Source of the DNA: a virus
Taxonomy: Duplodnaviria; Caudoviricetes
Length of the DNA: 64,000 nt
Virus record (IMG/VR): IMGVR_UViG_3300037067_007633
Span: 32,001-96,000 of that record
Reading direction: 5' to 3' (one strand)
Below, one piece after another: positions 1-64,000 of the stretch. Every line of letters begins with the position of its first letter. The stretch's first letter is position 1. The translations under genes and the position numbers were made by a program. Under the pieces are notes generated by a model, which was not told the origin of the DNA, made no database searches, and saw only the letters and a program-made list of their open reading frames with translations.

Positions 1-52
1 ATTAGAATATAAAGTGGGAATTAAACTACCCCTTATTCCTTCCTATTAATTT

Positions 53-127
53 CTTTGCAATATAAACCCCACATCACCTTAATTGAGGGTGCGAAGCACC
101 CGAAACCCCACATACCCCAGTCGTGGT
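53..127. repeat. Two tandem copies of the early-region hairpin/AACCCCACAT element
   Basis: aaaccccacat at 64-74 and 103-113; hairpin gggtgc-GAA-gcaccc at 87-101. Confidence 0.85.
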
Positions 128-134
128 AGCAAGA

Positions 135-170
135 AAAAGAAAACCACCCTTTCGGGCGGTTCTCTTTCAG
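135..170 (-). terminator. Probable intrinsic terminator
   Basis: Imperfect GC stem around ccctttcggg with an A-rich run on + (U-tail on -), downstream of ORF 179-685. Confidence 0.6.
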
Positions 171-178
171 TTGTTGTT

Positions 179-685
179 TTACTTCTTTTCTCTTCCGTGA
201 TACGCTTCATACCAAAATACTTTACTCTCTAAGTTAGCTAACTTAGAAATAATAGGATGATTTAATGCATCATAAAACAAATCGCATTCATTTCTAAGTC
301 CTAGAGTATATAAACACAATAATACTCGTGTTACTCTTAGATAATTGTGGTTAAACTTTCCAAATATTTCATAAACTCTTTTATAGTTCACTATTAGAAT
401 TTCATTCCCGTCATATTGTAATCCACAAAACCACAACCATTTATAAAATGATCGTCTAATTTGATTTTTCAAATATTCATTGTTGTAAAAATCCCCAATA
501 TCTTCGTCAGTTAATAGTGGGGCGTTAGGATTAAAGCTAGAGGGGGACTTTAAGGGAAACATCCATTGAATATGGTTATGACACCCCTCCATTTCTTCTT
601 CGGTAAAACTCAAATAATCTTCTAAAGTTTTACCTTCAATATTTTTACCACCTGTAAGGAAATTAATAATGGGACTTAGAGACAT
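179..685 (-). CDS. Opioid growth factor receptor (OGFr_N)-like domain protein
   Basis: Motifs HNHIQWMFPL, S.FNPNAPLLT and NHNYLRVTRVL are typical of the OGFr conserved domain. Confidence 0.8.
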   Translation of the reverse strand: MSLSPIINFLTGGKNIEGKTLEDYLSFTEEEMEGCHNHIQWMFPLKSPSSFNPNAPLLTDEDIGDFYNNEYLKNQIRRSFYKWLWFCGLQYDGNEILIVNYKRVYEIFGKFNHNYLRVTRVLLCLYTLGLRNECDLFYDALNHPIISKLANLESKVFWYEAYHGREKK

Positions 686-728
686 TATATTTCCCTCCTA
701 TCAATTAATAGCAGTCTTAATTGTCATT

Positions 729-756
729 ATTATACCTCAAACAAACTTAAAAACAA
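729..756 (-). promoter_or_regulatory. Sigma70-like promoter TTGTTT-N16-TATAAT
   Basis: attata at 729-734 and aaacaa at 751-756, with the same 16-nt spacer as the other early promoters. Confidence 0.5.
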
Positions 757-803
757 CTGGTAAATTAACAAATTCCCCATAGTGTTTTATAGTTATATAA
801 AAG

Positions 804-886
804 TGCCGAAAGAGGGATTCGAACCCTCACTGCCTTACGGCAATCAGATTTTGAGTCTGACGTGTATTCCATTCCACCATTTCGGC
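804..886 (-). tRNA. tRNA-Leu(CAA)
   Basis: Reverse complement folds as a cloverleaf: GCCGAAA/TTTCGGC acceptor, TCAGA-CT-CAA-AA-TCTGA anticodon arm, long variable arm, GGTTCGAATCC T-loop; CCA not encoded. Confidence 0.95.
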
Positions 887-887
887 T

Positions 888-1058
888 TTATAGTGTTGGT
901 TTTTCAGGAACGGTAAAAGTTTGTTCTTTACAACACCTTGGGCACTTCCAAGTATATATTCCGGGTTCTAAGACTATATGACTTGGGGGATTATGTTCTG
1001 GATGAGTACAATGTTTGGGCTTATCCCATCCAAATTTCTTTACATTAATAAATGGCAT
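888..1058 (-). CDS. Small Cys/His-rich (Zn-ribbon-like) protein, 56 aa
   Basis: Translated by hand: MPFINVKKFGWDKPKHCTHPEHNPPSHIVLEPGIYTWKCPRCCKEQ...; GGAG upstream. Confidence 0.65.
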   Translation of the reverse strand: MPFINVKKFGWDKPKHCTHPEHNPPSHIVLEPGIYTWKCPRCCKEQTFTVPEKPTL

Positions 1059-1070
1059 AATGTTATTCTC

Positions 1071-1535
1071 CTAAGCAAAATCCGCAAATATTCCAAGATC
1101 GTCTTTCGCACTATCTAACGCCCGCTGAGCGTTTTTACATACTTCAATCTTATTCTTAATATCCTCAAGATTATAACTTGTTGCTTTGAATTGCTCATAT
1201 ACTTCCGTTAATATACCGCCATCTAATTTTCCAATATTTAGCGTTAATTCATAATACAAACAAGTACAAGAATTTCCAATCATTTCACTAACTTTAACTA
1301 TAAAAAATACACTATAGTTAGAGTCATGATAATATACATTTATTTCTGGTGAATGGGGGAAATCTGGAAGTAGACTTTTTACCTTGATAGTAAGTCCCCC
1401 AACCTTCTTTACTTTCTTCCCTATTAATTCCTTAAAAATAGGAATAAGGGTATTAGACAATTGTTCGGCATAAGCATTAGCACGATTGACGGCACGAATT
1501 TTAGCTTTTAGGTGTTCTTCGTTATAGTAGGACAT
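1071..1535 (-). CDS. Hypothetical protein
   Basis: 154-aa ORF, co-oriented with neighbours, start overlaps upstream stop (TAATG). Confidence 0.75.
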   Translation of the reverse strand: MSYYNEEHLKAKIRAVNRANAYAEQLSNTLIPIFKELIGKKVKKVGGLTIKVKSLLPDFPHSPEINVYYHDSNYSVFFIVKVSEMIGNSCTCLYYELTLNIGKLDGGILTEVYEQFKATSYNLEDIKNKIEVCKNAQRALDSAKDDLGIFADFA

Positions 1536-1696
1536 TATTGTTTCTTTCTAATACAACTAACAAATAAACAGAATACTGCAATCAACCAGTATTTTATAGG
1601 TTGTGGTCCCTTAAATATTTCTGCTAGTGTTACATGTGATGCTAACCAACACCCCATAATGAAGACAAAATCTTTTATATAAAATACAAATTTCAT
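1535..1696 (-). CDS. Small membrane protein, 53 aa
   Basis: Translated by hand; two hydrophobic segments; TAATG coupling to the next gene. Confidence 0.55.
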   Translation of the reverse strand: MKFVFYIKDFVFIMGCWLASHVTLAEIFKGPQPIKYWLIAVFCLFVSCIRKKQ

Positions 1697-1762
1697 ATTA
1701 ATTTCCTATATTAACACCAAAAACTAGACGTTCAATTTTACAAAGTTAGTTTCATTGCTAAG

Positions 1763-1837
1763 TAGGAGTGTAAGGAATCGAACCTTATTCAATCGTCCAC
1801 CTTATAAGAGTAACCATGATCCAACCATCCCACTCCC
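1763..1837 (-). tRNA. Atypical tRNA-Ile(UAU) or tRNA-like RNA
   Basis: GGGAGTG/CACTCCT acceptor, TAAGG-TTCGATT-CCTTA T-arm, CT-TAT-AA anticodon loop; GU-rich anticodon stem and short D-loop. Confidence 0.65.
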
Positions 1838-1968
1838 GTGTGTGTAGGTTCCCCCCTACACTAGGTATCCCCACTAACGTGGCGACTTTGATATTTTCTC
1901 ATACAAATATACTAGGACTCCACCTATTAATATGAGATATAGAATAATTCCGGTTTCTCCCATTAGGG

Positions 1969-3198
1969 TTAGGCGGCTTGCCCAACCAAACTTTCGATAG
2001 CTTTGACAGAAATATGTCTTGCCCTATTAAGCATTGCGTCCCATTGGCTTGTGGTCAAGTTTACAATGCTACCTGCTACTTCGTCCAGTCTAACCCATTC
2101 GTCGTCATCTTGAGTTTGACCAAACCTTGTAATGGCAGCTTGCAGACCAAACGCGGAAAATACTTCCTTACCAATTACATTTTGTTCATCAACAAACGAC
2201 CGCATTACTCCTTGAATTTGTTTTGAAGAAATACTATAATCTTGTGCAGTTTGGGCAAACAAGTTAAGAATGGGGGTGTCCCCTACCCCATAAGCCTTAA
2301 TTCCTAGCATACGTTGAATACCGATATCAAGAAGGGGAATTTGCTTTTCGAGATTATGCTTAATCTTTCCAAACAAATCTTCAAGATCAATATTACCCAT
2401 ATGTTTTTGTCTAATAGCAATTCCGCTCTCTTGGTCCCAAATACAGCCATTCATACAGATTGCACGAAACACACTAGGCTGCGAACTAATACGGCGAGTG
2501 CCGATTTCGGAATTACCGATAGACAACATTCCACCATAATCAGAATCCTTTTCTTCCCTAATAGTGTCGGGAATAAGGATATTGCCATAGATAGAGTCAG
2601 CGTCCCCCCTCCAATGGGATAGCATTCCACCTGGGATAAGCTTTTGGAGTGACTCTAATACCCAAGAGTTATTAACAATTGCATACTTAGAGGACAACAT
2701 TGCCCTCATAGTTCCATCTGTCCATGTACGAAAGAGACGGGGTTTTTCTTGGTCCACCCTATCGGGGGCAAACAAGGTGTTTTTCAATACTTGCACCACC
2801 ACCTCTGCATCCCTCCTATCTCGACTATATTCCATAGTCTTCTTAATAGGATGAAGTTTGGGTTCCCGCATTTGCTTGAGAAAAGTAGTAGAAACCCCCG
2901 CACAAGTGGCAATGTGCTGAAGAGTATGGTCGGTCGGAATATATTCTTCCCTATTAATCTTGTGCCGCAGAATAAAGCGGTCTTTACTGTCAATAGCTGG
3001 TTCCCACTCTCCGAGTGGGCTATCAGAATAATCCCTAATTTTCTGTTGATCATTAGCGATTTTCTCCATTCCCTTATCAAAAGGAATACACTTATCATAC
3101 CAGATCTTAGAGACATTACCAAACCCCTTAGAGGTAGCCAGCGGTTGGCTATTCAACACGGCATTCCCGGAAGTCCCCTTACCTTGAATTGCGGACAT
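1969..3198 (-). CDS. DUF932-like phage protein
   Basis: RAMLSSKYAIVNN and GNSEIG...VFRAICMNG motifs; GGAG SD; own promoter. Confidence 0.65.
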   Translation of the reverse strand: MSAIQGKGTSGNAVLNSQPLATSKGFGNVSKIWYDKCIPFDKGMEKIANDQQKIRDYSDSPLGEWEPAIDSKDRFILRHKINREEYIPTDHTLQHIATCAGVSTTFLKQMREPKLHPIKKTMEYSRDRRDAEVVVQVLKNTLFAPDRVDQEKPRLFRTWTDGTMRAMLSSKYAIVNNSWVLESLQKLIPGGMLSHWRGDADSIYGNILIPDTIREEKDSDYGGMLSIGNSEIGTRRISSQPSVFRAICMNGCIWDQESGIAIRQKHMGNIDLEDLFGKIKHNLEKQIPLLDIGIQRMLGIKAYGVGDTPILNLFAQTAQDYSISSKQIQGVMRSFVDEQNVIGKEVFSAFGLQAAITRFGQTQDDDEWVRLDEVAGSIVNLTTSQWDAMLNRARHISVKAIESLVGQAA

Positions 3199-3246
3199 TT
3201 TAGTGGTCTCCTTGTTTTTTCTGGTTTGGTTGCTCTCGATAAATAT

Positions 3247-3274
3247 ATTCTACCCTATATCTAGGAAATGTCAA
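3247..3274 (-). promoter_or_regulatory. Early promoter TTGACA-N16-TAGAAT
   Basis: attcta at 3247-3252 and tgtcaa at 3269-3274. Confidence 0.75.
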
Positions 3275-3309
3275 TTTCGCTTCGCGAAAATTTTTTCTAC
3301 CACCTTTGA

Positions 3310-3400
3310 GGATACACAGTATCCGAAACCCCACACCCCACACCCCTATTCCTTCCTATTTATTTTTTGGCGACAGCCAAACCCCACACCACCTAAAAGT
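3310..3400. repeat. Two tandem copies of the hairpin/AACCCCAC element
   Basis: ggatac-ACA-gtatcc followed by gaaaccccacac; tttggc-GACA-gccaaa followed by ccccacac. Confidence 0.85.
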
Positions 3401-3404
3401 TGAT

Positions 3405-3440
3405 AAAAGGCTGGAATGGGGGACTCGAACCCCCATCCCC
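3405..3440 (-). terminator. Terminator hairpin with a tRNA T-loop-like loop
   Basis: Minus strand reads GGATGGGGG-TTCGAGT-CCCCCATTCC-AGCCTTTT. Confidence 0.55.
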
Positions 3441-3453
3441 CTACTTGCCTATT

Positions 3454-4896
3454 TCATCCTATTAATTTTGCAGCAAAGTTAAACGCCCAATCTTGCAAAT
3501 CTCTAGACTGGTCTGTTGCCCCAGTAATATAATGGGAATATTCCTCAATAATAACCGTTCTTAGTTGTGGAGTATTAGCATCCCCTAACAGTGTATTTAG
3601 ATAAATTCCTCCATCACGATAAAACCCATAACAAGTAGAGTCAGCCGACATGATAGAAGAAAACCTAAAGGCGTCTGGCATAGGCTTTCCCGTATCCATT
3701 CCTACTTCTACAATCTTTGCCCAAATATCAATTGCTAATTCTTGCAATTCTAAACTTGCTGGGTATACCTCCCTTCCAAGTCTTTCATCTTGAGACAATA
3801 TCTTATCACTAGTTGTTACTTCGTAAGATTGGGCGGTTTCAAAAAACCCCTCAGGAACAATCAACGGAGTATATCCTTTGCGTCTGATAGTATCACTTTC
3901 AGAATTACAACTAATTACCCTATTTACTCCCAAAGTTTGCAACGCAAACTGCCAATTTTTAGACCTAGTTTCCTTTTCTTCTTTGTTTCCAATGTATTGG
4001 GCGGACATATAATATTTATCGAAAGAGTGTTCCCAATATTGAACTTCACTATCAAAGCTTCTTAATAGGATAGATAAATGTTTTGTGTCGGAACTAGCTA
4101 ACACTCGTGCAGACTCAGACTTTGCATTATACTCGTTGAGGTTGCGACTTTCGTCTACCTTAATGTCAAAGTTATAGTCGAAGAGGCTAGATAGATTAGT
4201 GTGTTCTAATTCCCCTACTCTTACGCCTCTTCGATAGAAGACTGGACCGGTTTTATCTCCCATATTTCTATGTTGCTTACGCAAAATGTTAGAAGGGATA
4301 TTTTCTGGTTCAGAGAAATGCATAAACCACTTACCAAGATCGACAAAGAAGCTACGTACAGCCGGTACACTAGCCGGAATAAATACTCTGGTGGTCCCCG
4401 TCTTTGCCCTTACTTGATTTTCGTTTACTAATTCAATAGTAACCCCCTCCCATGGATAGTCTACACTATTACCGTGGTGGTGGTTATACATAATAGTGTG
4501 GTCAATAGCATTGCTAACAAACTCACGGAGAGCCATTTCAACGTATGCCCAGTCGAGTTGACCATAGCCGATTGACCATAGTTTTTCTGTATAGTTGCGA
4601 GTTTTCCCCTCTTCGTCTTTCCCCGAATACCTAACTTGAACCCTATCATATTCGGTATTAGTAATATCACTAGTGAGGTTGTCTGTCACCGGTTGGAATT
4701 CTAACCTGAGATTACTACAAAAAACAATGGGAGTCACGTTGTTACGCATACACACGGAGATACTGTGTTTGTTTCCCGACCCAAATTGCCCAATAATATA
4801 AGGGAGGTTGCAATTTGTCTTTGAGGTTGCCCCTAATACTGTGAACCCCTCCACTGGGGCTATACCCGGATTTTCAATCTTCAAATACTGTAGCAT
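3454..4896 (-). CDS. GHKL-type ATPase with permuted motif order and a C-terminal zincin-like motif
   Basis: IENPG...LGATSK...IGQFGSGNK precedes ALREFVSNAID; C-terminal IIEEYSHYITGATD. Confidence 0.6.
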   Translation of the reverse strand: MLQYLKIENPGIAPVEGFTVLGATSKTNCNLPYIIGQFGSGNKHSISVCMRNNVTPIVFCSNLRLEFQPVTDNLTSDITNTEYDRVQVRYSGKDEEGKTRNYTEKLWSIGYGQLDWAYVEMALREFVSNAIDHTIMYNHHHGNSVDYPWEGVTIELVNENQVRAKTGTTRVFIPASVPAVRSFFVDLGKWFMHFSEPENIPSNILRKQHRNMGDKTGPVFYRRGVRVGELEHTNLSSLFDYNFDIKVDESRNLNEYNAKSESARVLASSDTKHLSILLRSFDSEVQYWEHSFDKYYMSAQYIGNKEEKETRSKNWQFALQTLGVNRVISCNSESDTIRRKGYTPLIVPEGFFETAQSYEVTTSDKILSQDERLGREVYPASLELQELAIDIWAKIVEVGMDTGKPMPDAFRFSSIMSADSTCYGFYRDGGIYLNTLLGDANTPQLRTVIIEEYSHYITGATDQSRDLQDWAFNFAAKLIG

Positions 4897-4935
4897 TTCT
4901 TCGTCCTTATTAATGGGGTTGTTTCACTAAGATTG

Positions 4936-4963
4936 ATTATCGTCTATTTTTGCAAAATGTCAA
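4936..4963 (-). promoter_or_regulatory. Early promoter TTGACA-N16-GATAAT
   Basis: attatc at 4936-4941 and tgtcaa at 4958-4963, with an A-tract upstream. Confidence 0.8.
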
Positions 4964-4974
4964 CACGAATTTTT

Positions 4975-5046
4975 TTTCGCAAAGCGAAACCCCACATACC
5001 TCTGACGAGGTAGTAAATAAGGAGAAAGGGGGAAAATCCCCCTTTT
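4975..5046. repeat. Complete element: hairpin 1, core, hairpin 2, terminator
   Basis: tttcgc-AAA-gcgaaa, ccccacat, tacctc-tgac-gaggta, aaaggggga-aaa-tccccctttt. Confidence 0.9.
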
Positions 5047-5049
5047 ATT

Positions 5050-5218
5050 TTACCCAATCTTGTTATTTTTCCTTTCCCTTCTCTTCATAGCCCTATCAGT
5101 CCTTTTCTGAGAGGCTCCGCTTTTCCCATTTCCTCTTCCAGAACGCTTCCTGGAATAAACATTTCCACCCTCAATAAAAGCACAACCATCATAACTGTTT
5201 CGCCCGTAAGCTTTCATT
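5050..5218 (-). CDS. Small basic protein (start probably MKAYG)
   Basis: Lys/Arg-rich ORF; the longer 5271 start overlaps the repeat element. Confidence 0.5.
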
Positions 5219-5257
5219 TTATACCATGTCGTGATTAATGGAAAATTCCCTATTAAT

Positions 5258-5330
5258 TTGGCGTAAGCCAACCCAACATACCACTAATAAGGTAAGAAGA
5301 AAAGGAAAGAGCCCCACTTTAAGGGGCTCC
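5258..5330. repeat. Element copy with terminator
   Basis: ttggc-GTAA-gccaa, cccaacat, acc...ggt, gagcccc/ggggctc stem. Confidence 0.85.
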
Positions 5331-5348
5331 ATAGTTCCTTGGTTACTA

Positions 5349-5675
5349 TCAGACTGTAACCTCGTTCTGCAAAGCAGGGATATCGTTCTGCGTAGCAGAC
5401 TCTTCCTGTTGCTTCCTCAAATCCATAATCAGCTTAGTCAACTCACTGACGTTGACCTTCGGGGTACGCTTGGATGCCTTCATATCCTTGAGGGGAATTC
5501 CCTCACGGAGTACATTACCGTGATCGTCGATACGCTGATTGCGGTAATTGTTGGCACGTCCAATGACGGCGTTGTACGTCATTCCCGTCTTTTCCATCAC
5601 CTCCTTAACGCTACTGGAAGTTTCCCAAATCGTCACAAACTCTACTTGACCGATACTCGACTTTCCTCGCGGCAT
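5349..5675 (-). CDS. Putative HTH DNA-binding protein (start MPRGK)
   Basis: GGAG SD before ATG at 5675; SVKEVMEKTGMTYNAVIGRA is HTH-like. Confidence 0.6.
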   Translation of the reverse strand: MPRGKSSIGQVEFVTIWETSSSVKEVMEKTGMTYNAVIGRANNYRNQRIDDHGNVLREGIPLKDMKASKRTPKVNVSELTKLIMDLRKQQEESATQNDIPALQNEVTV

Positions 5676-5809
5676 AATAAATCTCCTTTTCTCAAAAAAC
5701 CAGTTTAGTAACTCGCTCCGATAACACCATTTTACCTTATTCTTTTTAGAAGTCAAGGGGTTGGGAATTTTTTTTCTTCCGTTGTCCCTTTTCCCCTCCA
5801 ACAAATGTA

Positions 5810-5837
5810 ATTATCGGCTATTTTACTCAGAACACAA
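5810..5837 (-). promoter_or_regulatory. Early promoter TTGTGT-N16-GATAAT (TAGCCGATAAT)
   Basis: attatcggcta at 5810-5820. Confidence 0.6.
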
Positions 5838-5868
5838 CAACCAAATTGGAATTTTAGAAAGATATTTT

Positions 5869-5908
5869 TTGGCGTAAGCCAACCCCACATTCCCCATAGA
5901 TGGGGAAT
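5869..5908. repeat. Element copy
   Basis: ttggc-GTAA-gccaa, ccccacat, ttccccat/atggggaa. Confidence 0.85.
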
Positions 5909-5920
5909 CAATAGGAAAAC

Positions 5921-6050
5921 AAAAAACCCGGTCAAGCGTTGTCAATGCTTACCGGGGGCTTATATTTTTGACGGTTTGCCAATTCCGTCATACAGTCGTT
6001 ACATTATTACGAATAGAAAGGGCTATCTAACGACTTCCCTATTCTATAGG
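5921..6050 (-). ncRNA. Putative structured 3' RNA followed by a terminator
   Basis: Several complementary segments, including agtcgtta/taacgact and tgacgg/ccgtca. Confidence 0.35.
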
Positions 6051-6056
6051 ACTAAA

Positions 6057-6197
6057 TTAAGAATTTCCCCTTTTTTTATGCCCCACTAATTTAATCGCCA
6101 ATTTCAGTTTTCTGATTGCTAAGTCTAATTCTTTCTTTTGATAATGTCTTATCGCCTCGTGAATAGTGGCAATTACGTTGAGGTCTGTTTGTGTCAT
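6057..6197 (-). CDS. Hypothetical protein, 46 aa
   Basis: Translated by hand: MTQTDLNVIATIHEAIRHY... Confidence 0.45.
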   Translation of the reverse strand: MTQTDLNVIATIHEAIRHYQKKELDLAIRKLKLAIKLVGHKKRGNS

Positions 6198-6247
6198 TAT
6201 TTTGGGTAACCTAGTCTATCAGATGAGTTTGTGAGAAACACTTACTT

Positions 6248-6421
6248 TTAATAAAGAATATACGCAAAACCTTTTGTCATACTTACGTAATAGTCACTAC
6301 CTACCCATTTGATTGTGTCAGTTTCTCCATCTTTGCTTTTAATTTCTGGATGACAATCTGTCAAACAAACTGGGAAAAATTCTTTTCCATCAGATTTTCT
6401 TATGTATTTTATTGAGGTCAT
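6248..6421 (-). CDS. Hypothetical protein, 57 aa
   Basis: Translated by hand: MTSIKYIRKSDGKEFFPVC...; AGGAG SD; directly downstream of a promoter. Confidence 0.6.
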   Translation of the reverse strand: MTSIKYIRKSDGKEFFPVCLTDCHPEIKSKDGETDTIKWVGSDYYVSMTKGFAYILY

Positions 6422-6440
6422 AGTTTATTCTCCTACAAGT

Positions 6441-6555
6441 ATTATCGTCTATTTCTGCGAAATGTCAACACGAATTTTTTTTGCGAAGCAAAACCCCACA
6501 TACCTCTAAAGAAGTATTAATAAGAGAAAAGGGGGAAGAATAACAACCCCCTCTT
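6441..6555. repeat. Promoter plus element plus terminator
   Basis: attatc at 6441, tgtcaa at 6463, ttttgc-GAA-gcaaaa, ccccacatacctct; nearly identical to 4936-5003. Confidence 0.9.
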
Positions 6556-6582
6556 CGATATAATGGGATTATGTTATAGATA

Positions 6583-6831
6583 TTATTCTGTTCTTATTTC
6601 TACTATATCTCCATAACCAGAATAATCTAGCTGGCACCCATTATAATCATGCGGAATACATCCACTATAATTACCAAGCCATTTTTCCAAGTAGGCTAGG
6701 GCTTGCTCAAAAGTTTCAAATTGGTGGGTTTTCCAACAAGCCAAACTTAAATATGGAAAACCAATTACAGAACACGGCTTATTGTTGTCGTAAACTCCAA
6801 ACACATTTTCCCCCTTTATGAATTTACCCAA
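6583..6831 (-). CDS. Hypothetical protein
   Basis: 82-aa ORF with AAGGAG close to a TTG start. Confidence 0.6.
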   Translation of the reverse strand: MGKFIKGENVFGVYDNNKPCSVIGFPYLSLACWKTHQFETFEQALAYLEKWLGNYSGCIPHDYNGCQLDYSGYGDIVEIRTE

Positions 6832-7001
6832 CTCCTTTTCGCCATCCTTCTTTCTTTACGTTGATTACGTTTTCCCTTTACCTTATTTTTTTTCTGCTTA
6901 CACTCACGGTAATACTCAGACCCGCTACTATATGTACCTCGGCACATTTCTTTTACTTCTTTCTTTTTTGTTTTGCAAAATTTGTTGTCGCCTCACAGTA
7001 T

Positions 7002-7130
7002 TTATTCTACTCTATTTCTATCAGAAGTCAACCCGAATCTTGCATAGAACCGCAAAGCTCTCCAATACGCATACCATTTACGCTTCGCGTAAACAGAAGA
7101 GAACCGCCGCTTACGTTTTCCGTCCGGCAT
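7002..7130 (-). CDS. Small Arg/aromatic-rich peptide, 42 aa
   Basis: MPDGKRKRRFSSVYAKRKWYAYWRALRFYARFG...; AAGGAG SD; first ORF after a promoter. Confidence 0.55.
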   Translation of the reverse strand: MPDGKRKRRFSSVYAKRKWYAYWRALRFYARFGLTSDRNRVE

Positions 7131-7157
7131 GATTAGGTCTCCTTTTCCTCTTTATTT

Positions 7158-7264
7158 ATTATGGGATATTTTTGCCAAATGTCAAGTCTATTTTTTGGCA
7201 TTAGCCAAACCCCACATACCCCTAGCGTGGTAAATAAGGAGAAAGGGGGACTTCTCCCCCTCCC
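7158..7264. repeat. Promoter plus element plus terminator
   Basis: attatg at 7158, tgtcaa at 7180, tttggc-ATTA-gccaaa, ccccacatacc, gggggacttctccccc. Confidence 0.9.
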
Positions 7265-7276
7265 TAGTCGTTTTTC

Positions 7277-7558
7277 TTAAATCTTTTTTGGTAATCTTAG
7301 TATTCGACCATCACCAATATAATCGCTATACTCTTCCTCATTTTCATAATTTCCTAACTTAACAATCATTTCTTGCATAGGGCAAGGACACAATTGTTTA
7401 TCCCCAGTTATAGCATTATCAATATACCCATACCAATATGCTTTTGATCGCTCTACGTCAAACCTAGTCAATTCCGTTTTGACAATATCTAAAGCCTCAT
7501 TGTTGAGGCACTCGATTGCATCGCGGATTTCTTCCAGACGTTCTTTCGGGCTTTTCAT
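7277..7558 (-). CDS. Hypothetical protein
   Basis: 93-aa ORF with GGAGG SD. Confidence 0.75.
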   Translation of the reverse strand: MKSPKERLEEIRDAIECLNNEALDIVKTELTRFDVERSKAYWYGYIDNAITGDKQLCPCPMQEMIVKLGNYENEEEYSDYIGDGRILRLPKKI

Positions 7559-7590
7559 TGGACTACCTCCAAAATTCTTCCTTTTGCGTC

Positions 7591-7788
7591 CTAAATACCC
7601 TCACTGTCATAATCCCCTAACTTACACTCAGACGATACAAAACTTATACTATCCCTGTCATCATATTCTATCCTAATATCCTCTTTCGCTTGTTGTCTCT
7701 CTTCATCATTAGGAAAAATTCCAACCAGTCTTTTACTTGTAACTGGCTTGTTAGCGTCATAAACGAATAGTAGAAATAGCTCTTGCAT
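7591..7788 (-). CDS. Hypothetical protein
   Basis: 65-aa ORF with AGGGG upstream. Confidence 0.6.
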   Translation of the reverse strand: MQELFLLFVYDANKPVTSKRLVGIFPNDEERQQAKEDIRIEYDDRDSISFVSSECKLGDYDSEGI

Positions 7789-7818
7789 TTCTTTTCCCCT
7801 TTATATTTGTTCTTGTTA

Positions 7819-7931
7819 TAACAAAAACTTGGGACAGGTTTTTGACTGGCACCGTTTTTAATTATTACGGTTAACCCTGCATTCCATCCCTTAGTGTTTG
7901 CAGCCCGAATAACTCCCAGAGGTTTTTGTTA
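7819..7931 (-). ncRNA. Putative structured RNA or leader directly under an early promoter
   Basis: Closing stem taacaaaaac..ggga / tccc..gtttttgtta enclosing ctgca/tgcag and accgt/acggt stems. Confidence 0.45.
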
Positions 7932-7938
7932 CACATGC

Positions 7939-8085
7939 ATTATCGTCTATTCTCACCAAAAATCAATATGGAAAACCCCTTATTTATTTGCCATAGGCAA
8001 ACCCCACATACTCCTAAAGAAGTATATAAGGAAAAAATCCCGCCAATAGAGGGTAGCGAGTGAAACCCCCTCTATCAGCGGGTGA
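7939..8085. repeat. Promoter plus element plus terminator
   Basis: attatc at 7939, aatcaa at 7961, tttgcc-ATA-ggcaaa, ccccacatac, atagaggg/ccctctat stem. Confidence 0.85.
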
Positions 8086-8098
8086 CGATGGTTTTTTG

Positions 8099-8404
8099 CT
8101 ATACTACTTGTGCGGAGAATTCGTAAAGTTTGTTTTTTAGTTCGTTTGCAAAGCAGGAAAGTCTTTCGTTCTCATCCTCAATGATATCGACAATTTGCCA
8201 AGCAATACTTTCGGGAATCTTGAAGGTGATATCGTGCATTCCCCACGCCCATTCTGTATCGCCTCCCCGTTGTCCTTCAAATTCCCAAGTGCAAAGCACT
8301 AGTAGGTTATATAAATCATTACCGTGTCGATAACGATTTCCAATCCAGTTGATCGCTTTTTGTTCGGTAATGGTAAGGGTAAGGGTATACATTTTCATGA
8401 CCAA
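8099..8404 (-). CDS. Hypothetical protein (start uncertain, 8392-8404)
   Basis: About 100-aa ORF within a cassette unit. Confidence 0.7.
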   Translation of the reverse strand: MVMKMYTLTLTITEQKAINWIGNRYRHGNDLYNLLVLCTWEFEGQRGGDTEWAWGMHDITFKIPESIAWQIVDIIEDENERLSCFANELKNKLYEFSAQVV

Positions 8405-8625
8405 ACTGTAATGTCGTAATCGACATCCTTTTCAGAAGACATAGAGTAAAATCGCAATACGTACCCATAAGCAGTACATAAACCACATAGTCGGCGATAT
8501 CTTTCTTCCCCCAAATAATCCCTTTCGGATTCTTCAAACTCGCATTTTTCCACAAGAGTTATCATTGTGAGAGGTGGTTGTTTGCATTTAGGATCATACT
8601 TTTGGATGCGGCAGGTTTTTCTCAT
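8395..8625 (-). CDS. Hypothetical protein
   Basis: 76-aa ORF, first after a promoter, ATGA overlap with the next gene. Confidence 0.6.
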   Translation of the reverse strand: MRKTCRIQKYDPKCKQPPLTMITLVEKCEFEESERDYLGEERYRRLCGLCTAYGYVLRFYSMSSEKDVDYDITVWS

Positions 8626-8666
8626 GATTTTATCTCTTTGTTTTGTGGTTTGTTGTCACTAACAGT

Positions 8667-8772
8667 ATTATCGGATATTTTTTCAAATAGTCAACAACAA
8701 TTTTTCGACGTTAGTCGAACCCCACTTACCTCTAGCGGGGTAAATAATGAGAAAAGGGGGATTTCTCCCCTA
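8667..8772. repeat. Promoter plus element plus terminator
   Basis: attatc at 8667, agtcaa at 8689, ttcgac-GTTA-gtcgaa, ccccacttacc, agggggatttctccccct. Confidence 0.9.
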
Positions 8773-8776
8773 ATCT

Positions 8777-8965
8777 CTATTCCCAATAAATTCCCCCTAA
8801 AGCCCCTCTAACCTTAACCAAACCGCAATCTCTCATAATACTATCCCTAGATTGTCGGTTAGCATTCTGACGGTCAAGGCGGATACGTTTTTTTTGGCAG
8901 ACCTTACAAGGGGTTTCCTCATATCGGCATTTATCACAACGGATTTCTTTGCGGTTAGCCATCAT
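8777..8965 (-). CDS. Small Zn-finger basic protein
   Basis: CDKC...CKVC and C-terminal GLVKVRGALGGIYWE; start probably MMANRK. Confidence 0.6.
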   Translation of the reverse strand: MMANRKEIRCDKCRYEETPCKVCQKKRIRLDRQNANRQSRDSIMRDCGLVKVRGALGGIYWE

Positions 8966-8973
8966 TTTCCCAT

Positions 8974-9255
8974 TTAAGTTAGGTATCCCACCATTTCCCA
9001 TCTTCCACTGCCCATTCTATACCATGTATAGTATAGACGGGTATTTAACTCTACTCCAAAACGCTCTAATCGCTGAATAGACCTACCCTCATCATTGTAG
9101 CAACACACTGGCTCAACGGCAAAGGTAATGTCTACTTCTAGGAGGATACTCTGCACGCGACTGAGATAGTCTTGCGGGCTATTGTAATACCCCCCACTTG
9201 ACAATCTGGCGATTTCTTCCCTCATACAATCCCTAGATCCCACTTGATTCGTCAT
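8974..9255 (-). CDS. Hypothetical protein
   Basis: 93-aa ORF ending WYRMGSGRWEMVGYLT. Confidence 0.7.
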   Translation of the reverse strand: MTNQVGSRDCMREEIARLSSGGYYNSPQDYLSRVQSILLEVDITFAVEPVCCYNDEGRSIQRLERFGVELNTRLYYTWYRMGSGRWEMVGYLT

Positions 9256-9288
9256 TATGTTTCCCCTTGTGTTCGATTCACTAACTAT

Positions 9289-9376
9289 ATTGTCGGCTAT
9301 ATTTCGTAGAAGTCAATATGTTTTCCTTCCTATTTATTTCGCAAAGCGAAACCCCACATACCTCTAACGAGGTATG
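9289..9376. repeat. Promoter plus element
   Basis: attgtc at 9289, agtcaa at 9311, tttcgc-AAA-gcgaaa, ccccacat, catacctc-taac-gaggtatg. Confidence 0.9.
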
Positions 9377-9515
9377 AAATATGGAATTAGAGTATCCCCC
9401 AGTTAGGTATGTCAGGAAAAAATAATTAAAGAGACGTTATAGCGTCTATATTGTCGCCCTAATGACAGTTACAAGCGTTTTTTGAAAATTTCCATTGAAT
9501 CATAGGGGTTTTACC

Positions 9516-10055
9516 CTACTCTGGAATGTATCCAACCTTAATGGGAGCCCCCATAACCTGGGGACCAACCGGACTACCCAAAGTAGCCCTTAGCTCATCC
9601 CCCATTTTCCCTACTACTTCAATGGCTTGGAGGATTTCATCCCGTTCTTTCGGGTTAGCTAACCTAATCCACCCCTCAGAGAAGGTAATCTTTCCCGCCC
9701 GAACGAAAGCCCCCACAAAAGCGGTATCAACCTTTTTGGGGGTGATTTTGTCGTAGACCCTCTTCTTACGGGTTTTGCGACCCCCTACCCTTATCCCCGC
9801 TAGGGCATATAACCTTTTCAGGGCATCTTTATCCCCTTCTAGCGAAGCTAACACCTGTTCTTGTCTACTGTGTAGACAATTCTTAACCCCAATTCCCCTA
9901 CCATTTTCGGGGGAATGGTCGTTGTGGCTTGACAGCCTAATTTGAGGTTGTACCCCATAAACCCCCTCCAAAGAAGAGAGTTTGGACGAATCCCCGTTAT
10001 CAACCTTTGGGGACGGGGTGTCAGTATACGGGTTGTCGATGCGGCAAATAGGCAT
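9516..10055 (-). CDS. Hypothetical protein
   Basis: 179-aa ORF with AAGGGA upstream. Confidence 0.65.
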   Translation of the reverse strand: MPICRIDNPYTDTPSPKVDNGDSSKLSSLEGVYGVQPQIRLSSHNDHSPENGRGIGVKNCLHSRQEQVLASLEGDKDALKRLYALAGIRVGGRKTRKKRVYDKITPKKVDTAFVGAFVRAGKITFSEGWIRLANPKERDEILQAIEVVGKMGDELRATLGSPVGPQVMGAPIKVGYIPE

Positions 10056-10070
10056 TGTTTTTCCCTTAGG

Positions 10071-10083
10071 TTGGCGTAGCCAA
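10071..10083. repeat. Isolated mini-hairpin ttggc-GTA-gccaa
   Basis: Intergenic; same form as hairpin 1 of the element, but no core. Confidence 0.65.
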
Positions 10084-10088
10084 GCTAA

Positions 10089-10364
10089 TTAGATTGTACT
10101 TGCAAGGTATTCGTATACTTCTTTAGTGACCTTGGTAACCGATCCCCACCCCTCGATTTCATACAGGGCAACCTTTTGATCTGGTCCCCCAAACGGACCA
10201 ACACCGTTAGATCCCACGTATCCAGTCGTCTTGCGAATTACACTTGGTAGTATGATCTGACCAGACTTGTCGAGTGCCGTAAAAACAGCACTATAGACGC
10301 CAGACCTAATCAAACGTTTTGTAGCACGATACAGCTTACCGGAAATAGTAACGGTGTGAGACAT
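10089..10364 (-). CDS. Hypothetical protein (start probably MSHTV)
   Basis: AGGGA SD; promoter TTGCTC-N16-TACAAT at 10389-10416. Confidence 0.65.
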   Translation of the reverse strand: MSHTVTISGKLYRATKRLIRSGVYSAVFTALDKSGQIILPSVIRKTTGYVGSNGVGPFGGPDQKVALYEIEGWGSVTKVTKEVYEYLASTI

Positions 10365-10423
10365 TTTGTTTTCCCTAGTCAAAAGTGTATTGTAACCTAT
10401 TTTTTGCAAAGAGCAACCACAAA

Positions 10424-10437
10424 TTGGCGTTAGCCAA
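10424..10437. repeat. Mini-hairpin ttggc-GTTA-gccaa upstream of a promoter
   Basis: Same architecture as hairpin 1; core truncated. Confidence 0.7.
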
Positions 10438-10842
10438 CTACTTTGTCCGACCCCCCAACCTTCCGGTTTTCACACAGAATTCAGCGGGGGCTCTGCTAGA
10501 TCGCGGTCCCCTTCCTAGTGAGGGGTTCGACTTGACCAGACCCTCAAACAGGGTGTCATCCACTAGTTCTCCGTTAGAGAACGGGGAAGGGATAGACTCG
10601 TCCTCATCCTCTAGGTTGTGGTTAATTGCTACCCTCTCGTAGTACGCTTTGAGGCGGTCAATCCGCCCCTCTTCCTTGGGGACACAAGCATACTTGTGAC
10701 CCCTATTAGGGCACCCGGTGGTGTGCCCTACCGATCCCTCAATAGTATCCTCTTGTCCGGGTTTCCCCCCACCCTCTTCAGGGGTTAGGTAGACGACACG
10801 GACGACCTCGAAACAGTCTGACGGCAAGTGTAAGTCTAACAC
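10438..10842 (-). CDS. Hypothetical protein
   Basis: 134-aa ORF, GTG start with AAGGAG. Confidence 0.55.
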   Translation of the reverse strand: MLDLHLPSDCFEVVRVVYLTPEEGGGKPGQEDTIEGSVGHTTGCPNRGHKYACVPKEEGRIDRLKAYYERVAINHNLEDEDESIPSPFSNGELVDDTLFEGLVKSNPSLGRGPRSSRAPAEFCVKTGRLGGRTK

Positions 10843-10898
10843 TGGAGACTCCTTGTTGTGTTACAGGAAGAGAACAGTATACGGTATGCGGGACATAC

Positions 10899-11183
10899 TC
10901 AAACGTCATATCCACCATATTGGTGGACTACGATGTAATTGCGGGTACGGCGGACAATCACGGGTTTGCGATAGTGGAGTGTGCCAACAGTACCAGACAA
11001 CGAGGTTAGCTGATAGAGTGTAAACATCTGCCGTAAGCAATGCACTCGTTTGATCCAACTCTTACGGGGAAATAGTACTCTTCTCATGAAGCTTGAACCC
11101 AATTCCTTGTCTAACTCTACCACATCTTCCCTAACACCCGTAAACGAAACGTGTTTCTGAATACCTTTCATATCACACCCCAT
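10899..11183 (-). CDS. Hypothetical protein
   Basis: About 90-aa ORF at the upstream edge of the early region. Confidence 0.55.
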   Translation of the reverse strand: MGCDMKGIQKHVSFTGVREDVVELDKELGSSFMRRVLFPRKSWIKRVHCLRQMFTLYQLTSLSGTVGTLHYRKPVIVRRTRNYIVVHQYGGYDV

Positions 11184-11569
11184 AAGGTAAGAGAAGGATA
11201 GTTTTTCCCGATGTCCGAATCTTAGGAAAATGAAATAGTTGGGGCAACCCCCCGATTAGAAAATATATCAAAAGTGTCGGGAAAATGCGTGCCAACTATG
11301 ATTTTAGGTATGAGGTAGACAGTTAGTTTTTTGGATACTAAGTAGCCCCCATTAGTGGCAATCGGTATGTTTGGGGGATGAGGGGTTTGATGGGGTTAGT
11401 TATGGTAAGGGGGTTTTTCTAACCAAAAGTAAGTACCGCTATAGGTGCGGGAAATGGCGGGGGGATGAATTTATAGGATTGATATAACTAACTTTATAGA
11501 ACCCCCTTTGGTCATCCTTGTAGCTACAACTTTCTCTATTAGCTTACGTTGTGGTTGTTTGCTACTACA

Positions 11570-12034
11570 TTAGTTAAAGAATTCTTTTATATCTTCATAT
11601 AAATTTATCTTTGTATTATCTAATCCATTTTTATATGCTTTCAGAATTTTGTCTTCACAACTTTTATTTACGAAGTAAATAACATAATTAGTATAATTAA
11701 ATTGGGGGAATAATTGGGAAAAATAATTAAGTTGATTACCTATATTAACACTATTACTTAGATATATCCTATTCTTACAGCGTAGCTGTAACAAAAAAAT
11801 CCCACCAATTCCGTTCATTTGTTCTATTCTAACTTCCTTGATAGCCCCTATCTTCATCATTCCACATTTTCTAGCTAATCTTTTAATAGAGGATTCACTT
11901 AAATTAATTATTTTAGATAGTTGTTTAACAGACATATAGGGGAAATTTTCCCGAACCAGTTTTAAATCTTCCGGTTGAATTTGTCTTCTTTGTTTTCTAA
12001 CTTTACCATCTTTGCTTTGTTTGGGTCTTGACAT
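11570..12034 (-). CDS. HTH protein with a degenerate GIY-YIG-like C-terminus
   Basis: MSVKQLSKIINLSESSIKRLA HTH; GIFLLQ...RIYLSNSVNIGNQ; start probably MSRPK. Confidence 0.5.
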   Translation of the reverse strand: MSRPKQSKDGKVRKQRRQIQPEDLKLVRENFPYMSVKQLSKIINLSESSIKRLARKCGMMKIGAIKEVRIEQMNGIGGIFLLQLRCKNRIYLSNSVNIGNQLNYFSQLFPQFNYTNYVIYFVNKSCEDKILKAYKNGLDNTKINLYEDIKEFFN

Positions 12035-12056
12035 AATAATTTCCCATTTCATTATA

Positions 12057-12070
12057 TTGGCGATAGCCAA
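12057..12070. repeat. Mini-hairpin ttggc-GATA-gccaa next to a terminator-like stem
   Basis: Same form as hairpin 1. Confidence 0.6.
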
Positions 12071-12126
12071 CAAAAAAGGGCGGGACTTTTACATCCCACC
12101 CCCATCACCCTCTTTATTTTTTTTAA

Positions 12127-12426
12127 TTACTGGGGTTGTACGGCTGATTCTGGTGTCGGGACGGCAACAGCTTTAGCTGCTACTTTAGCGTCATGCTTAG
12201 CCTTAATAACTGCAACTTCTTCGGCGGTTAAAATTCGATTTGCACCGCGACCACGAGCCTTAACAATTCCTAATTGTGTGCGAATTGCACGTACACACTT
12301 AGCATTTACGGGATAACCCATCATAGTTGTTAATTCGGAAGCTATTACGTTATCACGCTTAGCTGCTGCATTTTCCATAACATAGTTAACTTCTTCTGGT
12401 TTGTATTCTTTCTTGACCTTTACCAT
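12127..12426 (-). CDS. HTH DNA-binding protein
   Basis: YKPEEVNYVMEN...DNVIASEL...VRAIRTQLGI; AAGGAG SD. Confidence 0.6.
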   Translation of the reverse strand: MVKVKKEYKPEEVNYVMENAAAKRDNVIASELTTMMGYPVNAKCVRAIRTQLGIVKARGRGANRILTAEEVAVIKAKHDAKVAAKAVAVPTPESAVQPQ

Positions 12427-12528
12427 TTCCCTAACTCCTTATACCTAATAAATTCTTTTTAGTAAAAACACCTATATAATATTGTATACGGGATTTTTAC
12501 AAAAAGTTTCTTAAAGAAGAAAAAAATA

Positions 12529-13110
12529 ATGAATTTACCATCTGGAATAACTGAAAACGATTTTTTACAAGTAATGGGGGCAATAACAAATTCCGTTAAG
12601 GATTCATATTCTTTTGGATATTATGACAGTGCGGATATTTCCCAAGAATGCTATATTTTTGCTATAGAAGCCCTACCAAAATATAATTGTGAAAGAGGAT
12701 CTTTGTTTACATTTTTAAATACACATATAAAGAATCGCTTATTAAATTTACGGAGAAATAAATTAATAAGGGTCCAATTACCATGTTTAGACTGTCATAT
12801 ATGTGTAACCGAAGAAGAAAGAAATAAGTGTAAAAAATATCTTAAATGGAAGCGGAGAAATGAACTTAAAAAAAACCTAATGGAATCTTTTGAATTAACA
12901 GATACAAATATTGATAATAAAGATCAAGATAGTTTATCGTTATTGCTAAATACGGAATTAATGTGTATAATTGATAGGAATCTTCCTATTAATTTGCGGA
13001 GTGATTATAGAAGAATTTTAGAAGGTAGTAAAATTTCTAAAAAAAGAAAAATGGCGGTTGTGAATATAATTATAAATATTTTAAGGAATAATCAATATGG
13101 CGGTGAATAA
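12529..13110 (+). CDS. Phage-encoded RNA polymerase sigma factor (sigma70 region 2), probable late sigma
   Basis: DISQECYIFAIEALPKYNCERGSLFTFLNTHIKNRLLNLRR. Confidence 0.8.
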   Translation: MNLPSGITENDFLQVMGAITNSVKDSYSFGYYDSADISQECYIFAIEALPKYNCERGSLFTFLNTHIKNRLLNLRRNKLIRVQLPCLDCHICVTEEERNKCKKYLKWKRRNELKKNLMESFELTDTNIDNKDQDSLSLLLNTELMCIIDRNLPINLRSDYRRILEGSKISKKRKMAVVNIIINILRNNQYGGE

Positions 13111-13894
13111 AGAACATCAAAAATATATTCTAGATAATTTGGATAAAATACCGGACGAACAAATAGCAAAAAATATTGGGAAAAGTCTTGAAGATATAAA
13201 ACTAGTAAGAATTCGTCAACCTGTTTTAAAAACATATAATGACACAGATTCTCTTGAACAATTACACGCAAAACATTATTGGAAAGAAGTAAAAAAAATA
13301 CTTTTGTCGGACGAAGTTGAATATTTTGAAAAAGAGTGGCTTCAACTAATGGCACAATTTTCTAATGCAGAAATTGTATATACAGATGAAATTCAAATTA
13401 AAGATTTGATAATGACGGAAATTTTCCTTATTAGAAATTTAAATAAAAGAAGAGATATAATTGCGGACCAAGTTATTTTAAGTAGAAATTTACACGAGGA
13501 AGAAAAAGTTGACAGTGAGCAACGCGATGACGCCCAAATAGCTATTTTAAGGCGGGAAATTTCCTCAATGGAGGTTGCCCTACAATCCCTTGATAAAAAT
13601 CAACAGGGTTATGAGGGAAGAAAAGACACGTTATTGAAGTCGTTGAAGGCTACTAGAGAAGCCCGATTAAAACAAATAGAAGATCGGGGAAAAAACTTTT
13701 TTGGTCTAATTAAATACTTAAATGATAGGGAAAATCGGGAAAAAGAAGGTCGATGGATGGATTTAATGGGAAAGTCAACGGACAAATCTTACGAAGAACT
13801 TACGCAAAGTGTTCAATACGAAGATGGTTCTATAGATTGTCCAATATTAGATCCAGAAATGATTTCTAAAGAAACAGAGGAAAATAAGGAATAA
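13097..13894 (+). CDS. HTH plus coiled-coil protein, possible terminase small subunit
   Basis: N-terminal HTH, helical body, position upstream of TerL. Confidence 0.4.
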   Translation: MAVNKEHQKYILDNLDKIPDEQIAKNIGKSLEDIKLVRIRQPVLKTYNDTDSLEQLHAKHYWKEVKKILLSDEVEYFEKEWLQLMAQFSNAEIVYTDEIQIKDLIMTEIFLIRNLNKRRDIIADQVILSRNLHEEEKVDSEQRDDAQIAILRREISSMEVALQSLDKNQQGYEGRKDTLLKSLKATREARLKQIEDRGKNFFGLIKYLNDRENREKEGRWMDLMGKSTDKSYEELTQSVQYEDGSIDCPILDPEMISKETEENKE

Positions 13895-13897
13895 AAA

Positions 13898-15907
13898 ATG
13901 GAAAAACAAAAAACAGCTTTAATCACAGGAATTACTGGACAAGATGGTAGTTTTTTGGCAGAACAGCTTTTAGAAAAAGATTACAAGGTCATAGGTTTAA
14001 TTCGTAGGTCAAGTACAAACAACACCACTAATATTTCTTCCCTATTAAATGATAAAAACTTAGTATTAGTACACGGTGATCTTACAGATTACATCTCTAT
14101 TAATAGGATATTTAGGGAAAATAAGATTGACGAATGTTATAATATGGCGGCACAGTCCCACGTTTTTATTTCTTTTAATCAACCACAATATACTACCGAA
14201 GTTAACTATTTAGGTGTAATGAATATATTAGATAATATACAAAGATATTCACCATGGACTAAGCTTTATCATGCCAGTAGTTCGGAAATGTTTGGAAATA
14301 ATTGTTCTGAAACCATTTCCAATATTAAATATCAGGATGAAAATACCCCATTTTCTCCACAATCCCCATATGGAATTAGTAAAGTAGCGGCTCATCATTT
14401 ATGTCAGTTATATAGGAAAACTTATGGATTATTTATTTGTTGTGGAATACTTTTTAATCACGAATCAATACCAGCACATAGTCCAATTTTAATTAAAAAA
14501 GATAATTTAATAGATATCATACCAATTGAAGATGTATTTAAATCAGAACATCATCGTTATGAAGGAATTTTGGATAAATATAAAAATATTGAAATTTGGG
14601 ATGGTAATATTTGGACAAAAGTAGTTAGCGGTACAGCGTATAAAGATGATACAAAATCATTAATAGGAATTCAAACAAGAAGATCTTTTTATGAAGCAAC
14701 TAAAGAACATATTGCTTTTGATAAAGACGAAAATGAAATAGAAACACAAAACTGGAAAATTGGAAATATAGTAAGTGATACAAAATTTCCTATTAATAAT
14801 AGTAATGTAGAATTAGATGAAATTTTAGCAAAATTTATAGGATATCTTGTTGGAGACGGATATATTTCAGAAGACGGTAAAATAAGAATAACTGGAAATA
14901 ATTTAGAACAATTACATGAAATTATTAAATTAGTAAGTATTCCATATTGTTGGACTTATAGAGAATATAAGTCTAATGGAGGTTTTAAGAAAAAGAAACA
15001 GGTTTATAATATTGATTTAAATAACGATGGAAATTTTGGTAAATGGATTAGATCTAATATTTATACAAAATCTAAATTTAAAAAAGTTCCGCAGTTTATT
15101 TTAAATTCTTCTATTAAAATACAAAAAGCGTTCTTTGATGGGTATTATTTAGCTAATGGTAGACAAGCTGGTCACGAACGATATTATTATAAGGGTTTTA
15201 CAACTAATTCAGCAGTATTATCAATGGGTATTAATTTCTTATTTAATAATATATTTAAGTGTGATAAAATTAAAACAAAGATGGATTTTAAGAATAATAA
15301 AAGATATTATTATACTCAATTTGGTAATCCTTTATTTTTAGGAAATAAAAGCAAAGAACAAAATGAAATTATTAAAATTACAAAATTAAATAATGACAGT
15401 GGGTGGTTTTATGATTTACAAACCGAATCTCAAAAATTTGTAGTTGGTCCAAATATTTTTAAAATACATAATAGCCCTCATCGTTCAGAAAATTTTGTTA
15501 CCCGTAAAATTACAAAATATGTTGCTAATTTAGCTATTAATAAAAGATCTGAAAAATTACATTTAGGAAATTTAGATGCTAGTAGAGATTGGGGTTATAG
15601 TCCTGCGTATATGGAAGTTATCCAAATTATGATGAATCAACTTCAAGCCGACGATTATGTTATTGGCAGTGGAGAAACTCATACAGTTAAAGAATTTTGT
15701 AAAAAGGCTTTTGCTTATATAGGTAGAAATTATAAAGATTATGTTAAAATTGACGCCAAACTATTTAGACCCGCAGAAGTTAATTATCTTTGTGCCAATA
15801 CTAGTAAAGCACAATTAAAATTAGGATGGAAATACAACTTAACATTCGATGAATTAATAAAAAAAATGATAGAGTACGATATAGAGAAATTAAAAAATAA
15901 TGGGTAA
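13898..15907 (+). CDS. gmd: GDP-mannose 4,6-dehydratase, intein-containing
   Basis: LITGITGQDGSFLA, AAQSHV, SPYGISK, GILFNHE|SP, FVTRKIT, LGNLDASRDWG, FRPAEV. Confidence 0.95.
   Translation: MEKQKTALITGITGQDGSFLAEQLLEKDYKVIGLIRRSSTNNTTNISSLLNDKNLVLVHGDLTDYISINRIFRENKIDECYNMAAQSHVFISFNQPQYTTEVNYLGVMNILDNIQRYSPWTKLYHASSSEMFGNNCSETISNIKYQDENTPFSPQSPYGISKVAAHHLCQLYRKTYGLFICCGILFNHESIPAHSPILIKKDNLIDIIPIEDVFKSEHHRYEGILDKYKNIEIWDGNIWTKVVSGTAYKDDTKSLIGIQTRRSFYEATKEHIAFDKDENEIETQNWKIGNIVSDTKFPINNSNVELDEILAKFIGYLVGDGYISEDGKIRITGNNLEQLHEIIKLVSIPYCWTYREYKSNGGFKKKKQVYNIDLNNDGNFGKWIRSNIYTKSKFKKVPQFILNSSIKIQKAFFDGYYLANGRQAGHERYYYKGFTTNSAVLSMGINFLFNNIFKCDKIKTKMDFKNNKRYYYTQFGNPLFLGNKSKEQNEIIKITKLNNDSGWFYDLQTESQKFVVGPNIFKIHNSPHRSENFVTRKITKYVANLAINKRSEKLHLGNLDASRDWGYSPAYMEVIQIMMNQLQADDYVIGSGETHTVKEFCKKAFAYIGRNYKDYVKIDAKLFRPAEVNYLCANTSKAQLKLGWKYNLTFDELIKKMIEYDIEKLKNNG
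14465..15472 (+). mobile_element. Intein with LAGLIDADG endonuclease in gmd (336 aa)
   Basis: Starts SIPAHS, ends IHN followed by Ser; motifs FIGYLVGDG and FFDGYYLANG. Confidence 0.9.
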
Positions 15908-16370
15908 ATATTTAATCTTAAAGGATACTCGCGAGAAAGAGAAAAAGGGATGGATTTTTAAAACCGACAGATCTTGTGCGGGCACCGAAGTACAAAAATT
16001 AGATACTGGCGATTATACTATTGCTGGTTTTGAAAATATTTTATGTATTGAAAGAAAAGGAAGTGTTAGTGAGTTCGCACGTAATATAGTAGAAAAAAGA
16101 TTTGAAAAAGAATTAGACCGTATGGATGAATTTCCCTATTCATATATTCTTTTAGAATTTACCGAAGAAGACATTAATAATTTTCCAAAAGGATGTGGAA
16201 TTCCTCGTAGAGTTCAAAAATATGTTAGAATTAAACCAAAATTTATTTATTATAGAATAAAAGAAATAATGGAGCAACATAAAGTAAAAATTATCTTGTG
16301 TGGAGATAATGGAAAACAAATAGCACAAGAAATTTTTGATTTTGTATTAAACGATGTTAAATCTAGATAA
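15900..16370 (+). CDS. ERCC4-domain nuclease
   Basis: DTREK, LDTGDY and IERKG motifs. Confidence 0.85.
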   Translation: MGKYLILKDTREKEKKGWIFKTDRSCAGTEVQKLDTGDYTIAGFENILCIERKGSVSEFARNIVEKRFEKELDRMDEFPYSYILLEFTEEDINNFPKGCGIPRRVQKYVRIKPKFIYYRIKEIMEQHKVKIILCGDNGKQIAQEIFDFVLNDVKSR

Positions 16371-19300
16371 ATATAATTTTAAATTCAAAAAAGATATTCA
16401 ACAAATAGTAGACGAAGCTTATCTTGGTCTTGGCGATACCTCCTTATTAAAAATTAATAATGTGCTATTAAATGAGGCACAATATGACTATGATGATCCG
16501 GTAGTAGAGTTTTTAAATATAATGAGGAAGCCAGAAAATTTTCATGCTACTTGTAGGTGGCTTTTTGGTGTAGATATTGTTCCCTTTCAAAATGTAATTC
16601 TAAGATTATTATGGAAATATAAATTTCCCATGTTACTTGGTTCTCGTGGTTGTTCTAAAAGTTTTATGTTGGGATTATATTGTCTTCTTAGGGCTACTTT
16701 ACATCAAGGATGTAAGATTGTTATTTGTGGAGCTTCTTTTAGACAGTCTAAATTCGTATTTGAATATATGGAGGCAATATATAAAAAATATCACGTTTTC
16801 CAATCTATTGTTGGTGGTAGTAAATTTGAGGGTCCAAAGAGAGATATTGATAAGTGGACTTTTTACATTGGGAATAGTGAAGTAATCGCATGTCCGCTTG
16901 GCGATGGCTGCGTAAGTCCTTTCACTGCAACGACTTACGACGATAGATTTTCAACCATAGTTGATCGTAGTAATTTAACACAAAAGATATGGAGTAATGG
17001 TGAATTTAGAGAAATTTCTAATTTTCTAGACAACGGAATAAAACCAACAAAGATTGTTAAGACTAAAAAGGGTTATTATTTTGAGGCTACTTATAATCAT
17101 AGAATGAAAATTTGTCGAGACAGAGAAATATTTTGGATTCGTACAGACGAAATGAAAATTGGAGATAGAATACTAATTGACCGATCAGAACGATGGCATA
17201 ATGGTAATTTTGATTGTACTGATGATCAAGCTTATGCTTTAGGTTCTATGATAGGCGATGGATGTTGGACAGATAAATATAAATTAGGATATGCAGTACA
17301 TACTGATGATAGTTATCATTTTATTCCATATTTAAATAGCATTGGTGAATGGAAAAATTCAATTACTGATAAACAACATTGGCATTTATATGGTTATAAA
17401 AACATACAAAAATGGATAGACTTTTGGAAACTTCAACCTCAATGTTATGGTATTAATAAACAGTTACCTCCTAATATATTAACAGCTAACAAAGAAAGAA
17501 TGACAGCGTGTCTACAATCTTTATTTGATACAGATGGAACATTACAAGTAGGTCATGCCAAAGGAGGTACTTCTATTTGTGTTAGTTTTACTAATACAAG
17601 TAAAGTTTTAGTAGAACAAATTCACTATATACTTTTACACTACGGAATTATTTCTACTGTTAGTTCAAGAGATAGAAATGAAAAATGGAATAGAGCATAT
17701 GAACTTTTTATTAGCGGGCAAGATGTAATAAAATTTGCTAAACAAATAGGTTTTAGATTAAAAAGAAAACAGGATATTTTACAAGATGCTGTTAATCAAA
17801 AAATTCTAGTAAGTTCTATGGATGATAATATTCCAGATATAAAATCTGAAATGATACGAATAAAATCCAACTTTAAAGCACTAGAATATAATTATGGTTT
17901 ATGTATATCTAAAATTAAAAGCAAAAAGAATATTACTTTTGACTTTGCTCAAAAATTTTTAAATCAATATAGTCATATTCAAGATCCTTTTATTGAACAA
18001 TTAAAAACTTTAATAAATCCAAATATTTACTATGATGTGATTACTTCTATAGAAGATAGCGAATCGTCAACATATGATATAGAGATTCCAGAAAATCATG
18101 AATATTGTGCTAACGGATTTTTTTCTCATAATTCTACCATTAGAGGTATGCGTGCTAACTACATCATAGCAGACGAATTTCAAAGTATTCCAAGAGATAT
18201 TTTCGAGGTAGTTGTAAAAGGATTCGGTGCGGTTAGTGAAAGTCCATCTGAACGTGTTAAACATTATTCAAAAATACAATCATTAAAAGATTTATCTAAA
18301 TTAGAAGAATATAAAGATTTAAATTTGATGGAACTTGCCGATACCGTTAAAGAAGATAGCGGTTTTGGAAATCAAACTATTTTAAGTGGAACGGCATATT
18401 ATACATTTAATCATTTATATCAATACTGGAAAAAATATAAGGGAATAGTTACTTCCGCTGGAGATAGACGAATATTAGAAGAAATATTTCAAGGTGAAGT
18501 TCCTATTAATTTTAATTGGAAAGATTATTGTGTAATAAGAATTCCTTATACAAAAGTTCCAAGCGGATTTCTTGATGAAGATCAAATAGCTCAAGCTAAA
18601 GCTACAGTTGATAGATCAACTTTTATGATGGAATACGGGGCAGTATTTCCTAATGATAGTGAGGGTTTCTTTAAACGAACACTGTTAGAAAAAGCTACGT
18701 GTAAACCGCCAATTATGTTACCGTCTGGTCCTGTAGAGTTTTCTTCTACTTTATGTGGTAGTCCAAATAAAACTTATGTAATAGGAATTGATCCGGCATC
18801 TGAAAAAGATAATTTTGCTATTATTGTTTTAGAAATACAACCAGATCATAGAAGAATTGTTTATTCGTGGACTGTGAGTAGAGCTAAGATGCGGGAAAAA
18901 TTATTAAAAGCCGGTAAAAGTGTTCAAACGGGATTTTATACATATTGTGCTAATAAAATACGTGAACTATGCAAGAAGTTTCCAACTACACATATTGGAA
19001 TTGATAGTCAAGGTGGTGGTATAGCTGTTATGGAGGCTTTGAGAGAAACAGAAGGATTAGAAAAAGGTGAACTTCCCATTCTTCCTTATGTAAAACAAGG
19101 TGACGATGACCCGTTTTGGTGGGAAGCTCCAGACAAACCAACTGACGGTGAACCTGGATTACATCATTTACATTTAGTTAATTTTGCCAGTGCTGAATTT
19201 ACCGGAAAAGCTAATCATGGTATGAGAATGGATTTTGAAAATCAAGTTCTTATTTTCCCGTTTTTTGATTCTCTTACGTTAGGTGAGTCTTACAAGGATG

Positions 19301-19677
19301 ATAAAATAACTAATAGAGATTCTGATACTTTAGAAGATTGTGTGTTAGAAATAGAAGAATTGAAAAACGAATTAACAACAATTGTTATCACCGAAACAAC
19401 AACCGGTAGAGATCATTGGGATACACCTGGAATTAAATTACCTGGAGGTAAAAAAGGACGTGTAAGAAAAGATAGATATTCTGCCTTATTAATAGCTAAT
19501 ATGATTGCTCGTCATATTGGTAATACTATCAATGTACCAGAATACAAAGTTGCTGGTGGATATATTGGTGATCCTAAATTAAAAAATTGTACTAGTAAGA
19601 CAATGTATGTTGGACCAGATAATTTAGTAAGCAAAATGACAGGAAGTTATGGGGCTGGAGTTTATAGGGGAAGATAA
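16354..19677 (+). CDS. terL: Terminase large subunit, intein-containing
   Basis: SRGCSKS Walker A, IRG.RANYIIADEF Walker B, IGIDPA RNase H nuclease motif, KDRYSA. Confidence 0.9.
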   Translation: MLNLDKYNFKFKKDIQQIVDEAYLGLGDTSLLKINNVLLNEAQYDYDDPVVEFLNIMRKPENFHATCRWLFGVDIVPFQNVILRLLWKYKFPMLLGSRGCSKSFMLGLYCLLRATLHQGCKIVICGASFRQSKFVFEYMEAIYKKYHVFQSIVGGSKFEGPKRDIDKWTFYIGNSEVIACPLGDGCVSPFTATTYDDRFSTIVDRSNLTQKIWSNGEFREISNFLDNGIKPTKIVKTKKGYYFEATYNHRMKICRDREIFWIRTDEMKIGDRILIDRSERWHNGNFDCTDDQAYALGSMIGDGCWTDKYKLGYAVHTDDSYHFIPYLNSIGEWKNSITDKQHWHLYGYKNIQKWIDFWKLQPQCYGINKQLPPNILTANKERMTACLQSLFDTDGTLQVGHAKGGTSICVSFTNTSKVLVEQIHYILLHYGIISTVSSRDRNEKWNRAYELFISGQDVIKFAKQIGFRLKRKQDILQDAVNQKILVSSMDDNIPDIKSEMIRIKSNFKALEYNYGLCISKIKSKKNITFDFAQKFLNQYSHIQDPFIEQLKTLINPNIYYDVITSIEDSESSTYDIEIPENHEYCANGFFSHNSTIRGMRANYIIADEFQSIPRDIFEVVVKGFGAVSESPSERVKHYSKIQSLKDLSKLEEYKDLNLMELADTVKEDSGFGNQTILSGTAYYTFNHLYQYWKKYKGIVTSAGDRRILEEIFQGEVPINFNWKDYCVIRIPYTKVPSGFLDEDQIAQAKATVDRSTFMMEYGAVFPNDSEGFFKRTLLEKATCKPPIMLPSGPVEFSSTLCGSPNKTYVIGIDPASEKDNFAIIVLEIQPDHRRIVYSWTVSRAKMREKLLKAGKSVQTGFYTYCANKIRELCKKFPTTHIGIDSQGGGIAVMEALRETEGLEKGELPILPYVKQGDDDPFWWEAPDKPTDGEPGLHHLHLVNFASAEFTGKANHGMRMDFENQVLIFPFFDSLTLGESYKDDKITNRDSDTLEDCVLEIEELKNELTTIVITETTTGRDHWDTPGIKLPGGKKGRVRKDRYSALLIANMIARHIGNTINVPEYKVAGGYIGDPKLKNCTSKTMYVGPDNLVSKMTGSYGAGVYRGR
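16909..18132 (+). mobile_element. Intein with LAGLIDADG endonuclease in TerL (408 aa)
   Basis: Starts CVSPF, ends FSHN followed by Ser; motifs LGSMIGDG and LQSLFDTDG. Confidence 0.92.
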
Positions 19678-19683
19678 GAAGAG

Positions 19684-19693
19684 TTTGGTGTAT
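19684..19693 (+). promoter_or_regulatory. GGTGTA motif, putative late promoter
   Basis: Intergenic before portal; recurs at 24967, 34408, 34418, 35564 and 53518. Confidence 0.55.
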
Positions 19694-19743
19694 TTTATAT
19701 TGTCCTCTTTATTTAATTAGCAATTCAATTATAAGGGCAAACA

Positions 19744-21933
19744 ATGCCATTACAAGATAAAGAAAAAAGTCCGGTGTTGGGTTTTATTACTTGGAATCCT
19801 AATAATGCTGTAAGTGTTGAAAAAGCACAATTAGCTGCCGCAAAAGCTTTAGATGAATGTCAATTAGTTTCCAGGGCGGATCAATACACCAGAGAATTCC
19901 AAAATATATTACCAAATATATCTATTAGAGATGGATATTCTAGAAATGATTACGAATACTTTCGTAGAAATGAAAGAGTTCCGCAGAAACAAAAAGAAAT
20001 AATTAGATATTGTATGGAGGCTGCTAGAAAAATTGGTTTGGTACGCAATGTTGTTGATTTAATGTCAGATTTTGCTACACAAGGAATGGAATTAGTTCAT
20101 CCAAACAAACAAATTCAAAAATTTTATCGTGGTTGGTGGGAAACAGTAAAGGGCAAAGATCGTTCTGAAAGAATAGCTAGTTTATTAGTTAGGGCTGGAA
20201 ATGTTGTTGCAAAAAGAGTTGTAGCAAAAATTAGTGAAAAAAATGAAAAATTTTTAAGATCTTTGGCTTCTGAAGATTTAGAATCTTTCCCAGAATTACC
20301 CAAAATTGATAGAAGAACAATTCCTATTCGTTATGATTTTATAAACCCTTTGTCTGTGGAAAAATCCGGTGGTGAATTGTCTCAATTTATCGGAAAATCT
20401 ATTTATGCTATTAAAGTTCCGCTATCAGTAAAAAACAAAGTATTAACACCATCTAATGAACTAGAAAAAGAATTAGTAAAATTTATACCGGATTATTTAT
20501 ATAAGGAAATTAAATCTGGTAATGAATATTTTGTTCCAGATCAAAATAAATTAAAGGTTTGTCATTATAAGAAAGATGATTGGCAAGATTGGGCTGACCC
20601 AATGATTTATGCTATTTATGACGATCTTTTAATGTTAGAAAAAATGAAACTTGCTGATTTAGCCGCGTTAGATGGAGCTATTTCTCAAATTCGTATTTGG
20701 AAATTAGGAGACTTAGAACGCGGATTATTTCCAACTGATAAGGCTATTTCAAAATTAGTTGAAATACTAATGTCTAATCCTGGTGGTGGTGCTTTTGATT
20801 TAATTTGGGGACCAGATTTAACTGTAGAAGAATATAAAACAAATGTTCATCAATTTTTAGGTGGATCAAAATATGAACCTGTACTTAATAATATATATGC
20901 TGGACTTGGCATCCCTCCCACCCTTACCGGAAGTGCTAACGCTGGCGGTTTTACAAATAATTACATTAGTTTAAAAACTCTTATTAAACGCTTAGAATAT
21001 ATTAGAGATATTATACTTGATTTTTGGAAAATGGAAATTGAATTAATAAGACAGTCGATGGGTTTTAGATTTGGTGCTGAAATAAAATTTGATAGAATGG
21101 TTTTATCAGACGAAGCCGCTGAAAAGAAATTATTAATGGATATGGCGGATCGTTTACATATTTCAACAGAAACATTACGAGAAAGATTTGGGGAATCAGA
21201 CGAACTTGAAACTTTGAGATTAAGGCGTGAAGCCAGAGAACGCGAAAGCGGTACACGTACTCCTATTGGTGGTCCATATCTTAGTGCTGAAAAACAATTT
21301 GATTTAGCAAAGATAGCACTACAGAGAACTTTAATTACTCCAAACGAAGCCGGTTTAGATGTTCCAGAAAAATATAAAAAAGCCCCGTTCTTACAACAAT
21401 TAGATATACAAAAAAATAAAGTCAAAGATTCTCCTATTAGTGATGAGAATAAAGGCGTTTCAGGACAGGGTAGACCAAAAAATTCTAAAGATACCGAAAA
21501 AAGAAAACAAAAAGACGTTAAAATTAGAACTTCTGCAAGTGACATAGATATTAATATTGATAATATTAGTAAATTTATGGTTCATATGACTTGGGCAAAA
21601 GAAGCTCAACAAATTATTTCTGATATTATTACCCCGTCGTTTTTAGAGCAATTTGGTAAGAAAAATTTAAGAAGTTTAAGCAACGAAGAGTTTTCTATTG
21701 TTGAAAATATTAAATTTATGATATTAGCTAATACTCAACCGTTATCAGAAATTGGTGTATCTCAAATTAAGGATGTTGTAGATAATCCTAATTCTATAAT
21801 TCCACCTATTTATTCTAAGTTATATGATACTATGATCAAGGTAACAAAAAAAGAAAAGGGTAGTGAATTAACAGTAGATGAAACTCGTAATCTTCAAGCT
21901 TCTATTTATGCAATTTTAAATAGTATAGAATAA
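19744..21933 (+). CDS. Portal protein
   Basis: Follows TerL; LVRNVVDLMSDF, IYAGLGIP.TL, GQGRP C-terminal motif. Confidence 0.8.
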   Translation: MPLQDKEKSPVLGFITWNPNNAVSVEKAQLAAAKALDECQLVSRADQYTREFQNILPNISIRDGYSRNDYEYFRRNERVPQKQKEIIRYCMEAARKIGLVRNVVDLMSDFATQGMELVHPNKQIQKFYRGWWETVKGKDRSERIASLLVRAGNVVAKRVVAKISEKNEKFLRSLASEDLESFPELPKIDRRTIPIRYDFINPLSVEKSGGELSQFIGKSIYAIKVPLSVKNKVLTPSNELEKELVKFIPDYLYKEIKSGNEYFVPDQNKLKVCHYKKDDWQDWADPMIYAIYDDLLMLEKMKLADLAALDGAISQIRIWKLGDLERGLFPTDKAISKLVEILMSNPGGGAFDLIWGPDLTVEEYKTNVHQFLGGSKYEPVLNNIYAGLGIPPTLTGSANAGGFTNNYISLKTLIKRLEYIRDIILDFWKMEIELIRQSMGFRFGAEIKFDRMVLSDEAAEKKLLMDMADRLHISTETLRERFGESDELETLRLRREARERESGTRTPIGGPYLSAEKQFDLAKIALQRTLITPNEAGLDVPEKYKKAPFLQQLDIQKNKVKDSPISDENKGVSGQGRPKNSKDTEKRKQKDVKIRTSASDIDINIDNISKFMVHMTWAKEAQQIISDIITPSFLEQFGKKNLRSLSNEEFSIVENIKFMILANTQPLSEIGVSQIKDVVDNPNSIIPPIYSKLYDTMIKVTKKEKGSELTVDETRNLQASIYAILNSIE

Positions 21934-21936
21934 TAA

Positions 21937-23355
21937 ATGTATAAAATACCAACATATAAAAATGAAAATAAAATTTCTGATATTGTTTCTATTGGTAGCT
22001 CTCGTTTAGAATGTAAACTTCTTACTGATATAAATGAAAAAACTAAAGATTTTATTAATAACCAAGCAATAGCGAATTTAAAACTTAGCTGTGGAAGTTT
22101 AGATTTTGATTTATTTACAGTTTATAGTTTATTAGTTTCTACGGGTTGGAATGGTAATACAGACGTATTTTTAAAAGACGAAATTTATAATTCTTATTAT
22201 ACCCCTATTAATAAACCGTTTAATGTAGAACACATTCCAAATAAAATTATTGGACATATGACAAACACTTGTTTGGTTGACGATGAATATAATCCTATTG
22301 ATATGAGTTTAGCTATTGATGAGATATCAGATAAGCTACATATTTTAAATAGTTCTGTGATTTATAGACATATTGGTAGTAGAGATCCAAAATGGGAACA
22401 ACAAGTTGCCAATTGGATTAAAGAAATCAAAAATGGTGATTGGTTTGTTTCTATGGAGGTTTTATTTAAGAATTTTGATTATTCTTTAATAGATTCTAAT
22501 GGCGTTGAAGAAATTATTCAGCGAAATTCTGAAACTTCTCATATGTCGCATTCATTAGTATTTTATGGTGGAAATAGTATATATAATGGTAAAAGAATAG
22601 GTAGAGTTTTAAGAAATATAACATTTTCTGGTATGGGACTTGTTAGAAAGCCTGCTAATAAAGAAAGTGTAATTTCTAGTGATCCTGGTGTATTTAATAA
22701 TATATTCGCTTCTATTAATAAGGAGAGTGATGAAATAATGACTCAAGAACAAATTACAAAGTTAGAAACCGAATTAGCTGAAACAAAAGCTAAGTTGGTT
22801 GAGACCGAAGGACAACTTAATACTGCAAGGGCTAGCGAAGCCGAATTAGTTACATTAAAGACTGAAATTCTGACAATTAAAGATACTTTAAACATTAAGG
22901 ATGCTTCAATTGCTGAATTAACTGTAAAAGTTAAGTCGTTAGAGACAGCAAAAGCTGACGTTGATAATCAATTAGTAAAATCTCAAGAAGAATTAAACGC
23001 TATGAAAGCACAAGCATTAAAAGAAACTCGATTAAATGCTTTACGTGCATCTGCCGATTTTGCTGATGACGAATTAACTGCCATATTAGAACAATATATG
23101 TCATTTAGCGACGAACAATTTAATGCAGTTATTAATACTTTAGCTAAAAAGTGTAAAAAAGAAGTGGCTAATGTCAACGTAGAAATTGATAAAGTTGGTG
23201 AAGCTGCTACTACTGCTACAGTTTTGGAAAATATTGAAGTAGAAAATGATCCGAAACTTGCAAATGATGGTGTAAATAATGAAGAGATTGAACAAGCAAA
23301 AGCACATTTATCTGGATTTCTAGGTAATTTGATAAATCAGAAGACTAAAAAATAA
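21937..23355 (+). CDS. Prohead protease fused to a coiled-coil scaffold
   Basis: NGNTDVF, KPFNVEH...IIGH, VSME, FSGMGLV.KPA; C-terminal heptad region. Confidence 0.8.
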   Translation: MYKIPTYKNENKISDIVSIGSSRLECKLLTDINEKTKDFINNQAIANLKLSCGSLDFDLFTVYSLLVSTGWNGNTDVFLKDEIYNSYYTPINKPFNVEHIPNKIIGHMTNTCLVDDEYNPIDMSLAIDEISDKLHILNSSVIYRHIGSRDPKWEQQVANWIKEIKNGDWFVSMEVLFKNFDYSLIDSNGVEEIIQRNSETSHMSHSLVFYGGNSIYNGKRIGRVLRNITFSGMGLVRKPANKESVISSDPGVFNNIFASINKESDEIMTQEQITKLETELAETKAKLVETEGQLNTARASEAELVTLKTEILTIKDTLNIKDASIAELTVKVKSLETAKADVDNQLVKSQEELNAMKAQALKETRLNALRASADFADDELTAILEQYMSFSDEQFNAVINTLAKKCKKEVANVNVEIDKVGEAATTATVLENIEVENDPKLANDGVNNEEIEQAKAHLSGFLGNLINQKTKK

Positions 23356-23373
23356 TAAAGGAGAGACTTTACA

Positions 23374-23841
23374 ATGGGTTTAAAAGGTGATCGCCAAGAA
23401 ACTTCTTATGATGTTTCATTTTTCATGAACGAGGTAGCCGAAAGGGGTGGCGTTGTTACAATGTCAACTGCTGGTAGTGGTTCTGCCTTAGATCAAGCTG
23501 CCGCATTAGTAACTTATGCAGCCGCTCCATCAGGAAAAGTAGCCGTTGGTTTACTTTTAGCTGATATGGTTGATATTGACCAAACTAAATATCATGTAAA
23601 CTTCCATAAAAACGAAGTTCAAAAGGGTGGAAAAGTTCCACTTTTAACTGAAGGATGGGTTGTTACAGATATGATTTATCCTGGAGTAACACCAACCGCT
23701 GGTATTACTGCTTATTTAGCTCATAGTGGCTTGTTAGCTATTACTGATGTAATTGGTTCCAATATAAAAGTTGGTCGTTTTTATTCAACTAAAGACGAAG
23801 ACGGCTTTGCAAAAGTTTATGTAAAGCTACCACAGGTTTAA
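23374..23841 (+). CDS. Head decoration/cement protein
   Basis: 155-aa Gly/Ala/Val-rich ORF between scaffold and capsid; strong SD. Confidence 0.7.
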   Translation: MGLKGDRQETSYDVSFFMNEVAERGGVVTMSTAGSGSALDQAAALVTYAAAPSGKVAVGLLLADMVDIDQTKYHVNFHKNEVQKGGKVPLLTEGWVVTDMIYPGVTPTAGITAYLAHSGLLAITDVIGSNIKVGRFYSTKDEDGFAKVYVKLPQV

Positions 23842-23878
23842 AAATTTAATTATTTAATATAAAAGGAGAGATAATAAT

Positions 23879-24889
23879 ATGGCAGATGAAAAATTTTTCA
23901 GCAAGCCAACTGCGGAAGAGACAGCTTTACTAAAACGTACTGGTAGTGCTGATAGAGAAGTTGCTACTGCTGCTGCACGCGAACTTGCTATAGCTATTCA
24001 AGGTCCACTTCGTCAAGGTATTATGTGTGGAGATATTACTAATGGTATTTTCGAGCAAATTGTACTACAACCTGGTGCCGCTCCTGAATATCCACTTGAT
24101 TTACTAGCTCCTGGTACTGAAAAAGATTATGTTGCTTATACAATTCCTAAAATTGGTCGTATTCCAGAACGTAATGTTGAAGGTGACTATGTAACCGTTC
24201 CAACATACGAAATTGGTAATTCTATTAATTGGGCTTTACGTTATGCCAGAGACGCACGTTGGGATATTGTAGGTCGTAGTTTACAAGTTTTCCGTGCTGG
24301 TTTCGTAAAGAAAATTAATGATGATGCTTGGCATACTCTATTAGCAGCCGCATTAGATCGTAATATTATAGTTTACGACGGTGATGCTACTGCTGGTCAG
24401 TTTACCAAAAGACTCGTTTCGTTAATGAAAACCGTTATGCGTCGAAACGGCGGTGGAAATTCAACGTCAGCAAATCGTGGTAAATTAACCGATCTATATA
24501 TGTCACCAGAAAGTATGGAAGATATTCGAGATTGGAAAGTAGATCAAGTAGATGAAATTACCCGTAATCAGATCTTTAACGCTCCAGACGGAAGTTTAAG
24601 CAGGATTTTCGGAGTAACAATTCATGATATTGATGAACTTGGTGAAGATCAAGAATATCAGAATTTTTATACTAACCAATTATCTGGTGCGGTTGCAAGT
24701 GGCGACCTAGAAATTGTTGTTGGTTTAGATTTAAGTAAACCTAATTGTTTCGTAATGCCTATTCGTGAAGACGTTCAAGTTTTTGAAGATGACGGCTTAC
24801 ACCGTTCTCGTCAAAATGGTGTTTATGGATGGACAGAGCGAGGCGTTGGAGTATTATCAAATACTCAGTGTCTACTTGGATCATTATAA
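23879..24889 (+). CDS. Major capsid protein (HK97 fold)
   Basis: Size, position, strong SD, downstream terminator, IFGVTIH and GVYGW.E.G.GVL C-terminus. Confidence 0.85.
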   Translation: MADEKFFSKPTAEETALLKRTGSADREVATAAARELAIAIQGPLRQGIMCGDITNGIFEQIVLQPGAAPEYPLDLLAPGTEKDYVAYTIPKIGRIPERNVEGDYVTVPTYEIGNSINWALRYARDARWDIVGRSLQVFRAGFVKKINDDAWHTLLAAALDRNIIVYDGDATAGQFTKRLVSLMKTVMRRNGGGNSTSANRGKLTDLYMSPESMEDIRDWKVDQVDEITRNQIFNAPDGSLSRIFGVTIHDIDELGEDQEYQNFYTNQLSGAVASGDLEIVVGLDLSKPNCFVMPIREDVQVFEDDGLHRSRQNGVYGWTERGVGVLSNTQCLLGSL

Positions 24890-24917
24890 TCTTTTAATTT
24901 TCATAATTAAATAAATT

Positions 24918-24954
24918 AAGCCCCATTAAGAGCAATCTTGTGGGGCTTTTTCTT
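24918..24954 (+). terminator. Intrinsic terminator
   Basis: aagcccca...tggggctt followed by a T-run. Confidence 0.85.
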
Positions 24955-24963
24955 TATATTATA

Positions 24964-24975
24964 TTTGGTGTATAA
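24964..24975 (+). promoter_or_regulatory. GGTGTATA putative late promoter
   Basis: Immediately after the capsid terminator and before the next operon. Confidence 0.6.
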
Positions 24976-25020
24976 TTTAGTGGCTATAATTATTTTTAAT
25001 TATCAAGAGACTATATAAAT

Positions 25021-25713
25021 ATGTCTAGTTTAAGTGGATATAAATCAATAGTAGATATTTTAACGCCATATCCAACTGAATCTGGAGGTAGGGCTTTAAA
25101 TGACAACTTTGTAAATATAGCGGATCTTTTATCTGTTATTAATAATATTAGTGGTATACCTATTGTAGGTCAACCAATTTATGGAAATGTTTTAGCATAT
25201 GACGGTATTAATTGGGTTCCTTCCGGTGTAGTGTCATCCAGTTCTGGAACAACAACAACGTCTATTAGAAGTATTCCATTTTTTCCTAGTGATGCAGAAA
25301 TGCCACTATCTAACTATGCTAGTTATGATTCAATAGGTGGTAATTACGCTATTAAATTTTTAGCTAATAGATATGAACAAGTTGGTTTTTCTAACACTGT
25401 TCCTGTGGATTTTACAAATATATTAAACGGTAAAGTATCTGTAAATTATTATTTAGCTGAAACCGGAATTTTTAGCGGTGGAGTAAATTGGCAAGTATAT
25501 TTTGATGGTTTTTCAGATCATAGTTCTACATCTGGAGATACTACAAGTTTTACTACAAATTATAATGGTCAAGATGGATATTTACATACAGGCAGTGGAA
25601 TAGTAGATTCTGGATTGCATGTTTTACAACCAGAATATCATTTTAAAATGAATTTGGGTTGCAGTAGCACCAGGGATGTATATTTACTTTCAACGATATT
25701 AAAATTTTTCTAA
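25021..25713 (+). CDS. Putative virion protein (SG-rich)
   Basis: Beta-rich composition; GNVLAYDGINWVP fibre motif. Confidence 0.6.
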   Translation: MSSLSGYKSIVDILTPYPTESGGRALNDNFVNIADLLSVINNISGIPIVGQPIYGNVLAYDGINWVPSGVVSSSSGTTTTSIRSIPFFPSDAEMPLSNYASYDSIGGNYAIKFLANRYEQVGFSNTVPVDFTNILNGKVSVNYYLAETGIFSGGVNWQVYFDGFSDHSSTSGDTTSFTTNYNGQDGYLHTGSGIVDSGLHVLQPEYHFKMNLGCSSTRDVYLLSTILKFF

Positions 25714-25720
25714 TTAAATT

Positions 25721-27199
25721 ATGTCAATAAAACAAAGCGGTGTATTAGATATATCTGAATCATTTAATTTGCCAACTACTGGCTCTTTAAGTTTATGGGT
25801 AATTCCATTAGATGATAATTCAATTTATAATCCATCTGGATTGATTTGCGAATTTAATGATGGGTCTTCTAAACTAATACTGGGTAATAGTGGTGATAAT
25901 TATTATATTACAGCTAATATAAACGGTGTTCCTTCTTCTATTTATTTTCCTGATAGTGGTGGATTATCTCATTGTTCATTATATTGGAATAACGATAGTC
26001 AAACTGGGATTTTTTATCTAAATAATACACAAAATATTATTAATAATTTTACTGTTCCTAGTAGTATTATTCCTACAGGACATTTTTATCCCACTTCTGG
26101 ATTATCTGAGGTTGGATTGTGGTCTACAGATATATCGGCACATCAACAAGAATTATATAATCAATTTAATAATACGCATTTTAATCCTTCTAATTTAGAG
26201 TTATATTATCCTTTAGGCGGATTATATGGAAATAATTTAAATGATTATTCTAAAAACAAAAAGAATTTATATTCTAATACACAATTATGTTGTGATATAT
26301 ATATATTAGAAATTAGCGGTGTTGATACTACGTCAGATTATAATAACAGTTGTAGTGGAAGTGAGTGTTTAGATTATACATGTAATTCTTTAAATGGAAC
26401 TTTTATTGTAACACCACCATTAGGGTCTAGTAGTACTGGTTTATATTACGTTGATTTAAGTTATATACCTACAGATATTGCACTTTTAGCGTTAGATTTA
26501 TCAGATGGTACAACTTGTATACCGGGTTGTTGCTCATCATGTTCTGTTAATGGGGCGGATAAAATATATTATTTACCAATTACAAGATCGACGGGGTTTT
26601 GTGATATTGCAGACAGTACTAATTATTTAATTGGTAGTGTGGTATGGGTGGATGGTTTCAGTGTTGAACATAATAATAATTTATATTTAAATTTTAGTGA
26701 TTATCAAATAGATCCAATTTCATTAAGAATTGAGTTTAATATTACTGTTGATCCAAGTGAAATTTTTGGTACAACATATAGTGTTCCAAGTTTTACTACG
26801 TGCGATCAATTATATGGTGGTGTTAGTGCTGTTGGTGGTGGTAGTACTGGAAGTGTATTAATTTTTCCAACAAATCCAACAGCATCAATTATAAAAGGTT
26901 ATAGTTATTATAGACTTGTATTTAATTCTATGGGTGTATTATTAAGAATAGAATTGTTAACTTTTGAACCTTCTAGTATAGATATTGAAAACTATGCTAT
27001 GATTCTTAAATACACCGAAGTTATTTGGGAAAATCTTTTGGAAATTTGTGGTAGTAACGGAGATTTTATTACTTATAATGAGACATTTAATGGTGTGCCG
27101 TGTTCTAGGTTTAATTTTTCTCAAATAGCATGTAGTGGCAATAATAATACGATGTGGTTAGACAAACATATTCCTCCTTTATTAAAATATAGTTCATAG
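25721..27199 (+). CDS. Putative virion protein, LamG-like with a Cys-rich insert
   Basis: GSLSLWV...SEVGLWS...LELYYPL pattern; CC/CxxC clusters. Confidence 0.55.
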   Translation: MSIKQSGVLDISESFNLPTTGSLSLWVIPLDDNSIYNPSGLICEFNDGSSKLILGNSGDNYYITANINGVPSSIYFPDSGGLSHCSLYWNNDSQTGIFYLNNTQNIINNFTVPSSIIPTGHFYPTSGLSEVGLWSTDISAHQQELYNQFNNTHFNPSNLELYYPLGGLYGNNLNDYSKNKKNLYSNTQLCCDIYILEISGVDTTSDYNNSCSGSECLDYTCNSLNGTFIVTPPLGSSSTGLYYVDLSYIPTDIALLALDLSDGTTCIPGCCSSCSVNGADKIYYLPITRSTGFCDIADSTNYLIGSVVWVDGFSVEHNNNLYLNFSDYQIDPISLRIEFNITVDPSEIFGTTYSVPSFTTCDQLYGGVSAVGGGSTGSVLIFPTNPTASIIKGYSYYRLVFNSMGVLLRIELLTFEPSSIDIENYAMILKYTEVIWENLLEICGSNGDFITYNETFNGVPCSRFNFSQIACSGNNNTMWLDKHIPPLLKYSS

Positions 27200-27216
27200 T
27201 GTAAGGATAATAAATA

Positions 27217-27627
27217 ATGAGTTATAGTAATTATTTAGAAGCAAAACTTTTGGATTCTGCTTTTGGAGGCGTACCTTTTATTCCATCTGGTATTTTATGG
27301 ATAGCGTTAAGTAATACTGATGTTGGAGAAGATGGTAGTACAATTACGGAACCACCATTTGCTTCTGGTTATAGTAGAGCTTTTATTACTAATGATAAAA
27401 GTAATTGGAGTAGTGCGGAGGTTGGAAGTGGATTTTTATATAATGTTGTTCCAATCACATTTCCATCTGCTAGCGGTGATTGGGGCACTATTTCATATTT
27501 TGGTGTTTTCGATCAGCAAACTAGCGGAAATTTATATGGGGCTGGTAATATAAATCGTCCCAAATTTGTTTATTCTGGAGATACTCCAATATTTGCTTCT
27601 GGACATTTATATATGTATATGGATTAG
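27217..27627 (+). CDS. Phage structural (fibre-associated) protein
   Basis: SNYLEAKLLD...GYSR...ITFP.ASGDWGTI..FG.FD..T.GN pattern. Confidence 0.7.
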   Translation: MSYSNYLEAKLLDSAFGGVPFIPSGILWIALSNTDVGEDGSTITEPPFASGYSRAFITNDKSNWSSAEVGSGFLYNVVPITFPSASGDWGTISYFGVFDQQTSGNLYGAGNINRPKFVYSGDTPIFASGHLYMYMD

Positions 27628-27633
27628 TAAAAT

Positions 27634-28674
27634 ATGGCTTGGTCTAATGGGTATAATCAACGTAGACAGATTACTATAAATCATGATAGGGTCTATGGTT
27701 CAGATCATAGTAATTTTCCTATATATATATCTAAAAGTGCAAATTCACTAAAGGGTATTGAATATGGTGGAGATGTTATTAATCCTAGTGGATATGATAT
27801 AATTTTTACTTCAGATGAAAATGGATCTTCTTTATTAAAATGGGAAGTGGAAAAATATATTGTTCAAAGTGGAGAAATTATTGCCCATATAAGTGATAAT
27901 ATTTCACAATCCACAGACACAACACTTTATATGTTTTATGGTAAAAATGGAATTAGTAATTTTCAAGGGGATAATACATCTGTTTGGAATAGTTATGTTG
28001 GCGTTTGGCATTTAAACGAATCTCCAAGTGGGAATGTTGGGGATTTTAAGGATTCTACTGTTAACTCTTATAATTCTATTAATACAGACACTTTACCATC
28101 ACAAACAAGCGGTAAAATATCGGCATGTACTTTATATCCAGGATATAAATTTTTACAATTTAATACTGGTGCTGTTGGCGGCACAGGATTAAGTATTGAT
28201 GCTTGGTTTTATATTACAGATTTTTCTAACGATAGAGCTTTTTGTAGTCAAAGACCAAATAATTGGCAGCTTACAGAATATAGTTATAATCAAATACAAT
28301 TTTCTATATGGACAAATGAAGGGCAAATAGCTTACACACCATCTACTGTTTTACCACTTAATTCATGGTTTCATTTTTGTGTTACATACGATGGTTCTAA
28401 AATATTAATGTTTTTAAATGGTGTAAATATATTAGAACAAAGTGAAAGTCGTAGCATTCTTACTAGCGATATACCTACATATGTTGGTTTTGATAGTTAT
28501 GGTGGATATTTTTATGGTAATATTGATGAATTTAGACTGTCAAATTATCCTAAAACTTCTGGTTGGCTTATAACACAATATTATAATCAAGTTTATCCAT
28601 CGGATTTTGTTACTATGGGGGAATTAGATAATAATAGTAGTAGCACACCTATTATAATTATAGAGGAAGATTAA
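27634..28674 (+). CDS. DUF2341 plus LamG/concanavalin domain virion protein
   Basis: NFPIYI...DIIFTS...L.WEVE...YMFYG; WFHFCVTYDG...F.GNIDEFRLS. Confidence 0.8.
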   Translation: MAWSNGYNQRRQITINHDRVYGSDHSNFPIYISKSANSLKGIEYGGDVINPSGYDIIFTSDENGSSLLKWEVEKYIVQSGEIIAHISDNISQSTDTTLYMFYGKNGISNFQGDNTSVWNSYVGVWHLNESPSGNVGDFKDSTVNSYNSINTDTLPSQTSGKISACTLYPGYKFLQFNTGAVGGTGLSIDAWFYITDFSNDRAFCSQRPNNWQLTEYSYNQIQFSIWTNEGQIAYTPSTVLPLNSWFHFCVTYDGSKILMFLNGVNILEQSESRSILTSDIPTYVGFDSYGGYFYGNIDEFRLSNYPKTSGWLITQYYNQVYPSDFVTMGELDNNSSSTPIIIIEED

Positions 28675-28677
28675 TAA

Positions 28678-29562
28678 ATGAAAGATATTGTTACTAAATC
28701 AAATGTCGCTAATTATATTTGCGAATTTTCTTGGAGGAATTCATTAACTGGTGGTCTTAAAACAGATATTACATATACTGCCGTTAGTGGTTATTATATT
28801 CGTCAAGGTGGATCTGGAGTTACTATTCCTATTACTAGTACAATAGAAGCTAATCCTTATAACGGGTCAGCAACAAGTGGTGCTTTTTGTGAGACATCAA
28901 TTAAAGGAATTTATCAATTTCACGTTCCTAATAGTTGTTGTATGACTGGTGTTAATAATGTAAAGATTCTTTTAGTTTCTTCTGGTGTCATAGATAAAGA
29001 AATCAATTTATCACTAATAGATAGTGATTTAAGAGATAATAATAGATTAGGACTTACTTCCCTTCCTATTTATTCTCCTGGTTCTGTTTCTGGATTAACT
29101 ATGAATCCAGCTAGTGGTAATTTACAAGTTGATTTACGAAATATAAATGGAAAATCAATAGCTGGAACAACTAACCAAATAGCAGATTCTTTTATTACAC
29201 AATATAATATTCCTAGTCCAGTATTTACTAACGCTAGTGTTAATCAAAAAGGGGATTCTTTTTCTAGATTAGGTGTTCCTGTTAGTGTAAATATTTCATC
29301 CGATATTACAGATTTTAAAAATATTGTAACTAGTGGTGTTATGATAGCGTCTAGCGGTTTAGATAATATTCCAATTACTTCTCCAGAAGGTATTGCTTCA
29401 ACATTTAGAGAAATGCTTGTTCAAACATGGAGAAGGTTCTTTAAAAAAGCAACTATGACTTCTTCAGAGTTAAAAACGTATGCTGATAATGATACCGATG
29501 TATTAACAACACAATCTTTATCAGATAATGGCACTACACAAATACAGGGACCATCTTCATAA
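28678..29562 (+). CDS. Putative virion protein (SG-rich)
   Basis: Position and composition. Confidence 0.55.
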   Translation: MKDIVTKSNVANYICEFSWRNSLTGGLKTDITYTAVSGYYIRQGGSGVTIPITSTIEANPYNGSATSGAFCETSIKGIYQFHVPNSCCMTGVNNVKILLVSSGVIDKEINLSLIDSDLRDNNRLGLTSLPIYSPGSVSGLTMNPASGNLQVDLRNINGKSIAGTTNQIADSFITQYNIPSPVFTNASVNQKGDSFSRLGVPVSVNISSDITDFKNIVTSGVMIASSGLDNIPITSPEGIASTFREMLVQTWRRFFKKATMTSSELKTYADNDTDVLTTQSLSDNGTTQIQGPSS

Positions 29563-29564
29563 TA

Positions 29565-30503
29565 ATGAGATTATTTAGTGTCCCTAATAATTCAGTAGAC
29601 AAATACGATAGATCAAGTTGGCTTAGTGCCCCATTTGATTTATCATATTTTTTAATTACATATCCTGTTGATAGAAATTTTGAAATAAATATTGAAAATA
29701 TAAAAAATATATCTTTTACCAATATTTTAAATTGTTCAAACCAAATTGCAATTTTACACTTGGTAATAATAGAAATTGAGAATACACTTAAAATTTTATC
29801 TGAACAAGTTAATGATATAGAAAATCTAAATAGAGTAATTAATATTGGGATTTTAGATCAAGATTTTATATCTAACATTTCATATTCTTCTTCTCCTATT
29901 AATTTTGATACTTTAGTAAAAAAAATGAATATATTGACTGTAAATTTAGAATATTTGGGCAACAATCTTATTAGATTAAACAAAACATTAAATATAGAAT
30001 ATATATCTTATTTATCTACTATATCTATTTTGAATTTGGGAATGTCGTCAGCATTCATTTTATCTTCTATTTTAGATATAGAAAGTAGTAAGCAAATATT
30101 ATTAAATAAAATAATAAATATAGAAAATTTATTGTTTGCTAATAAATATTATACATTAAGTATAGATAATCAACTGTTAAATCTAGCTAATTTTTCTCTT
30201 AATCCAGAATTTCTTAAAGAATATTTTATAGAAAATATACTAGATACTAGTAATATAACTAATTATTCACGTATTTTTATAAATTCTTTAGACTGGCTTT
30301 CTGATATTAATATTGGTGTATCATTAGATAATGAGTTTATATTAGGTATTCGCCAAAATAATATTATTCCAATGTGTTGGGGCGGGATAGAAAATTCATT
30401 GGATAAAATATGGGTTTTGGATTCTAGACAAAGAATTTGGATATATGATATTAGAAGTAAAATATGGAAATTAAATAATAGAAGTAGAACGTGGGGATTA
30501 TAA
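29565..30503 (+). CDS. Repeat-containing putative fibre protein
   Basis: Degenerate 14-aa period; Trp/Arg C-terminal repeats. Confidence 0.5.
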   Translation: MRLFSVPNNSVDKYDRSSWLSAPFDLSYFLITYPVDRNFEINIENIKNISFTNILNCSNQIAILHLVIIEIENTLKILSEQVNDIENLNRVINIGILDQDFISNISYSSSPINFDTLVKKMNILTVNLEYLGNNLIRLNKTLNIEYISYLSTISILNLGMSSAFILSSILDIESSKQILLNKIINIENLLFANKYYTLSIDNQLLNLANFSLNPEFLKEYFIENILDTSNITNYSRIFINSLDWLSDINIGVSLDNEFILGIRQNNIIPMCWGGIENSLDKIWVLDSRQRIWIYDIRSKIWKLNNRSRTWGL

Positions 30504-30506
30504 AAA

Positions 30507-31271
30507 ATGAGCATAGTTTCAACAGATATTAAAATATATGGTGCTGCTAATATTGCAGAAGACGACGTTTCTATTCACGGAGGGGCTATTGACACTACCG
30601 TTAAATATGTATTTGACGATAGTACATTAACTAACACCTTAAATGATAAAGTAAGTGTCTCTGGTAGTTTAGCTGATGATACTACACAAGTAATTACTAT
30701 TACGGGTCGCAATACCGGTGGTTCTATTATATCGGAAAATATTAATGTTAACGGTCTCACAAGTGTAGATGGAAACTCTACTTTTGAGAGATTATTAAAA
30801 ATATCAATTGATGCTGTTCATAATGGAAGTATTAATATTTTAAAGCAAACTGGCGGAACATTAATTTCTAGTATAGAAAGTGGTGTTTTATCAGTTAGAC
30901 GCCCATTTTATAATGTTTCTTCAGATGTTACAGACGGAGAATCTCGTGATTTTTATGAAAAACTATTTATTAAAAATACCAATACTGTTAATTCCCTATT
31001 AAATGCTACTATTGCTGAGTCTGGAGATCCAACAGGATATATTACTTTTGATTTAGAGGATGCTGTTAATGACAACAATTCAGTAGCTTCACGATTAAAT
31101 ACTGCACCAACTAATATGTTAGGAACTTTTACGAGTGCAACCAAAAATGTTCCTGGAACTGATTTGCCTGCTGGTTCTGGTATTGGTATTTGGTTAAAGA
31201 TGACATTGCCTGCTGGGGCGGTTGCTGGAAAATCTACTTATACTATTGGTGCGGCTGGAAGTACAACTTAA
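30507..31271 (+). CDS. Putative virion structural protein
   Basis: MSIVSTDIKIY...GGAI...YEKLFIKNTN...GIWLK pattern. Confidence 0.6.
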   Translation: MSIVSTDIKIYGAANIAEDDVSIHGGAIDTTVKYVFDDSTLTNTLNDKVSVSGSLADDTTQVITITGRNTGGSIISENINVNGLTSVDGNSTFERLLKISIDAVHNGSINILKQTGGTLISSIESGVLSVRRPFYNVSSDVTDGESRDFYEKLFIKNTNTVNSLLNATIAESGDPTGYITFDLEDAVNDNNSVASRLNTAPTNMLGTFTSATKNVPGTDLPAGSGIGIWLKMTLPAGAVAGKSTYTIGAAGSTT

Positions 31272-31273
31272 TA

Positions 31274-31561
31274 ATGTCTATTACATCAAATACATTAATA
31301 GAAAAAAGACCAATAGAAAAATTATTTGTTGGTTTTGACTTTACTCCGTGGATTGTTGATGAATCAACTATTAGCAATCCTATATTAACATATAATAGTG
31401 GAGATTTAATAATATCTAATATTAATACTAATGGTAGCTTTGTTGATTTTTTTGTAGAATCTGGTGTATCTGGTAAAAATTATAGAATAGAAATTAGTGT
31501 TGTATCTACTAGTGGAGAAATATTAGCAGCTAATGGTATTTTACAAGTAAGGGATCAATAA
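31274..31561 (+). CDS. Small virion/fibre adaptor protein (start MSITS)
   Basis: KRPIEK...FDFTPW...GVSGKNYRI motif. Confidence 0.6.
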   Translation: MSITSNTLIEKRPIEKLFVGFDFTPWIVDESTISNPILTYNSGDLIISNINTNGSFVDFFVESGVSGKNYRIEISVVSTSGEILAANGILQVRDQ

Positions 31562-31562
31562 T

Positions 31563-32021
31563 ATGGCTTGGACAGATGAAGCAATTCCATTATTACGTGG
31601 AATGATAGGTGATACAGAAACCCCAGTAGAGTATTCAGATAATCGTCTTATTGATATGTTATATTATGCCGCATTTTTAGTTTCACAAAGAGTTGATTTT
31701 GAATATGATTATAGTATTACTGTATCTACATTAGTTATTACTCCAGATCCAACAACAGATGTGTCATTTTTGGCATTAGTGTGTTTAAAAACAAAACAAA
31801 TGATTTATCAAAGTGAATATAAAACAGCGTCACTAAAAGCATATAGTATAAAAGACGGTCCATCTTCAATAGATGGGCGTTCAGTAGCAGAAGCCAAAAA
31901 GAAATTGTTTGATGATGCTAAAAAAGAATATGACGATGCAGAATTTCAATATCAAGCCGGAAATTATACTGTTGGAGAAGCAATAGTAAGCCCATTCAGA
32001 ACAACTTATTCAGATATATAG
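31563..32021 (+). CDS. Head-tail connector/adaptor
   Basis: LRGMIGD....YSD.RL motif, helical, position. Confidence 0.65.
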   Translation: MAWTDEAIPLLRGMIGDTETPVEYSDNRLIDMLYYAAFLVSQRVDFEYDYSITVSTLVITPDPTTDVSFLALVCLKTKQMIYQSEYKTASLKAYSIKDGPSSIDGRSVAEAKKKLFDDAKKEYDDAEFQYQAGNYTVGEAIVSPFRTTYSDI

Positions 32022-32033
32022 GATAAAAATAAA

Positions 32034-32237
32034 ATGTATGAAGATGTAATAGAAATTATAAATAATGGTAAAGATGTTAACAGTCGTGCTGGTATAACAA
32101 GTTTATGTAAAGATAGTTATGGCGATTTTTTCCATTTAGATAGTCCACTAACTATTCCAAATTCTAGTATAGTTCATTATGTAGAAGAAAGATATACATA
32201 CAGATTTCCATTTAATTCAGGGACGCATGTTTATTAA
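32034..32237 (+). CDS. Hypothetical protein
   Basis: 67-aa ORF coupled to the next gene. Confidence 0.55.
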   Translation: MYEDVIEIINNGKDVNSRAGITSLCKDSYGDFFHLDSPLTIPNSSIVHYVEERYTYRFPFNSGTHVY

Positions 32238-32776
32238 TGTCTGGCAAATTTCTAAGTCGTGGTGATTTTACTTATCCATCTTCGTTAATAGATGATTATG
32301 AGTGGATAGTAGATTCATTTATTGATGGTAGTCTTGGGGCAAATTGCCTATTAATTTATCCATCAAATTATAACGAATGTACAAATTGTCATTTAGATAT
32401 AACAACTGGAAGATCTAATAATATTTATAAAGTTGGTGGTTCTACACCATTTGAAAACCACACCTTATGTCCTGTTTGTAATGGAGAAGGTAGATTAACT
32501 ATTAATGTTACCGATAGTATTAATCTACGAGTTTATACTAATCCTAAAGATTGGCAAAAAACTGGTTTTAATATTAATTATCCAGAAGGTTCAGCACAAA
32601 TAATAGGATATTGGACTGATTTTCCCAAAATACAGCGTGCAAAATTTATTATGATAAATTCTGATTTGTCTGGTTTTAAAGAATTTAAATATATTATAGC
32701 TAGCGAATCTTTGCCGTGGGGTTTAAGGGGAGATAGATATTTTGCTATGATGATTAAGCGTACAGGAGGAGATTAA
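32237..32776 (+). CDS. Head closure-like protein with Zn finger
   Basis: CTNC...CPVCNGEG; neck position. Confidence 0.55.
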   Translation: MSGKFLSRGDFTYPSSLIDDYEWIVDSFIDGSLGANCLLIYPSNYNECTNCHLDITTGRSNNIYKVGGSTPFENHTLCPVCNGEGRLTINVTDSINLRVYTNPKDWQKTGFNINYPEGSAQIIGYWTDFPKIQRAKFIMINSDLSGFKEFKYIIASESLPWGLRGDRYFAMMIKRTGGD

Positions 32777-32777
32777 C

Positions 32778-33437
32778 TTGAAGTTTGGTTTTACCGTTAC
32801 CAGTCAGAAGATTCAGTTTAGAGATTTTGTATTACAATCTTTAAAAGAAGAACTTACTGGCAAGTTGGGGACTATAAAAGATAAATTCAAGTTTATTGCT
32901 ATTTCTATTATTGGAGAAGCAATTAGAAATTCTGAAACATATTCGTCAATTACTAATGGTATTTTGATGTACCAGTTAGGATTAACTTATCCTGCCGATA
33001 GAATAGAAAAAATAATAGAAACGTGGATTAACAATATAGATTGCAGAGTAGTAAAAAGATTAAGTAAGACAAAAGAAGGATTAAATTTTGAATTAGAATT
33101 AAATGCTATACAAGCTGATTTTTCAGACGTTTTAGATTTACCACAAAGTAGATATAAATCTTTTAATTCTAAAGGGATAGTTACTGAAATACCGTGGTTA
33201 CAATGGTTATTATTAGAGGGTGATAGAATCATTGTAGCTAATTTTAAAGTTGAATATAAAACTAGTCCATTTTCTAGAACAGAAGAGGCTTTAATGGTAA
33301 AGACAGATATGCAAGGGTGGAAAGTTCCATCTGAATATTCTGGTACGATATCGTACAACTTTGTTACTAAGGCAGTGGATGATTTTAAAAATAAACTTCA
33401 AGACGCTTTATTATTAGAAGTTCAGAAAGCAATATAA
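32778..33437 (+). CDS. Neck/tail completion protein
   Basis: PWLQWLL motif; position. Confidence 0.5.
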   Translation: MKFGFTVTSQKIQFRDFVLQSLKEELTGKLGTIKDKFKFIAISIIGEAIRNSETYSSITNGILMYQLGLTYPADRIEKIIETWINNIDCRVVKRLSKTKEGLNFELELNAIQADFSDVLDLPQSRYKSFNSKGIVTEIPWLQWLLLEGDRIIVANFKVEYKTSPFSRTEEALMVKTDMQGWKVPSEYSGTISYNFVTKAVDDFKNKLQDALLLEVQKAI

Positions 33438-34405
33438 TGAGTTATCCAGATTATACAAAACTTAAAGGTATTACTCAAATAAATAAGGATTTTGTTACAA
33501 ATAACTTATTATATGGAATTATAGATTTTTATAATTGGGGGCTTTTAGAGATTGGCGGATTTCAAAATATTACAAAAAATCCGTCTACTTCTGGAATTTA
33601 CGGTGGAAATAAAGCTAGATTACATCCAGTTGAAGATGAAAGATATTCAGATGGTTGTGTGTGGGAAGGTTTTAGAACAAACTGGGTTTGGGAAACTGGT
33701 TTAGATTATAGTGTACAACCAATAAGGGTTTCTGGAGTTTGGGTTAGCAATATCTTTTATGATATATCTACTTCTGGATCTTATTCTCATTATGTAGATT
33801 ATCCAAACGGTAGAATAATTTTTAATACAGCTATTTCAACAACAAAAATTGTAGAAGCCTCATTTTCTCCAAGGAATGTTTACATATTACCGTCAGAAGA
33901 TAATATAATTAGATCTTTATTATTCGATAGTCATAGAGTTGATAGAAGTGATTATTTAACTTTTGGGTCTGGAAATTGGAACGGTATGAAATTTCAATTA
34001 CCAGTTGTTGGTGTGGAAGTGTCAAAATCAACAACATTATCTCCATATCAAATAGGTGGTGGTCAAAATTGGTTTCAAGATGTTTTGTTTTATATTGTGG
34101 CGGATAATCCTAATGATAGAAATAATTTAAAAGATATATTTACAAGTCAAAATGATCGTCAAATTTTTATACCAAATCGTTCTATTATTAAAGAAAGTCC
34201 AAACTATCCACTAAGTTTAAATTATAAAGGTAGTCCGGTTCCATCCGCTTTACAATATCCAGATTTAATTGACGAAAACAGTGGATATAGGTGGGGTGGA
34301 GTTTATTTTAGTGATACACGGGCTCAAGATTTAGAATTACAAAATCCTAATTTATTTGGTGTCGTTGTTCGCACAAAAATACAAATTATTTTAGAAAATA
34401 TATAA
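33437..34405 (+). CDS. Tail terminator-like protein
   Basis: QLPVVGVE...PYQIGG...DVLFYI.A motif; precedes tail tube. Confidence 0.55.
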   Translation: MSYPDYTKLKGITQINKDFVTNNLLYGIIDFYNWGLLEIGGFQNITKNPSTSGIYGGNKARLHPVEDERYSDGCVWEGFRTNWVWETGLDYSVQPIRVSGVWVSNIFYDISTSGSYSHYVDYPNGRIIFNTAISTTKIVEASFSPRNVYILPSEDNIIRSLLFDSHRVDRSDYLTFGSGNWNGMKFQLPVVGVEVSKSTTLSPYQIGGGQNWFQDVLFYIVADNPNDRNNLKDIFTSQNDRQIFIPNRSIIKESPNYPLSLNYKGSPVPSALQYPDLIDENSGYRWGGVYFSDTRAQDLELQNPNLFGVVVRTKIQIILENI

Positions 34406-34407
34406 AG

Positions 34408-34423
34408 GGTGTATATTGGTGTA
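34408..34423 (+). promoter_or_regulatory. Tandem GGTGTA motifs, putative late promoter
   Basis: ggtgtata at 34408 and ggtgta at 34418. Confidence 0.55.
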
Positions 34424-34467
34424 GGATAGTTAAATACTATATTAAGTACAAATAAAGGAGAATAACA

Positions 34468-35556
34468 GTGGGTGCTAATAAACGTGTATTTTATGCTATA
34501 GAAAAGGCTGGTATTGCACCATTAGGTAGTACCACATATACAAGTATTCGAGGTTTACAAACAATTGGATTAAATACTACATTTAATCTAGAACAAGTGA
34601 TGGAGTTTGGACAAGCAACAATTTATGAAAATGTTGAAGGTATTCCTAATGTGGAAGCAACATTAAATAAAGTGTTAGACGGGTTTTGCCCAATGTATTT
34701 ACTAGCTACTCAATCTGCTCAAGCAGCCAATTTGTTAGCTAGGGCAAATGCTTCTGCTTGTTCATTTGTTATTGGTATTTATAGTGACCAGCAATTAGCG
34801 GCTTCTGGTAGCGTATTAACCGCTGTTACATGTTCTGGTATGTATGTTTCATCTGCTTCTTACAAAGTTGGAGTTGATGGTAATGCTACAGAAGATATAA
34901 CTTTAGTTGGAAACAATAAACTATGGTCTGGTAGTAATCCAACTATTAATGATACTGCTGGTGGTGCAGGCACTATCTTAACTGGTGATGATAGTCCATT
35001 GTCTATTACCGGGTCTGGCGGTGTTAATAGACGAGAAGATGTTTTAATTGGCTCACTTGGATCTATTTTCCCATCAGAAATTCCAGGAATTAGTTCTAGT
35101 GGATATTTAATTATAAATAGTGATGGTAGTTTACCAACACATTTACGAAGTATTTCTGTAACTGCTAATTTAGGTCGAGAAGATATATTTGAATTAGGTC
35201 GTAAGGGTAATTATTATCGTTATGTTAAAATTCCTGCCGAAGTTACTTCTGAAATAGGCGTATTATCTTCATCTGGCGATATGATTTCGGCACTTGAAGA
35301 AGGTGCGTATTCAGAAGGTGGTAGTTGCGGTCGTTACAATCTAACAAATCAGCGTATTGTTCTAAAAATGTGTGAAGGTTTAATTGTAGACGCTGGAGAT
35401 AAAAACAAATTACAATCTGTTAATTGGAATGGTGGTGGTACTGATGGTTCAAACCAAGAATTAGTTTATAGTTATAGAAACTTTAACGATTTTATTGTTT
35501 ATCATCCACAAGATCCAAACGCTGGAACTTCAACATTTCAATATCCTGGAGATTAA
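34468..35556 (+). CDS. Major tail tube protein
   Basis: Strong SD, own terminator; FNLEQV.EFGQ and REDIFELG motifs. Confidence 0.75.
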   Translation: MGANKRVFYAIEKAGIAPLGSTTYTSIRGLQTIGLNTTFNLEQVMEFGQATIYENVEGIPNVEATLNKVLDGFCPMYLLATQSAQAANLLARANASACSFVIGIYSDQQLAASGSVLTAVTCSGMYVSSASYKVGVDGNATEDITLVGNNKLWSGSNPTINDTAGGAGTILTGDDSPLSITGSGGVNRREDVLIGSLGSIFPSEIPGISSSGYLIINSDGSLPTHLRSISVTANLGREDIFELGRKGNYYRYVKIPAEVTSEIGVLSSSGDMISALEEGAYSEGGSCGRYNLTNQRIVLKMCEGLIVDAGDKNKLQSVNWNGGGTDGSNQELVYSYRNFNDFIVYHPQDPNAGTSTFQYPGD

Positions 35557-35572
35557 TAATATTGGTGTAAAT

Positions 35573-35608
35573 AAGAGTGAGGGGAATTTTCCTCTCACTC
35601 TTTTTTTT
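35573..35608 (+). terminator. Intrinsic terminator
   Basis: gagtgagggg...cctctcactc followed by a T-run. Confidence 0.85.
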
Positions 35609-35622
35609 ATAGGATTATTAGG

Positions 35623-36657
35623 ATGAAAAAAGATAAGGATTATACATATCTGATATTTCGTATTTTATCTGGTAAAATTCCCGTACAATATAATTCTCAA
35701 CAATTTTATATTGTTCAACCAGATTTTTCTCAATTAGCTCATTCAGAGTTAATATATCAAGAGTCATTATCTAAATCTTCTTTATTGGGTTGTTTAACTT
35801 ATGAACAAATGTTGGACGAATTACTATATAATGATATATGGACTCCTCAATATCAAAAAGAATTAGATGATATCCCTCAAACTATTAGTGATATACAGAT
35901 TGAATTATATAACGCATATGTTTCTTTTAGAAAACAGGATATTATTAGGAAAAAATTAGAAAATCTTAGAAAAAGAGCTACTGTTTTAAACGAAATATTA
36001 AACACACATTTTGTTTATACCGCTGAAGCCATAGCTAATTCAGAGCGTTTAAAGATGAATATTTATTATGGATTAAGAGATATAAACAATGAAAAAATAA
36101 ATATTTCTTTTCCCCTTATTAATGATTCTTTTTTAAATAATGTTACGCATCAATATATTAATTCCAGGGTTGATAGTTTAGAATTAAGGGAAATTAGTAA
36201 AAGTCAAACTTGGAAATTAAAATGGTTAAATTATAAAGCTATATCTTCCTTTCCTATTAATACTAGTTTAATGACCGACGAACAAGAATTATTAGTTATG
36301 TGGTCAAGATATTATGATAATATTTTAGAAAGTACAGAAGTTCCGCCATCAGTTGTTATAGCAGACAATGATATGCTTGATGGATGGGCTACTTTACAAA
36401 TGAAAAAGAATGAAAAGGAAAAATCTCAAATTGGAACAAACACCAACGCTAAAGAAGTATTTATAGTGGCTGATACAAAAGAAGACGCTCAAAGAATTCA
36501 TTCTATGAACGATTCATATGCTGATATGATAAGAAAACAAAAATTAGCACTTGTTGCTAAAAAAGGCAGTATAGAAGATCAACATTTACCAGATTCTAGA
36601 AGGGAAATTATTTCTCAAGCAATGGAAAATGAAAGGAAAAAGATGAGTAATGGATAA
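35623..36657 (+). CDS. Putative tail assembly chaperone
   Basis: Between tail tube and tape measure; VIADNDMLDGW. Confidence 0.5.
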   Translation: MKKDKDYTYLIFRILSGKIPVQYNSQQFYIVQPDFSQLAHSELIYQESLSKSSLLGCLTYEQMLDELLYNDIWTPQYQKELDDIPQTISDIQIELYNAYVSFRKQDIIRKKLENLRKRATVLNEILNTHFVYTAEAIANSERLKMNIYYGLRDINNEKINISFPLINDSFLNNVTHQYINSRVDSLELREISKSQTWKLKWLNYKAISSFPINTSLMTDEQELLVMWSRYYDNILESTEVPPSVVIADNDMLDGWATLQMKKNEKEKSQIGTNTNAKEVFIVADTKEDAQRIHSMNDSYADMIRKQKLALVAKKGSIEDQHLPDSRREIISQAMENERKKMSNG

Positions 36658-37021
36658 ATTAAACGACGTACAACTTGTTAAAATGCAAAAACAAATTAGA
36701 GAAGCTAATCAACAAAAGTATTTAGAAGCTTGTAGGAAAAGATTAGATACTATTATTTCCACAAAAATAAAAACTACTTTTATTGGTTCTATTGATGTGT
36801 TTGAAAAAGTTTTTGGTTTTTTATGGGGACAGGGAAAAAATGTAGAAGAATTATCAAAAGATGAATTAAAATTTTATCAGCTATTTCAAAAAGCTAGAAC
36901 AGATATACTTAATTTAGGTAATACTCAATTAAGAGGAGCTAAAACGGAAATTGCTAATCAAACAATTAGTTGGAATAGATATCACACAGAATTTAAAGTT
37001 ATAGGAAAACAGGAGAATTAA
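36650..37021 (+). CDS. Hypothetical tail-region protein
   Basis: 123-aa helical ORF. Confidence 0.6.
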   Translation: MDKLNDVQLVKMQKQIREANQQKYLEACRKRLDTIISTKIKTTFIGSIDVFEKVFGFLWGQGKNVEELSKDELKFYQLFQKARTDILNLGNTQLRGAKTEIANQTISWNRYHTEFKVIGKQEN

Positions 37022-37026
37022 TTATT

Positions 37027-37833
37027 ATGAATCATATAAAGAAAGTTTTTAAAACTAAAATTGATGACAAAGAAGTAGAATTAGCTGTAAAAAGTCCAGA
37101 CAGAGGAATTGCACAGGAAGCACAATTTCATTTTGGAAAAGTGTTTTCGCAAGCATTAAAAAATGGTGCTATTCTTAAAACTCGTCTTGAAGATTATATG
37201 AAAGAACAAGGTGTTTGGAATAAAGAAAAACAAAAAGTATTAGATAAATGTAATAGAGATATTTCTGACGGATCGTTAAAATTACAAAGAGGCGGAATTA
37301 AATTAAGTGAAGCTAAAAAAATAGCTCTTGAAATTCGTGACGCAAGAAATAAGCGTTTAGAAGTTTTATCTGAAAGAATGGTGTTAGAAGCAAATACTGC
37401 TGAAGGTCAAGCAACTAACTCAAGATTTAACTTTATGGTATCTAAATGTTTGGTGTATAATGATTCTGGAAACCCTGTTTTTAAAGATTTTGACGAGTTT
37501 TTAGAACATATTACTGATGATTGTGTTGTTAAAGCATGTGAATTATTATCTTCTATTCTTTGGAATTTAGATGAAAATTTTGATAGAGATTTACCAGAAA
37601 ATAAATTTTTATTAGAATGGAAATTTATTGATAGTGAATTACGACTAATTAATAAAGATGGTCATTTAGTAGATTATGATGGTCGCCTTATTAATAAAGA
37701 CGGAAGATTTGTTAATGAAAAAGAAGAACTAATAGATATTAATGGGAATTTAATAACCGAAGAAGGTAATTTAGTTATAGATAGTAAGCCATTTTTAGAT
37801 GATGATGGGAAACCAATAAAATCATCTAAATAA
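37027..37833 (+). CDS. Putative tail assembly chaperone with 7-aa repeats
   Basis: LINKDGHLVDYDGRLINKDGRFVNE... Confidence 0.5.
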   Translation: MNHIKKVFKTKIDDKEVELAVKSPDRGIAQEAQFHFGKVFSQALKNGAILKTRLEDYMKEQGVWNKEKQKVLDKCNRDISDGSLKLQRGGIKLSEAKKIALEIRDARNKRLEVLSERMVLEANTAEGQATNSRFNFMVSKCLVYNDSGNPVFKDFDEFLEHITDDCVVKACELLSSILWNLDENFDRDLPENKFLLEWKFIDSELRLINKDGHLVDYDGRLINKDGRFVNEKEELIDINGNLITEEGNLVIDSKPFLDDDGKPIKSSK

Positions 37834-37855
37834 TGTATAGATAGTTAAAACGGAT

Positions 37856-37907
37856 AGGTTAAACCGGATAGAGTAAATGTTTATTCTGATGGTTTAACCT
37901 TTTTTTA
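37856..37907 (+). terminator. Long hairpin terminator before the tape measure gene
   Basis: aggttaaacc...ggtttaacct followed by a T-run. Confidence 0.7.
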
Positions 37908-37923
37908 TACTTAAAGGTAAAAA

Positions 37924-40900
37924 ATGGCAAAAGAATTTGTATTAACAACTAGACTTAGACTTTTAGGTCCAGAAACAGCACAAATTGATTCTGTTTTAAA
38001 TACTATTACTGATAGAATTCGTGCTAAAACAGTAAGTTTAGGTGTTGTTATTGATCCTAATTCTATCGCTATGGTTTCACAGTTAAATAGTCAATTAAAA
38101 GCTACTGTTGGAACTATGAATCAATTGAAATCTACTGGTTCTACAGTATCAAATTCTTTTAGTACTATTAGTAATGCTGTTAATCAAACTACTGTTGCAA
38201 CAAAAAAAGCTACTAGTTCTCAAAACGAATTTAATAGTTCAATGGAGCAATTTGGACATTTATCAGCGTTGGCTATTCGTAGAAACCTTGCTTTTACAAT
38301 TACTGCTTTTGCCGTATATGGAGTTGGTCGATCATTACATACTGCTGTTGGCGAAGCTATTATGTTTGATAGAGAAATGGTTAAATTAAGACAATTATCA
38401 AGTGAAAGCGATGTCGTTTTAAAAGGGGTGGAAAGTACTATTTCTCAATTATCTATGTCATTAGGAGTGTCTTCTAATGCCCTTATTAAAACTAGTAATA
38501 CATTAATTCAGGCTGGTTATAGTGTTGGTGATACTAAAGTAATGATGGACGCATTAGCAAAAACCACTCTTGCTCCAACATTCGGAGATATTAAAAACAC
38601 AACCGAAGGATTAATTGCTATTTTACATCAATTTAATTTAAAAGCATATCAATCAGAACAAATTTTAGGTTCTATTAATAAAGTTGCTGCTGATTATGCT
38701 ATGGAATCTTCTGACGTTATTGAAGCCGCTAAAAGATCTGGTAGTATTTTTTCTTCTTTGGGGGGGAATTTTAATGAGTTCATTGGTATTTTGACAGCGG
38801 TTAGACAAACAACTCGTTTAACTGCTGAAACTATTGCCACTGGTATGAATACGATATTTGCTAGAATGCAACGTCCGGCAACTCTTAGAATGCTTGAAGA
38901 ATTGGGTATTAAATTACAGGATGTAAACGCCGCTGGTCAAAAAATGTTTGTTGGACCAATGGAATCTATCCGAAGAATTAGTGATGGATTAAAAAACATT
39001 GATCCTAGAACAGAATTATATTCTAAAGTTATAGACGAACTTGGAGGAATTCGTCAATTAAAAGTTGTTATTCCTATGATTAGACAAAGAGTATTAGCCG
39101 AAGAAGCTATGCAAAAATCTATGGATGGAACTAGTAGTTTGTCAAAAGACGTAGTTGAATCCCAAAAAGCATTAAGTATTCAATTTGATAAAGTTAAAGA
39201 AAAATTCTTAGATATGACACGAACATTTGTTGAAGGGGGAACTTTTCGTAGTTTAGCTACCGGTGCTATGACTTTTGCAAGGGCTTTAATTGATGTGGCT
39301 AATGCTTTACAAACAATAGCTCCACTATTAGCTGTTTTAGGTGGGGTTTCATTAGTTAATTCTGGTTTTAAATTTATGGGAGGACAAGGATTTTTAAGAA
39401 CTTTTACAGGCAAAAAAGCCGCTACTGGCGGTATGATTCCTGGAACCGGAGATACCGATACTGTTCCTGCCTTATTAACTCCTGGTGAATTTGTAATAAG
39501 AAAGTCTGCTGTTAAGGCTATTGGCAGGGGTCCACTAGAACAGTTAAATAGGTATGCAAGTGGTGGTATAGTTACAGGCGGAAGATATAATTATGGTGTT
39601 AAAGATCCTGATTTTATTGTCGATTCTTCTGGAATTATACAAAAAATTAATTTACCAACCATAATTTCTCAGCCAAAGGTTTCTACTGATAGTTTAATTA
39701 ATAAAAAAAGATATAATAATAATCAAGATATTATAAATAGAGATATAGCTATACGTTCTCAGATTAATAGTATTTCTAGAACTATATCAATGATGAATAA
39801 TACAAAAATGTCTAAGAGAGATTTAGACAGATATGTAGTAGAAAGTGGTCAAGCCAGTGATTATATTACGTCTAGTGGGAAAAGCGATTATAGTAAATCT
39901 TCTGGGTGGTTTGGTGGATTAAAAAGATTAGCCATTGAAGAAGAACAAAGAAAATATGGAGATTTTAGTAATTCTCCTTATTTATCTAATACTCCACAAG
40001 CTCAAACTAGACAAAGACGTGGATTTTTTAATAGTATGGGCTTACGTTTAAAGCAGTTTGGACGCAATATGAATTTTGTTGGTGGAAATGTTCCTACAAT
40101 TAATACTTCTGGAGGTGTCTCACAATCTATAGGTGGTGGTAATGGAACATCATTATCTGGTGGTGGTTTTAGTGGCGGTCGTGCTATGATGGTTGGTTTA
40201 GGTTTATCTATGCTATCATCTGTTGGAACCGCTAATATTTCTAACGAGAACCCTAGAGCTAAAGGTGCTTTTGCCGGTCTTTCTACTGGCTTAGCAACCA
40301 CTGGAAGTATCGCTATGATGAGTGGAGGAAATCCAATTATTTTAATTGGTGCTGCACTTGCTGGATTAGCTCATGGTGTTTATGCTTATACTCGTTCTAT
40401 TAAAGAAAGTAATGACGAATTAAAAAGAGTAGATATAGAAAAAAGTTTTATAAATTTAACAAAACATTTAGAGAGTTTTCAAAAAAGTGGCAAATGGACT
40501 TCTGAAGGTGGAGAGTCATTAAACACTGCTGTTAATAAGGTACAACAAAGAATATCTGAGTATCAATTAAAGTTTTCTGATAAAACTATTGATAAACAAG
40601 CTGTCCTTGCAAGATATGGTGCTGGTTCTGATTTTATGGGTGCTGCTGTTCCAAAAGGTAATTTTTTAATGTCTGGAGATATAGAAGAATTAACAAAAAA
40701 ATATCAAGAAAATAAAGATCAGTTTACTAAAAATGGAACACTAGATATTGTTAATTCAGATATTGAAAGAAGAATTGCTAGTGGTAGTATTAAAAACATT
40801 AAAGATTTAGGGAATTTAAAAGACGTAGGAGGTGCATATAAAGAAATATTTTTAACCAAACATATGACTGCGGAACAACGTGCTGGTGCTGAAGGGCTTA

Positions 40901-42747
40901 AATCTCAGGGTTTAAATGCAGATATTATATACAACGAAGTTTTTCTAAATCAAAAAAAACTTATAGATTTTCAAGTCCAATATACTCAAGCAGTAATTAA
41001 AGCTAATAACGCTGTAGAGTATTCAATAACACGTATTAATAATTTAGCAGATTCTTTTTCATATATTACTGAACAAGCTGAATATTTTGATAATAGATTA
41101 GAGCGACTTTCTGATGTAATGTCCACTTCTACAAAAACTTACAAAGTAGATACTTATGGATCTTCAACATTAAAATATCCTAATATTAATCCTGCTGGTG
41201 CTGCCAGTATGGCTAATACTTTATTGGGTGGCGGTCAAATAGCATCTATTGGACAACAAGCAACTTTAATAAAGGGTATATTACCTGGAATTATAGAACA
41301 ATTAGGAAAAGAAAATAAGATACAGGGAGCGGAAGGTGCTGCTAATACTGGTAGTGAATTATTTAATCGTTTATATGTAGAATTAGAAAGAGTACTTCCA
41401 GGTCAAAGTATTAATAGAGATTTACTTACAACGGTTACTAATAATATTGAAAAATCTATTTCTTCGGGTCGCCAATCTGATTTTGGTGCATTAACTCATA
41501 ATCCACAAGAATTAGCTAAAAGGGGTACTGAAGGCGTTATAGATAGTTTTAATGAATCCTTATTAAAATTAGCTAATCAAATTGAAAAAGCCCAATCAAA
41601 ATATATGGAAATTCTAAATGAAGGAAATAAAATACGTGATAAAATTACGGAACAAAGAGAAGTTACTTTACAAAAAGGGTTTGGGTTTACTGCTGAAAAT
41701 CGTAAAACTGGATATGAATTAGGATTAATAAATTCTCAGTTTGTGACACCAAACGAAGCCAGAAGTAACTTTGCTATTACTCAGCAAAATTTGGGTGTAA
41801 AACCAGGACAAGAAAATAATGTTAATTATATAACTAGTAGGATGAATGCTTTATCAGAATCTACATCACAATTAGACCTTGCTTTTAGATCAATACAATA
41901 TGATCCTAAAAATATTGGTGAAGCTGAAAAATTAGCACAGCAAATTAACAATAATAATGCTGTTATGGCTGATTTTAATAAAGCCCTATTAAATTGTGCA
42001 AATAGTACTGAGGTTTTATCTACAATTCAAGGAAGATTAGGAGAATTAGAAAAAGCTAGAAGTGCTGCCTTTGGAGTGTGGATGGGTAAATTAGGTATGA
42101 CTAGATCAGAAAGAATTAAAGCTGAAAGAGAAGATGAAGTTAGAAACCGAGTTTTTAAAGAAGGAATTAATCCTGAAAGTTTAAGTATTAGAGAACAAAA
42201 TATGTTGTCAAGATCTTTAGGTAGAACTGGAGGATTATTAAATAATACTAATCCTCAATGGACTAATGAACAAGCGATGAAGTCTATGTTTAATAGAACT
42301 AATCAATTACCTCAAGAACAAACAAACTTATATGGGCAGAAAAAAAATGCAGAATCAGATATTATTAATGCTAACAAAGCTATTGAAGGAAGATATGGAA
42401 AAGCATATATAGAATACAATCAAATGCTAAAAGCTAGATCTGGATTTATTCAACAGAATTTGCAATCACAACAGGCAACATTTAATATCGCGGAGTTTAA
42501 TGTGGGTGTAGGTAATTTTTCTTCTGCTGTAAACAATTTTGTTACTAAAGGGGATGAAATTGCAACCAAGTTAGCTTCTGCAAAAGATATGAATGTAACC
42601 GCAACACACAAAATAGAAGTTAATGTTTTAGGTCTTGCTGGAATTAGTGACGTTATGCAAAAGATTGCAACCGATGCGGTTAATAAGGCACTTGGAATGA
42701 AGAACAAGGCATTAAATCAAGATAAACCTGCGTCTATGGTGAGTTAA
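37924..42747 (+). CDS. Tail tape measure protein
   Basis: 1607 aa, helical; TP901-type core; ATGG.IPGTGDTDTVPALLTPGEFVI motif; hydrophobic segments. Confidence 0.92.
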   Translation: MAKEFVLTTRLRLLGPETAQIDSVLNTITDRIRAKTVSLGVVIDPNSIAMVSQLNSQLKATVGTMNQLKSTGSTVSNSFSTISNAVNQTTVATKKATSSQNEFNSSMEQFGHLSALAIRRNLAFTITAFAVYGVGRSLHTAVGEAIMFDREMVKLRQLSSESDVVLKGVESTISQLSMSLGVSSNALIKTSNTLIQAGYSVGDTKVMMDALAKTTLAPTFGDIKNTTEGLIAILHQFNLKAYQSEQILGSINKVAADYAMESSDVIEAAKRSGSIFSSLGGNFNEFIGILTAVRQTTRLTAETIATGMNTIFARMQRPATLRMLEELGIKLQDVNAAGQKMFVGPMESIRRISDGLKNIDPRTELYSKVIDELGGIRQLKVVIPMIRQRVLAEEAMQKSMDGTSSLSKDVVESQKALSIQFDKVKEKFLDMTRTFVEGGTFRSLATGAMTFARALIDVANALQTIAPLLAVLGGVSLVNSGFKFMGGQGFLRTFTGKKAATGGMIPGTGDTDTVPALLTPGEFVIRKSAVKAIGRGPLEQLNRYASGGIVTGGRYNYGVKDPDFIVDSSGIIQKINLPTIISQPKVSTDSLINKKRYNNNQDIINRDIAIRSQINSISRTISMMNNTKMSKRDLDRYVVESGQASDYITSSGKSDYSKSSGWFGGLKRLAIEEEQRKYGDFSNSPYLSNTPQAQTRQRRGFFNSMGLRLKQFGRNMNFVGGNVPTINTSGGVSQSIGGGNGTSLSGGGFSGGRAMMVGLGLSMLSSVGTANISNENPRAKGAFAGLSTGLATTGSIAMMSGGNPIILIGAALAGLAHGVYAYTRSIKESNDELKRVDIEKSFINLTKHLESFQKSGKWTSEGGESLNTAVNKVQQRISEYQLKFSDKTIDKQAVLARYGAGSDFMGAAVPKGNFLMSGDIEELTKKYQENKDQFTKNGTLDIVNSDIERRIASGSIKNIKDLGNLKDVGGAYKEIFLTKHMTAEQRAGAEGLKSQGLNADIIYNEVFLNQKKLIDFQVQYTQAVIKANNAVEYSITRINNLADSFSYITEQAEYFDNRLERLSDVMSTSTKTYKVDTYGSSTLKYPNINPAGAASMANTLLGGGQIASIGQQATLIKGILPGIIEQLGKENKIQGAEGAANTGSELFNRLYVELERVLPGQSINRDLLTTVTNNIEKSISSGRQSDFGALTHNPQELAKRGTEGVIDSFNESLLKLANQIEKAQSKYMEILNEGNKIRDKITEQREVTLQKGFGFTAENRKTGYELGLINSQFVTPNEARSNFAITQQNLGVKPGQENNVNYITSRMNALSESTSQLDLAFRSIQYDPKNIGEAEKLAQQINNNNAVMADFNKALLNCANSTEVLSTIQGRLGELEKARSAAFGVWMGKLGMTRSERIKAEREDEVRNRVFKEGINPESLSIREQNMLSRSLGRTGGLLNNTNPQWTNEQAMKSMFNRTNQLPQEQTNLYGQKKNAESDIINANKAIEGRYGKAYIEYNQMLKARSGFIQQNLQSQQATFNIAEFNVGVGNFSSAVNNFVTKGDEIATKLASAKDMNVTATHKIEVNVLGLAGISDVMQKIATDAVNKALGMKNKALNQDKPASMVS

Positions 42748-42748
42748 T

Positions 42749-43489
42749 ATGGCTATTAGAAGTTGGTCAAATTTTACTGTAGATGAATTTGGTAGTTTTA
42801 CAACTACTGAATGGGATGGTTTTTTACTAGATCCAACAAGTGGTGTTTATGATGGATACGAAGGATATGTTTATGGGACCGGATATATTGAAGGAGATTT
42901 TTATACATCTAAATTATTAAGCGGAAATATTGCTGGAACTGGATATTTTAGTTCCGATATTTCTTTAGATAAAAATTTTGGCGGTGTTTGTTCTGGAGAG
43001 GTATTTTTTGAATCTTTTATGGAAATTAATAGGCAATTTGAGGGAAATATTAGTGGGTATTTGAATATTTTAGGTAATTTCAAATTATCTGATAGTGGCA
43101 GTTTAGCATTAACGACATATTGTGTTATGGAACAATATGATTATATATCATTATATATTAATTCTAATCCTTTAATTGCCGATAATCAAATTCCATTATT
43201 TTTATGTAATTATAATTCATATAATAATCTTGACCTTATAATTAAAGGCGATGGAGATATTCAGGGATCTATACCATTTGATGATTATATAACATTATTT
43301 ATTGGAAATAACCATTTAATCAATAATTCATTTTCCCTATTTATAAAATCATATATAGAATCTACAACGGGAAATTTAGATATGTTTATAAAATCAGCAA
43401 ATGTTGTAAGTAGTGGGTTGGATTTATTAATAGGTTCTTCATCAGATGAAATAAACTACAATTTATCATTATTTTGTTATGGATATTAA
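42749..43489 (+). CDS. Tail-associated repeat protein
   Basis: G..(S/A)GxG repeats, then L.LFI-type repeats. Confidence 0.55.
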   Translation: MAIRSWSNFTVDEFGSFTTTEWDGFLLDPTSGVYDGYEGYVYGTGYIEGDFYTSKLLSGNIAGTGYFSSDISLDKNFGGVCSGEVFFESFMEINRQFEGNISGYLNILGNFKLSDSGSLALTTYCVMEQYDYISLYINSNPLIADNQIPLFLCNYNSYNNLDLIIKGDGDIQGSIPFDDYITLFIGNNHLINNSFSLFIKSYIESTTGNLDMFIKSANVVSSGLDLLIGSSSDEINYNLSLFCYGY

Positions 43490-43491
43490 TT

Positions 43492-44988
43492 ATGACAGTT
43501 ATATATGATGGCAAAAAAATAATTCCAGCACCATTAGTAGATATTAGTAAAGAATATACTAAATCTAACGATGGAACTATTATTGGTGCTAATTTTACTA
43601 TTACGCTAAATGGTAAATTGTTTCCATGCAAAGGTTCTCCAAAAATAGACGGAACCTTTTATGACGGTGCTGGATATCCAGCCGACGAAACTACGTCAGA
43701 CACTTTTCAAGCTTTGATGCAAAAAACAGACGCTTTACGTCGTCTATTTAGTAATCACGGTAGGGCTTTAGAATTTCAATCTTACTATGGTAGTAATCCA
43801 ATAAAATGTTATCCAAAAATTAAAGATATAAAATTTCCAGAAGGACAATGGGTAAATGTGTTACCTTATACAGTTACTTTTGAAGCTCCGTTTGTTTATG
43901 GTGCATTAATAGGAGATAGTGAAGATTTAGGAAAATCAGAATTTTTTGGTTTAAATGGAATTAAGCTTTTATTATTAGATGCTAGTGAAGACTGGAGTAT
44001 TGAAGAAAACGAAGCAATATATGATATTGCAACGAGACATCCGACTTATAAAGTTTCCCATAGTATTAAAGCTGTAGGAAAAGACGCTTTTGATGGAAGT
44101 GGAAGTTTAGGTAAAGGATGGCAACACGCCAAATTATGGGTTGATTCTAAGTTAGGATTAAATAATACTGATTTAAGTTACAATGATTTAAATATGCCGA
44201 TTTGTTATAATGGTTTTAATCACATTAGAGTAAATTCTTTAGATAAATTTGGTGGTTCTTATACTGTTAATGAGGCGTGGATATTAGCAAGCGGTGGGGC
44301 TACTGAAGACTTTAGTGTCTCACTTAAAAAATCCACAGAAAATAATCTAAATGTTGTTACTGTTGATGGTTCTATTAACGGTTTAGAACAAAGGTCTTTG
44401 GATTATTCTAATATTTTATGTACTAAATGGGGCAACGCTTTATCAAGATGGAATATATTATATGGTAGCGGTTTAAGTAATACAATTTACAATAGGGCTT
44501 TAACATATGTTGGATTGACGTGGCTTAATCCAGAACCTTTAAATACAACAATTGGAAAAAATCCAACAATAGGAACCATAAGTTATTCTTTTGAATATAA
44601 TGATAGACCATCCAGGTTTATTACAAATTCATTAGCCGAAAGTATTCAAATACACAATACTTATCCAGCCAATGTTTATGCTAAAATTCCCGTACTTGGT
44701 AGGGTTGCTGGTCCAGTATTACAAGATATTGGAAGTATAACAGAAAGAAGAAGGTCAATTTCTATTGAAGTTGTTATGCCAATTTATAGTGGTACTTTGC
44801 CAAATACTGTTGTTGGTATGACGGAAATGATTAATGCTGCACCCACAGGACAAATCAATATTTTAATACAAGCCTGTTATGATGGATTAAAAAATACATA
44901 TGCCCAGGTTTTTAAAGATGAAGATAGCGATGATTGGAATCCTTTTAATGGACATTATACTAGAAATACTGCTTGGACGTATCAATAA
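43492..44988 (+). CDS. Distal tail/tail tip protein (start MTVIY)
   Basis: Position; PAPLV.ISKEY...ITLNG; GTISYSFEYNDR. Confidence 0.6.
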   Translation: MTVIYDGKKIIPAPLVDISKEYTKSNDGTIIGANFTITLNGKLFPCKGSPKIDGTFYDGAGYPADETTSDTFQALMQKTDALRRLFSNHGRALEFQSYYGSNPIKCYPKIKDIKFPEGQWVNVLPYTVTFEAPFVYGALIGDSEDLGKSEFFGLNGIKLLLLDASEDWSIEENEAIYDIATRHPTYKVSHSIKAVGKDAFDGSGSLGKGWQHAKLWVDSKLGLNNTDLSYNDLNMPICYNGFNHIRVNSLDKFGGSYTVNEAWILASGGATEDFSVSLKKSTENNLNVVTVDGSINGLEQRSLDYSNILCTKWGNALSRWNILYGSGLSNTIYNRALTYVGLTWLNPEPLNTTIGKNPTIGTISYSFEYNDRPSRFITNSLAESIQIHNTYPANVYAKIPVLGRVAGPVLQDIGSITERRRSISIEVVMPIYSGTLPNTVVGMTEMINAAPTGQINILIQACYDGLKNTYAQVFKDEDSDDWNPFNGHYTRNTAWTYQ

Positions 44989-45009
44989 TACAATGGAAAA
45001 TAATATATA

Positions 45010-48000
45010 ATGCCTACACTAGACTCTACTATAATTGGACCTTTTACACACACATTATTTTTAGGTGCTAGTATTACTAAGTTTTCAGCCAACATTGGTT
45101 GGAATAGTAGTCCTAGTGAGGTTACTATTGAATTGGTAGAAGATACTAAGCCTGGAATTAAAACATATTATAATGGTTATGGAAATTCTTGCGTTCACAG
45201 TGGACCAGACAGATTTAATCCCCCCGCTTTAGGTTCGCCGGTATATTTTAAATTTGGTGTTTTTGAATTTATGGGGATTTTACAAAACTGGCAAGAAAGA
45301 GATGGGTCGGACGGAAAACTCTATACAGTAAAAATAAATAGTCCACACGATATATTAGAGGGGACACATATACTATTAGACGCTTATAGCGGTCCCGTTT
45401 ATAATATTCCTAACATTATTAATGTTTTTGGATATCTAGAAAGTTCTGGTACTTATTTAAGTCCAACAAAACCAATTAATGTTGATGATGAAGTTGAAGC
45501 AATAGTTGGATATGAAATCTCTACAGGTTTTGGTGGTGCTAGAAAAAATTCTGTTGGAATTCCTTGGATAAATATTAGAGACTCTTTATCTAACATTATC
45601 AACAATATGACTTTTGGAGATATTCAAAAAAGTAGTTGGAATATATCTAAAAGAGAAGATAATAAATATGGAAGTTGTTTAGCTTTACGTGACCATACAT
45701 ATATTTTTGACGTTACTTCATTACCAGTTTTAGATAATTCCCTAAGATTTAGTGAAGAATCTCTAACATTATTAGATTTAATTACCAAAGTATGTGAATA
45801 TTGTGGGGCAGACTTTTTTGTTGAATTGGTTTTAGTTGCAAATCCGACTATGACAGGGGCGATTTATAGAACATCTAATACAATTGATGATAATCCTTAT
45901 CCAGAAGGGTCTGTGTATTGGGCTAATTATTTTGCGGGGCACATTCCAACCGACGGTGTTTTAAAATTTGTTAAAGTATTTCCTGTTACTAGATTAGACC
46001 AACCAGCACCCGCTCAATTATTAGATTCAAGCATAGGCTCTCCCGTCACGCTAAGGCTAGACAATCTAGGGGCTATTACCTCTGCTATTAATAAATATGC
46101 TATACCAATGTCTAATCGTAATCGCGGATTAGAATTTAGAAACGAAACCACAAATTGTTTTCTTGTTGGAGATTATAGAGAAGATATATGGCAAGTATTT
46201 TGTGATAGCGGTGTTGAAGTTGGTATTCCTACTGGTATTATTACTGTTTTAAATGGAGTACAAATTAGTGGTGTTAGATCATATCGTAATGGCAATATAT
46301 ATGACGATGCCATTTTTCCATATTGGGGGAAAAACGATGATGGTGTACCAAATTATTCTGAAAAGTTAGCAAGTGAGCATGTAGTCACCTTAGATTTAAA
46401 AGGTAAGTTTGATGAACGCCTGACTGTTAAAATATTACAATATTGTGATAATGGCTTATATATGTTAGGTGCATCAGAAATGTCAGCTTTATTAACTGGA
46501 AGTAAGGATGTATGGGAGGCTATTGTACAAGGGAAAAATTATCCATATTCAACACAACAAAAATTATACATTGGAGAAAAAGACAATGATGGAAATGTCA
46601 TAAGTAAGGGTATTGGATATATTAATGCTTTTGGTGCAAATGAATGGTTTGGAAAAACATTGTGGTTAAAAAATGGTAAAGGTAAACCTTATTATGTTCA
46701 TATGACAAATAATGAATCTGCTTATAATGCTGGCTTAATTTCTGCCGGTGGCATAAGTGAAGATTTTGTTAGTATGGAAGATACAATATTTGAATATTTA
46801 AAAAGTATTGTCAGTACATATTATGGTAAAAAATTTATGGTAAAACTACCAAGTGATGCTTGTGGTATAGTGTTAAGTGATGAACCATTTTCTATTAAAA
46901 CTAACTATGATGTTATTGATTCTGCATGGACTAATTTTGATACAGTTTTAGGATTAAATAATAACGAATTACCATTGTCTATTTTTAAGAATGAAGAAGA
47001 TGGTAAAATACAATGTTTTGTACATGTTCAAGCACCTACTGGTTCTGTAGATTTAAGTATGTTGAGCAAAGAAGATTATTATTTAAGAACTGGTGGTGAT
47101 GGATATATAAAAGCAGATGTTGAAGAAATAGTTTTTATAGATATTAGTGGAATGAATTATCCTAGAGCGGTAATATCATTACCACAACCAATTTTCCCAT
47201 TTGATATTTTTCTACAAAAAAATACAATAACTGGTGATGTGTACGTTAAACGAGACTGGAGAAGTGCTGCAAGTGATGAATTAGGTGTTAGTTTAATATT
47301 TGGTCCGGGGCAAGATACTGCTAATACTTATCCATTTATGCCATTTCCTTTAACTCCTAATGCTGTAGCGTTGCCATTAAGAAATAATATGGCTTGTTAT
47401 GGTCCGTGGTATGCTAATAATGGTAATATTGGAGCTATAGGCAAAACTGAATTTATAAGAGATACTAATTTAGTTCCATGGAATTTTGGAAGTGACGAAT
47501 TAATGAATGTTGCTGGACAAACACAGGTATCATCTAGAATAATGCAACATCAACTTTCAGAAGTTGGCGGATTTACTATGCCTGGTGCTCCAATTATTAG
47601 TTTAGGAAGAACTATTATTAATAATGGTCCACAAGTAACCAATTTAGATGTTTCTGTTGGTAGTGACGGTGTTCAAACTACTTATCAAATGAGAACATTT
47701 ACACCTAACTATGGTAGTTTTGCTAAAGCTAAATTAGATCAAATGTCTAAAGTTGGTAAGGATAATTCAAAATATTCTAGAATGTTACAACAAGCACGTT
47801 ATGATGAAATTGTTAATAGGAAGAATGTTAATGTTGCGGGAATTAGTGTTTGGAGTAAATCAGATAGGTTTTCTAGGTCATCTTCAAGTAATTTTCTTAC
47901 CGCCTCTGCTGAAAAAGCATATATTCCTAATGGGTCATACTATAATAACGAAGGAGTATATGTTGAAGGTGTTGGATTAGTTGATTGGACAACATTTAAT

Positions 48001-49392
48001 GGTAGTGGTGAATTAGTTGAAACTAGTGGAGTTTCTAATGTTGTTGTACAGACAGATTTGAGAAAGGGAATTCCAGATTTATGTGGTCACGATAATAATA
48101 TGTATTTAAAGAAGGCTGGAATTGAACAGATTGGGTTGTTTAGACCGTACACAACACTTTCTGGTTCCCTATCTAATATGGCTGAAATGCCTATTTCAAC
48201 AGTAGTGGAAGGTAGTATCAGCGGGTGGTGTCCAGATGGTACTTATACAGATACAACAAATAATAATATTTCCCATTTTGGTATTCCTCCTCTTTATTCT
48301 GGTTATTTTCCACCTATTTGTGCTACTACCCTTAATCCATTTTTAGTTCCAGTTTCAGGAAAAACTCGTGGGGGATGGCAATTAACTTCTGGAGTTGATG
48401 CTGCCGGTCATGATATAGACTATGTTGTTAGAGATAGCGGTTTTCCATCTGATTTAGCTATTCTTCCTACTAATGATTATAGTCAATATGATTGGTATAG
48501 GGCTGTTGGATTTAAATTACCAATGGTTTTAGTAGGTTGGGGATATGATATTGATGGGCGTCCTGTTCCTAATGCTAAAGTAGATGCTTCCGGAAGAGGA
48601 ATGACACAATATTTTGAAGATGATTGGTTAAGAAAACCACAAAATTGGAAGGCTGGTCCATTAGATGTAAGATGGGATCAAGAAAGGGGTGTTTGGGCAC
48701 CACCACAATTACAAACCATGGTAAGAATTCAATGTACTCAAGATTATAATGATTCTAGGGAAACTTTTAGAGCAGAAATGCAAAATATTCCTAGTGGTTA
48801 TGCTTATGATAAAGATGGAAATAGATTACAATATCCTTGGATTGAAGTTTACAACCCATGGAAACAAGCTATTTGTAGCGGAATGGTTGGGTGGGCATAT
48901 TATAATCCAAACTTAGACATTGCTAGTAATGGATATAAATTATCTAAACACCAAAAATATGAATTAGTCAAAATTGAATCTCCTATTGCTACTCTTTATA
49001 CTACTGGTGGTGGTAGTGGTACAATATATTCATTAACAATGTCTCCACCAAATGCTAGTGTAGATTTATCTAGATGGCACACCGTCAAAATATTGAATGC
49101 CCCAGATGTTAGTGGTTATTATATTACAGCACAATTAACAAGTATATTAGCAGATATTAATCCAAGTTTAAGTGGACACTTAGTTTTTGTTCCAACCGAT
49201 TTTCCAACTCCTATTGAAGGGGCAAGAATGATTTCTGCTTTAGAAGCTAGGTTTGATAGAACCGGAGATATAAGAACAATTAGAAATTCTTTAAATGTTG
49301 CTGTTGGATTTAAAGTTAATATTCAATGGAATGGTAATGAGTGGATTACTGTTAATACTGAAGGTTACAACACCCCAATATTAGGATTATAA
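45010..49392 (+). CDS. Large tail tip/hub protein
   Basis: FLGASI..FS.N.GW...PS.VTIELVED N-terminus; G.QTTY.MRTF. Confidence 0.65.
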   Translation: MPTLDSTIIGPFTHTLFLGASITKFSANIGWNSSPSEVTIELVEDTKPGIKTYYNGYGNSCVHSGPDRFNPPALGSPVYFKFGVFEFMGILQNWQERDGSDGKLYTVKINSPHDILEGTHILLDAYSGPVYNIPNIINVFGYLESSGTYLSPTKPINVDDEVEAIVGYEISTGFGGARKNSVGIPWINIRDSLSNIINNMTFGDIQKSSWNISKREDNKYGSCLALRDHTYIFDVTSLPVLDNSLRFSEESLTLLDLITKVCEYCGADFFVELVLVANPTMTGAIYRTSNTIDDNPYPEGSVYWANYFAGHIPTDGVLKFVKVFPVTRLDQPAPAQLLDSSIGSPVTLRLDNLGAITSAINKYAIPMSNRNRGLEFRNETTNCFLVGDYREDIWQVFCDSGVEVGIPTGIITVLNGVQISGVRSYRNGNIYDDAIFPYWGKNDDGVPNYSEKLASEHVVTLDLKGKFDERLTVKILQYCDNGLYMLGASEMSALLTGSKDVWEAIVQGKNYPYSTQQKLYIGEKDNDGNVISKGIGYINAFGANEWFGKTLWLKNGKGKPYYVHMTNNESAYNAGLISAGGISEDFVSMEDTIFEYLKSIVSTYYGKKFMVKLPSDACGIVLSDEPFSIKTNYDVIDSAWTNFDTVLGLNNNELPLSIFKNEEDGKIQCFVHVQAPTGSVDLSMLSKEDYYLRTGGDGYIKADVEEIVFIDISGMNYPRAVISLPQPIFPFDIFLQKNTITGDVYVKRDWRSAASDELGVSLIFGPGQDTANTYPFMPFPLTPNAVALPLRNNMACYGPWYANNGNIGAIGKTEFIRDTNLVPWNFGSDELMNVAGQTQVSSRIMQHQLSEVGGFTMPGAPIISLGRTIINNGPQVTNLDVSVGSDGVQTTYQMRTFTPNYGSFAKAKLDQMSKVGKDNSKYSRMLQQARYDEIVNRKNVNVAGISVWSKSDRFSRSSSSNFLTASAEKAYIPNGSYYNNEGVYVEGVGLVDWTTFNGSGELVETSGVSNVVVQTDLRKGIPDLCGHDNNMYLKKAGIEQIGLFRPYTTLSGSLSNMAEMPISTVVEGSISGWCPDGTYTDTTNNNISHFGIPPLYSGYFPPICATTLNPFLVPVSGKTRGGWQLTSGVDAAGHDIDYVVRDSGFPSDLAILPTNDYSQYDWYRAVGFKLPMVLVGWGYDIDGRPVPNAKVDASGRGMTQYFEDDWLRKPQNWKAGPLDVRWDQERGVWAPPQLQTMVRIQCTQDYNDSRETFRAEMQNIPSGYAYDKDGNRLQYPWIEVYNPWKQAICSGMVGWAYYNPNLDIASNGYKLSKHQKYELVKIESPIATLYTTGGGSGTIYSLTMSPPNASVDLSRWHTVKILNAPDVSGYYITAQLTSILADINPSLSGHLVFVPTDFPTPIEGARMISALEARFDRTGDIRTIRNSLNVAVGFKVNIQWNGNEWITVNTEGYNTPILGL

Positions 49393-52300
49393 TGACTACT
49401 GCTAGTGGATATCATCGTTTTGATTCTTCATTAACAGGACTATTAACTATTTATAGTCTTGGTGATAATGATCCAATTTATAAAAACGATTTGTGGTTTC
49501 AGTGTAATGGAATACCTTTGATGGATTCTTTTGATTTTCCAAGCGGATTTAATTATACTAATCCGTCAACTGGATTATGGAGGGTTGATTCTGGAGATTG
49601 GAAAGTTGTAAAACCTGGAAGTGGTGACGGTGATGGAGTTTTAAGAACCAGTGATGCTGGAGCTAGTATTTCTTTTTATAATAATTATCCTAGTCCCGGT
49701 TGTTTTTTTGGAACATGTGTTATTAGTTATGTAGACAATGATTTACCAACTAATGGAAGTAGTAGTTATGAAAGAACACTATTTAGTATTAATAATTTAG
49801 ATTGTAAATTATTAGGACACGATTTATATGCACAATATATAAATAAAAATAATAGTAATATATTAGAAGACCCAGAAGATGAGTCTACTTTGGTTGCAGC
49901 GTTGATTTCTAGAGATACTGGTGCTGCCATTGGTGTTGGTTTAGGATATTTAAGCCAAGGAATACTTTTAGAGTATCAACAATGGAATAGCGAAAGATCT
50001 TTTTTGACTATACGTACTATATCTGAATCACATTACTTTACTAATAATGTTAATTCATATAAAGAACCAGTACAAGAAAATTTTAATTTTGTAATTGGAG
50101 ATGGCTTTGTTCATCCTAGTGGATATTTTACTATTAAAGAAATAAAATATACAAAGCCTGCATATAATGGACAAAAATATAACCCAATATTTAATGATGG
50201 TTCTACATATAGTATACATAATTCTTATAGTGATAGTAAAATATATCGACCGATTAATTATAAAATTGGACCAAATTATGGATTATTAGACAGTGGAAAT
50301 AATATATCTGCTATTGAAGTTACTTTAGGCGGTTTTTCAGATGTTACTAATCCACACCCTGGATTAAAAGGGTTTTTTACTCACGGTGATTGGACGATAG
50401 TACCAACAATTATGGGAAATAGTACTGGACAATGTATAAAATTCGGTGAAGAAGAAGAACTTTCTGTAAGAATAGATCCTGTTTGTTCAATTAGCGGTGG
50501 AGTTGGTGCAGGAGGATTTTATTTTAATGGGACAGAGGGGGAAATGTCTTCCCACACTTATTCAGAAATACCTGGATGGCTTCCGTGTACTGGCATATAT
50601 ATGAATGTGAATTATATACAATCTGCTGTAGCGTTCGTTCTTAATTCAGATGGCACAGTAAAAAATGTTACCTTGCCGGTTTCAGGAGATATCGTTAGAG
50701 TTACACTAGTTTCCAGTGGGGATTGTTATTATAGTCACGGCGTATTATTAGATAGTGATACTAAAGAACAACTTACTTCAGTAGATGAATTGTTGATTGG
50801 AATGGTTGTTGTTCGCCCTGGTCGTGGTGGATGTACGGAAGAATGGGTTTTAGATTGTTATAATCCACCAGCTTATCCACACAAACTGGTTAGAAAAAAC
50901 TGTTGTAATCCTGTCGCTACTGGTAGGTGTGATGATGACTTATGTAACTATGGTTTTCCTGGAAGTATTGCGTATTATTCTTATTTTGGTAGTTATTTAG
51001 GAACACCTATTACTGATAGTATATACGCTTTTCCCGGATTAGCTGCTCAAGTTAATGGTACTCATATAGTTCCATTTAGTGGTTATAGTGTTGGTATATC
51101 TAGTTTATTAATAGCTAGCGGTCAATCCGACAATCAATTTTGTTGTATTCCTAATAATAGTTGTGTTGATCAACATATATATTTACACGTTTACTTACAA
51201 AATAATGTATCAAGTGCTACTGCAAATGTAAATACAGGAAGTATCTCAAGAAATATAGATGTCATATTAGATGCTACAAATACAGATTTGTCTTTTTTTG
51301 ACAATTCAATTTTTACTAATGTAAGTTTTTTTAAAACGTATAGTAGGACTGGACCATATTTAGAATTAACTGATAGTTCAAGAAATTCACCTGTTTATTT
51401 TACATTTGATGGTACTTCTGTTTCAATTCCATCTTTTAGATATATAACACCATCTAAAGAGGTAGAATTTCCCGCAGCAACAATTGAAATTCCATCTGGT
51501 GTTTTTGGATATAACAATATTCGATTTCAAATTTTTGGTATGGTAGATAAAGCAGAAGATGATTTTGGTATAATAAAGGGATTTTATACATCATTTTATA
51601 GTGAGGGTGGGCTTATGCCACCCAGTTCTTTAGTTCGTTTGGTTTCATTTGAACCAGATAGTTATGAAGCATTGTATGAAGAAACTGGTGGATATTTAGA
51701 GTGTTATCCAGATCCTTTGGTATCAGACGCTCTTTATACATCCCAATATATTGATGGATATGCTCATGGAACTTTTAGAGTTGGAACACCATATACTACT
51801 TTATCTAATGATAAATTGTCTATTTATGTTAGCGGATTAAAATATTATGACAAAAATAATATTTGGCATAAAAATTTGCCAACATGGTATGATATTCCAG
51901 TTAATCTAGCTACTGGTATTCATAAGGTTTATATGAATGAAGACAATGAATTTACAACGGGTTCAACTAATTCATATAATTTAAGTGTTGATAATAGTAG
52001 TTTCAACACTGAAGATCATATTGCTATTTGTGATTTAGTAATAAATGATAGAATAACTAATGTAAGTGGATTATGTATTACACTACAACCATATCAAGAT
52101 AAATTAAATTATAGATTTTTGAGTCCTATAGACGCCGCTAGATTCATAGTATTTAGTGGTTGTGGCATTCAGGATATATATTCTACACACACATATTCTT
52201 CAAATAGCAATTATCCTTATAATTTATTATATGAAAGTATTTCTGGAATTCCTATTACAGTATGGACTGGTTCCGGTAATAATGATAGTGTAAAATATTT

Positions 52301-53159
52301 TAATAGTTCGGTTTGGGATATTTCATACAATATAAGATCAACTGGTACATATTTTCATTGTGGATATAGAAAAAGATTATTAAATTATGATGGATCAATT
52401 AATAACACGTATGATTATTATGATACTAATTTAGTTAACGACCCAGCATCAAAAAGTATTATAGGTTTTCCTATTGCAACATGTTATTTATCTAACGGTA
52501 ATTTAAATGTTATTGATGACAGAGAACAGTGTAGTAATATTGAAATTTTTGGTATTCAATCTGGATTTCCAGATTGGGGTAATTTTAATCAAGTCTATAA
52601 AGATACATATCAAGGCGGTTATAGTAGATACTACGAATGGAATTTATTAGACATTTCATGTATTAGAAATTCTGGAGATATGGAATTTATTGTTGACTAT
52701 TCTAAACCAAGAACTGTTTCTGCTAATAAACGAGCTTCTCCATCTTATTATGATTATTGGGTTGAAAACAAAAAATATACAGAGTGTGATTTACCTAAAA
52801 AATTTACTATGCCAATACAAACTGGAGTTTATTCAATATACTATAATAATAGTGGAATAATGAATTTAATTTTTGGAGAAAATATTCCTCCGTCTAGTTT
52901 ATCAATGATTAAATTTGAATTTGTTAGAGAACGTAGTTCGTATCCTAGTTTAATTTATAATAATGATGCGTTTTATCCTTACATAGGATATTCTATTACT
53001 AATGAATATCAACCATTAGATAATTCTACTTTTAATAATTTACAATTGCGTAAAAAATATAATGCGGCGGCAGTAAGTCCTGGTGTAAGTCCAAATCGTT
53101 TTTTCCAATATTTACAAGGAACAAATCCAACATGTCAAGTGACGATAGTTCAAAATTAA
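49392..53159 (+). CDS. Large Cys/Tyr/SG-rich putative receptor-binding tail protein
   Basis: 1255 aa, beta-rich, translationally coupled to the tail tip gene. Confidence 0.5.
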   Translation: MTTASGYHRFDSSLTGLLTIYSLGDNDPIYKNDLWFQCNGIPLMDSFDFPSGFNYTNPSTGLWRVDSGDWKVVKPGSGDGDGVLRTSDAGASISFYNNYPSPGCFFGTCVISYVDNDLPTNGSSSYERTLFSINNLDCKLLGHDLYAQYINKNNSNILEDPEDESTLVAALISRDTGAAIGVGLGYLSQGILLEYQQWNSERSFLTIRTISESHYFTNNVNSYKEPVQENFNFVIGDGFVHPSGYFTIKEIKYTKPAYNGQKYNPIFNDGSTYSIHNSYSDSKIYRPINYKIGPNYGLLDSGNNISAIEVTLGGFSDVTNPHPGLKGFFTHGDWTIVPTIMGNSTGQCIKFGEEEELSVRIDPVCSISGGVGAGGFYFNGTEGEMSSHTYSEIPGWLPCTGIYMNVNYIQSAVAFVLNSDGTVKNVTLPVSGDIVRVTLVSSGDCYYSHGVLLDSDTKEQLTSVDELLIGMVVVRPGRGGCTEEWVLDCYNPPAYPHKLVRKNCCNPVATGRCDDDLCNYGFPGSIAYYSYFGSYLGTPITDSIYAFPGLAAQVNGTHIVPFSGYSVGISSLLIASGQSDNQFCCIPNNSCVDQHIYLHVYLQNNVSSATANVNTGSISRNIDVILDATNTDLSFFDNSIFTNVSFFKTYSRTGPYLELTDSSRNSPVYFTFDGTSVSIPSFRYITPSKEVEFPAATIEIPSGVFGYNNIRFQIFGMVDKAEDDFGIIKGFYTSFYSEGGLMPPSSLVRLVSFEPDSYEALYEETGGYLECYPDPLVSDALYTSQYIDGYAHGTFRVGTPYTTLSNDKLSIYVSGLKYYDKNNIWHKNLPTWYDIPVNLATGIHKVYMNEDNEFTTGSTNSYNLSVDNSSFNTEDHIAICDLVINDRITNVSGLCITLQPYQDKLNYRFLSPIDAARFIVFSGCGIQDIYSTHTYSSNSNYPYNLLYESISGIPITVWTGSGNNDSVKYFNSSVWDISYNIRSTGTYFHCGYRKRLLNYDGSINNTYDYYDTNLVNDPASKSIIGFPIATCYLSNGNLNVIDDREQCSNIEIFGIQSGFPDWGNFNQVYKDTYQGGYSRYYEWNLLDISCIRNSGDMEFIVDYSKPRTVSANKRASPSYYDYWVENKKYTECDLPKKFTMPIQTGVYSIYYNNSGIMNLIFGENIPPSSLSMIKFEFVRERSSYPSLIYNNDAFYPYIGYSITNEYQPLDNSTFNNLQLRKKYNAAAVSPGVSPNRFFQYLQGTNPTCQVTIVQN

Positions 53160-53512
53160 TACCAGATTGTATGGAACAGGTTGGTATTAATCAATATAAA
53201 TGTAAGAAATTAGGTTTTGTTATTCAGACTAATACTTTGCCTATTCACTGTACACTGTGCGGTTCGGTAAAAATGCCTAGTGTGTTAGATATGGCTAAAA
53301 ATGCTACTAAAGCCGCCGTTAATTTTGTTAAAGATGGATTTAAAAGAGTCACAGAAGAACAATACAAAGAAAGAATTGAACAGTGTAATAAAAACGAATG
53401 CGGTCAATTTGTAAATGGAAGGTGTGCTAAATGTGGGTGTTTTCTTACTTTAAAAGCTTGGGCACATAGCGAAGAATGCCCTTTAGGGTTTTGGAAAAAA
53501 TTAGAGAATTAA
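53132..53512 (+). CDS. Cys-rich protein (DUF6171-like C-terminus)
   Basis: RIEQC...C.....RCAKCGCF...KA......CPLGFW; true start may be 53171. Confidence 0.6.
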   Translation: MSSDDSSKLIPDCMEQVGINQYKCKKLGFVIQTNTLPIHCTLCGSVKMPSVLDMAKNATKAAVNFVKDGFKRVTEEQYKERIEQCNKNECGQFVNGRCAKCGCFLTLKAWAHSEECPLGFWKKLEN

Positions 53513-53517
53513 AAGAT

Positions 53518-53525
53518 GGTGTATA
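53518..53525 (+). promoter_or_regulatory. GGTGTATA putative late promoter
   Basis: Intergenic before ORF 53568. Confidence 0.55.
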
Positions 53526-53567
53526 TGTTATTGGAAGATATAATATAAATAGGAGATTAAAAATATA

Positions 53568-54212
53568 ATGACCGCACAAGTTAATTTTTACGCTAATCCA
53601 AATTCAGATTCTTTTAATTTAAAAATTAGTGGGTCTGGACTAGGTTTTTATGGAAATGCTGGTTTTGGTGCTGCTGTAGCGGTTGGTTCTTGGAATGAAA
53701 GGACATATATTACCGATCCTAACGGTGTTGTGCAGGGTGCAGAAGCCCAAAATGTTAAATGGGTGCATCCAAACAGTGGAGTATTAGGGCAGACCGGAAG
53801 CGGAATTTCCCTTCTTAATATTCCCAATTATCAATCAACCCTAGAAATAAGATTTACTAATGATGCCGCTGTACAAGTTGAAAATGCAACCGTTTATATC
53901 TATGATAGATATAATATAGCAAACCCCGCTTCTGGGGTGACGTGTAAAGTGGCAGAAATACTACATCCCTCAATATTGCAAACGGATGTAGGTTCGGGGG
54001 ATTCTAGTTGGATTACATCAACTTTGGATGGTGCGGTTGTTCCCATTTCGTTAGCTAATTCTCCTGGTGTTAGTGGGTTTTATGCCGGAAGTGGAAATAG
54101 TTCTACAGAATCTAGTCTTGAGCATTCTTGGTATTGTGCAATTTCTTGTAGTCCAGACAGTGTAGGATCTAAAACTAATTTTGGTTTATATTTTAGTTGC
54201 GAATATTTATAA
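53568..54212 (+). CDS. Putative virion protein (SG-rich)
   Basis: AGGAG SD, late motif upstream, beta-rich composition. Confidence 0.6.
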   Translation: MTAQVNFYANPNSDSFNLKISGSGLGFYGNAGFGAAVAVGSWNERTYITDPNGVVQGAEAQNVKWVHPNSGVLGQTGSGISLLNIPNYQSTLEIRFTNDAAVQVENATVYIYDRYNIANPASGVTCKVAEILHPSILQTDVGSGDSSWITSTLDGAVVPISLANSPGVSGFYAGSGNSSTESSLEHSWYCAISCSPDSVGSKTNFGLYFSCEYL

Positions 54213-54893
54213 TAAGTCTTTTAAGTTGTTATTACCACGTTTTGGTATAACTGTTAATATTTCTTCGTTGGTTAGATTAGATTTTTTTATTATACGATAA
54301 TATAAAGTATGATAATTTTTAATTTTGCATCTTATATCTCTAGTCCATTCAGCAACAGTTTTAGTATCTCCAAAAGCTGTTATTAATTTATTATTATTTT
54401 TATTATTTGCTTGTATATAAGTATCTACAAGTCTACAATTAGATGGTTCATAATTACCATTATTATCTATACGATCAATTGTTAAATTCTTATTAAAATT
54501 ATTTTGTATTGCCCATTCATAAAAATTTTGAAAACTATCTTTCCATTCTTTACAAACTATAATATTTTTATACGTTCTACTTCTTAGTGTTGATGGTTTA
54601 TTACATCTATTATTCATTTCACGCCATCTTTGATATAACATTGTCCTATATGGCATTTTATTTCTAGGTTTACTTCCTATCCTTTTCCCGCTTTCTATTC
54701 TTAAACATCCACAACTTTTCGTTTGACTTGTTCTAATATTTCTATATAAAACTTTTATTTTATTTCCACACGCACAATTACAAAACACAAAATAAACACT
54801 TCCAGTTCTTTTATTAATATGTATTAATTCATAAGATTCTATCGTTAGTCTTTCAAAAATTTCTCCAATTTTTGGTATATATTTACGTTTCAC
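54207..54893 (-). CDS. HNH homing-type endonuclease
   Basis: CNCACG, TKSCGC, W.EM..RC, LTIDRIDNNGNYEPSNCR. Confidence 0.85.
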   Translation of the reverse strand: MKRKYIPKIGEIFERLTIESYELIHINKRTGSVYFVFCNCACGNKIKVLYRNIRTSQTKSCGCLRIESGKRIGSKPRNKMPYRTMLYQRWREMNNRCNKPSTLRSRTYKNIIVCKEWKDSFQNFYEWAIQNNFNKNLTIDRIDNNGNYEPSNCRLVDTYIQANNKNNNKLITAFGDTKTVAEWTRDIRCKIKNYHTLYYRIIKKSNLTNEEILTVIPKRGNNNLKDLL

Positions 54894-55240
54894 TACTCAT
54901 TTACTCCCTTTTCTTTATTCCATTTTAACCAACCTTTATTATTTAACCATTTTGTCTTTCCATCTTCACCTTCCTCCCTACGTTTGGGGAATAATGTATC
55001 GCCCTTTTTGTGGCATCCAAAAGATAATCGAGCACCACATTTTTGGCAAACTAATTCGTAGAATTTATCCTCATCCTTATTTTCACGTACTACAAATTTT
55101 ATGTCATTAGACTTACATTTATCACAACACTTTTCGCCAAAAACCTCTTGTGCTTCTGCTAAAGCCTTAAAAACATCCTTTTGATTTCTTTCTTCAATTT
55201 CAATTAATAGCTCTGGACGTACACGAAATGATATTTTCAT
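54893..55240 (-). CDS. Zn-ribbon protein
   Basis: CDKC...FYELVCQKCGA.LSFG...LFPKR. Confidence 0.65.
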   Translation of the reverse strand: MKISFRVRPELLIEIEERNQKDVFKALAEAQEVFGEKCCDKCKSNDIKFVVRENKDEDKFYELVCQKCGARLSFGCHKKGDTLFPKRREEGEDGKTKWLNNKGWLKWNKEKGVNE

Positions 55241-55241
55241 T

Positions 55242-55787
55242 TTAATTCTTCCTTCTTAAAAAATCTTGTTTAGTAAATTTACCGCTCGCGTATCTTTCTG
55301 ATAACTTCTCAAAATTTCTTTGTTTAACTTCTTCAATATTAATACAATATGTGTGACAAACATATAGTAATGCCACTAGAACTTTTGATAATTGATATTT
55401 TAGTGTTTCAACACATAAATCTTTTCCGTGATATAAATGTTTTTTAATAGTTTCGCAAACTTTACCAATATTAATAACTAATTGTTTTGTTGCTATAGTT
55501 GGTTGAAGTAAATTTTTATCAAATAACACATTATCATCTATGTCAAATAAATCGTTGATTTGTATTTCTAATACTACACATCCAAAAGTAATATACCACA
55601 ATACATCCCCCAACTCCTTTATTAACTTATCCTTATCATAAAATGTTAATACTTCAAATACTTCTCCAACCTCTCCAGCTAAGCCAAGTCCTAATGTAGA
55701 TAACTTAGACTGTTCATCTTTAAGAGATAATGGGGAAATTAGATTTTTAACGAAATTTTGATAATCTATATCGTTGATGTACGCCAT
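55242..55787 (-). CDS. MazG-like nucleotide pyrophosphohydrolase
   Basis: LGLAGEVGEV, KELGDVLWY, N.EKLSERY. Confidence 0.85.
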   Translation of the reverse strand: MAYINDIDYQNFVKNLISPLSLKDEQSKLSTLGLGLAGEVGEVFEVLTFYDKDKLIKELGDVLWYITFGCVVLEIQINDLFDIDDNVLFDKNLLQPTIATKQLVINIGKVCETIKKHLYHGKDLCVETLKYQLSKVLVALLYVCHTYCINIEEVKQRNFEKLSERYASGKFTKQDFLRRKN

Positions 55788-56545
55788 GATGCGTCATAAT
55801 CTCCTAATGTGGCATGTTTTTCACGTATTTTTTGTTGTATTTCATTTAAATATTTAATTAATTTAAAAGATACTGAACTAGGAACTTTTTCAATATTATC
55901 ATACTTAGTTTTTCCAATATTAATTAGATCAATTACACTTACATTACATCGTTGGCACATTATATCTAAAAGATTAGCCTGTTCCTCCGTTATTAATTCA
56001 TCTATTTCTAAATTTTCATTATGAACTGTTTCAGCTTTATTTTTTTCAATAACGGATTTATCAACAATTTCTTCTGCCGCAACAACCTTGTGAAGTCTAA
56101 GAATTTTACGTAAAGCCCTAGCTTCCGCTCGGGTTTCCGCTGTTGCCGTTTGATGCAAGCTAAATGGCGACTCTACGTTATATTCTCCACAATCCGCCGA
56201 AGCGTCTTCCGATATAGAGTTAATTTCTCTACAATTAAATAGGGAAATTCCATCATTGACGTGGAAAACTATGGTGACTGAAACAGTGGCAATTCCATGT
56301 TTATCTTTAGGGGCTTGAATTATGTGGGTGGATTTTCTAATAATTGGACCTATTAAATACTCGGCAATTCGTCGTAAACCGTCGCGAGTTGGATTATCTC
56401 CAAACTTATCATTATCGCCTAAAAGTGATAATACATAGTCGCTCCATTCTTTATCATATACTTTTGGAGTTTGTATTTCTTCAGATACTTCTCTATCAGA
56501 TTTTTCATCCTCGTCTGGTGTTACTACAAAATCATCATCTAACAT
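55766..56545 (-). CDS. Putative Rad52/Sak-like ssDNA annealing protein
   Basis: ATAETRAEARALRKIL...AAEE plus C-terminal ITEEQ helix. Confidence 0.45.
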   Translation of the reverse strand: MLDDDFVVTPDEDEKSDREVSEEIQTPKVYDKEWSDYVLSLLGDNDKFGDNPTRDGLRRIAEYLIGPIIRKSTHIIQAPKDKHGIATVSVTIVFHVNDGISLFNCREINSISEDASADCGEYNVESPFSLHQTATAETRAEARALRKILRLHKVVAAEEIVDKSVIEKNKAETVHNENLEIDELITEEQANLLDIMCQRCNVSVIDLINIGKTKYDNIEKVPSSVSFKLIKYLNEIQQKIREKHATLGDYDASWRTSTI

Positions 56546-56562
56546 ATTTAATTTACCTTTCT

Positions 56563-57333
56563 TTATATTTCAATTTCTATTAATCGTTTTTCTAATGGTG
56601 GAAAATTTGAAAATATATCTTTTAACATTGTTAATACTTTTTGTGATATCATTTTCATTCTAATTTTTGATATTGATTTGGTGACTTGCTTAACTCTAAT
56701 AATGACAAATCCGGCAGATAATATTAGACCGTTTTTATCCATATCCGCCCTAATAGTTTTTTGTAAAGCTTCTTCCCCCCAAATTGGTAAAAAATGAGAG
56801 GGACCATCTATTTCAATTATAGTTAAGTGTTCTGGTAAAAATAGATCTAAATGAAGTTTGTGATTTGCTATCAAATTATCTTTATGATATTCTACATTTA
56901 TTTTTTCATTTGTCAAGTATTTATAAATATATTTTTCTAACTTTGATCCTTCTTTAGAACTTCTGTGTATACCTTCTGTAGATGCTTTGTTAAATTTTTC
57001 CTTTTCCGTTTCAGATCTATTATTCCAATTTTCTCTTGCTGTTTCCGACTTTTTTTTCTTATCTTCTTTCGACATATTATTCCACTTATTTACTAATTTA
57101 ATAGCAATCTTATCTTTAATTTCTTGACTTCGTTTTTTACCTTCTGTTGGATGTTTAGCTCTACCACTTTGAATTGCTATTTCGTGGGCATCAGATTTAT
57201 TTCTAGGAATTACTCCATTAGCAATAGCTATTCTACGTATAGCATTTGGAAATGTTCCTAGCTCATCAGCTATACTCTTAAAGCTTCTTTTTTTATTAAC
57301 ATATTGTTCTACTACGTATATAGAGTCTATCAT
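56563..57333 (-). CDS. NUMOD3 plus Vsr/DUF559-like endonuclease
   Basis: GKKRSQEIKDKI; LDLFLP...IIEIDGPSH. Confidence 0.7.
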   Translation of the reverse strand: MIDSIYVVEQYVNKKRSFKSIADELGTFPNAIRRIAIANGVIPRNKSDAHEIAIQSGRAKHPTEGKKRSQEIKDKIAIKLVNKWNNMSKEDKKKKSETARENWNNRSETEKEKFNKASTEGIHRSSKEGSKLEKYIYKYLTNEKINVEYHKDNLIANHKLHLDLFLPEHLTIIEIDGPSHFLPIWGEEALQKTIRADMDKNGLILSAGFVIIRVKQVTKSISKIRMKMISQKVLTMLKDIFSNFPPLEKRLIEIEI

Positions 57334-57791
57334 AATGATATCACTTTTTGTAATGTTTTTATATCAAATTCTGGAACTATTCCAGCTACTTTATTGTTGA
57401 AATTGTTCTCTATTAATTTTGCGTGATTTTCACATCTTGCAATAATTTTTATATCTTTATTATTATATACCTTATTATATATATCAAAAATTCTTTGTTG
57501 ACCTCTTAACCATTCAACATCCCAAACATAGAAGAATTTTTTAGACGGTCCTGGAAATTCAATTAATTTCAAAGTCGTATTAATATCTGTAGAAATAGTA
57601 ATACCATGTTGTGCCCAAGCTTCAAATATTTGGAACATTGGGAAAATAGGTGGAATTAGAAATCTTGTTATATTTTCATAGAATATAATTACATCTAAAT
57701 TTGATTGTCTTGTTGACAAAGATCTAGTTAGAGAATATGTGAATTGATCTGGTCCAAGATAATTTACTAATATGTTTAGTTGTTGTTGCAT
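57330..57791 (-). CDS. Glycosyltransferase-like small protein
   Basis: KFFYVWDVEW motif; located in the sugar cluster. Confidence 0.4.
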   Translation of the reverse strand: MQQQLNILVNYLGPDQFTYSLTRSLSTRQSNLDVIIFYENITRFLIPPIFPMFQIFEAWAQHGITISTDINTTLKLIEFPGPSKKFFYVWDVEWLRGQQRIFDIYNKVYNNKDIKIIARCENHAKLIENNFNNKVAGIVPEFDIKTLQKVISL

Positions 57792-58678
57792 AATATTTCG
57801 TCTATTGCTTTCTCTATAGCTTGTTGACTATTTAAATAGGGAATAAAATATGGATGTTTGATTAATATATTTGGATTATCTCCAGAAAAATTTGTTCCCG
57901 TCCATAACTTTTCTTTTTTAATATCACATTTTTCCATTACTATATCGGCTATTTTGTCTATACTAATATTATCTTTTGGAGCTATATCGGCTGTTGTTGA
58001 GAAGTTTAGTTTTTCTATTGAATAAATTATATTATCAATTACATCATCTACGTGTATATATGGCTTTATACTTCCAGGTTTATTTCCTAGTATTGGAAAT
58101 GTTGGATTTTTATTTTGTGCTTTAATTATAAAATCTTTTAATACCCCATGAGTTAAACCCGTTCCAACCATTGCACAAAAGCGTAGATTGATATTAATTA
58201 GTCGTTTTTGATAAGCATATACATTTAATATTTTTTCCCCAGCTAATTTACTAGCTCCATATAAAGATGTTGGTTCTTCTTTTAGTGCGGGTTTACCATC
58301 AGCACACGTATCACCATATACAACTATACTTGAAAGAAAAATAAACTTACAGCCCTTCGGACAATAATGGGCTAAATAATGGGTTCCGCAGATATTGATA
58401 TGGGAAAAATCTGTCCATCTATTTTCATCTATATTTGGACTTGATAAAGCTGCTGTATGAATAATTACATCTGGTTTAAATTGTTTAAAAAGACCAATTA
58501 CACTAGGCATATAAGAGATGTCACAAGTCGATTTAATAACTTTATTATAAACAACTTCGTTGTTTTGTGTAGCTGTATCTATTGCATATATTTCAGATAT
58601 ATTATTTTGTTGATCTAATTTTTTAAGTAGATGTTTTCCTAGAAATCCACCACTTCCTATAACCATTATTTTAGTCAT
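57776..58678 (-). CDS. NAD-dependent epimerase/dehydratase
   Basis: GSGGFLG, SSIVVYG, YGASK. Confidence 0.9.
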   Translation of the reverse strand: MTKIMVIGSGGFLGKHLLKKLDQQNNISEIYAIDTATQNNEVVYNKVIKSTCDISYMPSVIGLFKQFKPDVIIHTAALSSPNIDENRWTDFSHINICGTHYLAHYCPKGCKFIFLSSIVVYGDTCADGKPALKEEPTSLYGASKLAGEKILNVYAYQKRLININLRFCAMVGTGLTHGVLKDFIIKAQNKNPTFPILGNKPGSIKPYIHVDDVIDNIIYSIEKLNFSTTADIAPKDNISIDKIADIVMEKCDIKKEKLWTGTNFSGDNPNILIKHPYFIPYLNSQQAIEKAIDEILCNNN

Positions 58679-58818
58679 GTATGATCCTCGATTACTTGAA
58701 GTACAACTAGACCAATCCCTATTTCTCCCATTACTACTGGTATCATATATCTAATATCTGTAATTCCACATATAGCCCCTGATAAACAAACTAATACTGT
58801 TCCAATTATATTATACAT
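58675..58818 (-). CDS. Small membrane protein, 47 aa
   Basis: Translated by hand; hydrophobic; ATGA overlap. Confidence 0.5.
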   Translation of the reverse strand: MYNIIGTVLVCLSGAICGITDIRYMIPVVMGEIGIGLVVLQVIEDHT

Positions 58819-58827
58819 AATATTTTC

Positions 58828-59010
58828 CTATTTAATTTTTCTTTTTCCGCACTTAGAACATCTTTGAATAAATGATCCTTCGCGAATAAGAATGTGAGTT
58901 GGTGGTGGCGGTTTTTTACCATTACTTTCTTGTGATGTCATAGGTTTTTTATAATATTCACAATCGCATGGAATATTTTGATTATCTTTTGATTTTTTAC
59001 TCTCTGTCAT
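58828..59010 (-). CDS. Small Zn-ribbon-like protein
   Basis: CDC...CSKCG. Confidence 0.5.
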   Translation of the reverse strand: MTESKKSKDNQNIPCDCEYYKKPMTSQESNGKKPPPPTHILIREGSFIQRCSKCGKRKIK

Positions 59011-59011
59011 T

Positions 59012-59947
59012 TTAGTTTACTTTGGCTTTTGTTAAATACCAATCTATAGTTTTCTTTAAGCCATCTTCCAGTGAAGTTTTAGCTTCAAATCCTAATACTC
59101 TTTTTGCCTTATCACTATTCATAGATTTACGCATTTGCCCATCCGTCTTAGTTGTATCCCAAACAATTTTCCCATTATATCCAACAATTTCACATACTTT
59201 ATATACTAATTGTGCAATACTAGTTTCTTCATCGGTAGTAATATTAATAAGTAATTCATCTGTATTGCTCTCTATTAATTTCAAAATTGATAAAGCAGCA
59301 TCTTCAACATAGGTAAATTGACGTGTTGGTTTTCCAGTTCCTAAAAAAGTAATTTCGGACAAATTGTTTTGTTTTGCATCAACAACTCTTTTGATAGTCG
59401 CCATTACCACTTTAGTTTTATCCATATCAAAACTATCATAAGGACCATACATGTTATTTATAATTGGACATAAGAATTTTATATTTGGAAATTGCTTATT
59501 AAGTGCCATTGAATAAATAATAGCATTTCTTTTTTGCATTCCGAAATAGAAAATACTTTTATTTGGTGGACCTTTAAATATAGATTCTTCTCTAATATCT
59601 TCATTAATATCGGGATATGCACAAGAAGAAATTGTGCTAATTACTTTTTCAACACTTTGGATTTGAGAAGCCGAACTTAATAAATTTAATGTCATCAACG
59701 TGTTATCGTGAAAAATTTTATCACAATTATTTTGATTCCAAATAATACCACCACTAAAAGCTGCTGCGTTAACAATAATGTCTGGAAGTTCTGATGATAA
59801 TAAACTATCCACTTCTGTTTTATTTAATAGATTACATCTTCTTCTAGTCATACAACTTAAACGGTGTTGTGTTGTATTTTTAATAACATTTTTAATATGT
59901 TCTGCAAAAAATCCGCCATTTCCTAAAAGTAATATATGTTTTTTCAT
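59012..59947 (-). CDS. fcl: GDP-L-fucose synthase-like SDR with variant active site
   Basis: AAFSGGI..N, SSCAYP, NMYGPYD, GTGKPTRQF.YVED, WDTTK.DGQ.RK. Confidence 0.75.
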   Translation of the reverse strand: MKKHILLLGNGGFFAEHIKNVIKNTTQHRLSCMTRRRCNLLNKTEVDSLLSSELPDIIVNAAAFSGGIIWNQNNCDKIFHDNTLMTLNLLSSASQIQSVEKVISTISSCAYPDINEDIREESIFKGPPNKSIFYFGMQKRNAIIYSMALNKQFPNIKFLCPIINNMYGPYDSFDMDKTKVVMATIKRVVDAKQNNLSEITFLGTGKPTRQFTYVEDAALSILKLIESNTDELLINITTDEETSIAQLVYKVCEIVGYNGKIVWDTTKTDGQMRKSMNSDKAKRVLGFEAKTSLEDGLKKTIDWYLTKAKVN

Positions 59948-60633
59948 TATAACTCCCACCTTGAAGGTTTTTCTAATTGACTATGTTCTATATAACTATA
60001 TCCAGATTTTTGTGTAACAATAGAGGGATAAATTGCATAACATTTGTGAGTTTGATGAATAAACTTATTACAAACTTCATCCATTGGTCCTATAGGTCCA
60101 TATTCTAACATCAAGTCAAAAATTCTATTATGAATTAAAACACAATGAAACCCCGCACTTCCATTAACTTGTCTAACATAATTATTCGCCATAGGCGAAC
60201 TGGTATTTTTATGATATGCCCCAAAATAAATCATATCCCATTTACTTTGTAAAAGAAAAGATTCGGCTTCTTCAAGTATTTCATCAAAGTCATTTTCTAT
60301 AAATGCGTCGTCCTCAACTATTAGTAGATTTTTTCTTTTTTCTAATAGGGCTTGTTCAATCATTTTTTTGTGGCATAAATAAGCGTTATAAGCATTAGGA
60401 TATTTACGCCAAGACGTTAATTCTTTTGTTGTGAATTTTGTTATTGGGGGACTTTCTATTAAATCTATGTGATTATAGTCTAAATCAATATTTTTACCAT
60501 TTCCAGCAATAAATGGAATTAAGTTAATTCCCTTATTAATAAAAGATAATTGTGTTGTACTTATCCATTCAATATAACGTTTATCTAATATTAAACACTG
60601 TGCTTTATCTATTTGTTCAATTAATTTAGACAT
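59947..60633 (-). CDS. Glycosyltransferase, GT25-like
   Basis: LCH...I, LIVEDDA, WDMIYFG, YP.IVTQ..GYS.I. Confidence 0.75.
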   Translation of the reverse strand: MSKLIEQIDKAQCLILDKRYIEWISTTQLSFINKGINLIPFIAGNGKNIDLDYNHIDLIESPPITKFTTKELTSWRKYPNAYNAYLCHKKMIEQALLEKRKNLLIVEDDAFIENDFDEILEEAESFLLQSKWDMIYFGAYHKNTSSPMANNYVRQVNGSAGFHCVLIHNRIFDLMLEYGPIGPMDEVCNKFIHQTHKCYAIYPSIVTQKSGYSYIEHSQLEKPSRWEL

Positions 60634-61495
60634 TTTTAAATTTGTACTCCACTTCTCTATGTGAACTCCATACTTGCTTACATTGAGTTAAAATATAATC
60701 TAAATCTATAACTTCGTTGTTAAGATATTTATCATTTAATTCTTTTAATGAATAAGGAAATTGTGTACCTGAGATCATAGGGGGATCTTGAACACAATTC
60801 GAGGGAATGTTAAAGAGAACACTATCGGGAAATGATGCCATCATTGGTTTACTTGTAAGGTGGCGAATTATCATTGATAGTTCACCTTCCCACTGACGTA
60901 GACAAGTAAATTGTTTATGTGTGGATATTTTATATAACTCTTTAGCGTGGTATATATGCCCATCTAGAGAGGGGTTGTATCCGAAATTTTGAAATTGATT
61001 TCTGACTTTCCAATTCCATTTTATCATTTTTATTTTATTTAATGATAATTGTTTTATCATTTCATCATCATTGATTAATGAAGGTTGTAATTCTCCAGTC
61101 ATATAATTTTGGACTATCGTATTAACACCAAGACGAAAACTAAAACAAAATACGTCATCTGTAAAATATTTTTCAATTTCTGATGAAGAAACATTAATAG
61201 GGCGGTAAAATAGACAATCATCAGTTAATCCACATATTAATTTTGTATTACATTCTAATATTCCTAAAAGAAAATCGGAATAAAACTCTTTTTCTTTTTG
61301 CCAAGTGATTTTAGAACAAAATGGTATTTTTTTGTTGTTAATTAGTTTTTCATACCCTCTTTCATATTCTTCATTAGAGGCTTTATAGATTATTTTAATT
61401 TCATTAAATAAATGTGGGCAAAAACGAGAAATACTTTGGAAAAGTAAATCTAGTTGTTGAGCACGGTCTTTAGATAATATTAGGGTGTTTATCAT
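60626..61495 (-). CDS. Glycosyltransferase, GT-A fold
   Basis: ILSKDRAQQL..L..SI; LTDD DxD-like motif. Confidence 0.65.
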   Translation of the reverse strand: MINTLILSKDRAQQLDLLFQSISRFCPHLFNEIKIIYKASNEEYERGYEKLINNKKIPFCSKITWQKEKEFYSDFLLGILECNTKLICGLTDDCLFYRPINVSSSEIEKYFTDDVFCFSFRLGVNTIVQNYMTGELQPSLINDDEMIKQLSLNKIKMIKWNWKVRNQFQNFGYNPSLDGHIYHAKELYKISTHKQFTCLRQWEGELSMIIRHLTSKPMMASFPDSVLFNIPSNCVQDPPMISGTQFPYSLKELNDKYLNNEVIDLDYILTQCKQVWSSHREVEYKFKNV

Positions 61496-61498
61496 ATT

Positions 61499-62440
61499 TT
61501 ACTCGTATTGATGTCTTATATTTAAAATTTTACTTGCCTTTAACAATTCTTCAATTCCTTCTTCAATACTATATTGACACTTAAAACCTTCACTATTCAA
61601 CCTTTGATGCGAAACAGAATAATCACGACAATCCAAATCTTTAGAAAATTCTGCATAATTTACAACACAATCTGTTTTCTTAGCAATATATTCTGCAACT
61701 TGTCTCTTCGACCAATTTAAATTATCATCACCACAATTATATAAATTATATCTTAAAGTATCTATATGTTCTAATCCCCAAATAATACTTCTACAAAAAT
61801 CTTTAATATGGATAAATGTTCGTTTAGCATCTGGTTCAAAAATTACTAAACAGCGTTCACTTACAGCACGATATACTAAATCGTTAATAAGGAGATTAAC
61901 CCGCATAGATGGACTGACACCAAAACAAGTTGCAAAACGGTAGGATAAAACATTTGGTTGGTTGGTTAAAGTTACTATGTGTTCTGCTTCTAGCTTGTGT
62001 CTTCCATATAATGATTGTGGATTTGTTTGACTTTCTTCCGTACAAATTTCTTCTAATTTTCCATAAACACTTCCCGTAGAAGCAAAAAATAATGGAATGC
62101 TATAACTAATTAAATTACGAGCTTCTAAAATATTTTTGGTCCCATTAACTGTTACATCATAAGAAAGCGACGGTTGTTTTTTACAGGCTGGAAAACCCAC
62201 TATACCAGCTAAATTAACTACACAATCACAATCTTTAATATTATCACGACAAACTTGTAAATCACAAACACTACCATTCACAAACTCAAAATTAACATTA
62301 TTAATAATGCTTAGTAATGCATCACATTGACCTTTATGGAAATTATCAACACACTTAACAGCATATCCACGATCTAAATATTGGCGGCATAAAACATTTC
62401 CGATATAGCCACCACCACCAAAAATTACTACCTTTCGCAT
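61499..62440 (-). CDS. NAD-dependent epimerase/dehydratase
   Basis: GGGGYIG, LAGIVGFPAC, STGSVYG, YGRHK, RFATCFG.SP.MR. Confidence 0.9.
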   Translation of the reverse strand: MRKVVIFGGGGYIGNVLCRQYLDRGYAVKCVDNFHKGQCDALLSIINNVNFEFVNGSVCDLQVCRDNIKDCDCVVNLAGIVGFPACKKQPSLSYDVTVNGTKNILEARNLISYSIPLFFASTGSVYGKLEEICTEESQTNPQSLYGRHKLEAEHIVTLTNQPNVLSYRFATCFGVSPSMRVNLLINDLVYRAVSERCLVIFEPDAKRTFIHIKDFCRSIIWGLEHIDTLRYNLYNCGDDNLNWSKRQVAEYIAKKTDCVVNYAEFSKDLDCRDYSVSHQRLNSEGFKCQYSIEEGIEELLKASKILNIRHQYE

Positions 62441-62454
62441 ATTATTTTCCCCTA

Positions 62455-63102
62455 TTAACCTATTGATTTAACTCTAAATAATGTTTGTATGTGAGGAGGT
62501 TGACCAACTTTATACAATTGCTTCGCAACCACATTATATTTCTCCATCATTTCTTTATGTGCTTTACTTTCACCAGCTTCAAATTCTTTATGTTCGGTCA
62601 TCGTACCCCCCCAATCGTCGTACCCAATTAGGGTGCCAGGTATTACAAGTTTATTTCTAAACATAAAGTCTAGCGACAATATAGCGGAGCTATAAATATC
62701 TCCATCAATATCTATATAGGACGCTGGTTTCATGTTATATCGACTGACAAGTTCGTCAACTAATACTGCGTCCCAAAATCCAGGAATTAAACAAATATTT
62801 GAATGTAATGGTGATAATCTTTCTTCAACATATCTTATAGCTTTTTCTTTAGTACAATTTAAAGTTTTAGCAGCACTACAAAAACCAACCTTCCATTCAT
62901 CCCTATTAAGTTTATCAAGCTTTTCTTCTGGAATACCTTCAAATGAGTCAAAACCGAATATTTTACGAATTGGAATTGCCACAGAATCTAAATCTTTAAT
63001 TAGAAATTCTATAGATCCACCGGTAAAAACTCCAAACTCGTAAATATCACCGTTTGGCTCTATGTAGTGTTTGACGATACTTCTCCAACTCATGCTTCGC
63101 AA
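62455..63102 (-). CDS. TylF/MycF-family O-methyltransferase
   Basis: EFGVFTG, GFDSFEG.P, IDIDGDIYSS, YDDW. Confidence 0.85.
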   Translation of the reverse strand: MRSMSWRSIVKHYIEPNGDIYEFGVFTGGSIEFLIKDLDSVAIPIRKIFGFDSFEGIPEEKLDKLNRDEWKVGFCSAAKTLNCTKEKAIRYVEERLSPLHSNICLIPGFWDAVLVDELVSRYNMKPASYIDIDGDIYSSAILSLDFMFRNKLVIPGTLIGYDDWGGTMTEHKEFEAGESKAHKEMMEKYNVVAKQLYKVGQPPHIQTLFRVKSIG

Positions 63103-63117
63103 TCCTTTTTATAAAAA

Positions 63118-63999
63118 TTATTGTAATTCTGTAAACATTTTAACGTATTGTTGTGGTGGCTCTATTGGATAAATAGTTAATAATATACTTCTTTTTATTA
63201 AAAGTTTATCATAATATTCTTTTACTTCTTTTTCTTCTTTTGTATCACGACATATTTTTTTATTTAATAATTCTATTGTTAATCTTTCGGTTGTATTTGG
63301 ACTTAATTTATAAATACCTACAAGGTAAGATACTTGATTCATATCATTTGGTTTTTCCCTATTTGGTATTTTAACCACTTTATTAATAGAAGGATAAGAT
63401 AATACTAATATTTCATGATCTATTAACTCTTGGTTAATATTTATTTTAAAAAATTCTACATTTCTTGGTTTATAATTATGTGTGCATATTTTAACAGTAT
63501 AGTTAATTCCAACCCTAGAATTATATTTATCACTAAAATCATCAACTCCCCATTCATTTACTTTTCCAGGAAGAATTCTAGAAGTTGCGGTGGGAGCCCA
63601 ATCATCTAAGTGTAATGACGGCAAATTATTTCCACAGTGTTTCTTGTTGTATTTTTCTGGATCAATTTTAAACATTTCCTTATTAATTTTTTCACCAATT
63701 ATTGGTAATTCCCAATCTTTATCTGGTCTTTTTATTGGTTTAATATTAATATATTCTTTTTTACTTTGGCGAATTATTTCTAAACGTATAATCTCACTTC
63801 GTTGAATTTCATCAATAATATTTAATACTGTTTTAACAGGCTTATCATTTACGGTTAAAATTATATCACCTATTAATAATCCGCTTTGTTGTGCCGGTTG
63901 TCCTTTTACCAAATCGCAAACAATTAATTCCGCATTCTTTTCTTTAGTATAAATACGCAAGTCATCACTAACTGGCAAAAATCCTGCACCGATCCATTT
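63118..63999 (-). CDS. PDZ-domain protein, 5' end outside the window
   Basis: V..LVKGQPAQQSGL.IGDIILTVND.PV; frame stays open to the window edge. Confidence 0.75.
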   Translation of the reverse strand, partial: KWIGAGFLPVSDDLRIYTKEKNAELIVCDLVKGQPAQQSGLLIGDIILTVNDKPVKTVLNIIDEIQRSEIIRLEIIRQSKKEYINIKPIKRPDKDWELPIIGEKINKEMFKIDPEKYNKKHCGNNLPSLHLDDWAPTATSRILPGKVNEWGVDDFSDKYNSRVGINYTVKICTHNYKPRNVEFFKININQELIDHEILVLSYPSINKVVKIPNREKPNDMNQVSYLVGIYKLSPNTTERLTIELLNKKICRDTKEEKEVKEYYDKLLIKRSILLTIYPIEPPQQYVKMFTELQ

Positions 64000-64000
64000 A

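What the first reader, a model, noticed from the sequence alone, without database searches (positions are those of the whole stretch)
53..12070. Gene-cassette array delimited by a covarying DNA mini-hairpin plus AACCCCACAT element
Seen: 12 copies of an AACCCCACAT-like core (64, 103, 3326, 3379, 4987, 5270, 5881, 6491, 7207, 7999, 8718, 9349). In the complete copies the core lies between the terminator of one unit and the promoter of the next. Eleven cores are immediately preceded by a perfect 5-6 bp hairpin, and three more such hairpins occur alone (10071, 10424, 12057). Stems differ (gggtgc, ggatac, ttggc, tttcgc, ttttgc, tttgcc, ttcgac) but always pair. On the + strand every one of these loops is closed by C-G and reads R-N-(N)-A: GAA, ACA, GACA, AAA, GTAA, ATTA, ATA, GTTA, GTA, GATA. 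One extra hairpin at 3275-3289 has the opposite polarity. A second, variable hairpin often follows the core. Established: C(GNA)G and C(GNNA)G loops form exceptionally stable DNA hairpins, N4 virion RNA polymerase reads such hairpins on the template strand, and PeSL promoter-stem-loop cassettes shuffle genes in T4-type phages. Inference: most loops are not RNA GNRA or UNCG, and + is the template strand here, so structure is likely selected at the DNA level (ssDNA or cruciform). It could serve as an activator or virion-RNAP site, a nick or priming site, or a recombination site for cassette exchange.
Basis: partly seen in the sequence, partly recalled or inferred. Interest (0 to 1): 0.88.

Follow-up and report, generated by a model that had tools for sequence, protein, structure and literature searches.

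The report
Phage early-gene cassettes with DNA mini-hairpins
An uncultured 160-kb phage separates about ten small early-gene units with one repeated terminator-to-promoter cassette, a known phage design (PeSL), which here also carries a conserved G-rich box and a tiny, sequence-variable but always perfectly paired DNA hairpin whose role is untested.

Summary
The core AACCCCACAT (sense strand ATGTGGGGTT) has 12 copies, all at window 65-9359 and all in one orientation. Eleven abut a perfect 5-6 bp hairpin and three such hairpins stand alone. All 14 are closed by C-G and have R..A loops on the + (template) strand.

The stretch is the early-gene array of a phage that uses host RNA polymerase. Each junction reads: intrinsic terminator, imperfect palindrome, box, mini-hairpin, A-tract, then TTGACA-16-GATAAT. 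This is the PeSL design of T4-type phages plus a lineage-specific upstream module.

I found three related lineages that carry the same box. Together they show 18 different hairpin stems, only one G.T pair, and gene units shuffled at the junctions. The box sits about 22, 33, 42 or 52 bp upstream of the -35 hexamer, which keeps it on one helical face.

The held 85% of the genome shows no T7-like polymerase match (a weak negative), no protein near virion-polymerase size, and no Y1 HUH transposase or tyrosine/serine recombinase. It does encode a sigma factor.

Best reading: a composite regulatory and shuffling cassette. The box is probably a protein site and the hairpin probably acts at the DNA level; both functions are inferred. 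The scan has found other PeSL-like arrays, but not this element. Verdict: new variant of a known kind.

The parts
9289..9447 (-). Junction cassette c9350. Terminator 9432-9447; palindrome 9359-9374; box 9350-9359; mini-hairpin 9337-9351 (TTTCGC/TTT/GCGAAA on the sense strand); AATAAATAGGAAGG insert; -35 at 9311-9316; -10 at 9289-9294.
8667..8771 (-). Junction cassette c8718. Terminator 8755-8771; palindrome 8727-8742; box 8718-8727 (AAGTGGGGTT); mini-hairpin 8704-8719 (TTCGAC/TAAC/GTCGAA); -35 at 8689-8694; -10 at 8667-8672.
7939..8084 (-). Junction cassette c8000. Long terminator 8039-8084; palindrome 8009-8024 (one G.T); box 8000-8009; mini-hairpin 7987-8001 (TTTGCC/TAT/GGCAAA); -35 at 7961-7966; -10 at 7939-7944.
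   Evidence: The terminator is 90% identical to L186:1446-1508, which lies behind a different gene.
7158..7265 (-). Junction cassette c7208. Terminator 7240-7265; CCAC-N4-GGGG 7217-7232; box 7208-7217; mini-hairpin 7194-7209 (TTTGGC/TAAT/GCCAAA); -35 at 7180-7185; -10 at 7158-7163.
6441..6551 (-). Junction cassette c6492. Terminator 6534-6551; palindrome 6501-6516 (one G.T); box 6492-6501; mini-hairpin 6479-6493 (TTTTGC/TTC/GCAAAA); -35 at 6463-6468; -10 at 6441-6446.
5729..5962 (-). Junction cassette c5881. Terminator about 5925-5962; 8-bp palindrome 5889-5908; box 5881-5890; mini-hairpin 5869-5882 (TTGGC/TTAC/GCCAA); weak promoter with -10 at 5810-5815; second promoter at 5756-5729.
5216..5330 (-). 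Junction cassette c5270. Terminator 5308-5330; degenerate box 5270-5279 (ATGTTGGGTT); mini-hairpin 5258-5271 (TTGGC/TTAC/GCCAA); AATTAATAGGGAA motif; doubtful promoter at 5244-5216.
4936..5045 (-). Junction cassette c4988. Bidirectional terminator 5025-5045; perfect palindrome 4997-5012; box 4988-4997; mini-hairpin 4975-4989 (TTTCGC/TTT/GCGAAA); A8 tract; -35 at 4958-4963; -10 at 4936-4941.
   Evidence: z-scores -4.5 and -3.5 as single-stranded DNA
3247..3439 (-). Double junction in front of the DUF932 gene. Truncated tRNA T-arm hairpin 3413-3439; box 3380-3389 with hairpin 3366-3381; AATAAATAGGAAGGAAT; triple G-run box 3327-3343 with type II hairpin 3310-3324 (GGATAC/TGT/GTATCC); reversed hairpin 3275-3289; -35 at 3269-3274; -10 at 3247-3252.
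40..163 (-). Array end, with no promoter behind it. Terminator 142-163; box 104-113 with type II hairpin 87-101 (GGGTGC/TTC/GCACCC); box 65-74 with a decayed hairpin; AATTAATAGGAAGGAAT. It abuts a convergent + strand gene.
10071..10083 (.). Lone mini-hairpin TTGGC/GTA/GCCAA (+ strand). It lies between two cistrons, 3 nt before the ribosome-binding site of the gene at 10055-9516.
10415..10437 (.). Lone mini-hairpin at 10424-10437, next to a degenerate core-like AACCACAAAT in swapped order, upstream of a TACAAT promoter-like site.
12057..12103 (-). Terminator at 12076-12103, followed directly by the lone mini-hairpin at 12057-12070 and a TATAAT.
7077..7093 (.). A second hairpin of reversed polarity (GAA loop on the sense strand), inside a 42-codon ORF and about 45 bp upstream of the promoter at 7031-7004.
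5349..5675 (-). 108-aa early protein with an HTH-like N-terminal half. It is conserved in L186, L187 and L188. It is a candidate box-binding regulator, not a shown one.
12529..13110 (+). Phage sigma70-family factor gene, the first gene of the divergent late arm.
   Evidence: Sigma70_r2, 26.4 bits, above the family cut-off

Best explanation
Window 1-12,400 is the early (host-takeover) gene array of an uncultured tailed phage that relies on host RNA polymerase. It consists of at least ten self-contained units of one to three small ORFan genes on the minus strand.

Every junction carries one paralogous composite cassette of about 110-150 bp. Its order is: intrinsic terminator, TTATTTAC, an imperfect palindrome, the box GGGG-N-ATGTGGGGTT, a perfect mini-palindrome of variable sequence (C-G closure, 3-4 nt centre), an A-tract, and a TTGACA-16-GATAAT promoter. 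This is the PeSL (promoter-early stem-loop) design plus a lineage-specific upstream module.

Shown:
- the anatomy of the cassette;
- its confinement to the array;
- covariation of the hairpin within this phage and between phages;
- shuffling of units and of junction modules between relatives.

Inferred:
(a) The box is a duplex-DNA protein site, for an activator or a roadblock/insulator. It would be centred near -62, -72, -82 or -92 if transcription starts about 7 nt after the -10 hexamer. The start is not mapped.
(b) The mini-palindrome acts as DNA, most likely as a mini-cruciform extruded under supercoiling in the zone where an UP element would sit. It would tune or insulate the promoter.
(c) The conserved cassette supplies the homology at which units recombine, without a dedicated recombinase.
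For: Anatomy and promoters:
- Eleven of the top-scoring promoter-like hits on the minus strand share a 16-nt spacer and the conserved AAATAGNCGATAAT.
- Terminator-like sites number 27, against 10.9 +/- 3.5 in shuffles.

Gene cargo and transcription machinery:
- Cargo genes are mostly ORFans.
- The phage encodes a sigma factor.
- No candidate phage RNA polymerase was found: the largest ORFs are a tape measure (1,608 aa) and two unassigned virion-module ORFs (1,462 and 1,265 aa); smaller large ORFs include RNR, RIIA, a helicase/primase-like protein and DnaE.

Confinement and covariation.

Relatives carrying the same box were found through array proteins. They are L152/L186, L187 and L153:
- 42 cores in all, 20 followed by a perfect hairpin, with 18 distinct 5' arms.
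- Of the imperfect hairpins, one has a G.T pair and four have other mismatches.
- The terminal loop positions fall only in the classes T..T/A..A or T..C/G..A in all perfect hairpins.
- Polarity flips in L187, which fits a symmetric duplex or cruciform.

Position of the hairpins:
- They lie between terminator and promoter.
- Some directly follow terminator T-runs: window 12057, L186:1509, L153:835 and 2296.

Spacing from core to -35 is 21-24 bp (12 cases), 32-35 (4), 42 (2) and 52 (1). The conservative phase test gives P about 0.013.

Shuffling:
- Gene order differs from L186 by whole or partial units.
- A terminator module that is 90% identical follows different genes in the two phages.
- More distant relatives L132/L134 use different cassettes, and about 9 of 12 of their mosaic breakpoints lie at those cassettes.

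PeSL definition and experiments: PMC2839356 and PMC4122927.
Against: - No transcript ends are known, so the promoters, terminators and the -62 position are predictions.
- No binding protein is identified. The 108-aa HTH-like candidate has only non-significant fold matches (best E 0.23).
- 17 of 42 cores in the four lineages lack a GC-containing hairpin, so the hairpin is dispensable for whatever the box does.
- The element persists at array ends with no promoter behind it (window 104/65, L186:13880, L187:4295/4364). That fits insulation better than activation.
- The B-form spacing from core to -35 is better conserved than the spacing left after hairpin extrusion. This argues that the hairpin is not extruded when the box communicates with the promoter.
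- 5 of the 14 loops start with A, not G. The mini-hairpin review reports that replacing the loop G with A in a tetraloop mini-hairpin markedly raised SSB binding; by extension, A-first loops here may be less stable (PMC13037366).
- Stems of 5-6 bp are short for extrusion outside the N4 precedent.
- The more distant relative L188 has diverged boxes that are not phased with its promoters.
- Paralogues and orthologues are not independent, so the P values are optimistic.
Confidence: 0.55

Rival explanations
1. RNA-level element. Read-through or longer primary transcripts include the palindrome, box and mini-hairpin. These would act as a processing site, a 3' stabiliser or a back-up terminator. The lone hairpin at 10071 would be an intercistronic stabiliser.
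For: - The sense-strand palindrome next to the core carries two G.T pairs that would be G.U in RNA (copies 6492 and 8000).
- U..U first mismatches are favourable in RNA loops.
- The hairpin at 10071-10083 lies inside a predicted polycistronic transcript.
- Nearest-neighbour energies do not separate the two strands for triloops.
Against: - Every element lies downstream of a good intrinsic terminator and upstream of the predicted start.
- None of the loops is UNCG, and only GUAA on the antisense strand fits GNRA.
- About 170 stem pairs include one G.T against four other mismatches, where RNA helices usually show many G.U.
- Polarity flips in L187.
- No Rfam family matches.
Confidence: 0.2
2. No selected function for the hairpin. 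It would be a quasi-palindrome kept perfect by intramolecular template-switch correction during replication, or the remnant of short stem-loops inherited with the duplicated cassette. Only the box, terminator and promoter would matter.
For: - The hairpin is missing or decayed next to 17-22 of 42 cores in relatives, and several are replaced by AT-only weak palindromes.
- Template-switch repair changes both arms in one event, which mimics compensatory evolution (established knowledge of quasipalindrome mutagenesis).
- The outer T-A pairs come for free from the GGGGTT box and the A-tract.
Against: - Window 1-12,200 holds 28 C-G-closed hairpins against 4.5 expected.
- The invariant C-G closure, and terminal loop positions restricted to two of six possible classes across 18 different stems, are not predicted by a purely mutational process.
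- The same kind of hairpin recurs at three different positions: after the box, after terminator T-runs, and beside the -35.
Confidence: 0.12
3. Site for a structure-specific enzyme that actively moves cassettes or nicks DNA. It would be like an integron attC, an IS200/IS605 or REP/RAYT element, a nick site or a priming site. Each strand would read 5'-stable hairpin-core-3'.
For: - Each strand carries a hairpin 5' of a conserved 9-10 nt core, as at HUH nick sites. Here the GNNA-type loop is on the sense strand for the neighbouring palindrome and the R..A loop is on the template strand for the mini-hairpin.
- L153 holds inverted copies of the core flanking a mini-hairpin, as in a miniature inverted-repeat element.
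- Units are shuffled between relatives.
- Several array proteins have no known fold or family.
Against: - The genome has no Y1 HUH transposase, tyrosine recombinase or serine recombinase, and the controls for all three searches did ring.
- The cassettes carry their own promoters and terminators, unlike integron cassettes.
- The two large conserved array proteins (the 480-aa family and DUF932) are far more widespread than the element.
- Many gene differences lie inside units.
- Homologous recombination at repeats of 100 bp or more is enough to explain the shuffling, as proposed for PeSLs.
Confidence: 0.08
4. N4-type promoter. The template-strand mini-hairpin would be recognised as extruded single-stranded DNA by a phage or virion RNA polymerase that starts a few nucleotides downstream in the A-tract.
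For: - The hairpin geometry (5-7 bp stem, 3-4 nt loop, sheared R.A on the template strand, transcription-start side on the 5' side of the template hairpin) matches the N4 early promoters as reviewed in PMC4496689 and PMC13037366.
- The lone hairpins at 10071 and 12057 sit where a promoter is needed but no good -35 exists.
Against: - The family search for a T7-like polymerase found nothing, although its control was silent, so this is a weak negative.
- The largest protein is a 1,608-aa tape measure with only tail-protein domains.
- The other large proteins with a family match are ordinary replication or nucleotide enzymes.
- Strong sigma70-type promoters follow 9 of the junctions, and the phage encodes a sigma factor.
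- Loop polarity flips in L187, and many cores lack hairpins.
- Caveat: 15% of the genome is missing.
Confidence: 0.04

Closest known systems
PeSL (promoter-early stem-loop) composite terminator/promoter cassettes of T4-type phages RB49/phi1, PST and nt-1 (Arbiol et al. 2010, PMC2839356; Comeau et al. 2014, PMC4122927)
   Same: - A repeated, conserved intergenic motif of about 100 bp.
- It holds a G-run/C-run stem-loop terminator, an AT-rich upstream tract and a near-consensus sigma70-type early promoter.
- The copies are concentrated in a region of small ORFans.
- Relatives differ by insertion, loss and re-association of units at these motifs.
   Different: - This phage was not placed in the T4 group: no T4 core-gene set was looked for; its replicative polymerase is DnaE-type and its virion genes gave no assignable match.
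- About 45 bp are added between terminator and AT tract: an imperfect palindrome, a conserved G-rich box at helically phased distances, and a second, covarying mini-hairpin with C-G closure and R..A/Y..T loop ends.
- Minicircles and promoter or terminator activity have not been tested here.
Coliphage N4 early promoters read by virion RNA polymerase (reviewed in PMC4496689)
   Same: - A small hairpin (5-7 bp stem) with a purine-rich loop closed by C-G and a sheared R.A pair on the template strand.
- Stems that vary as long as pairing is kept.
- Location in front of early genes.
- A documented precedent that such short hairpins extrude at physiological supercoiling.
   Different: - No virion polymerase was found.
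- Host-type promoters lie 8-20 bp downstream of the hairpin.
- Loops are 3 or 4 nt and start with A in a third of cases.
- Polarity is not fixed among relatives.
- The conserved sequence lies upstream of the hairpin rather than within it.
Extraordinarily stable DNA mini-hairpins GCGNAGC / GCGNNAGC (Hirao and co-workers; review PMC13037366)
   Same: - C-G closure with G..A terminal loop bases in 9 of 14 window hairpins.
- Exact GCGAAGC at 90-96 and 6482-6488.
- Occurrence at initiation regions of phage DNA, as noted for G4, St-1, alpha3, ssiA and N4.
   Different: - Five loops are A..A type; the review reports raised SSB binding when the loop G of a tetraloop mini-hairpin was changed to A.
- The second pair is not always G-C.
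- The context here is double-stranded DNA upstream of promoters, not a single-stranded origin.
Class I activator-dependent promoters (for example CRP sites near -61.5, -71.5, -82.5 and -92.5). Stated from general knowledge of bacterial transcription, not from a tool.
   Same: - The box lies at distances that differ by about one helical turn. It would be centred near -62, -72, -82 or -92 if the start is 7 nt after the -10 hexamer.
- An A-tract lies between the box and the -35 hexamer.
   Different: - No activator is known.
- The box is not a CRP-type palindrome.
- The start sites are unmapped.
- The promoters already have near-consensus -35 hexamers and close-to-consensus -10 hexamers (GATAAT, TAGAAT), so they should not need activation.
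Integron attC sites and REP/RAYT or IS200/IS605-derived palindromic elements
   Same: Structure-conserved, sequence-variable palindromes with a short conserved flank that punctuate arrays of small genes.
   Different: - The genome has no integrase, no Y1 transposase and no resolvase.
- The units carry their own promoters and terminators.
- The hairpins are far shorter than attC and have no extrahelical bases.

Membership tests
PeSL cassettes | Sigma70-like early promoter with an AT-rich tract upstream of the -35 hexamer | tested here: met
   TTGACA/TTGACT-16-GATAAT/TAGAAT at seven junctions, with an A-tract or AATAAATAGG upstream.
PeSL cassettes | A stem-loop able to terminate upstream transcription, inside the same conserved intergenic motif | tested here: met
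   G5/C5-type stems followed by T-runs, 20-70 nt before each box; 27 terminator-like sites against 10.9 in shuffles. Activity was not assayed.
PeSL cassettes | Many copies clustered in a plastic region of small ORFans | tested here: met
   10 junctions in 9.4 kb. 20 of 25 array proteins have no family match.
PeSL cassettes | Insertions, deletions and replacements between relatives that end in the motif | tested here: inconclusive
   Against L186 (about 70% amino-acid identity), units and junction modules are re-associated. Many differences lie inside units, and no near-identical pair of phages was available. In L132 versus L134, about 9 of 12 breakpoints lie at their own cassettes.
PeSL cassettes | Formation of minicircles by recombination between neighbouring motifs | not testable with these tools
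   Needs inverse PCR on infected cells or virions.
N4-type virion-polymerase promoters | Template-strand hairpin with a 5-7 bp stem, a 3-nt purine-rich loop and a sheared G.A pair | tested here: inconclusive
   14 of 14 hairpins have R..A on the template strand. However, 7 have 4-nt loops and 5 start with A, and polarity flips in L187.
N4-type virion-polymerase promoters | A giant virion RNA polymerase of the T7-like family encoded by the phage | tested here: not met
   No PF00940 match, though the control was silent. The largest ORF is 1,608 aa and is a tape measure; other large ORFs with a family match are assigned to other functions. The genome is 85% complete.
N4-type virion-polymerase promoters | Transcription start about 11 nt downstream of the loop centre | not testable with these tools
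   No transcript data.
Integron gene cassettes / attC | An IntI-type tyrosine recombinase, and promoterless cassettes ending in attC sites of 57-141 bp | tested here: not met
   No PF00589 match, with the control ringing in 14 of 14 genomes. Every unit has its own promoter. The hairpins are 13-17 nt.
IS200/IS605-derived or REP/RAYT palindromic elements | A Y1 HUH transposase in the genome | tested here: not met
   No PF01797 match, with the control ringing in 6 genomes.
DNA mini-hairpin (GCGNAGC/GCGNNAGC) | C-G closing pair with G first and A last in a 3-4 nt loop | tested here: inconclusive
   Closure is C-G in 14 of 14 and the last base is A in 14 of 14. The first base is G in 9 and A in 5. 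Thermal stability was not measured, and the nearest-neighbour model does not separate the strands.
Class I activator site | Site on one helical face, centred near -61.5 plus n turns | tested here: inconclusive
   Spacings are 21-24, 32-35, 42 and 52 bp, with phase test P about 0.013. Start sites and the binding protein are unknown. L188 is not phased.

The most novel reading that the evidence does not exclude
Host-polymerase early promoters of a phage are governed by a mini-cruciform. A 13-17 bp palindrome with N4-like sheared-purine loops sits in the zone where an UP element would sit. It would extrude with the negative supercoiling made by its own promoter or by gyrase. Extrusion would switch contact between an upstream box-bound protein and the promoter, or would insulate neighbouring units. 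That would make a DNA-structure switch a general device outside the N4 virion-polymerase system. The same stalled or extruded hairpin next to a conserved 10-nt landing pad would be the hot spot at which early-gene units are exchanged.
Probability: 0.3. Interest if true: 0.8.

Novelty: new variant of a known kind. Interest (0 to 1): 0.55.

Why it matters
Short DNA hairpins that work as regulatory structures in double-stranded genomes are documented mainly for the N4 virion polymerase. Here the same kind of hairpin (C-G closure, sheared-purine loop ends, freely varying stem) recurs about 30 times in four phage lineages. In the held sequence no phage RNA polymerase was found, and the hairpins lie next to host-type promoters.

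The system is compact and easy to test. One 110-bp cassette cloned before a reporter allows stem-breaking, compensatory, loop-flip, box and spacing mutants. It can also be probed on supercoiled plasmids.

The case also extends PeSL-style modular shuffling to a phage group that was not placed among the T4-type phages. It gives a conserved box and a candidate small HTH-like protein for study of early-gene control in an uncultured phage clade.

Tried and rejected
- Exact-pattern scans. A 14-mer scan, and core plus A-tract plus TTGA(C) patterns, were run on viral contigs and metagenome contigs. They gave only chance, single, mostly coding hits. A double-core scan found unrelated G-rich repeats, such as tandem GGTGTGGGGTT in L179 and a different GC-rich hairpin repeat in L162.
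- Megablast of the array against GenBank phages found nothing.
- The search for related loci with the 480-aa protein found nothing. The relatives came only from the protein-cluster searches.
- Relatives found through the 669-aa late-arm protein (L128-L135) share the GC-rich early arm. They carry different cassettes and show no enrichment of mini-hairpins.
- Relatives with the 480-aa family at about 45-55% identity (L154, L155, L156, L157, L158) lack the element.
- The motif ATTAATAGG is not a promoter: 51 copies, 31 on the sense strand and 20 on the antisense strand, many of them in coding DNA.
- Rfam gave no match.
- The 480-aa and 409-aa proteins have no solved relatives and no NCBIfam match.
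- Nearest-neighbour DNA and RNA energies cannot separate the strands for triloops.
- A tape-measure-fused polymerase, as in Thermus phage P23-45 (a lead from earlier notes), is not supported. The 1,607-aa protein matches only tape-measure and minor-tail families.
- The fold search for the 108-aa protein gave no significant match. The best E was 0.23, and the top rows were mostly winged-helix regulators.
- The genome search could not reach the full L186 record.

Full report
**Context**

The window is bases 32,001-96,000 of a 160,177-bp IMG/VR virus record that is linear and estimated 85% complete. Overall G+C is 30%. Window 1-12,000 and about 2 kb to its left form an island of 40-43% G+C.

Genes in the island run on the minus strand. 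From 12,529 a divergent plus-strand arm begins with a sigma70-family factor gene and continues with terminase, tape measure and other virion genes.

Large proteins elsewhere in the genome are ribonucleotide reductase, RIIA, a helicase/primase-like protein and a split DnaE-type polymerase. The six-frame family search for a T7-like polymerase found nothing, although its control genomes were also silent, so that negative is weak. No protein exceeds 1,608 aa.

- On the plus strand there are 8 exact and 4 one-mismatch copies of AACCCCACAT, all between 65 and 9,359.
- The exact 10-mer occurs nowhere else in the genome, and always in one orientation.
- Eleven cores abut a perfect 5-6 bp hairpin. Three more hairpins stand alone at 10071, 10424 and 12057. 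Two have the opposite loop polarity: 3275, and 7077, which is new.
- All 14 forward hairpins are closed by C-G and have loops that start with a purine and end with A on the plus strand.

A census of perfect hairpins (stem of at least 5 bp, loop of 3-4 nt) gives these counts for window 1-12,200:

| Class | Observed | First-order Markov simulations |
|---|---|---|
| C-G-closed hairpins | 28 | 4.5 +/- 2.1 |
| of these, R..A loop on the plus strand | 19 | 0.54 +/- 0.73 (maximum 3 of 200) |

In the remaining 148 kb there are 72 C-G-closed hairpins. Their loop types are mixed and the two strands are balanced.

A covariance model built from five copies finds the other four canonical copies (E <= 2.4e-8), finds weak matches to the degenerate ones, and finds nothing elsewhere in the genome. 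On the nine-copy alignment all 52 cells pair. Three of six pairs show changes on both sides and none shows a one-sided change. No shuffle out of 500 reaches the observed values, and slid registers pair at 40-54%.

**Anatomy on the coding strand**

Each junction reads, from 5' to 3':

1. An intrinsic terminator, often a G5/C5 stem with a T-run.
2. TTATTTAC.
3. An imperfect palindrome, TACCNC-N4-GNGGTA.
4. The box ATGTGGGGTT.
5. The mini-hairpin. Its outer T-A pairs come from the box and from the following A-tract.
6. An A-tract, or in some copies an extra AATAAATAGGAAGG segment.
7. TTGACA, a 16-nt spacer that ends in the conserved AAATAGNC, and GATAAT.
8. Ribosome-binding site and start codon.

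Ten such junctions separate units of one to three small genes. Nearly all of these genes lack a family assignment.

The array ends at 104/65 with a double element and no promoter, facing a convergent gene and a plus-strand tRNA. The neighbouring palindrome is poorly kept: 2 of 8 copies are perfect and the others carry G.T, A.G or C.A. Its 5' arm can also pair with GTGG of the box. I treat it as part of an extended box region rather than as a proven hairpin.

**Relatives**

Exact-pattern scans of viral and metagenome collections gave only chance hits. Relatives were found through two array proteins, a 480-aa protein of a large unnamed family and a DUF932 protein, and through the contigs that encode their closest homologues.

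Three lineages carry the same box in the same orientation in their own arrays:

| Lineage | Identity of the array protein used | Note |
|---|---|---|
| L152/L186 | about 70% | from a 108.6-kb contig |
| L187 | 73% | |
| L153 | 52% | |

- Over the four lineages I count 42 cores with consensus GGGG-N-RWGTGGGGTT. Twenty are followed by a perfect GC-containing hairpin, one by a hairpin with a G.T pair, four by hairpins with another mismatch, and 17 by none.
- The 5' arms take 18 different sequences.
- There are two hairpin types. In type I the stem starts in the TT of the box and runs into an A-tract. In type II the order is box, C, a GGRYRC-type stem, then TCAA.
- Mini-hairpins also sit directly after terminator T-runs (window 12057; L186:1509; L153:835 and 2296).
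- Loop ends fall only in the classes T..T/A..A and T..C/G..A. Most have the purines on the template strand, but three type I copies in L187 and one in L153 are flipped.
- In L153 each 280-bp intergenic region holds three to six cores and one inverted copy.
- L188 (58% identity) has a diverged box, CCAC-TAAT-GGGGTATATGGTATA, and no mini-hairpins.
- More distant relatives found through a late-arm protein (L132, L134, L135) share the GC-rich early arm. Their cassettes are different and they show no excess of mini-hairpins.

So the refutation criterion "relatives show no covariation" is not met. At the same time, the hairpin is an optional partner of a more widely conserved box.

**Spacing**

The distance from the last T of the box to the -35 hexamer is:

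| Source | Distance (bp) |
|---|---|
| Window | 22, 23, 23, 24, 33, 33, 52 |
| L186 | 21, 22, 23, 24, 32, 35, 42, 42 |
| L153 | 21, 21, 21, 22 |

The length classes differ by about one helical turn. A conservative test that uses one value per class gives P about 0.013. If transcription starts 7 nt after the -10 hexamer, the box is centred near -62, -72, -82 and -92. The mini-hairpin and A-tract then fill about -59 to -40, the zone of UP elements and of alpha-subunit contacts. This is inference, because the starts are unmapped.

Within the 22-24 class, the total B-form distance is steadier than the distance left after removing the hairpin. That speaks against the hairpin being extruded at the moment the box acts on the promoter.

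**Shuffling**

Most array genes have homologues in L186, in largely the same order. The differences are:

- One gene (8398-8099) sits in a different unit.
- Six window genes are missing from L186.
- L186 has at least five genes that the window lacks.

Junction modules are re-associated between the two phages. The terminator at 8094-8032 is 90% identical to L186:1446-1508, which follows a different gene. The box and promoter of the 9350 junction match the L186 junction in front of yet another gene.

The gene next to the terminator tends to be kept, and the gene just behind the promoter tends to vary. So one crossover often lies in the cassette and the other inside the unit.

In the more distant pair L132/L134 the backbone is collinear at 93% identity while the array is mosaic. 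About 9 of 12 breakpoints lie within 25 bp of their own repeated cassettes.

This is the behaviour described for PeSLs. Those papers demonstrated promoter and terminator activity and minicircles, and mapped crossovers in or next to the stem-loop (PMC2839356 and PMC4122927).

**At which level does the hairpin act?**

For DNA:
- It lies between the terminator and the predicted start.
- It also occurs just after terminator T-runs.
- There is one G.T pair in about 170 stem pairs, against four other mismatches.
- The loop-end rule corresponds to a sheared purine.A pair, as in DNA mini-hairpins and N4 promoter hairpins (PMC13037366 and PMC4496689).
- The loops are not UNCG or GNRA.
- The polarity flips are tolerated, as expected for a symmetric duplex or cruciform and not for a strand-specific reader.

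Against, or uncertain:
- Five loops start with A. The mini-hairpin review links a G-to-A change at this loop position (shown for a tetraloop) to raised SSB binding, so A-first loops here may be less stable.
- Energies do not separate the strands.
- One lone hairpin lies inside a transcript.
- A mutational route, quasi-palindrome correction, can mimic compensation.

The genome shows no Y1 HUH transposase, no tyrosine recombinase and no serine recombinase, and the controls for these searches did ring. No virion-polymerase-sized protein is present. No known RNA family matches the element.

A 108-aa array protein (5675-5349) is conserved in L186, L187 and L188. It has a helix-turn-helix-like N-terminal half. 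Its predicted model shows three helices and a beta hairpin (pLDDT 72). The fold matches are not significant: the best E is 0.23, and the top rows are mostly winged-helix regulators. It is a candidate box binder and nothing more.

**Verdict**

This is a real and statistically strong feature. It is best filed as a new variant of the PeSL kind of composite terminator/promoter cassette, with an added box-plus-mini-hairpin module. I rate a DNA-level role for the hairpin more likely than an RNA-level one, but its mechanism is unproven. Earlier notes of this scan report PeSL-like arrays in other phages, but none with this element.

Noticed in passing
window 1-12000 and about 2 kb to its left; L132, L134, L135:1-6500; L186:1-11000: The early arm is 10-15 points richer in G+C (40-46%) than the rest of the genome (25-35%). 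This holds in this phage and in all relatives seen, whatever cassette they use.
   Followed up: partly
whole genome, for example window 50, 1428, 2958, 3466, 5257: The 9-mer ATTAATAGG (with variant AATAATAGG) occurs 51 times on both strands, in coding and non-coding DNA. A longer form, AAT(A/T)AATAGGAAGGAAT, is a module of several junction cassettes here and in L186 and L187. It is not a promoter, and its meaning is unknown.
   Followed up: partly
window 3413-3439 (minus strand): The 3' half of a tRNA gene (T-arm plus acceptor strand) with no 5' half. ARAGORN does not call it. It occupies the terminator position of the 480-aa gene; the same junction in L186 has an ordinary terminator.
   Followed up: no
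window 11184-11569: A 386-bp non-coding stretch near the switch of strand and GC skew. It contains plus-strand G-rich repeats (GAGGGGTTTGATGGGGTTAG) that resemble the box in the opposite orientation. It could be an origin or control region.
   Followed up: no
window 16354-19677: The 1,107-aa large terminase matches terminase profiles in two separated parts, with a helicase-like or unknown segment between them. This could be an intein or an inserted domain.
   Followed up: no
L153:100-420, 785-1130, 2230-2720, 4200-4525: Intergenic regions of about 280 bp are built from three to six forward boxes, one inverted box copy that flanks a mini-hairpin, a C6/G6 hairpin and a promoter. This is a much more elaborate version of the same element.
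   Followed up: partly
L132 and L134:1-7000: Related phages use a different repeated cassette. It has a conserved palindrome CCTTAC-N6-GTAAGG about 21 bp upstream of TTGACA, several CGTAAGT...ACTTACG hairpins and a GC-rich segment.
   Followed up: partly
window 803-886 and 1762-1837; genome about 31500-31580: tRNA-Leu(CAA) and tRNA-Ile(TAT) lie inside the last early unit. A further tRNA lies on the opposite strand just beyond the array end.
   Followed up: no
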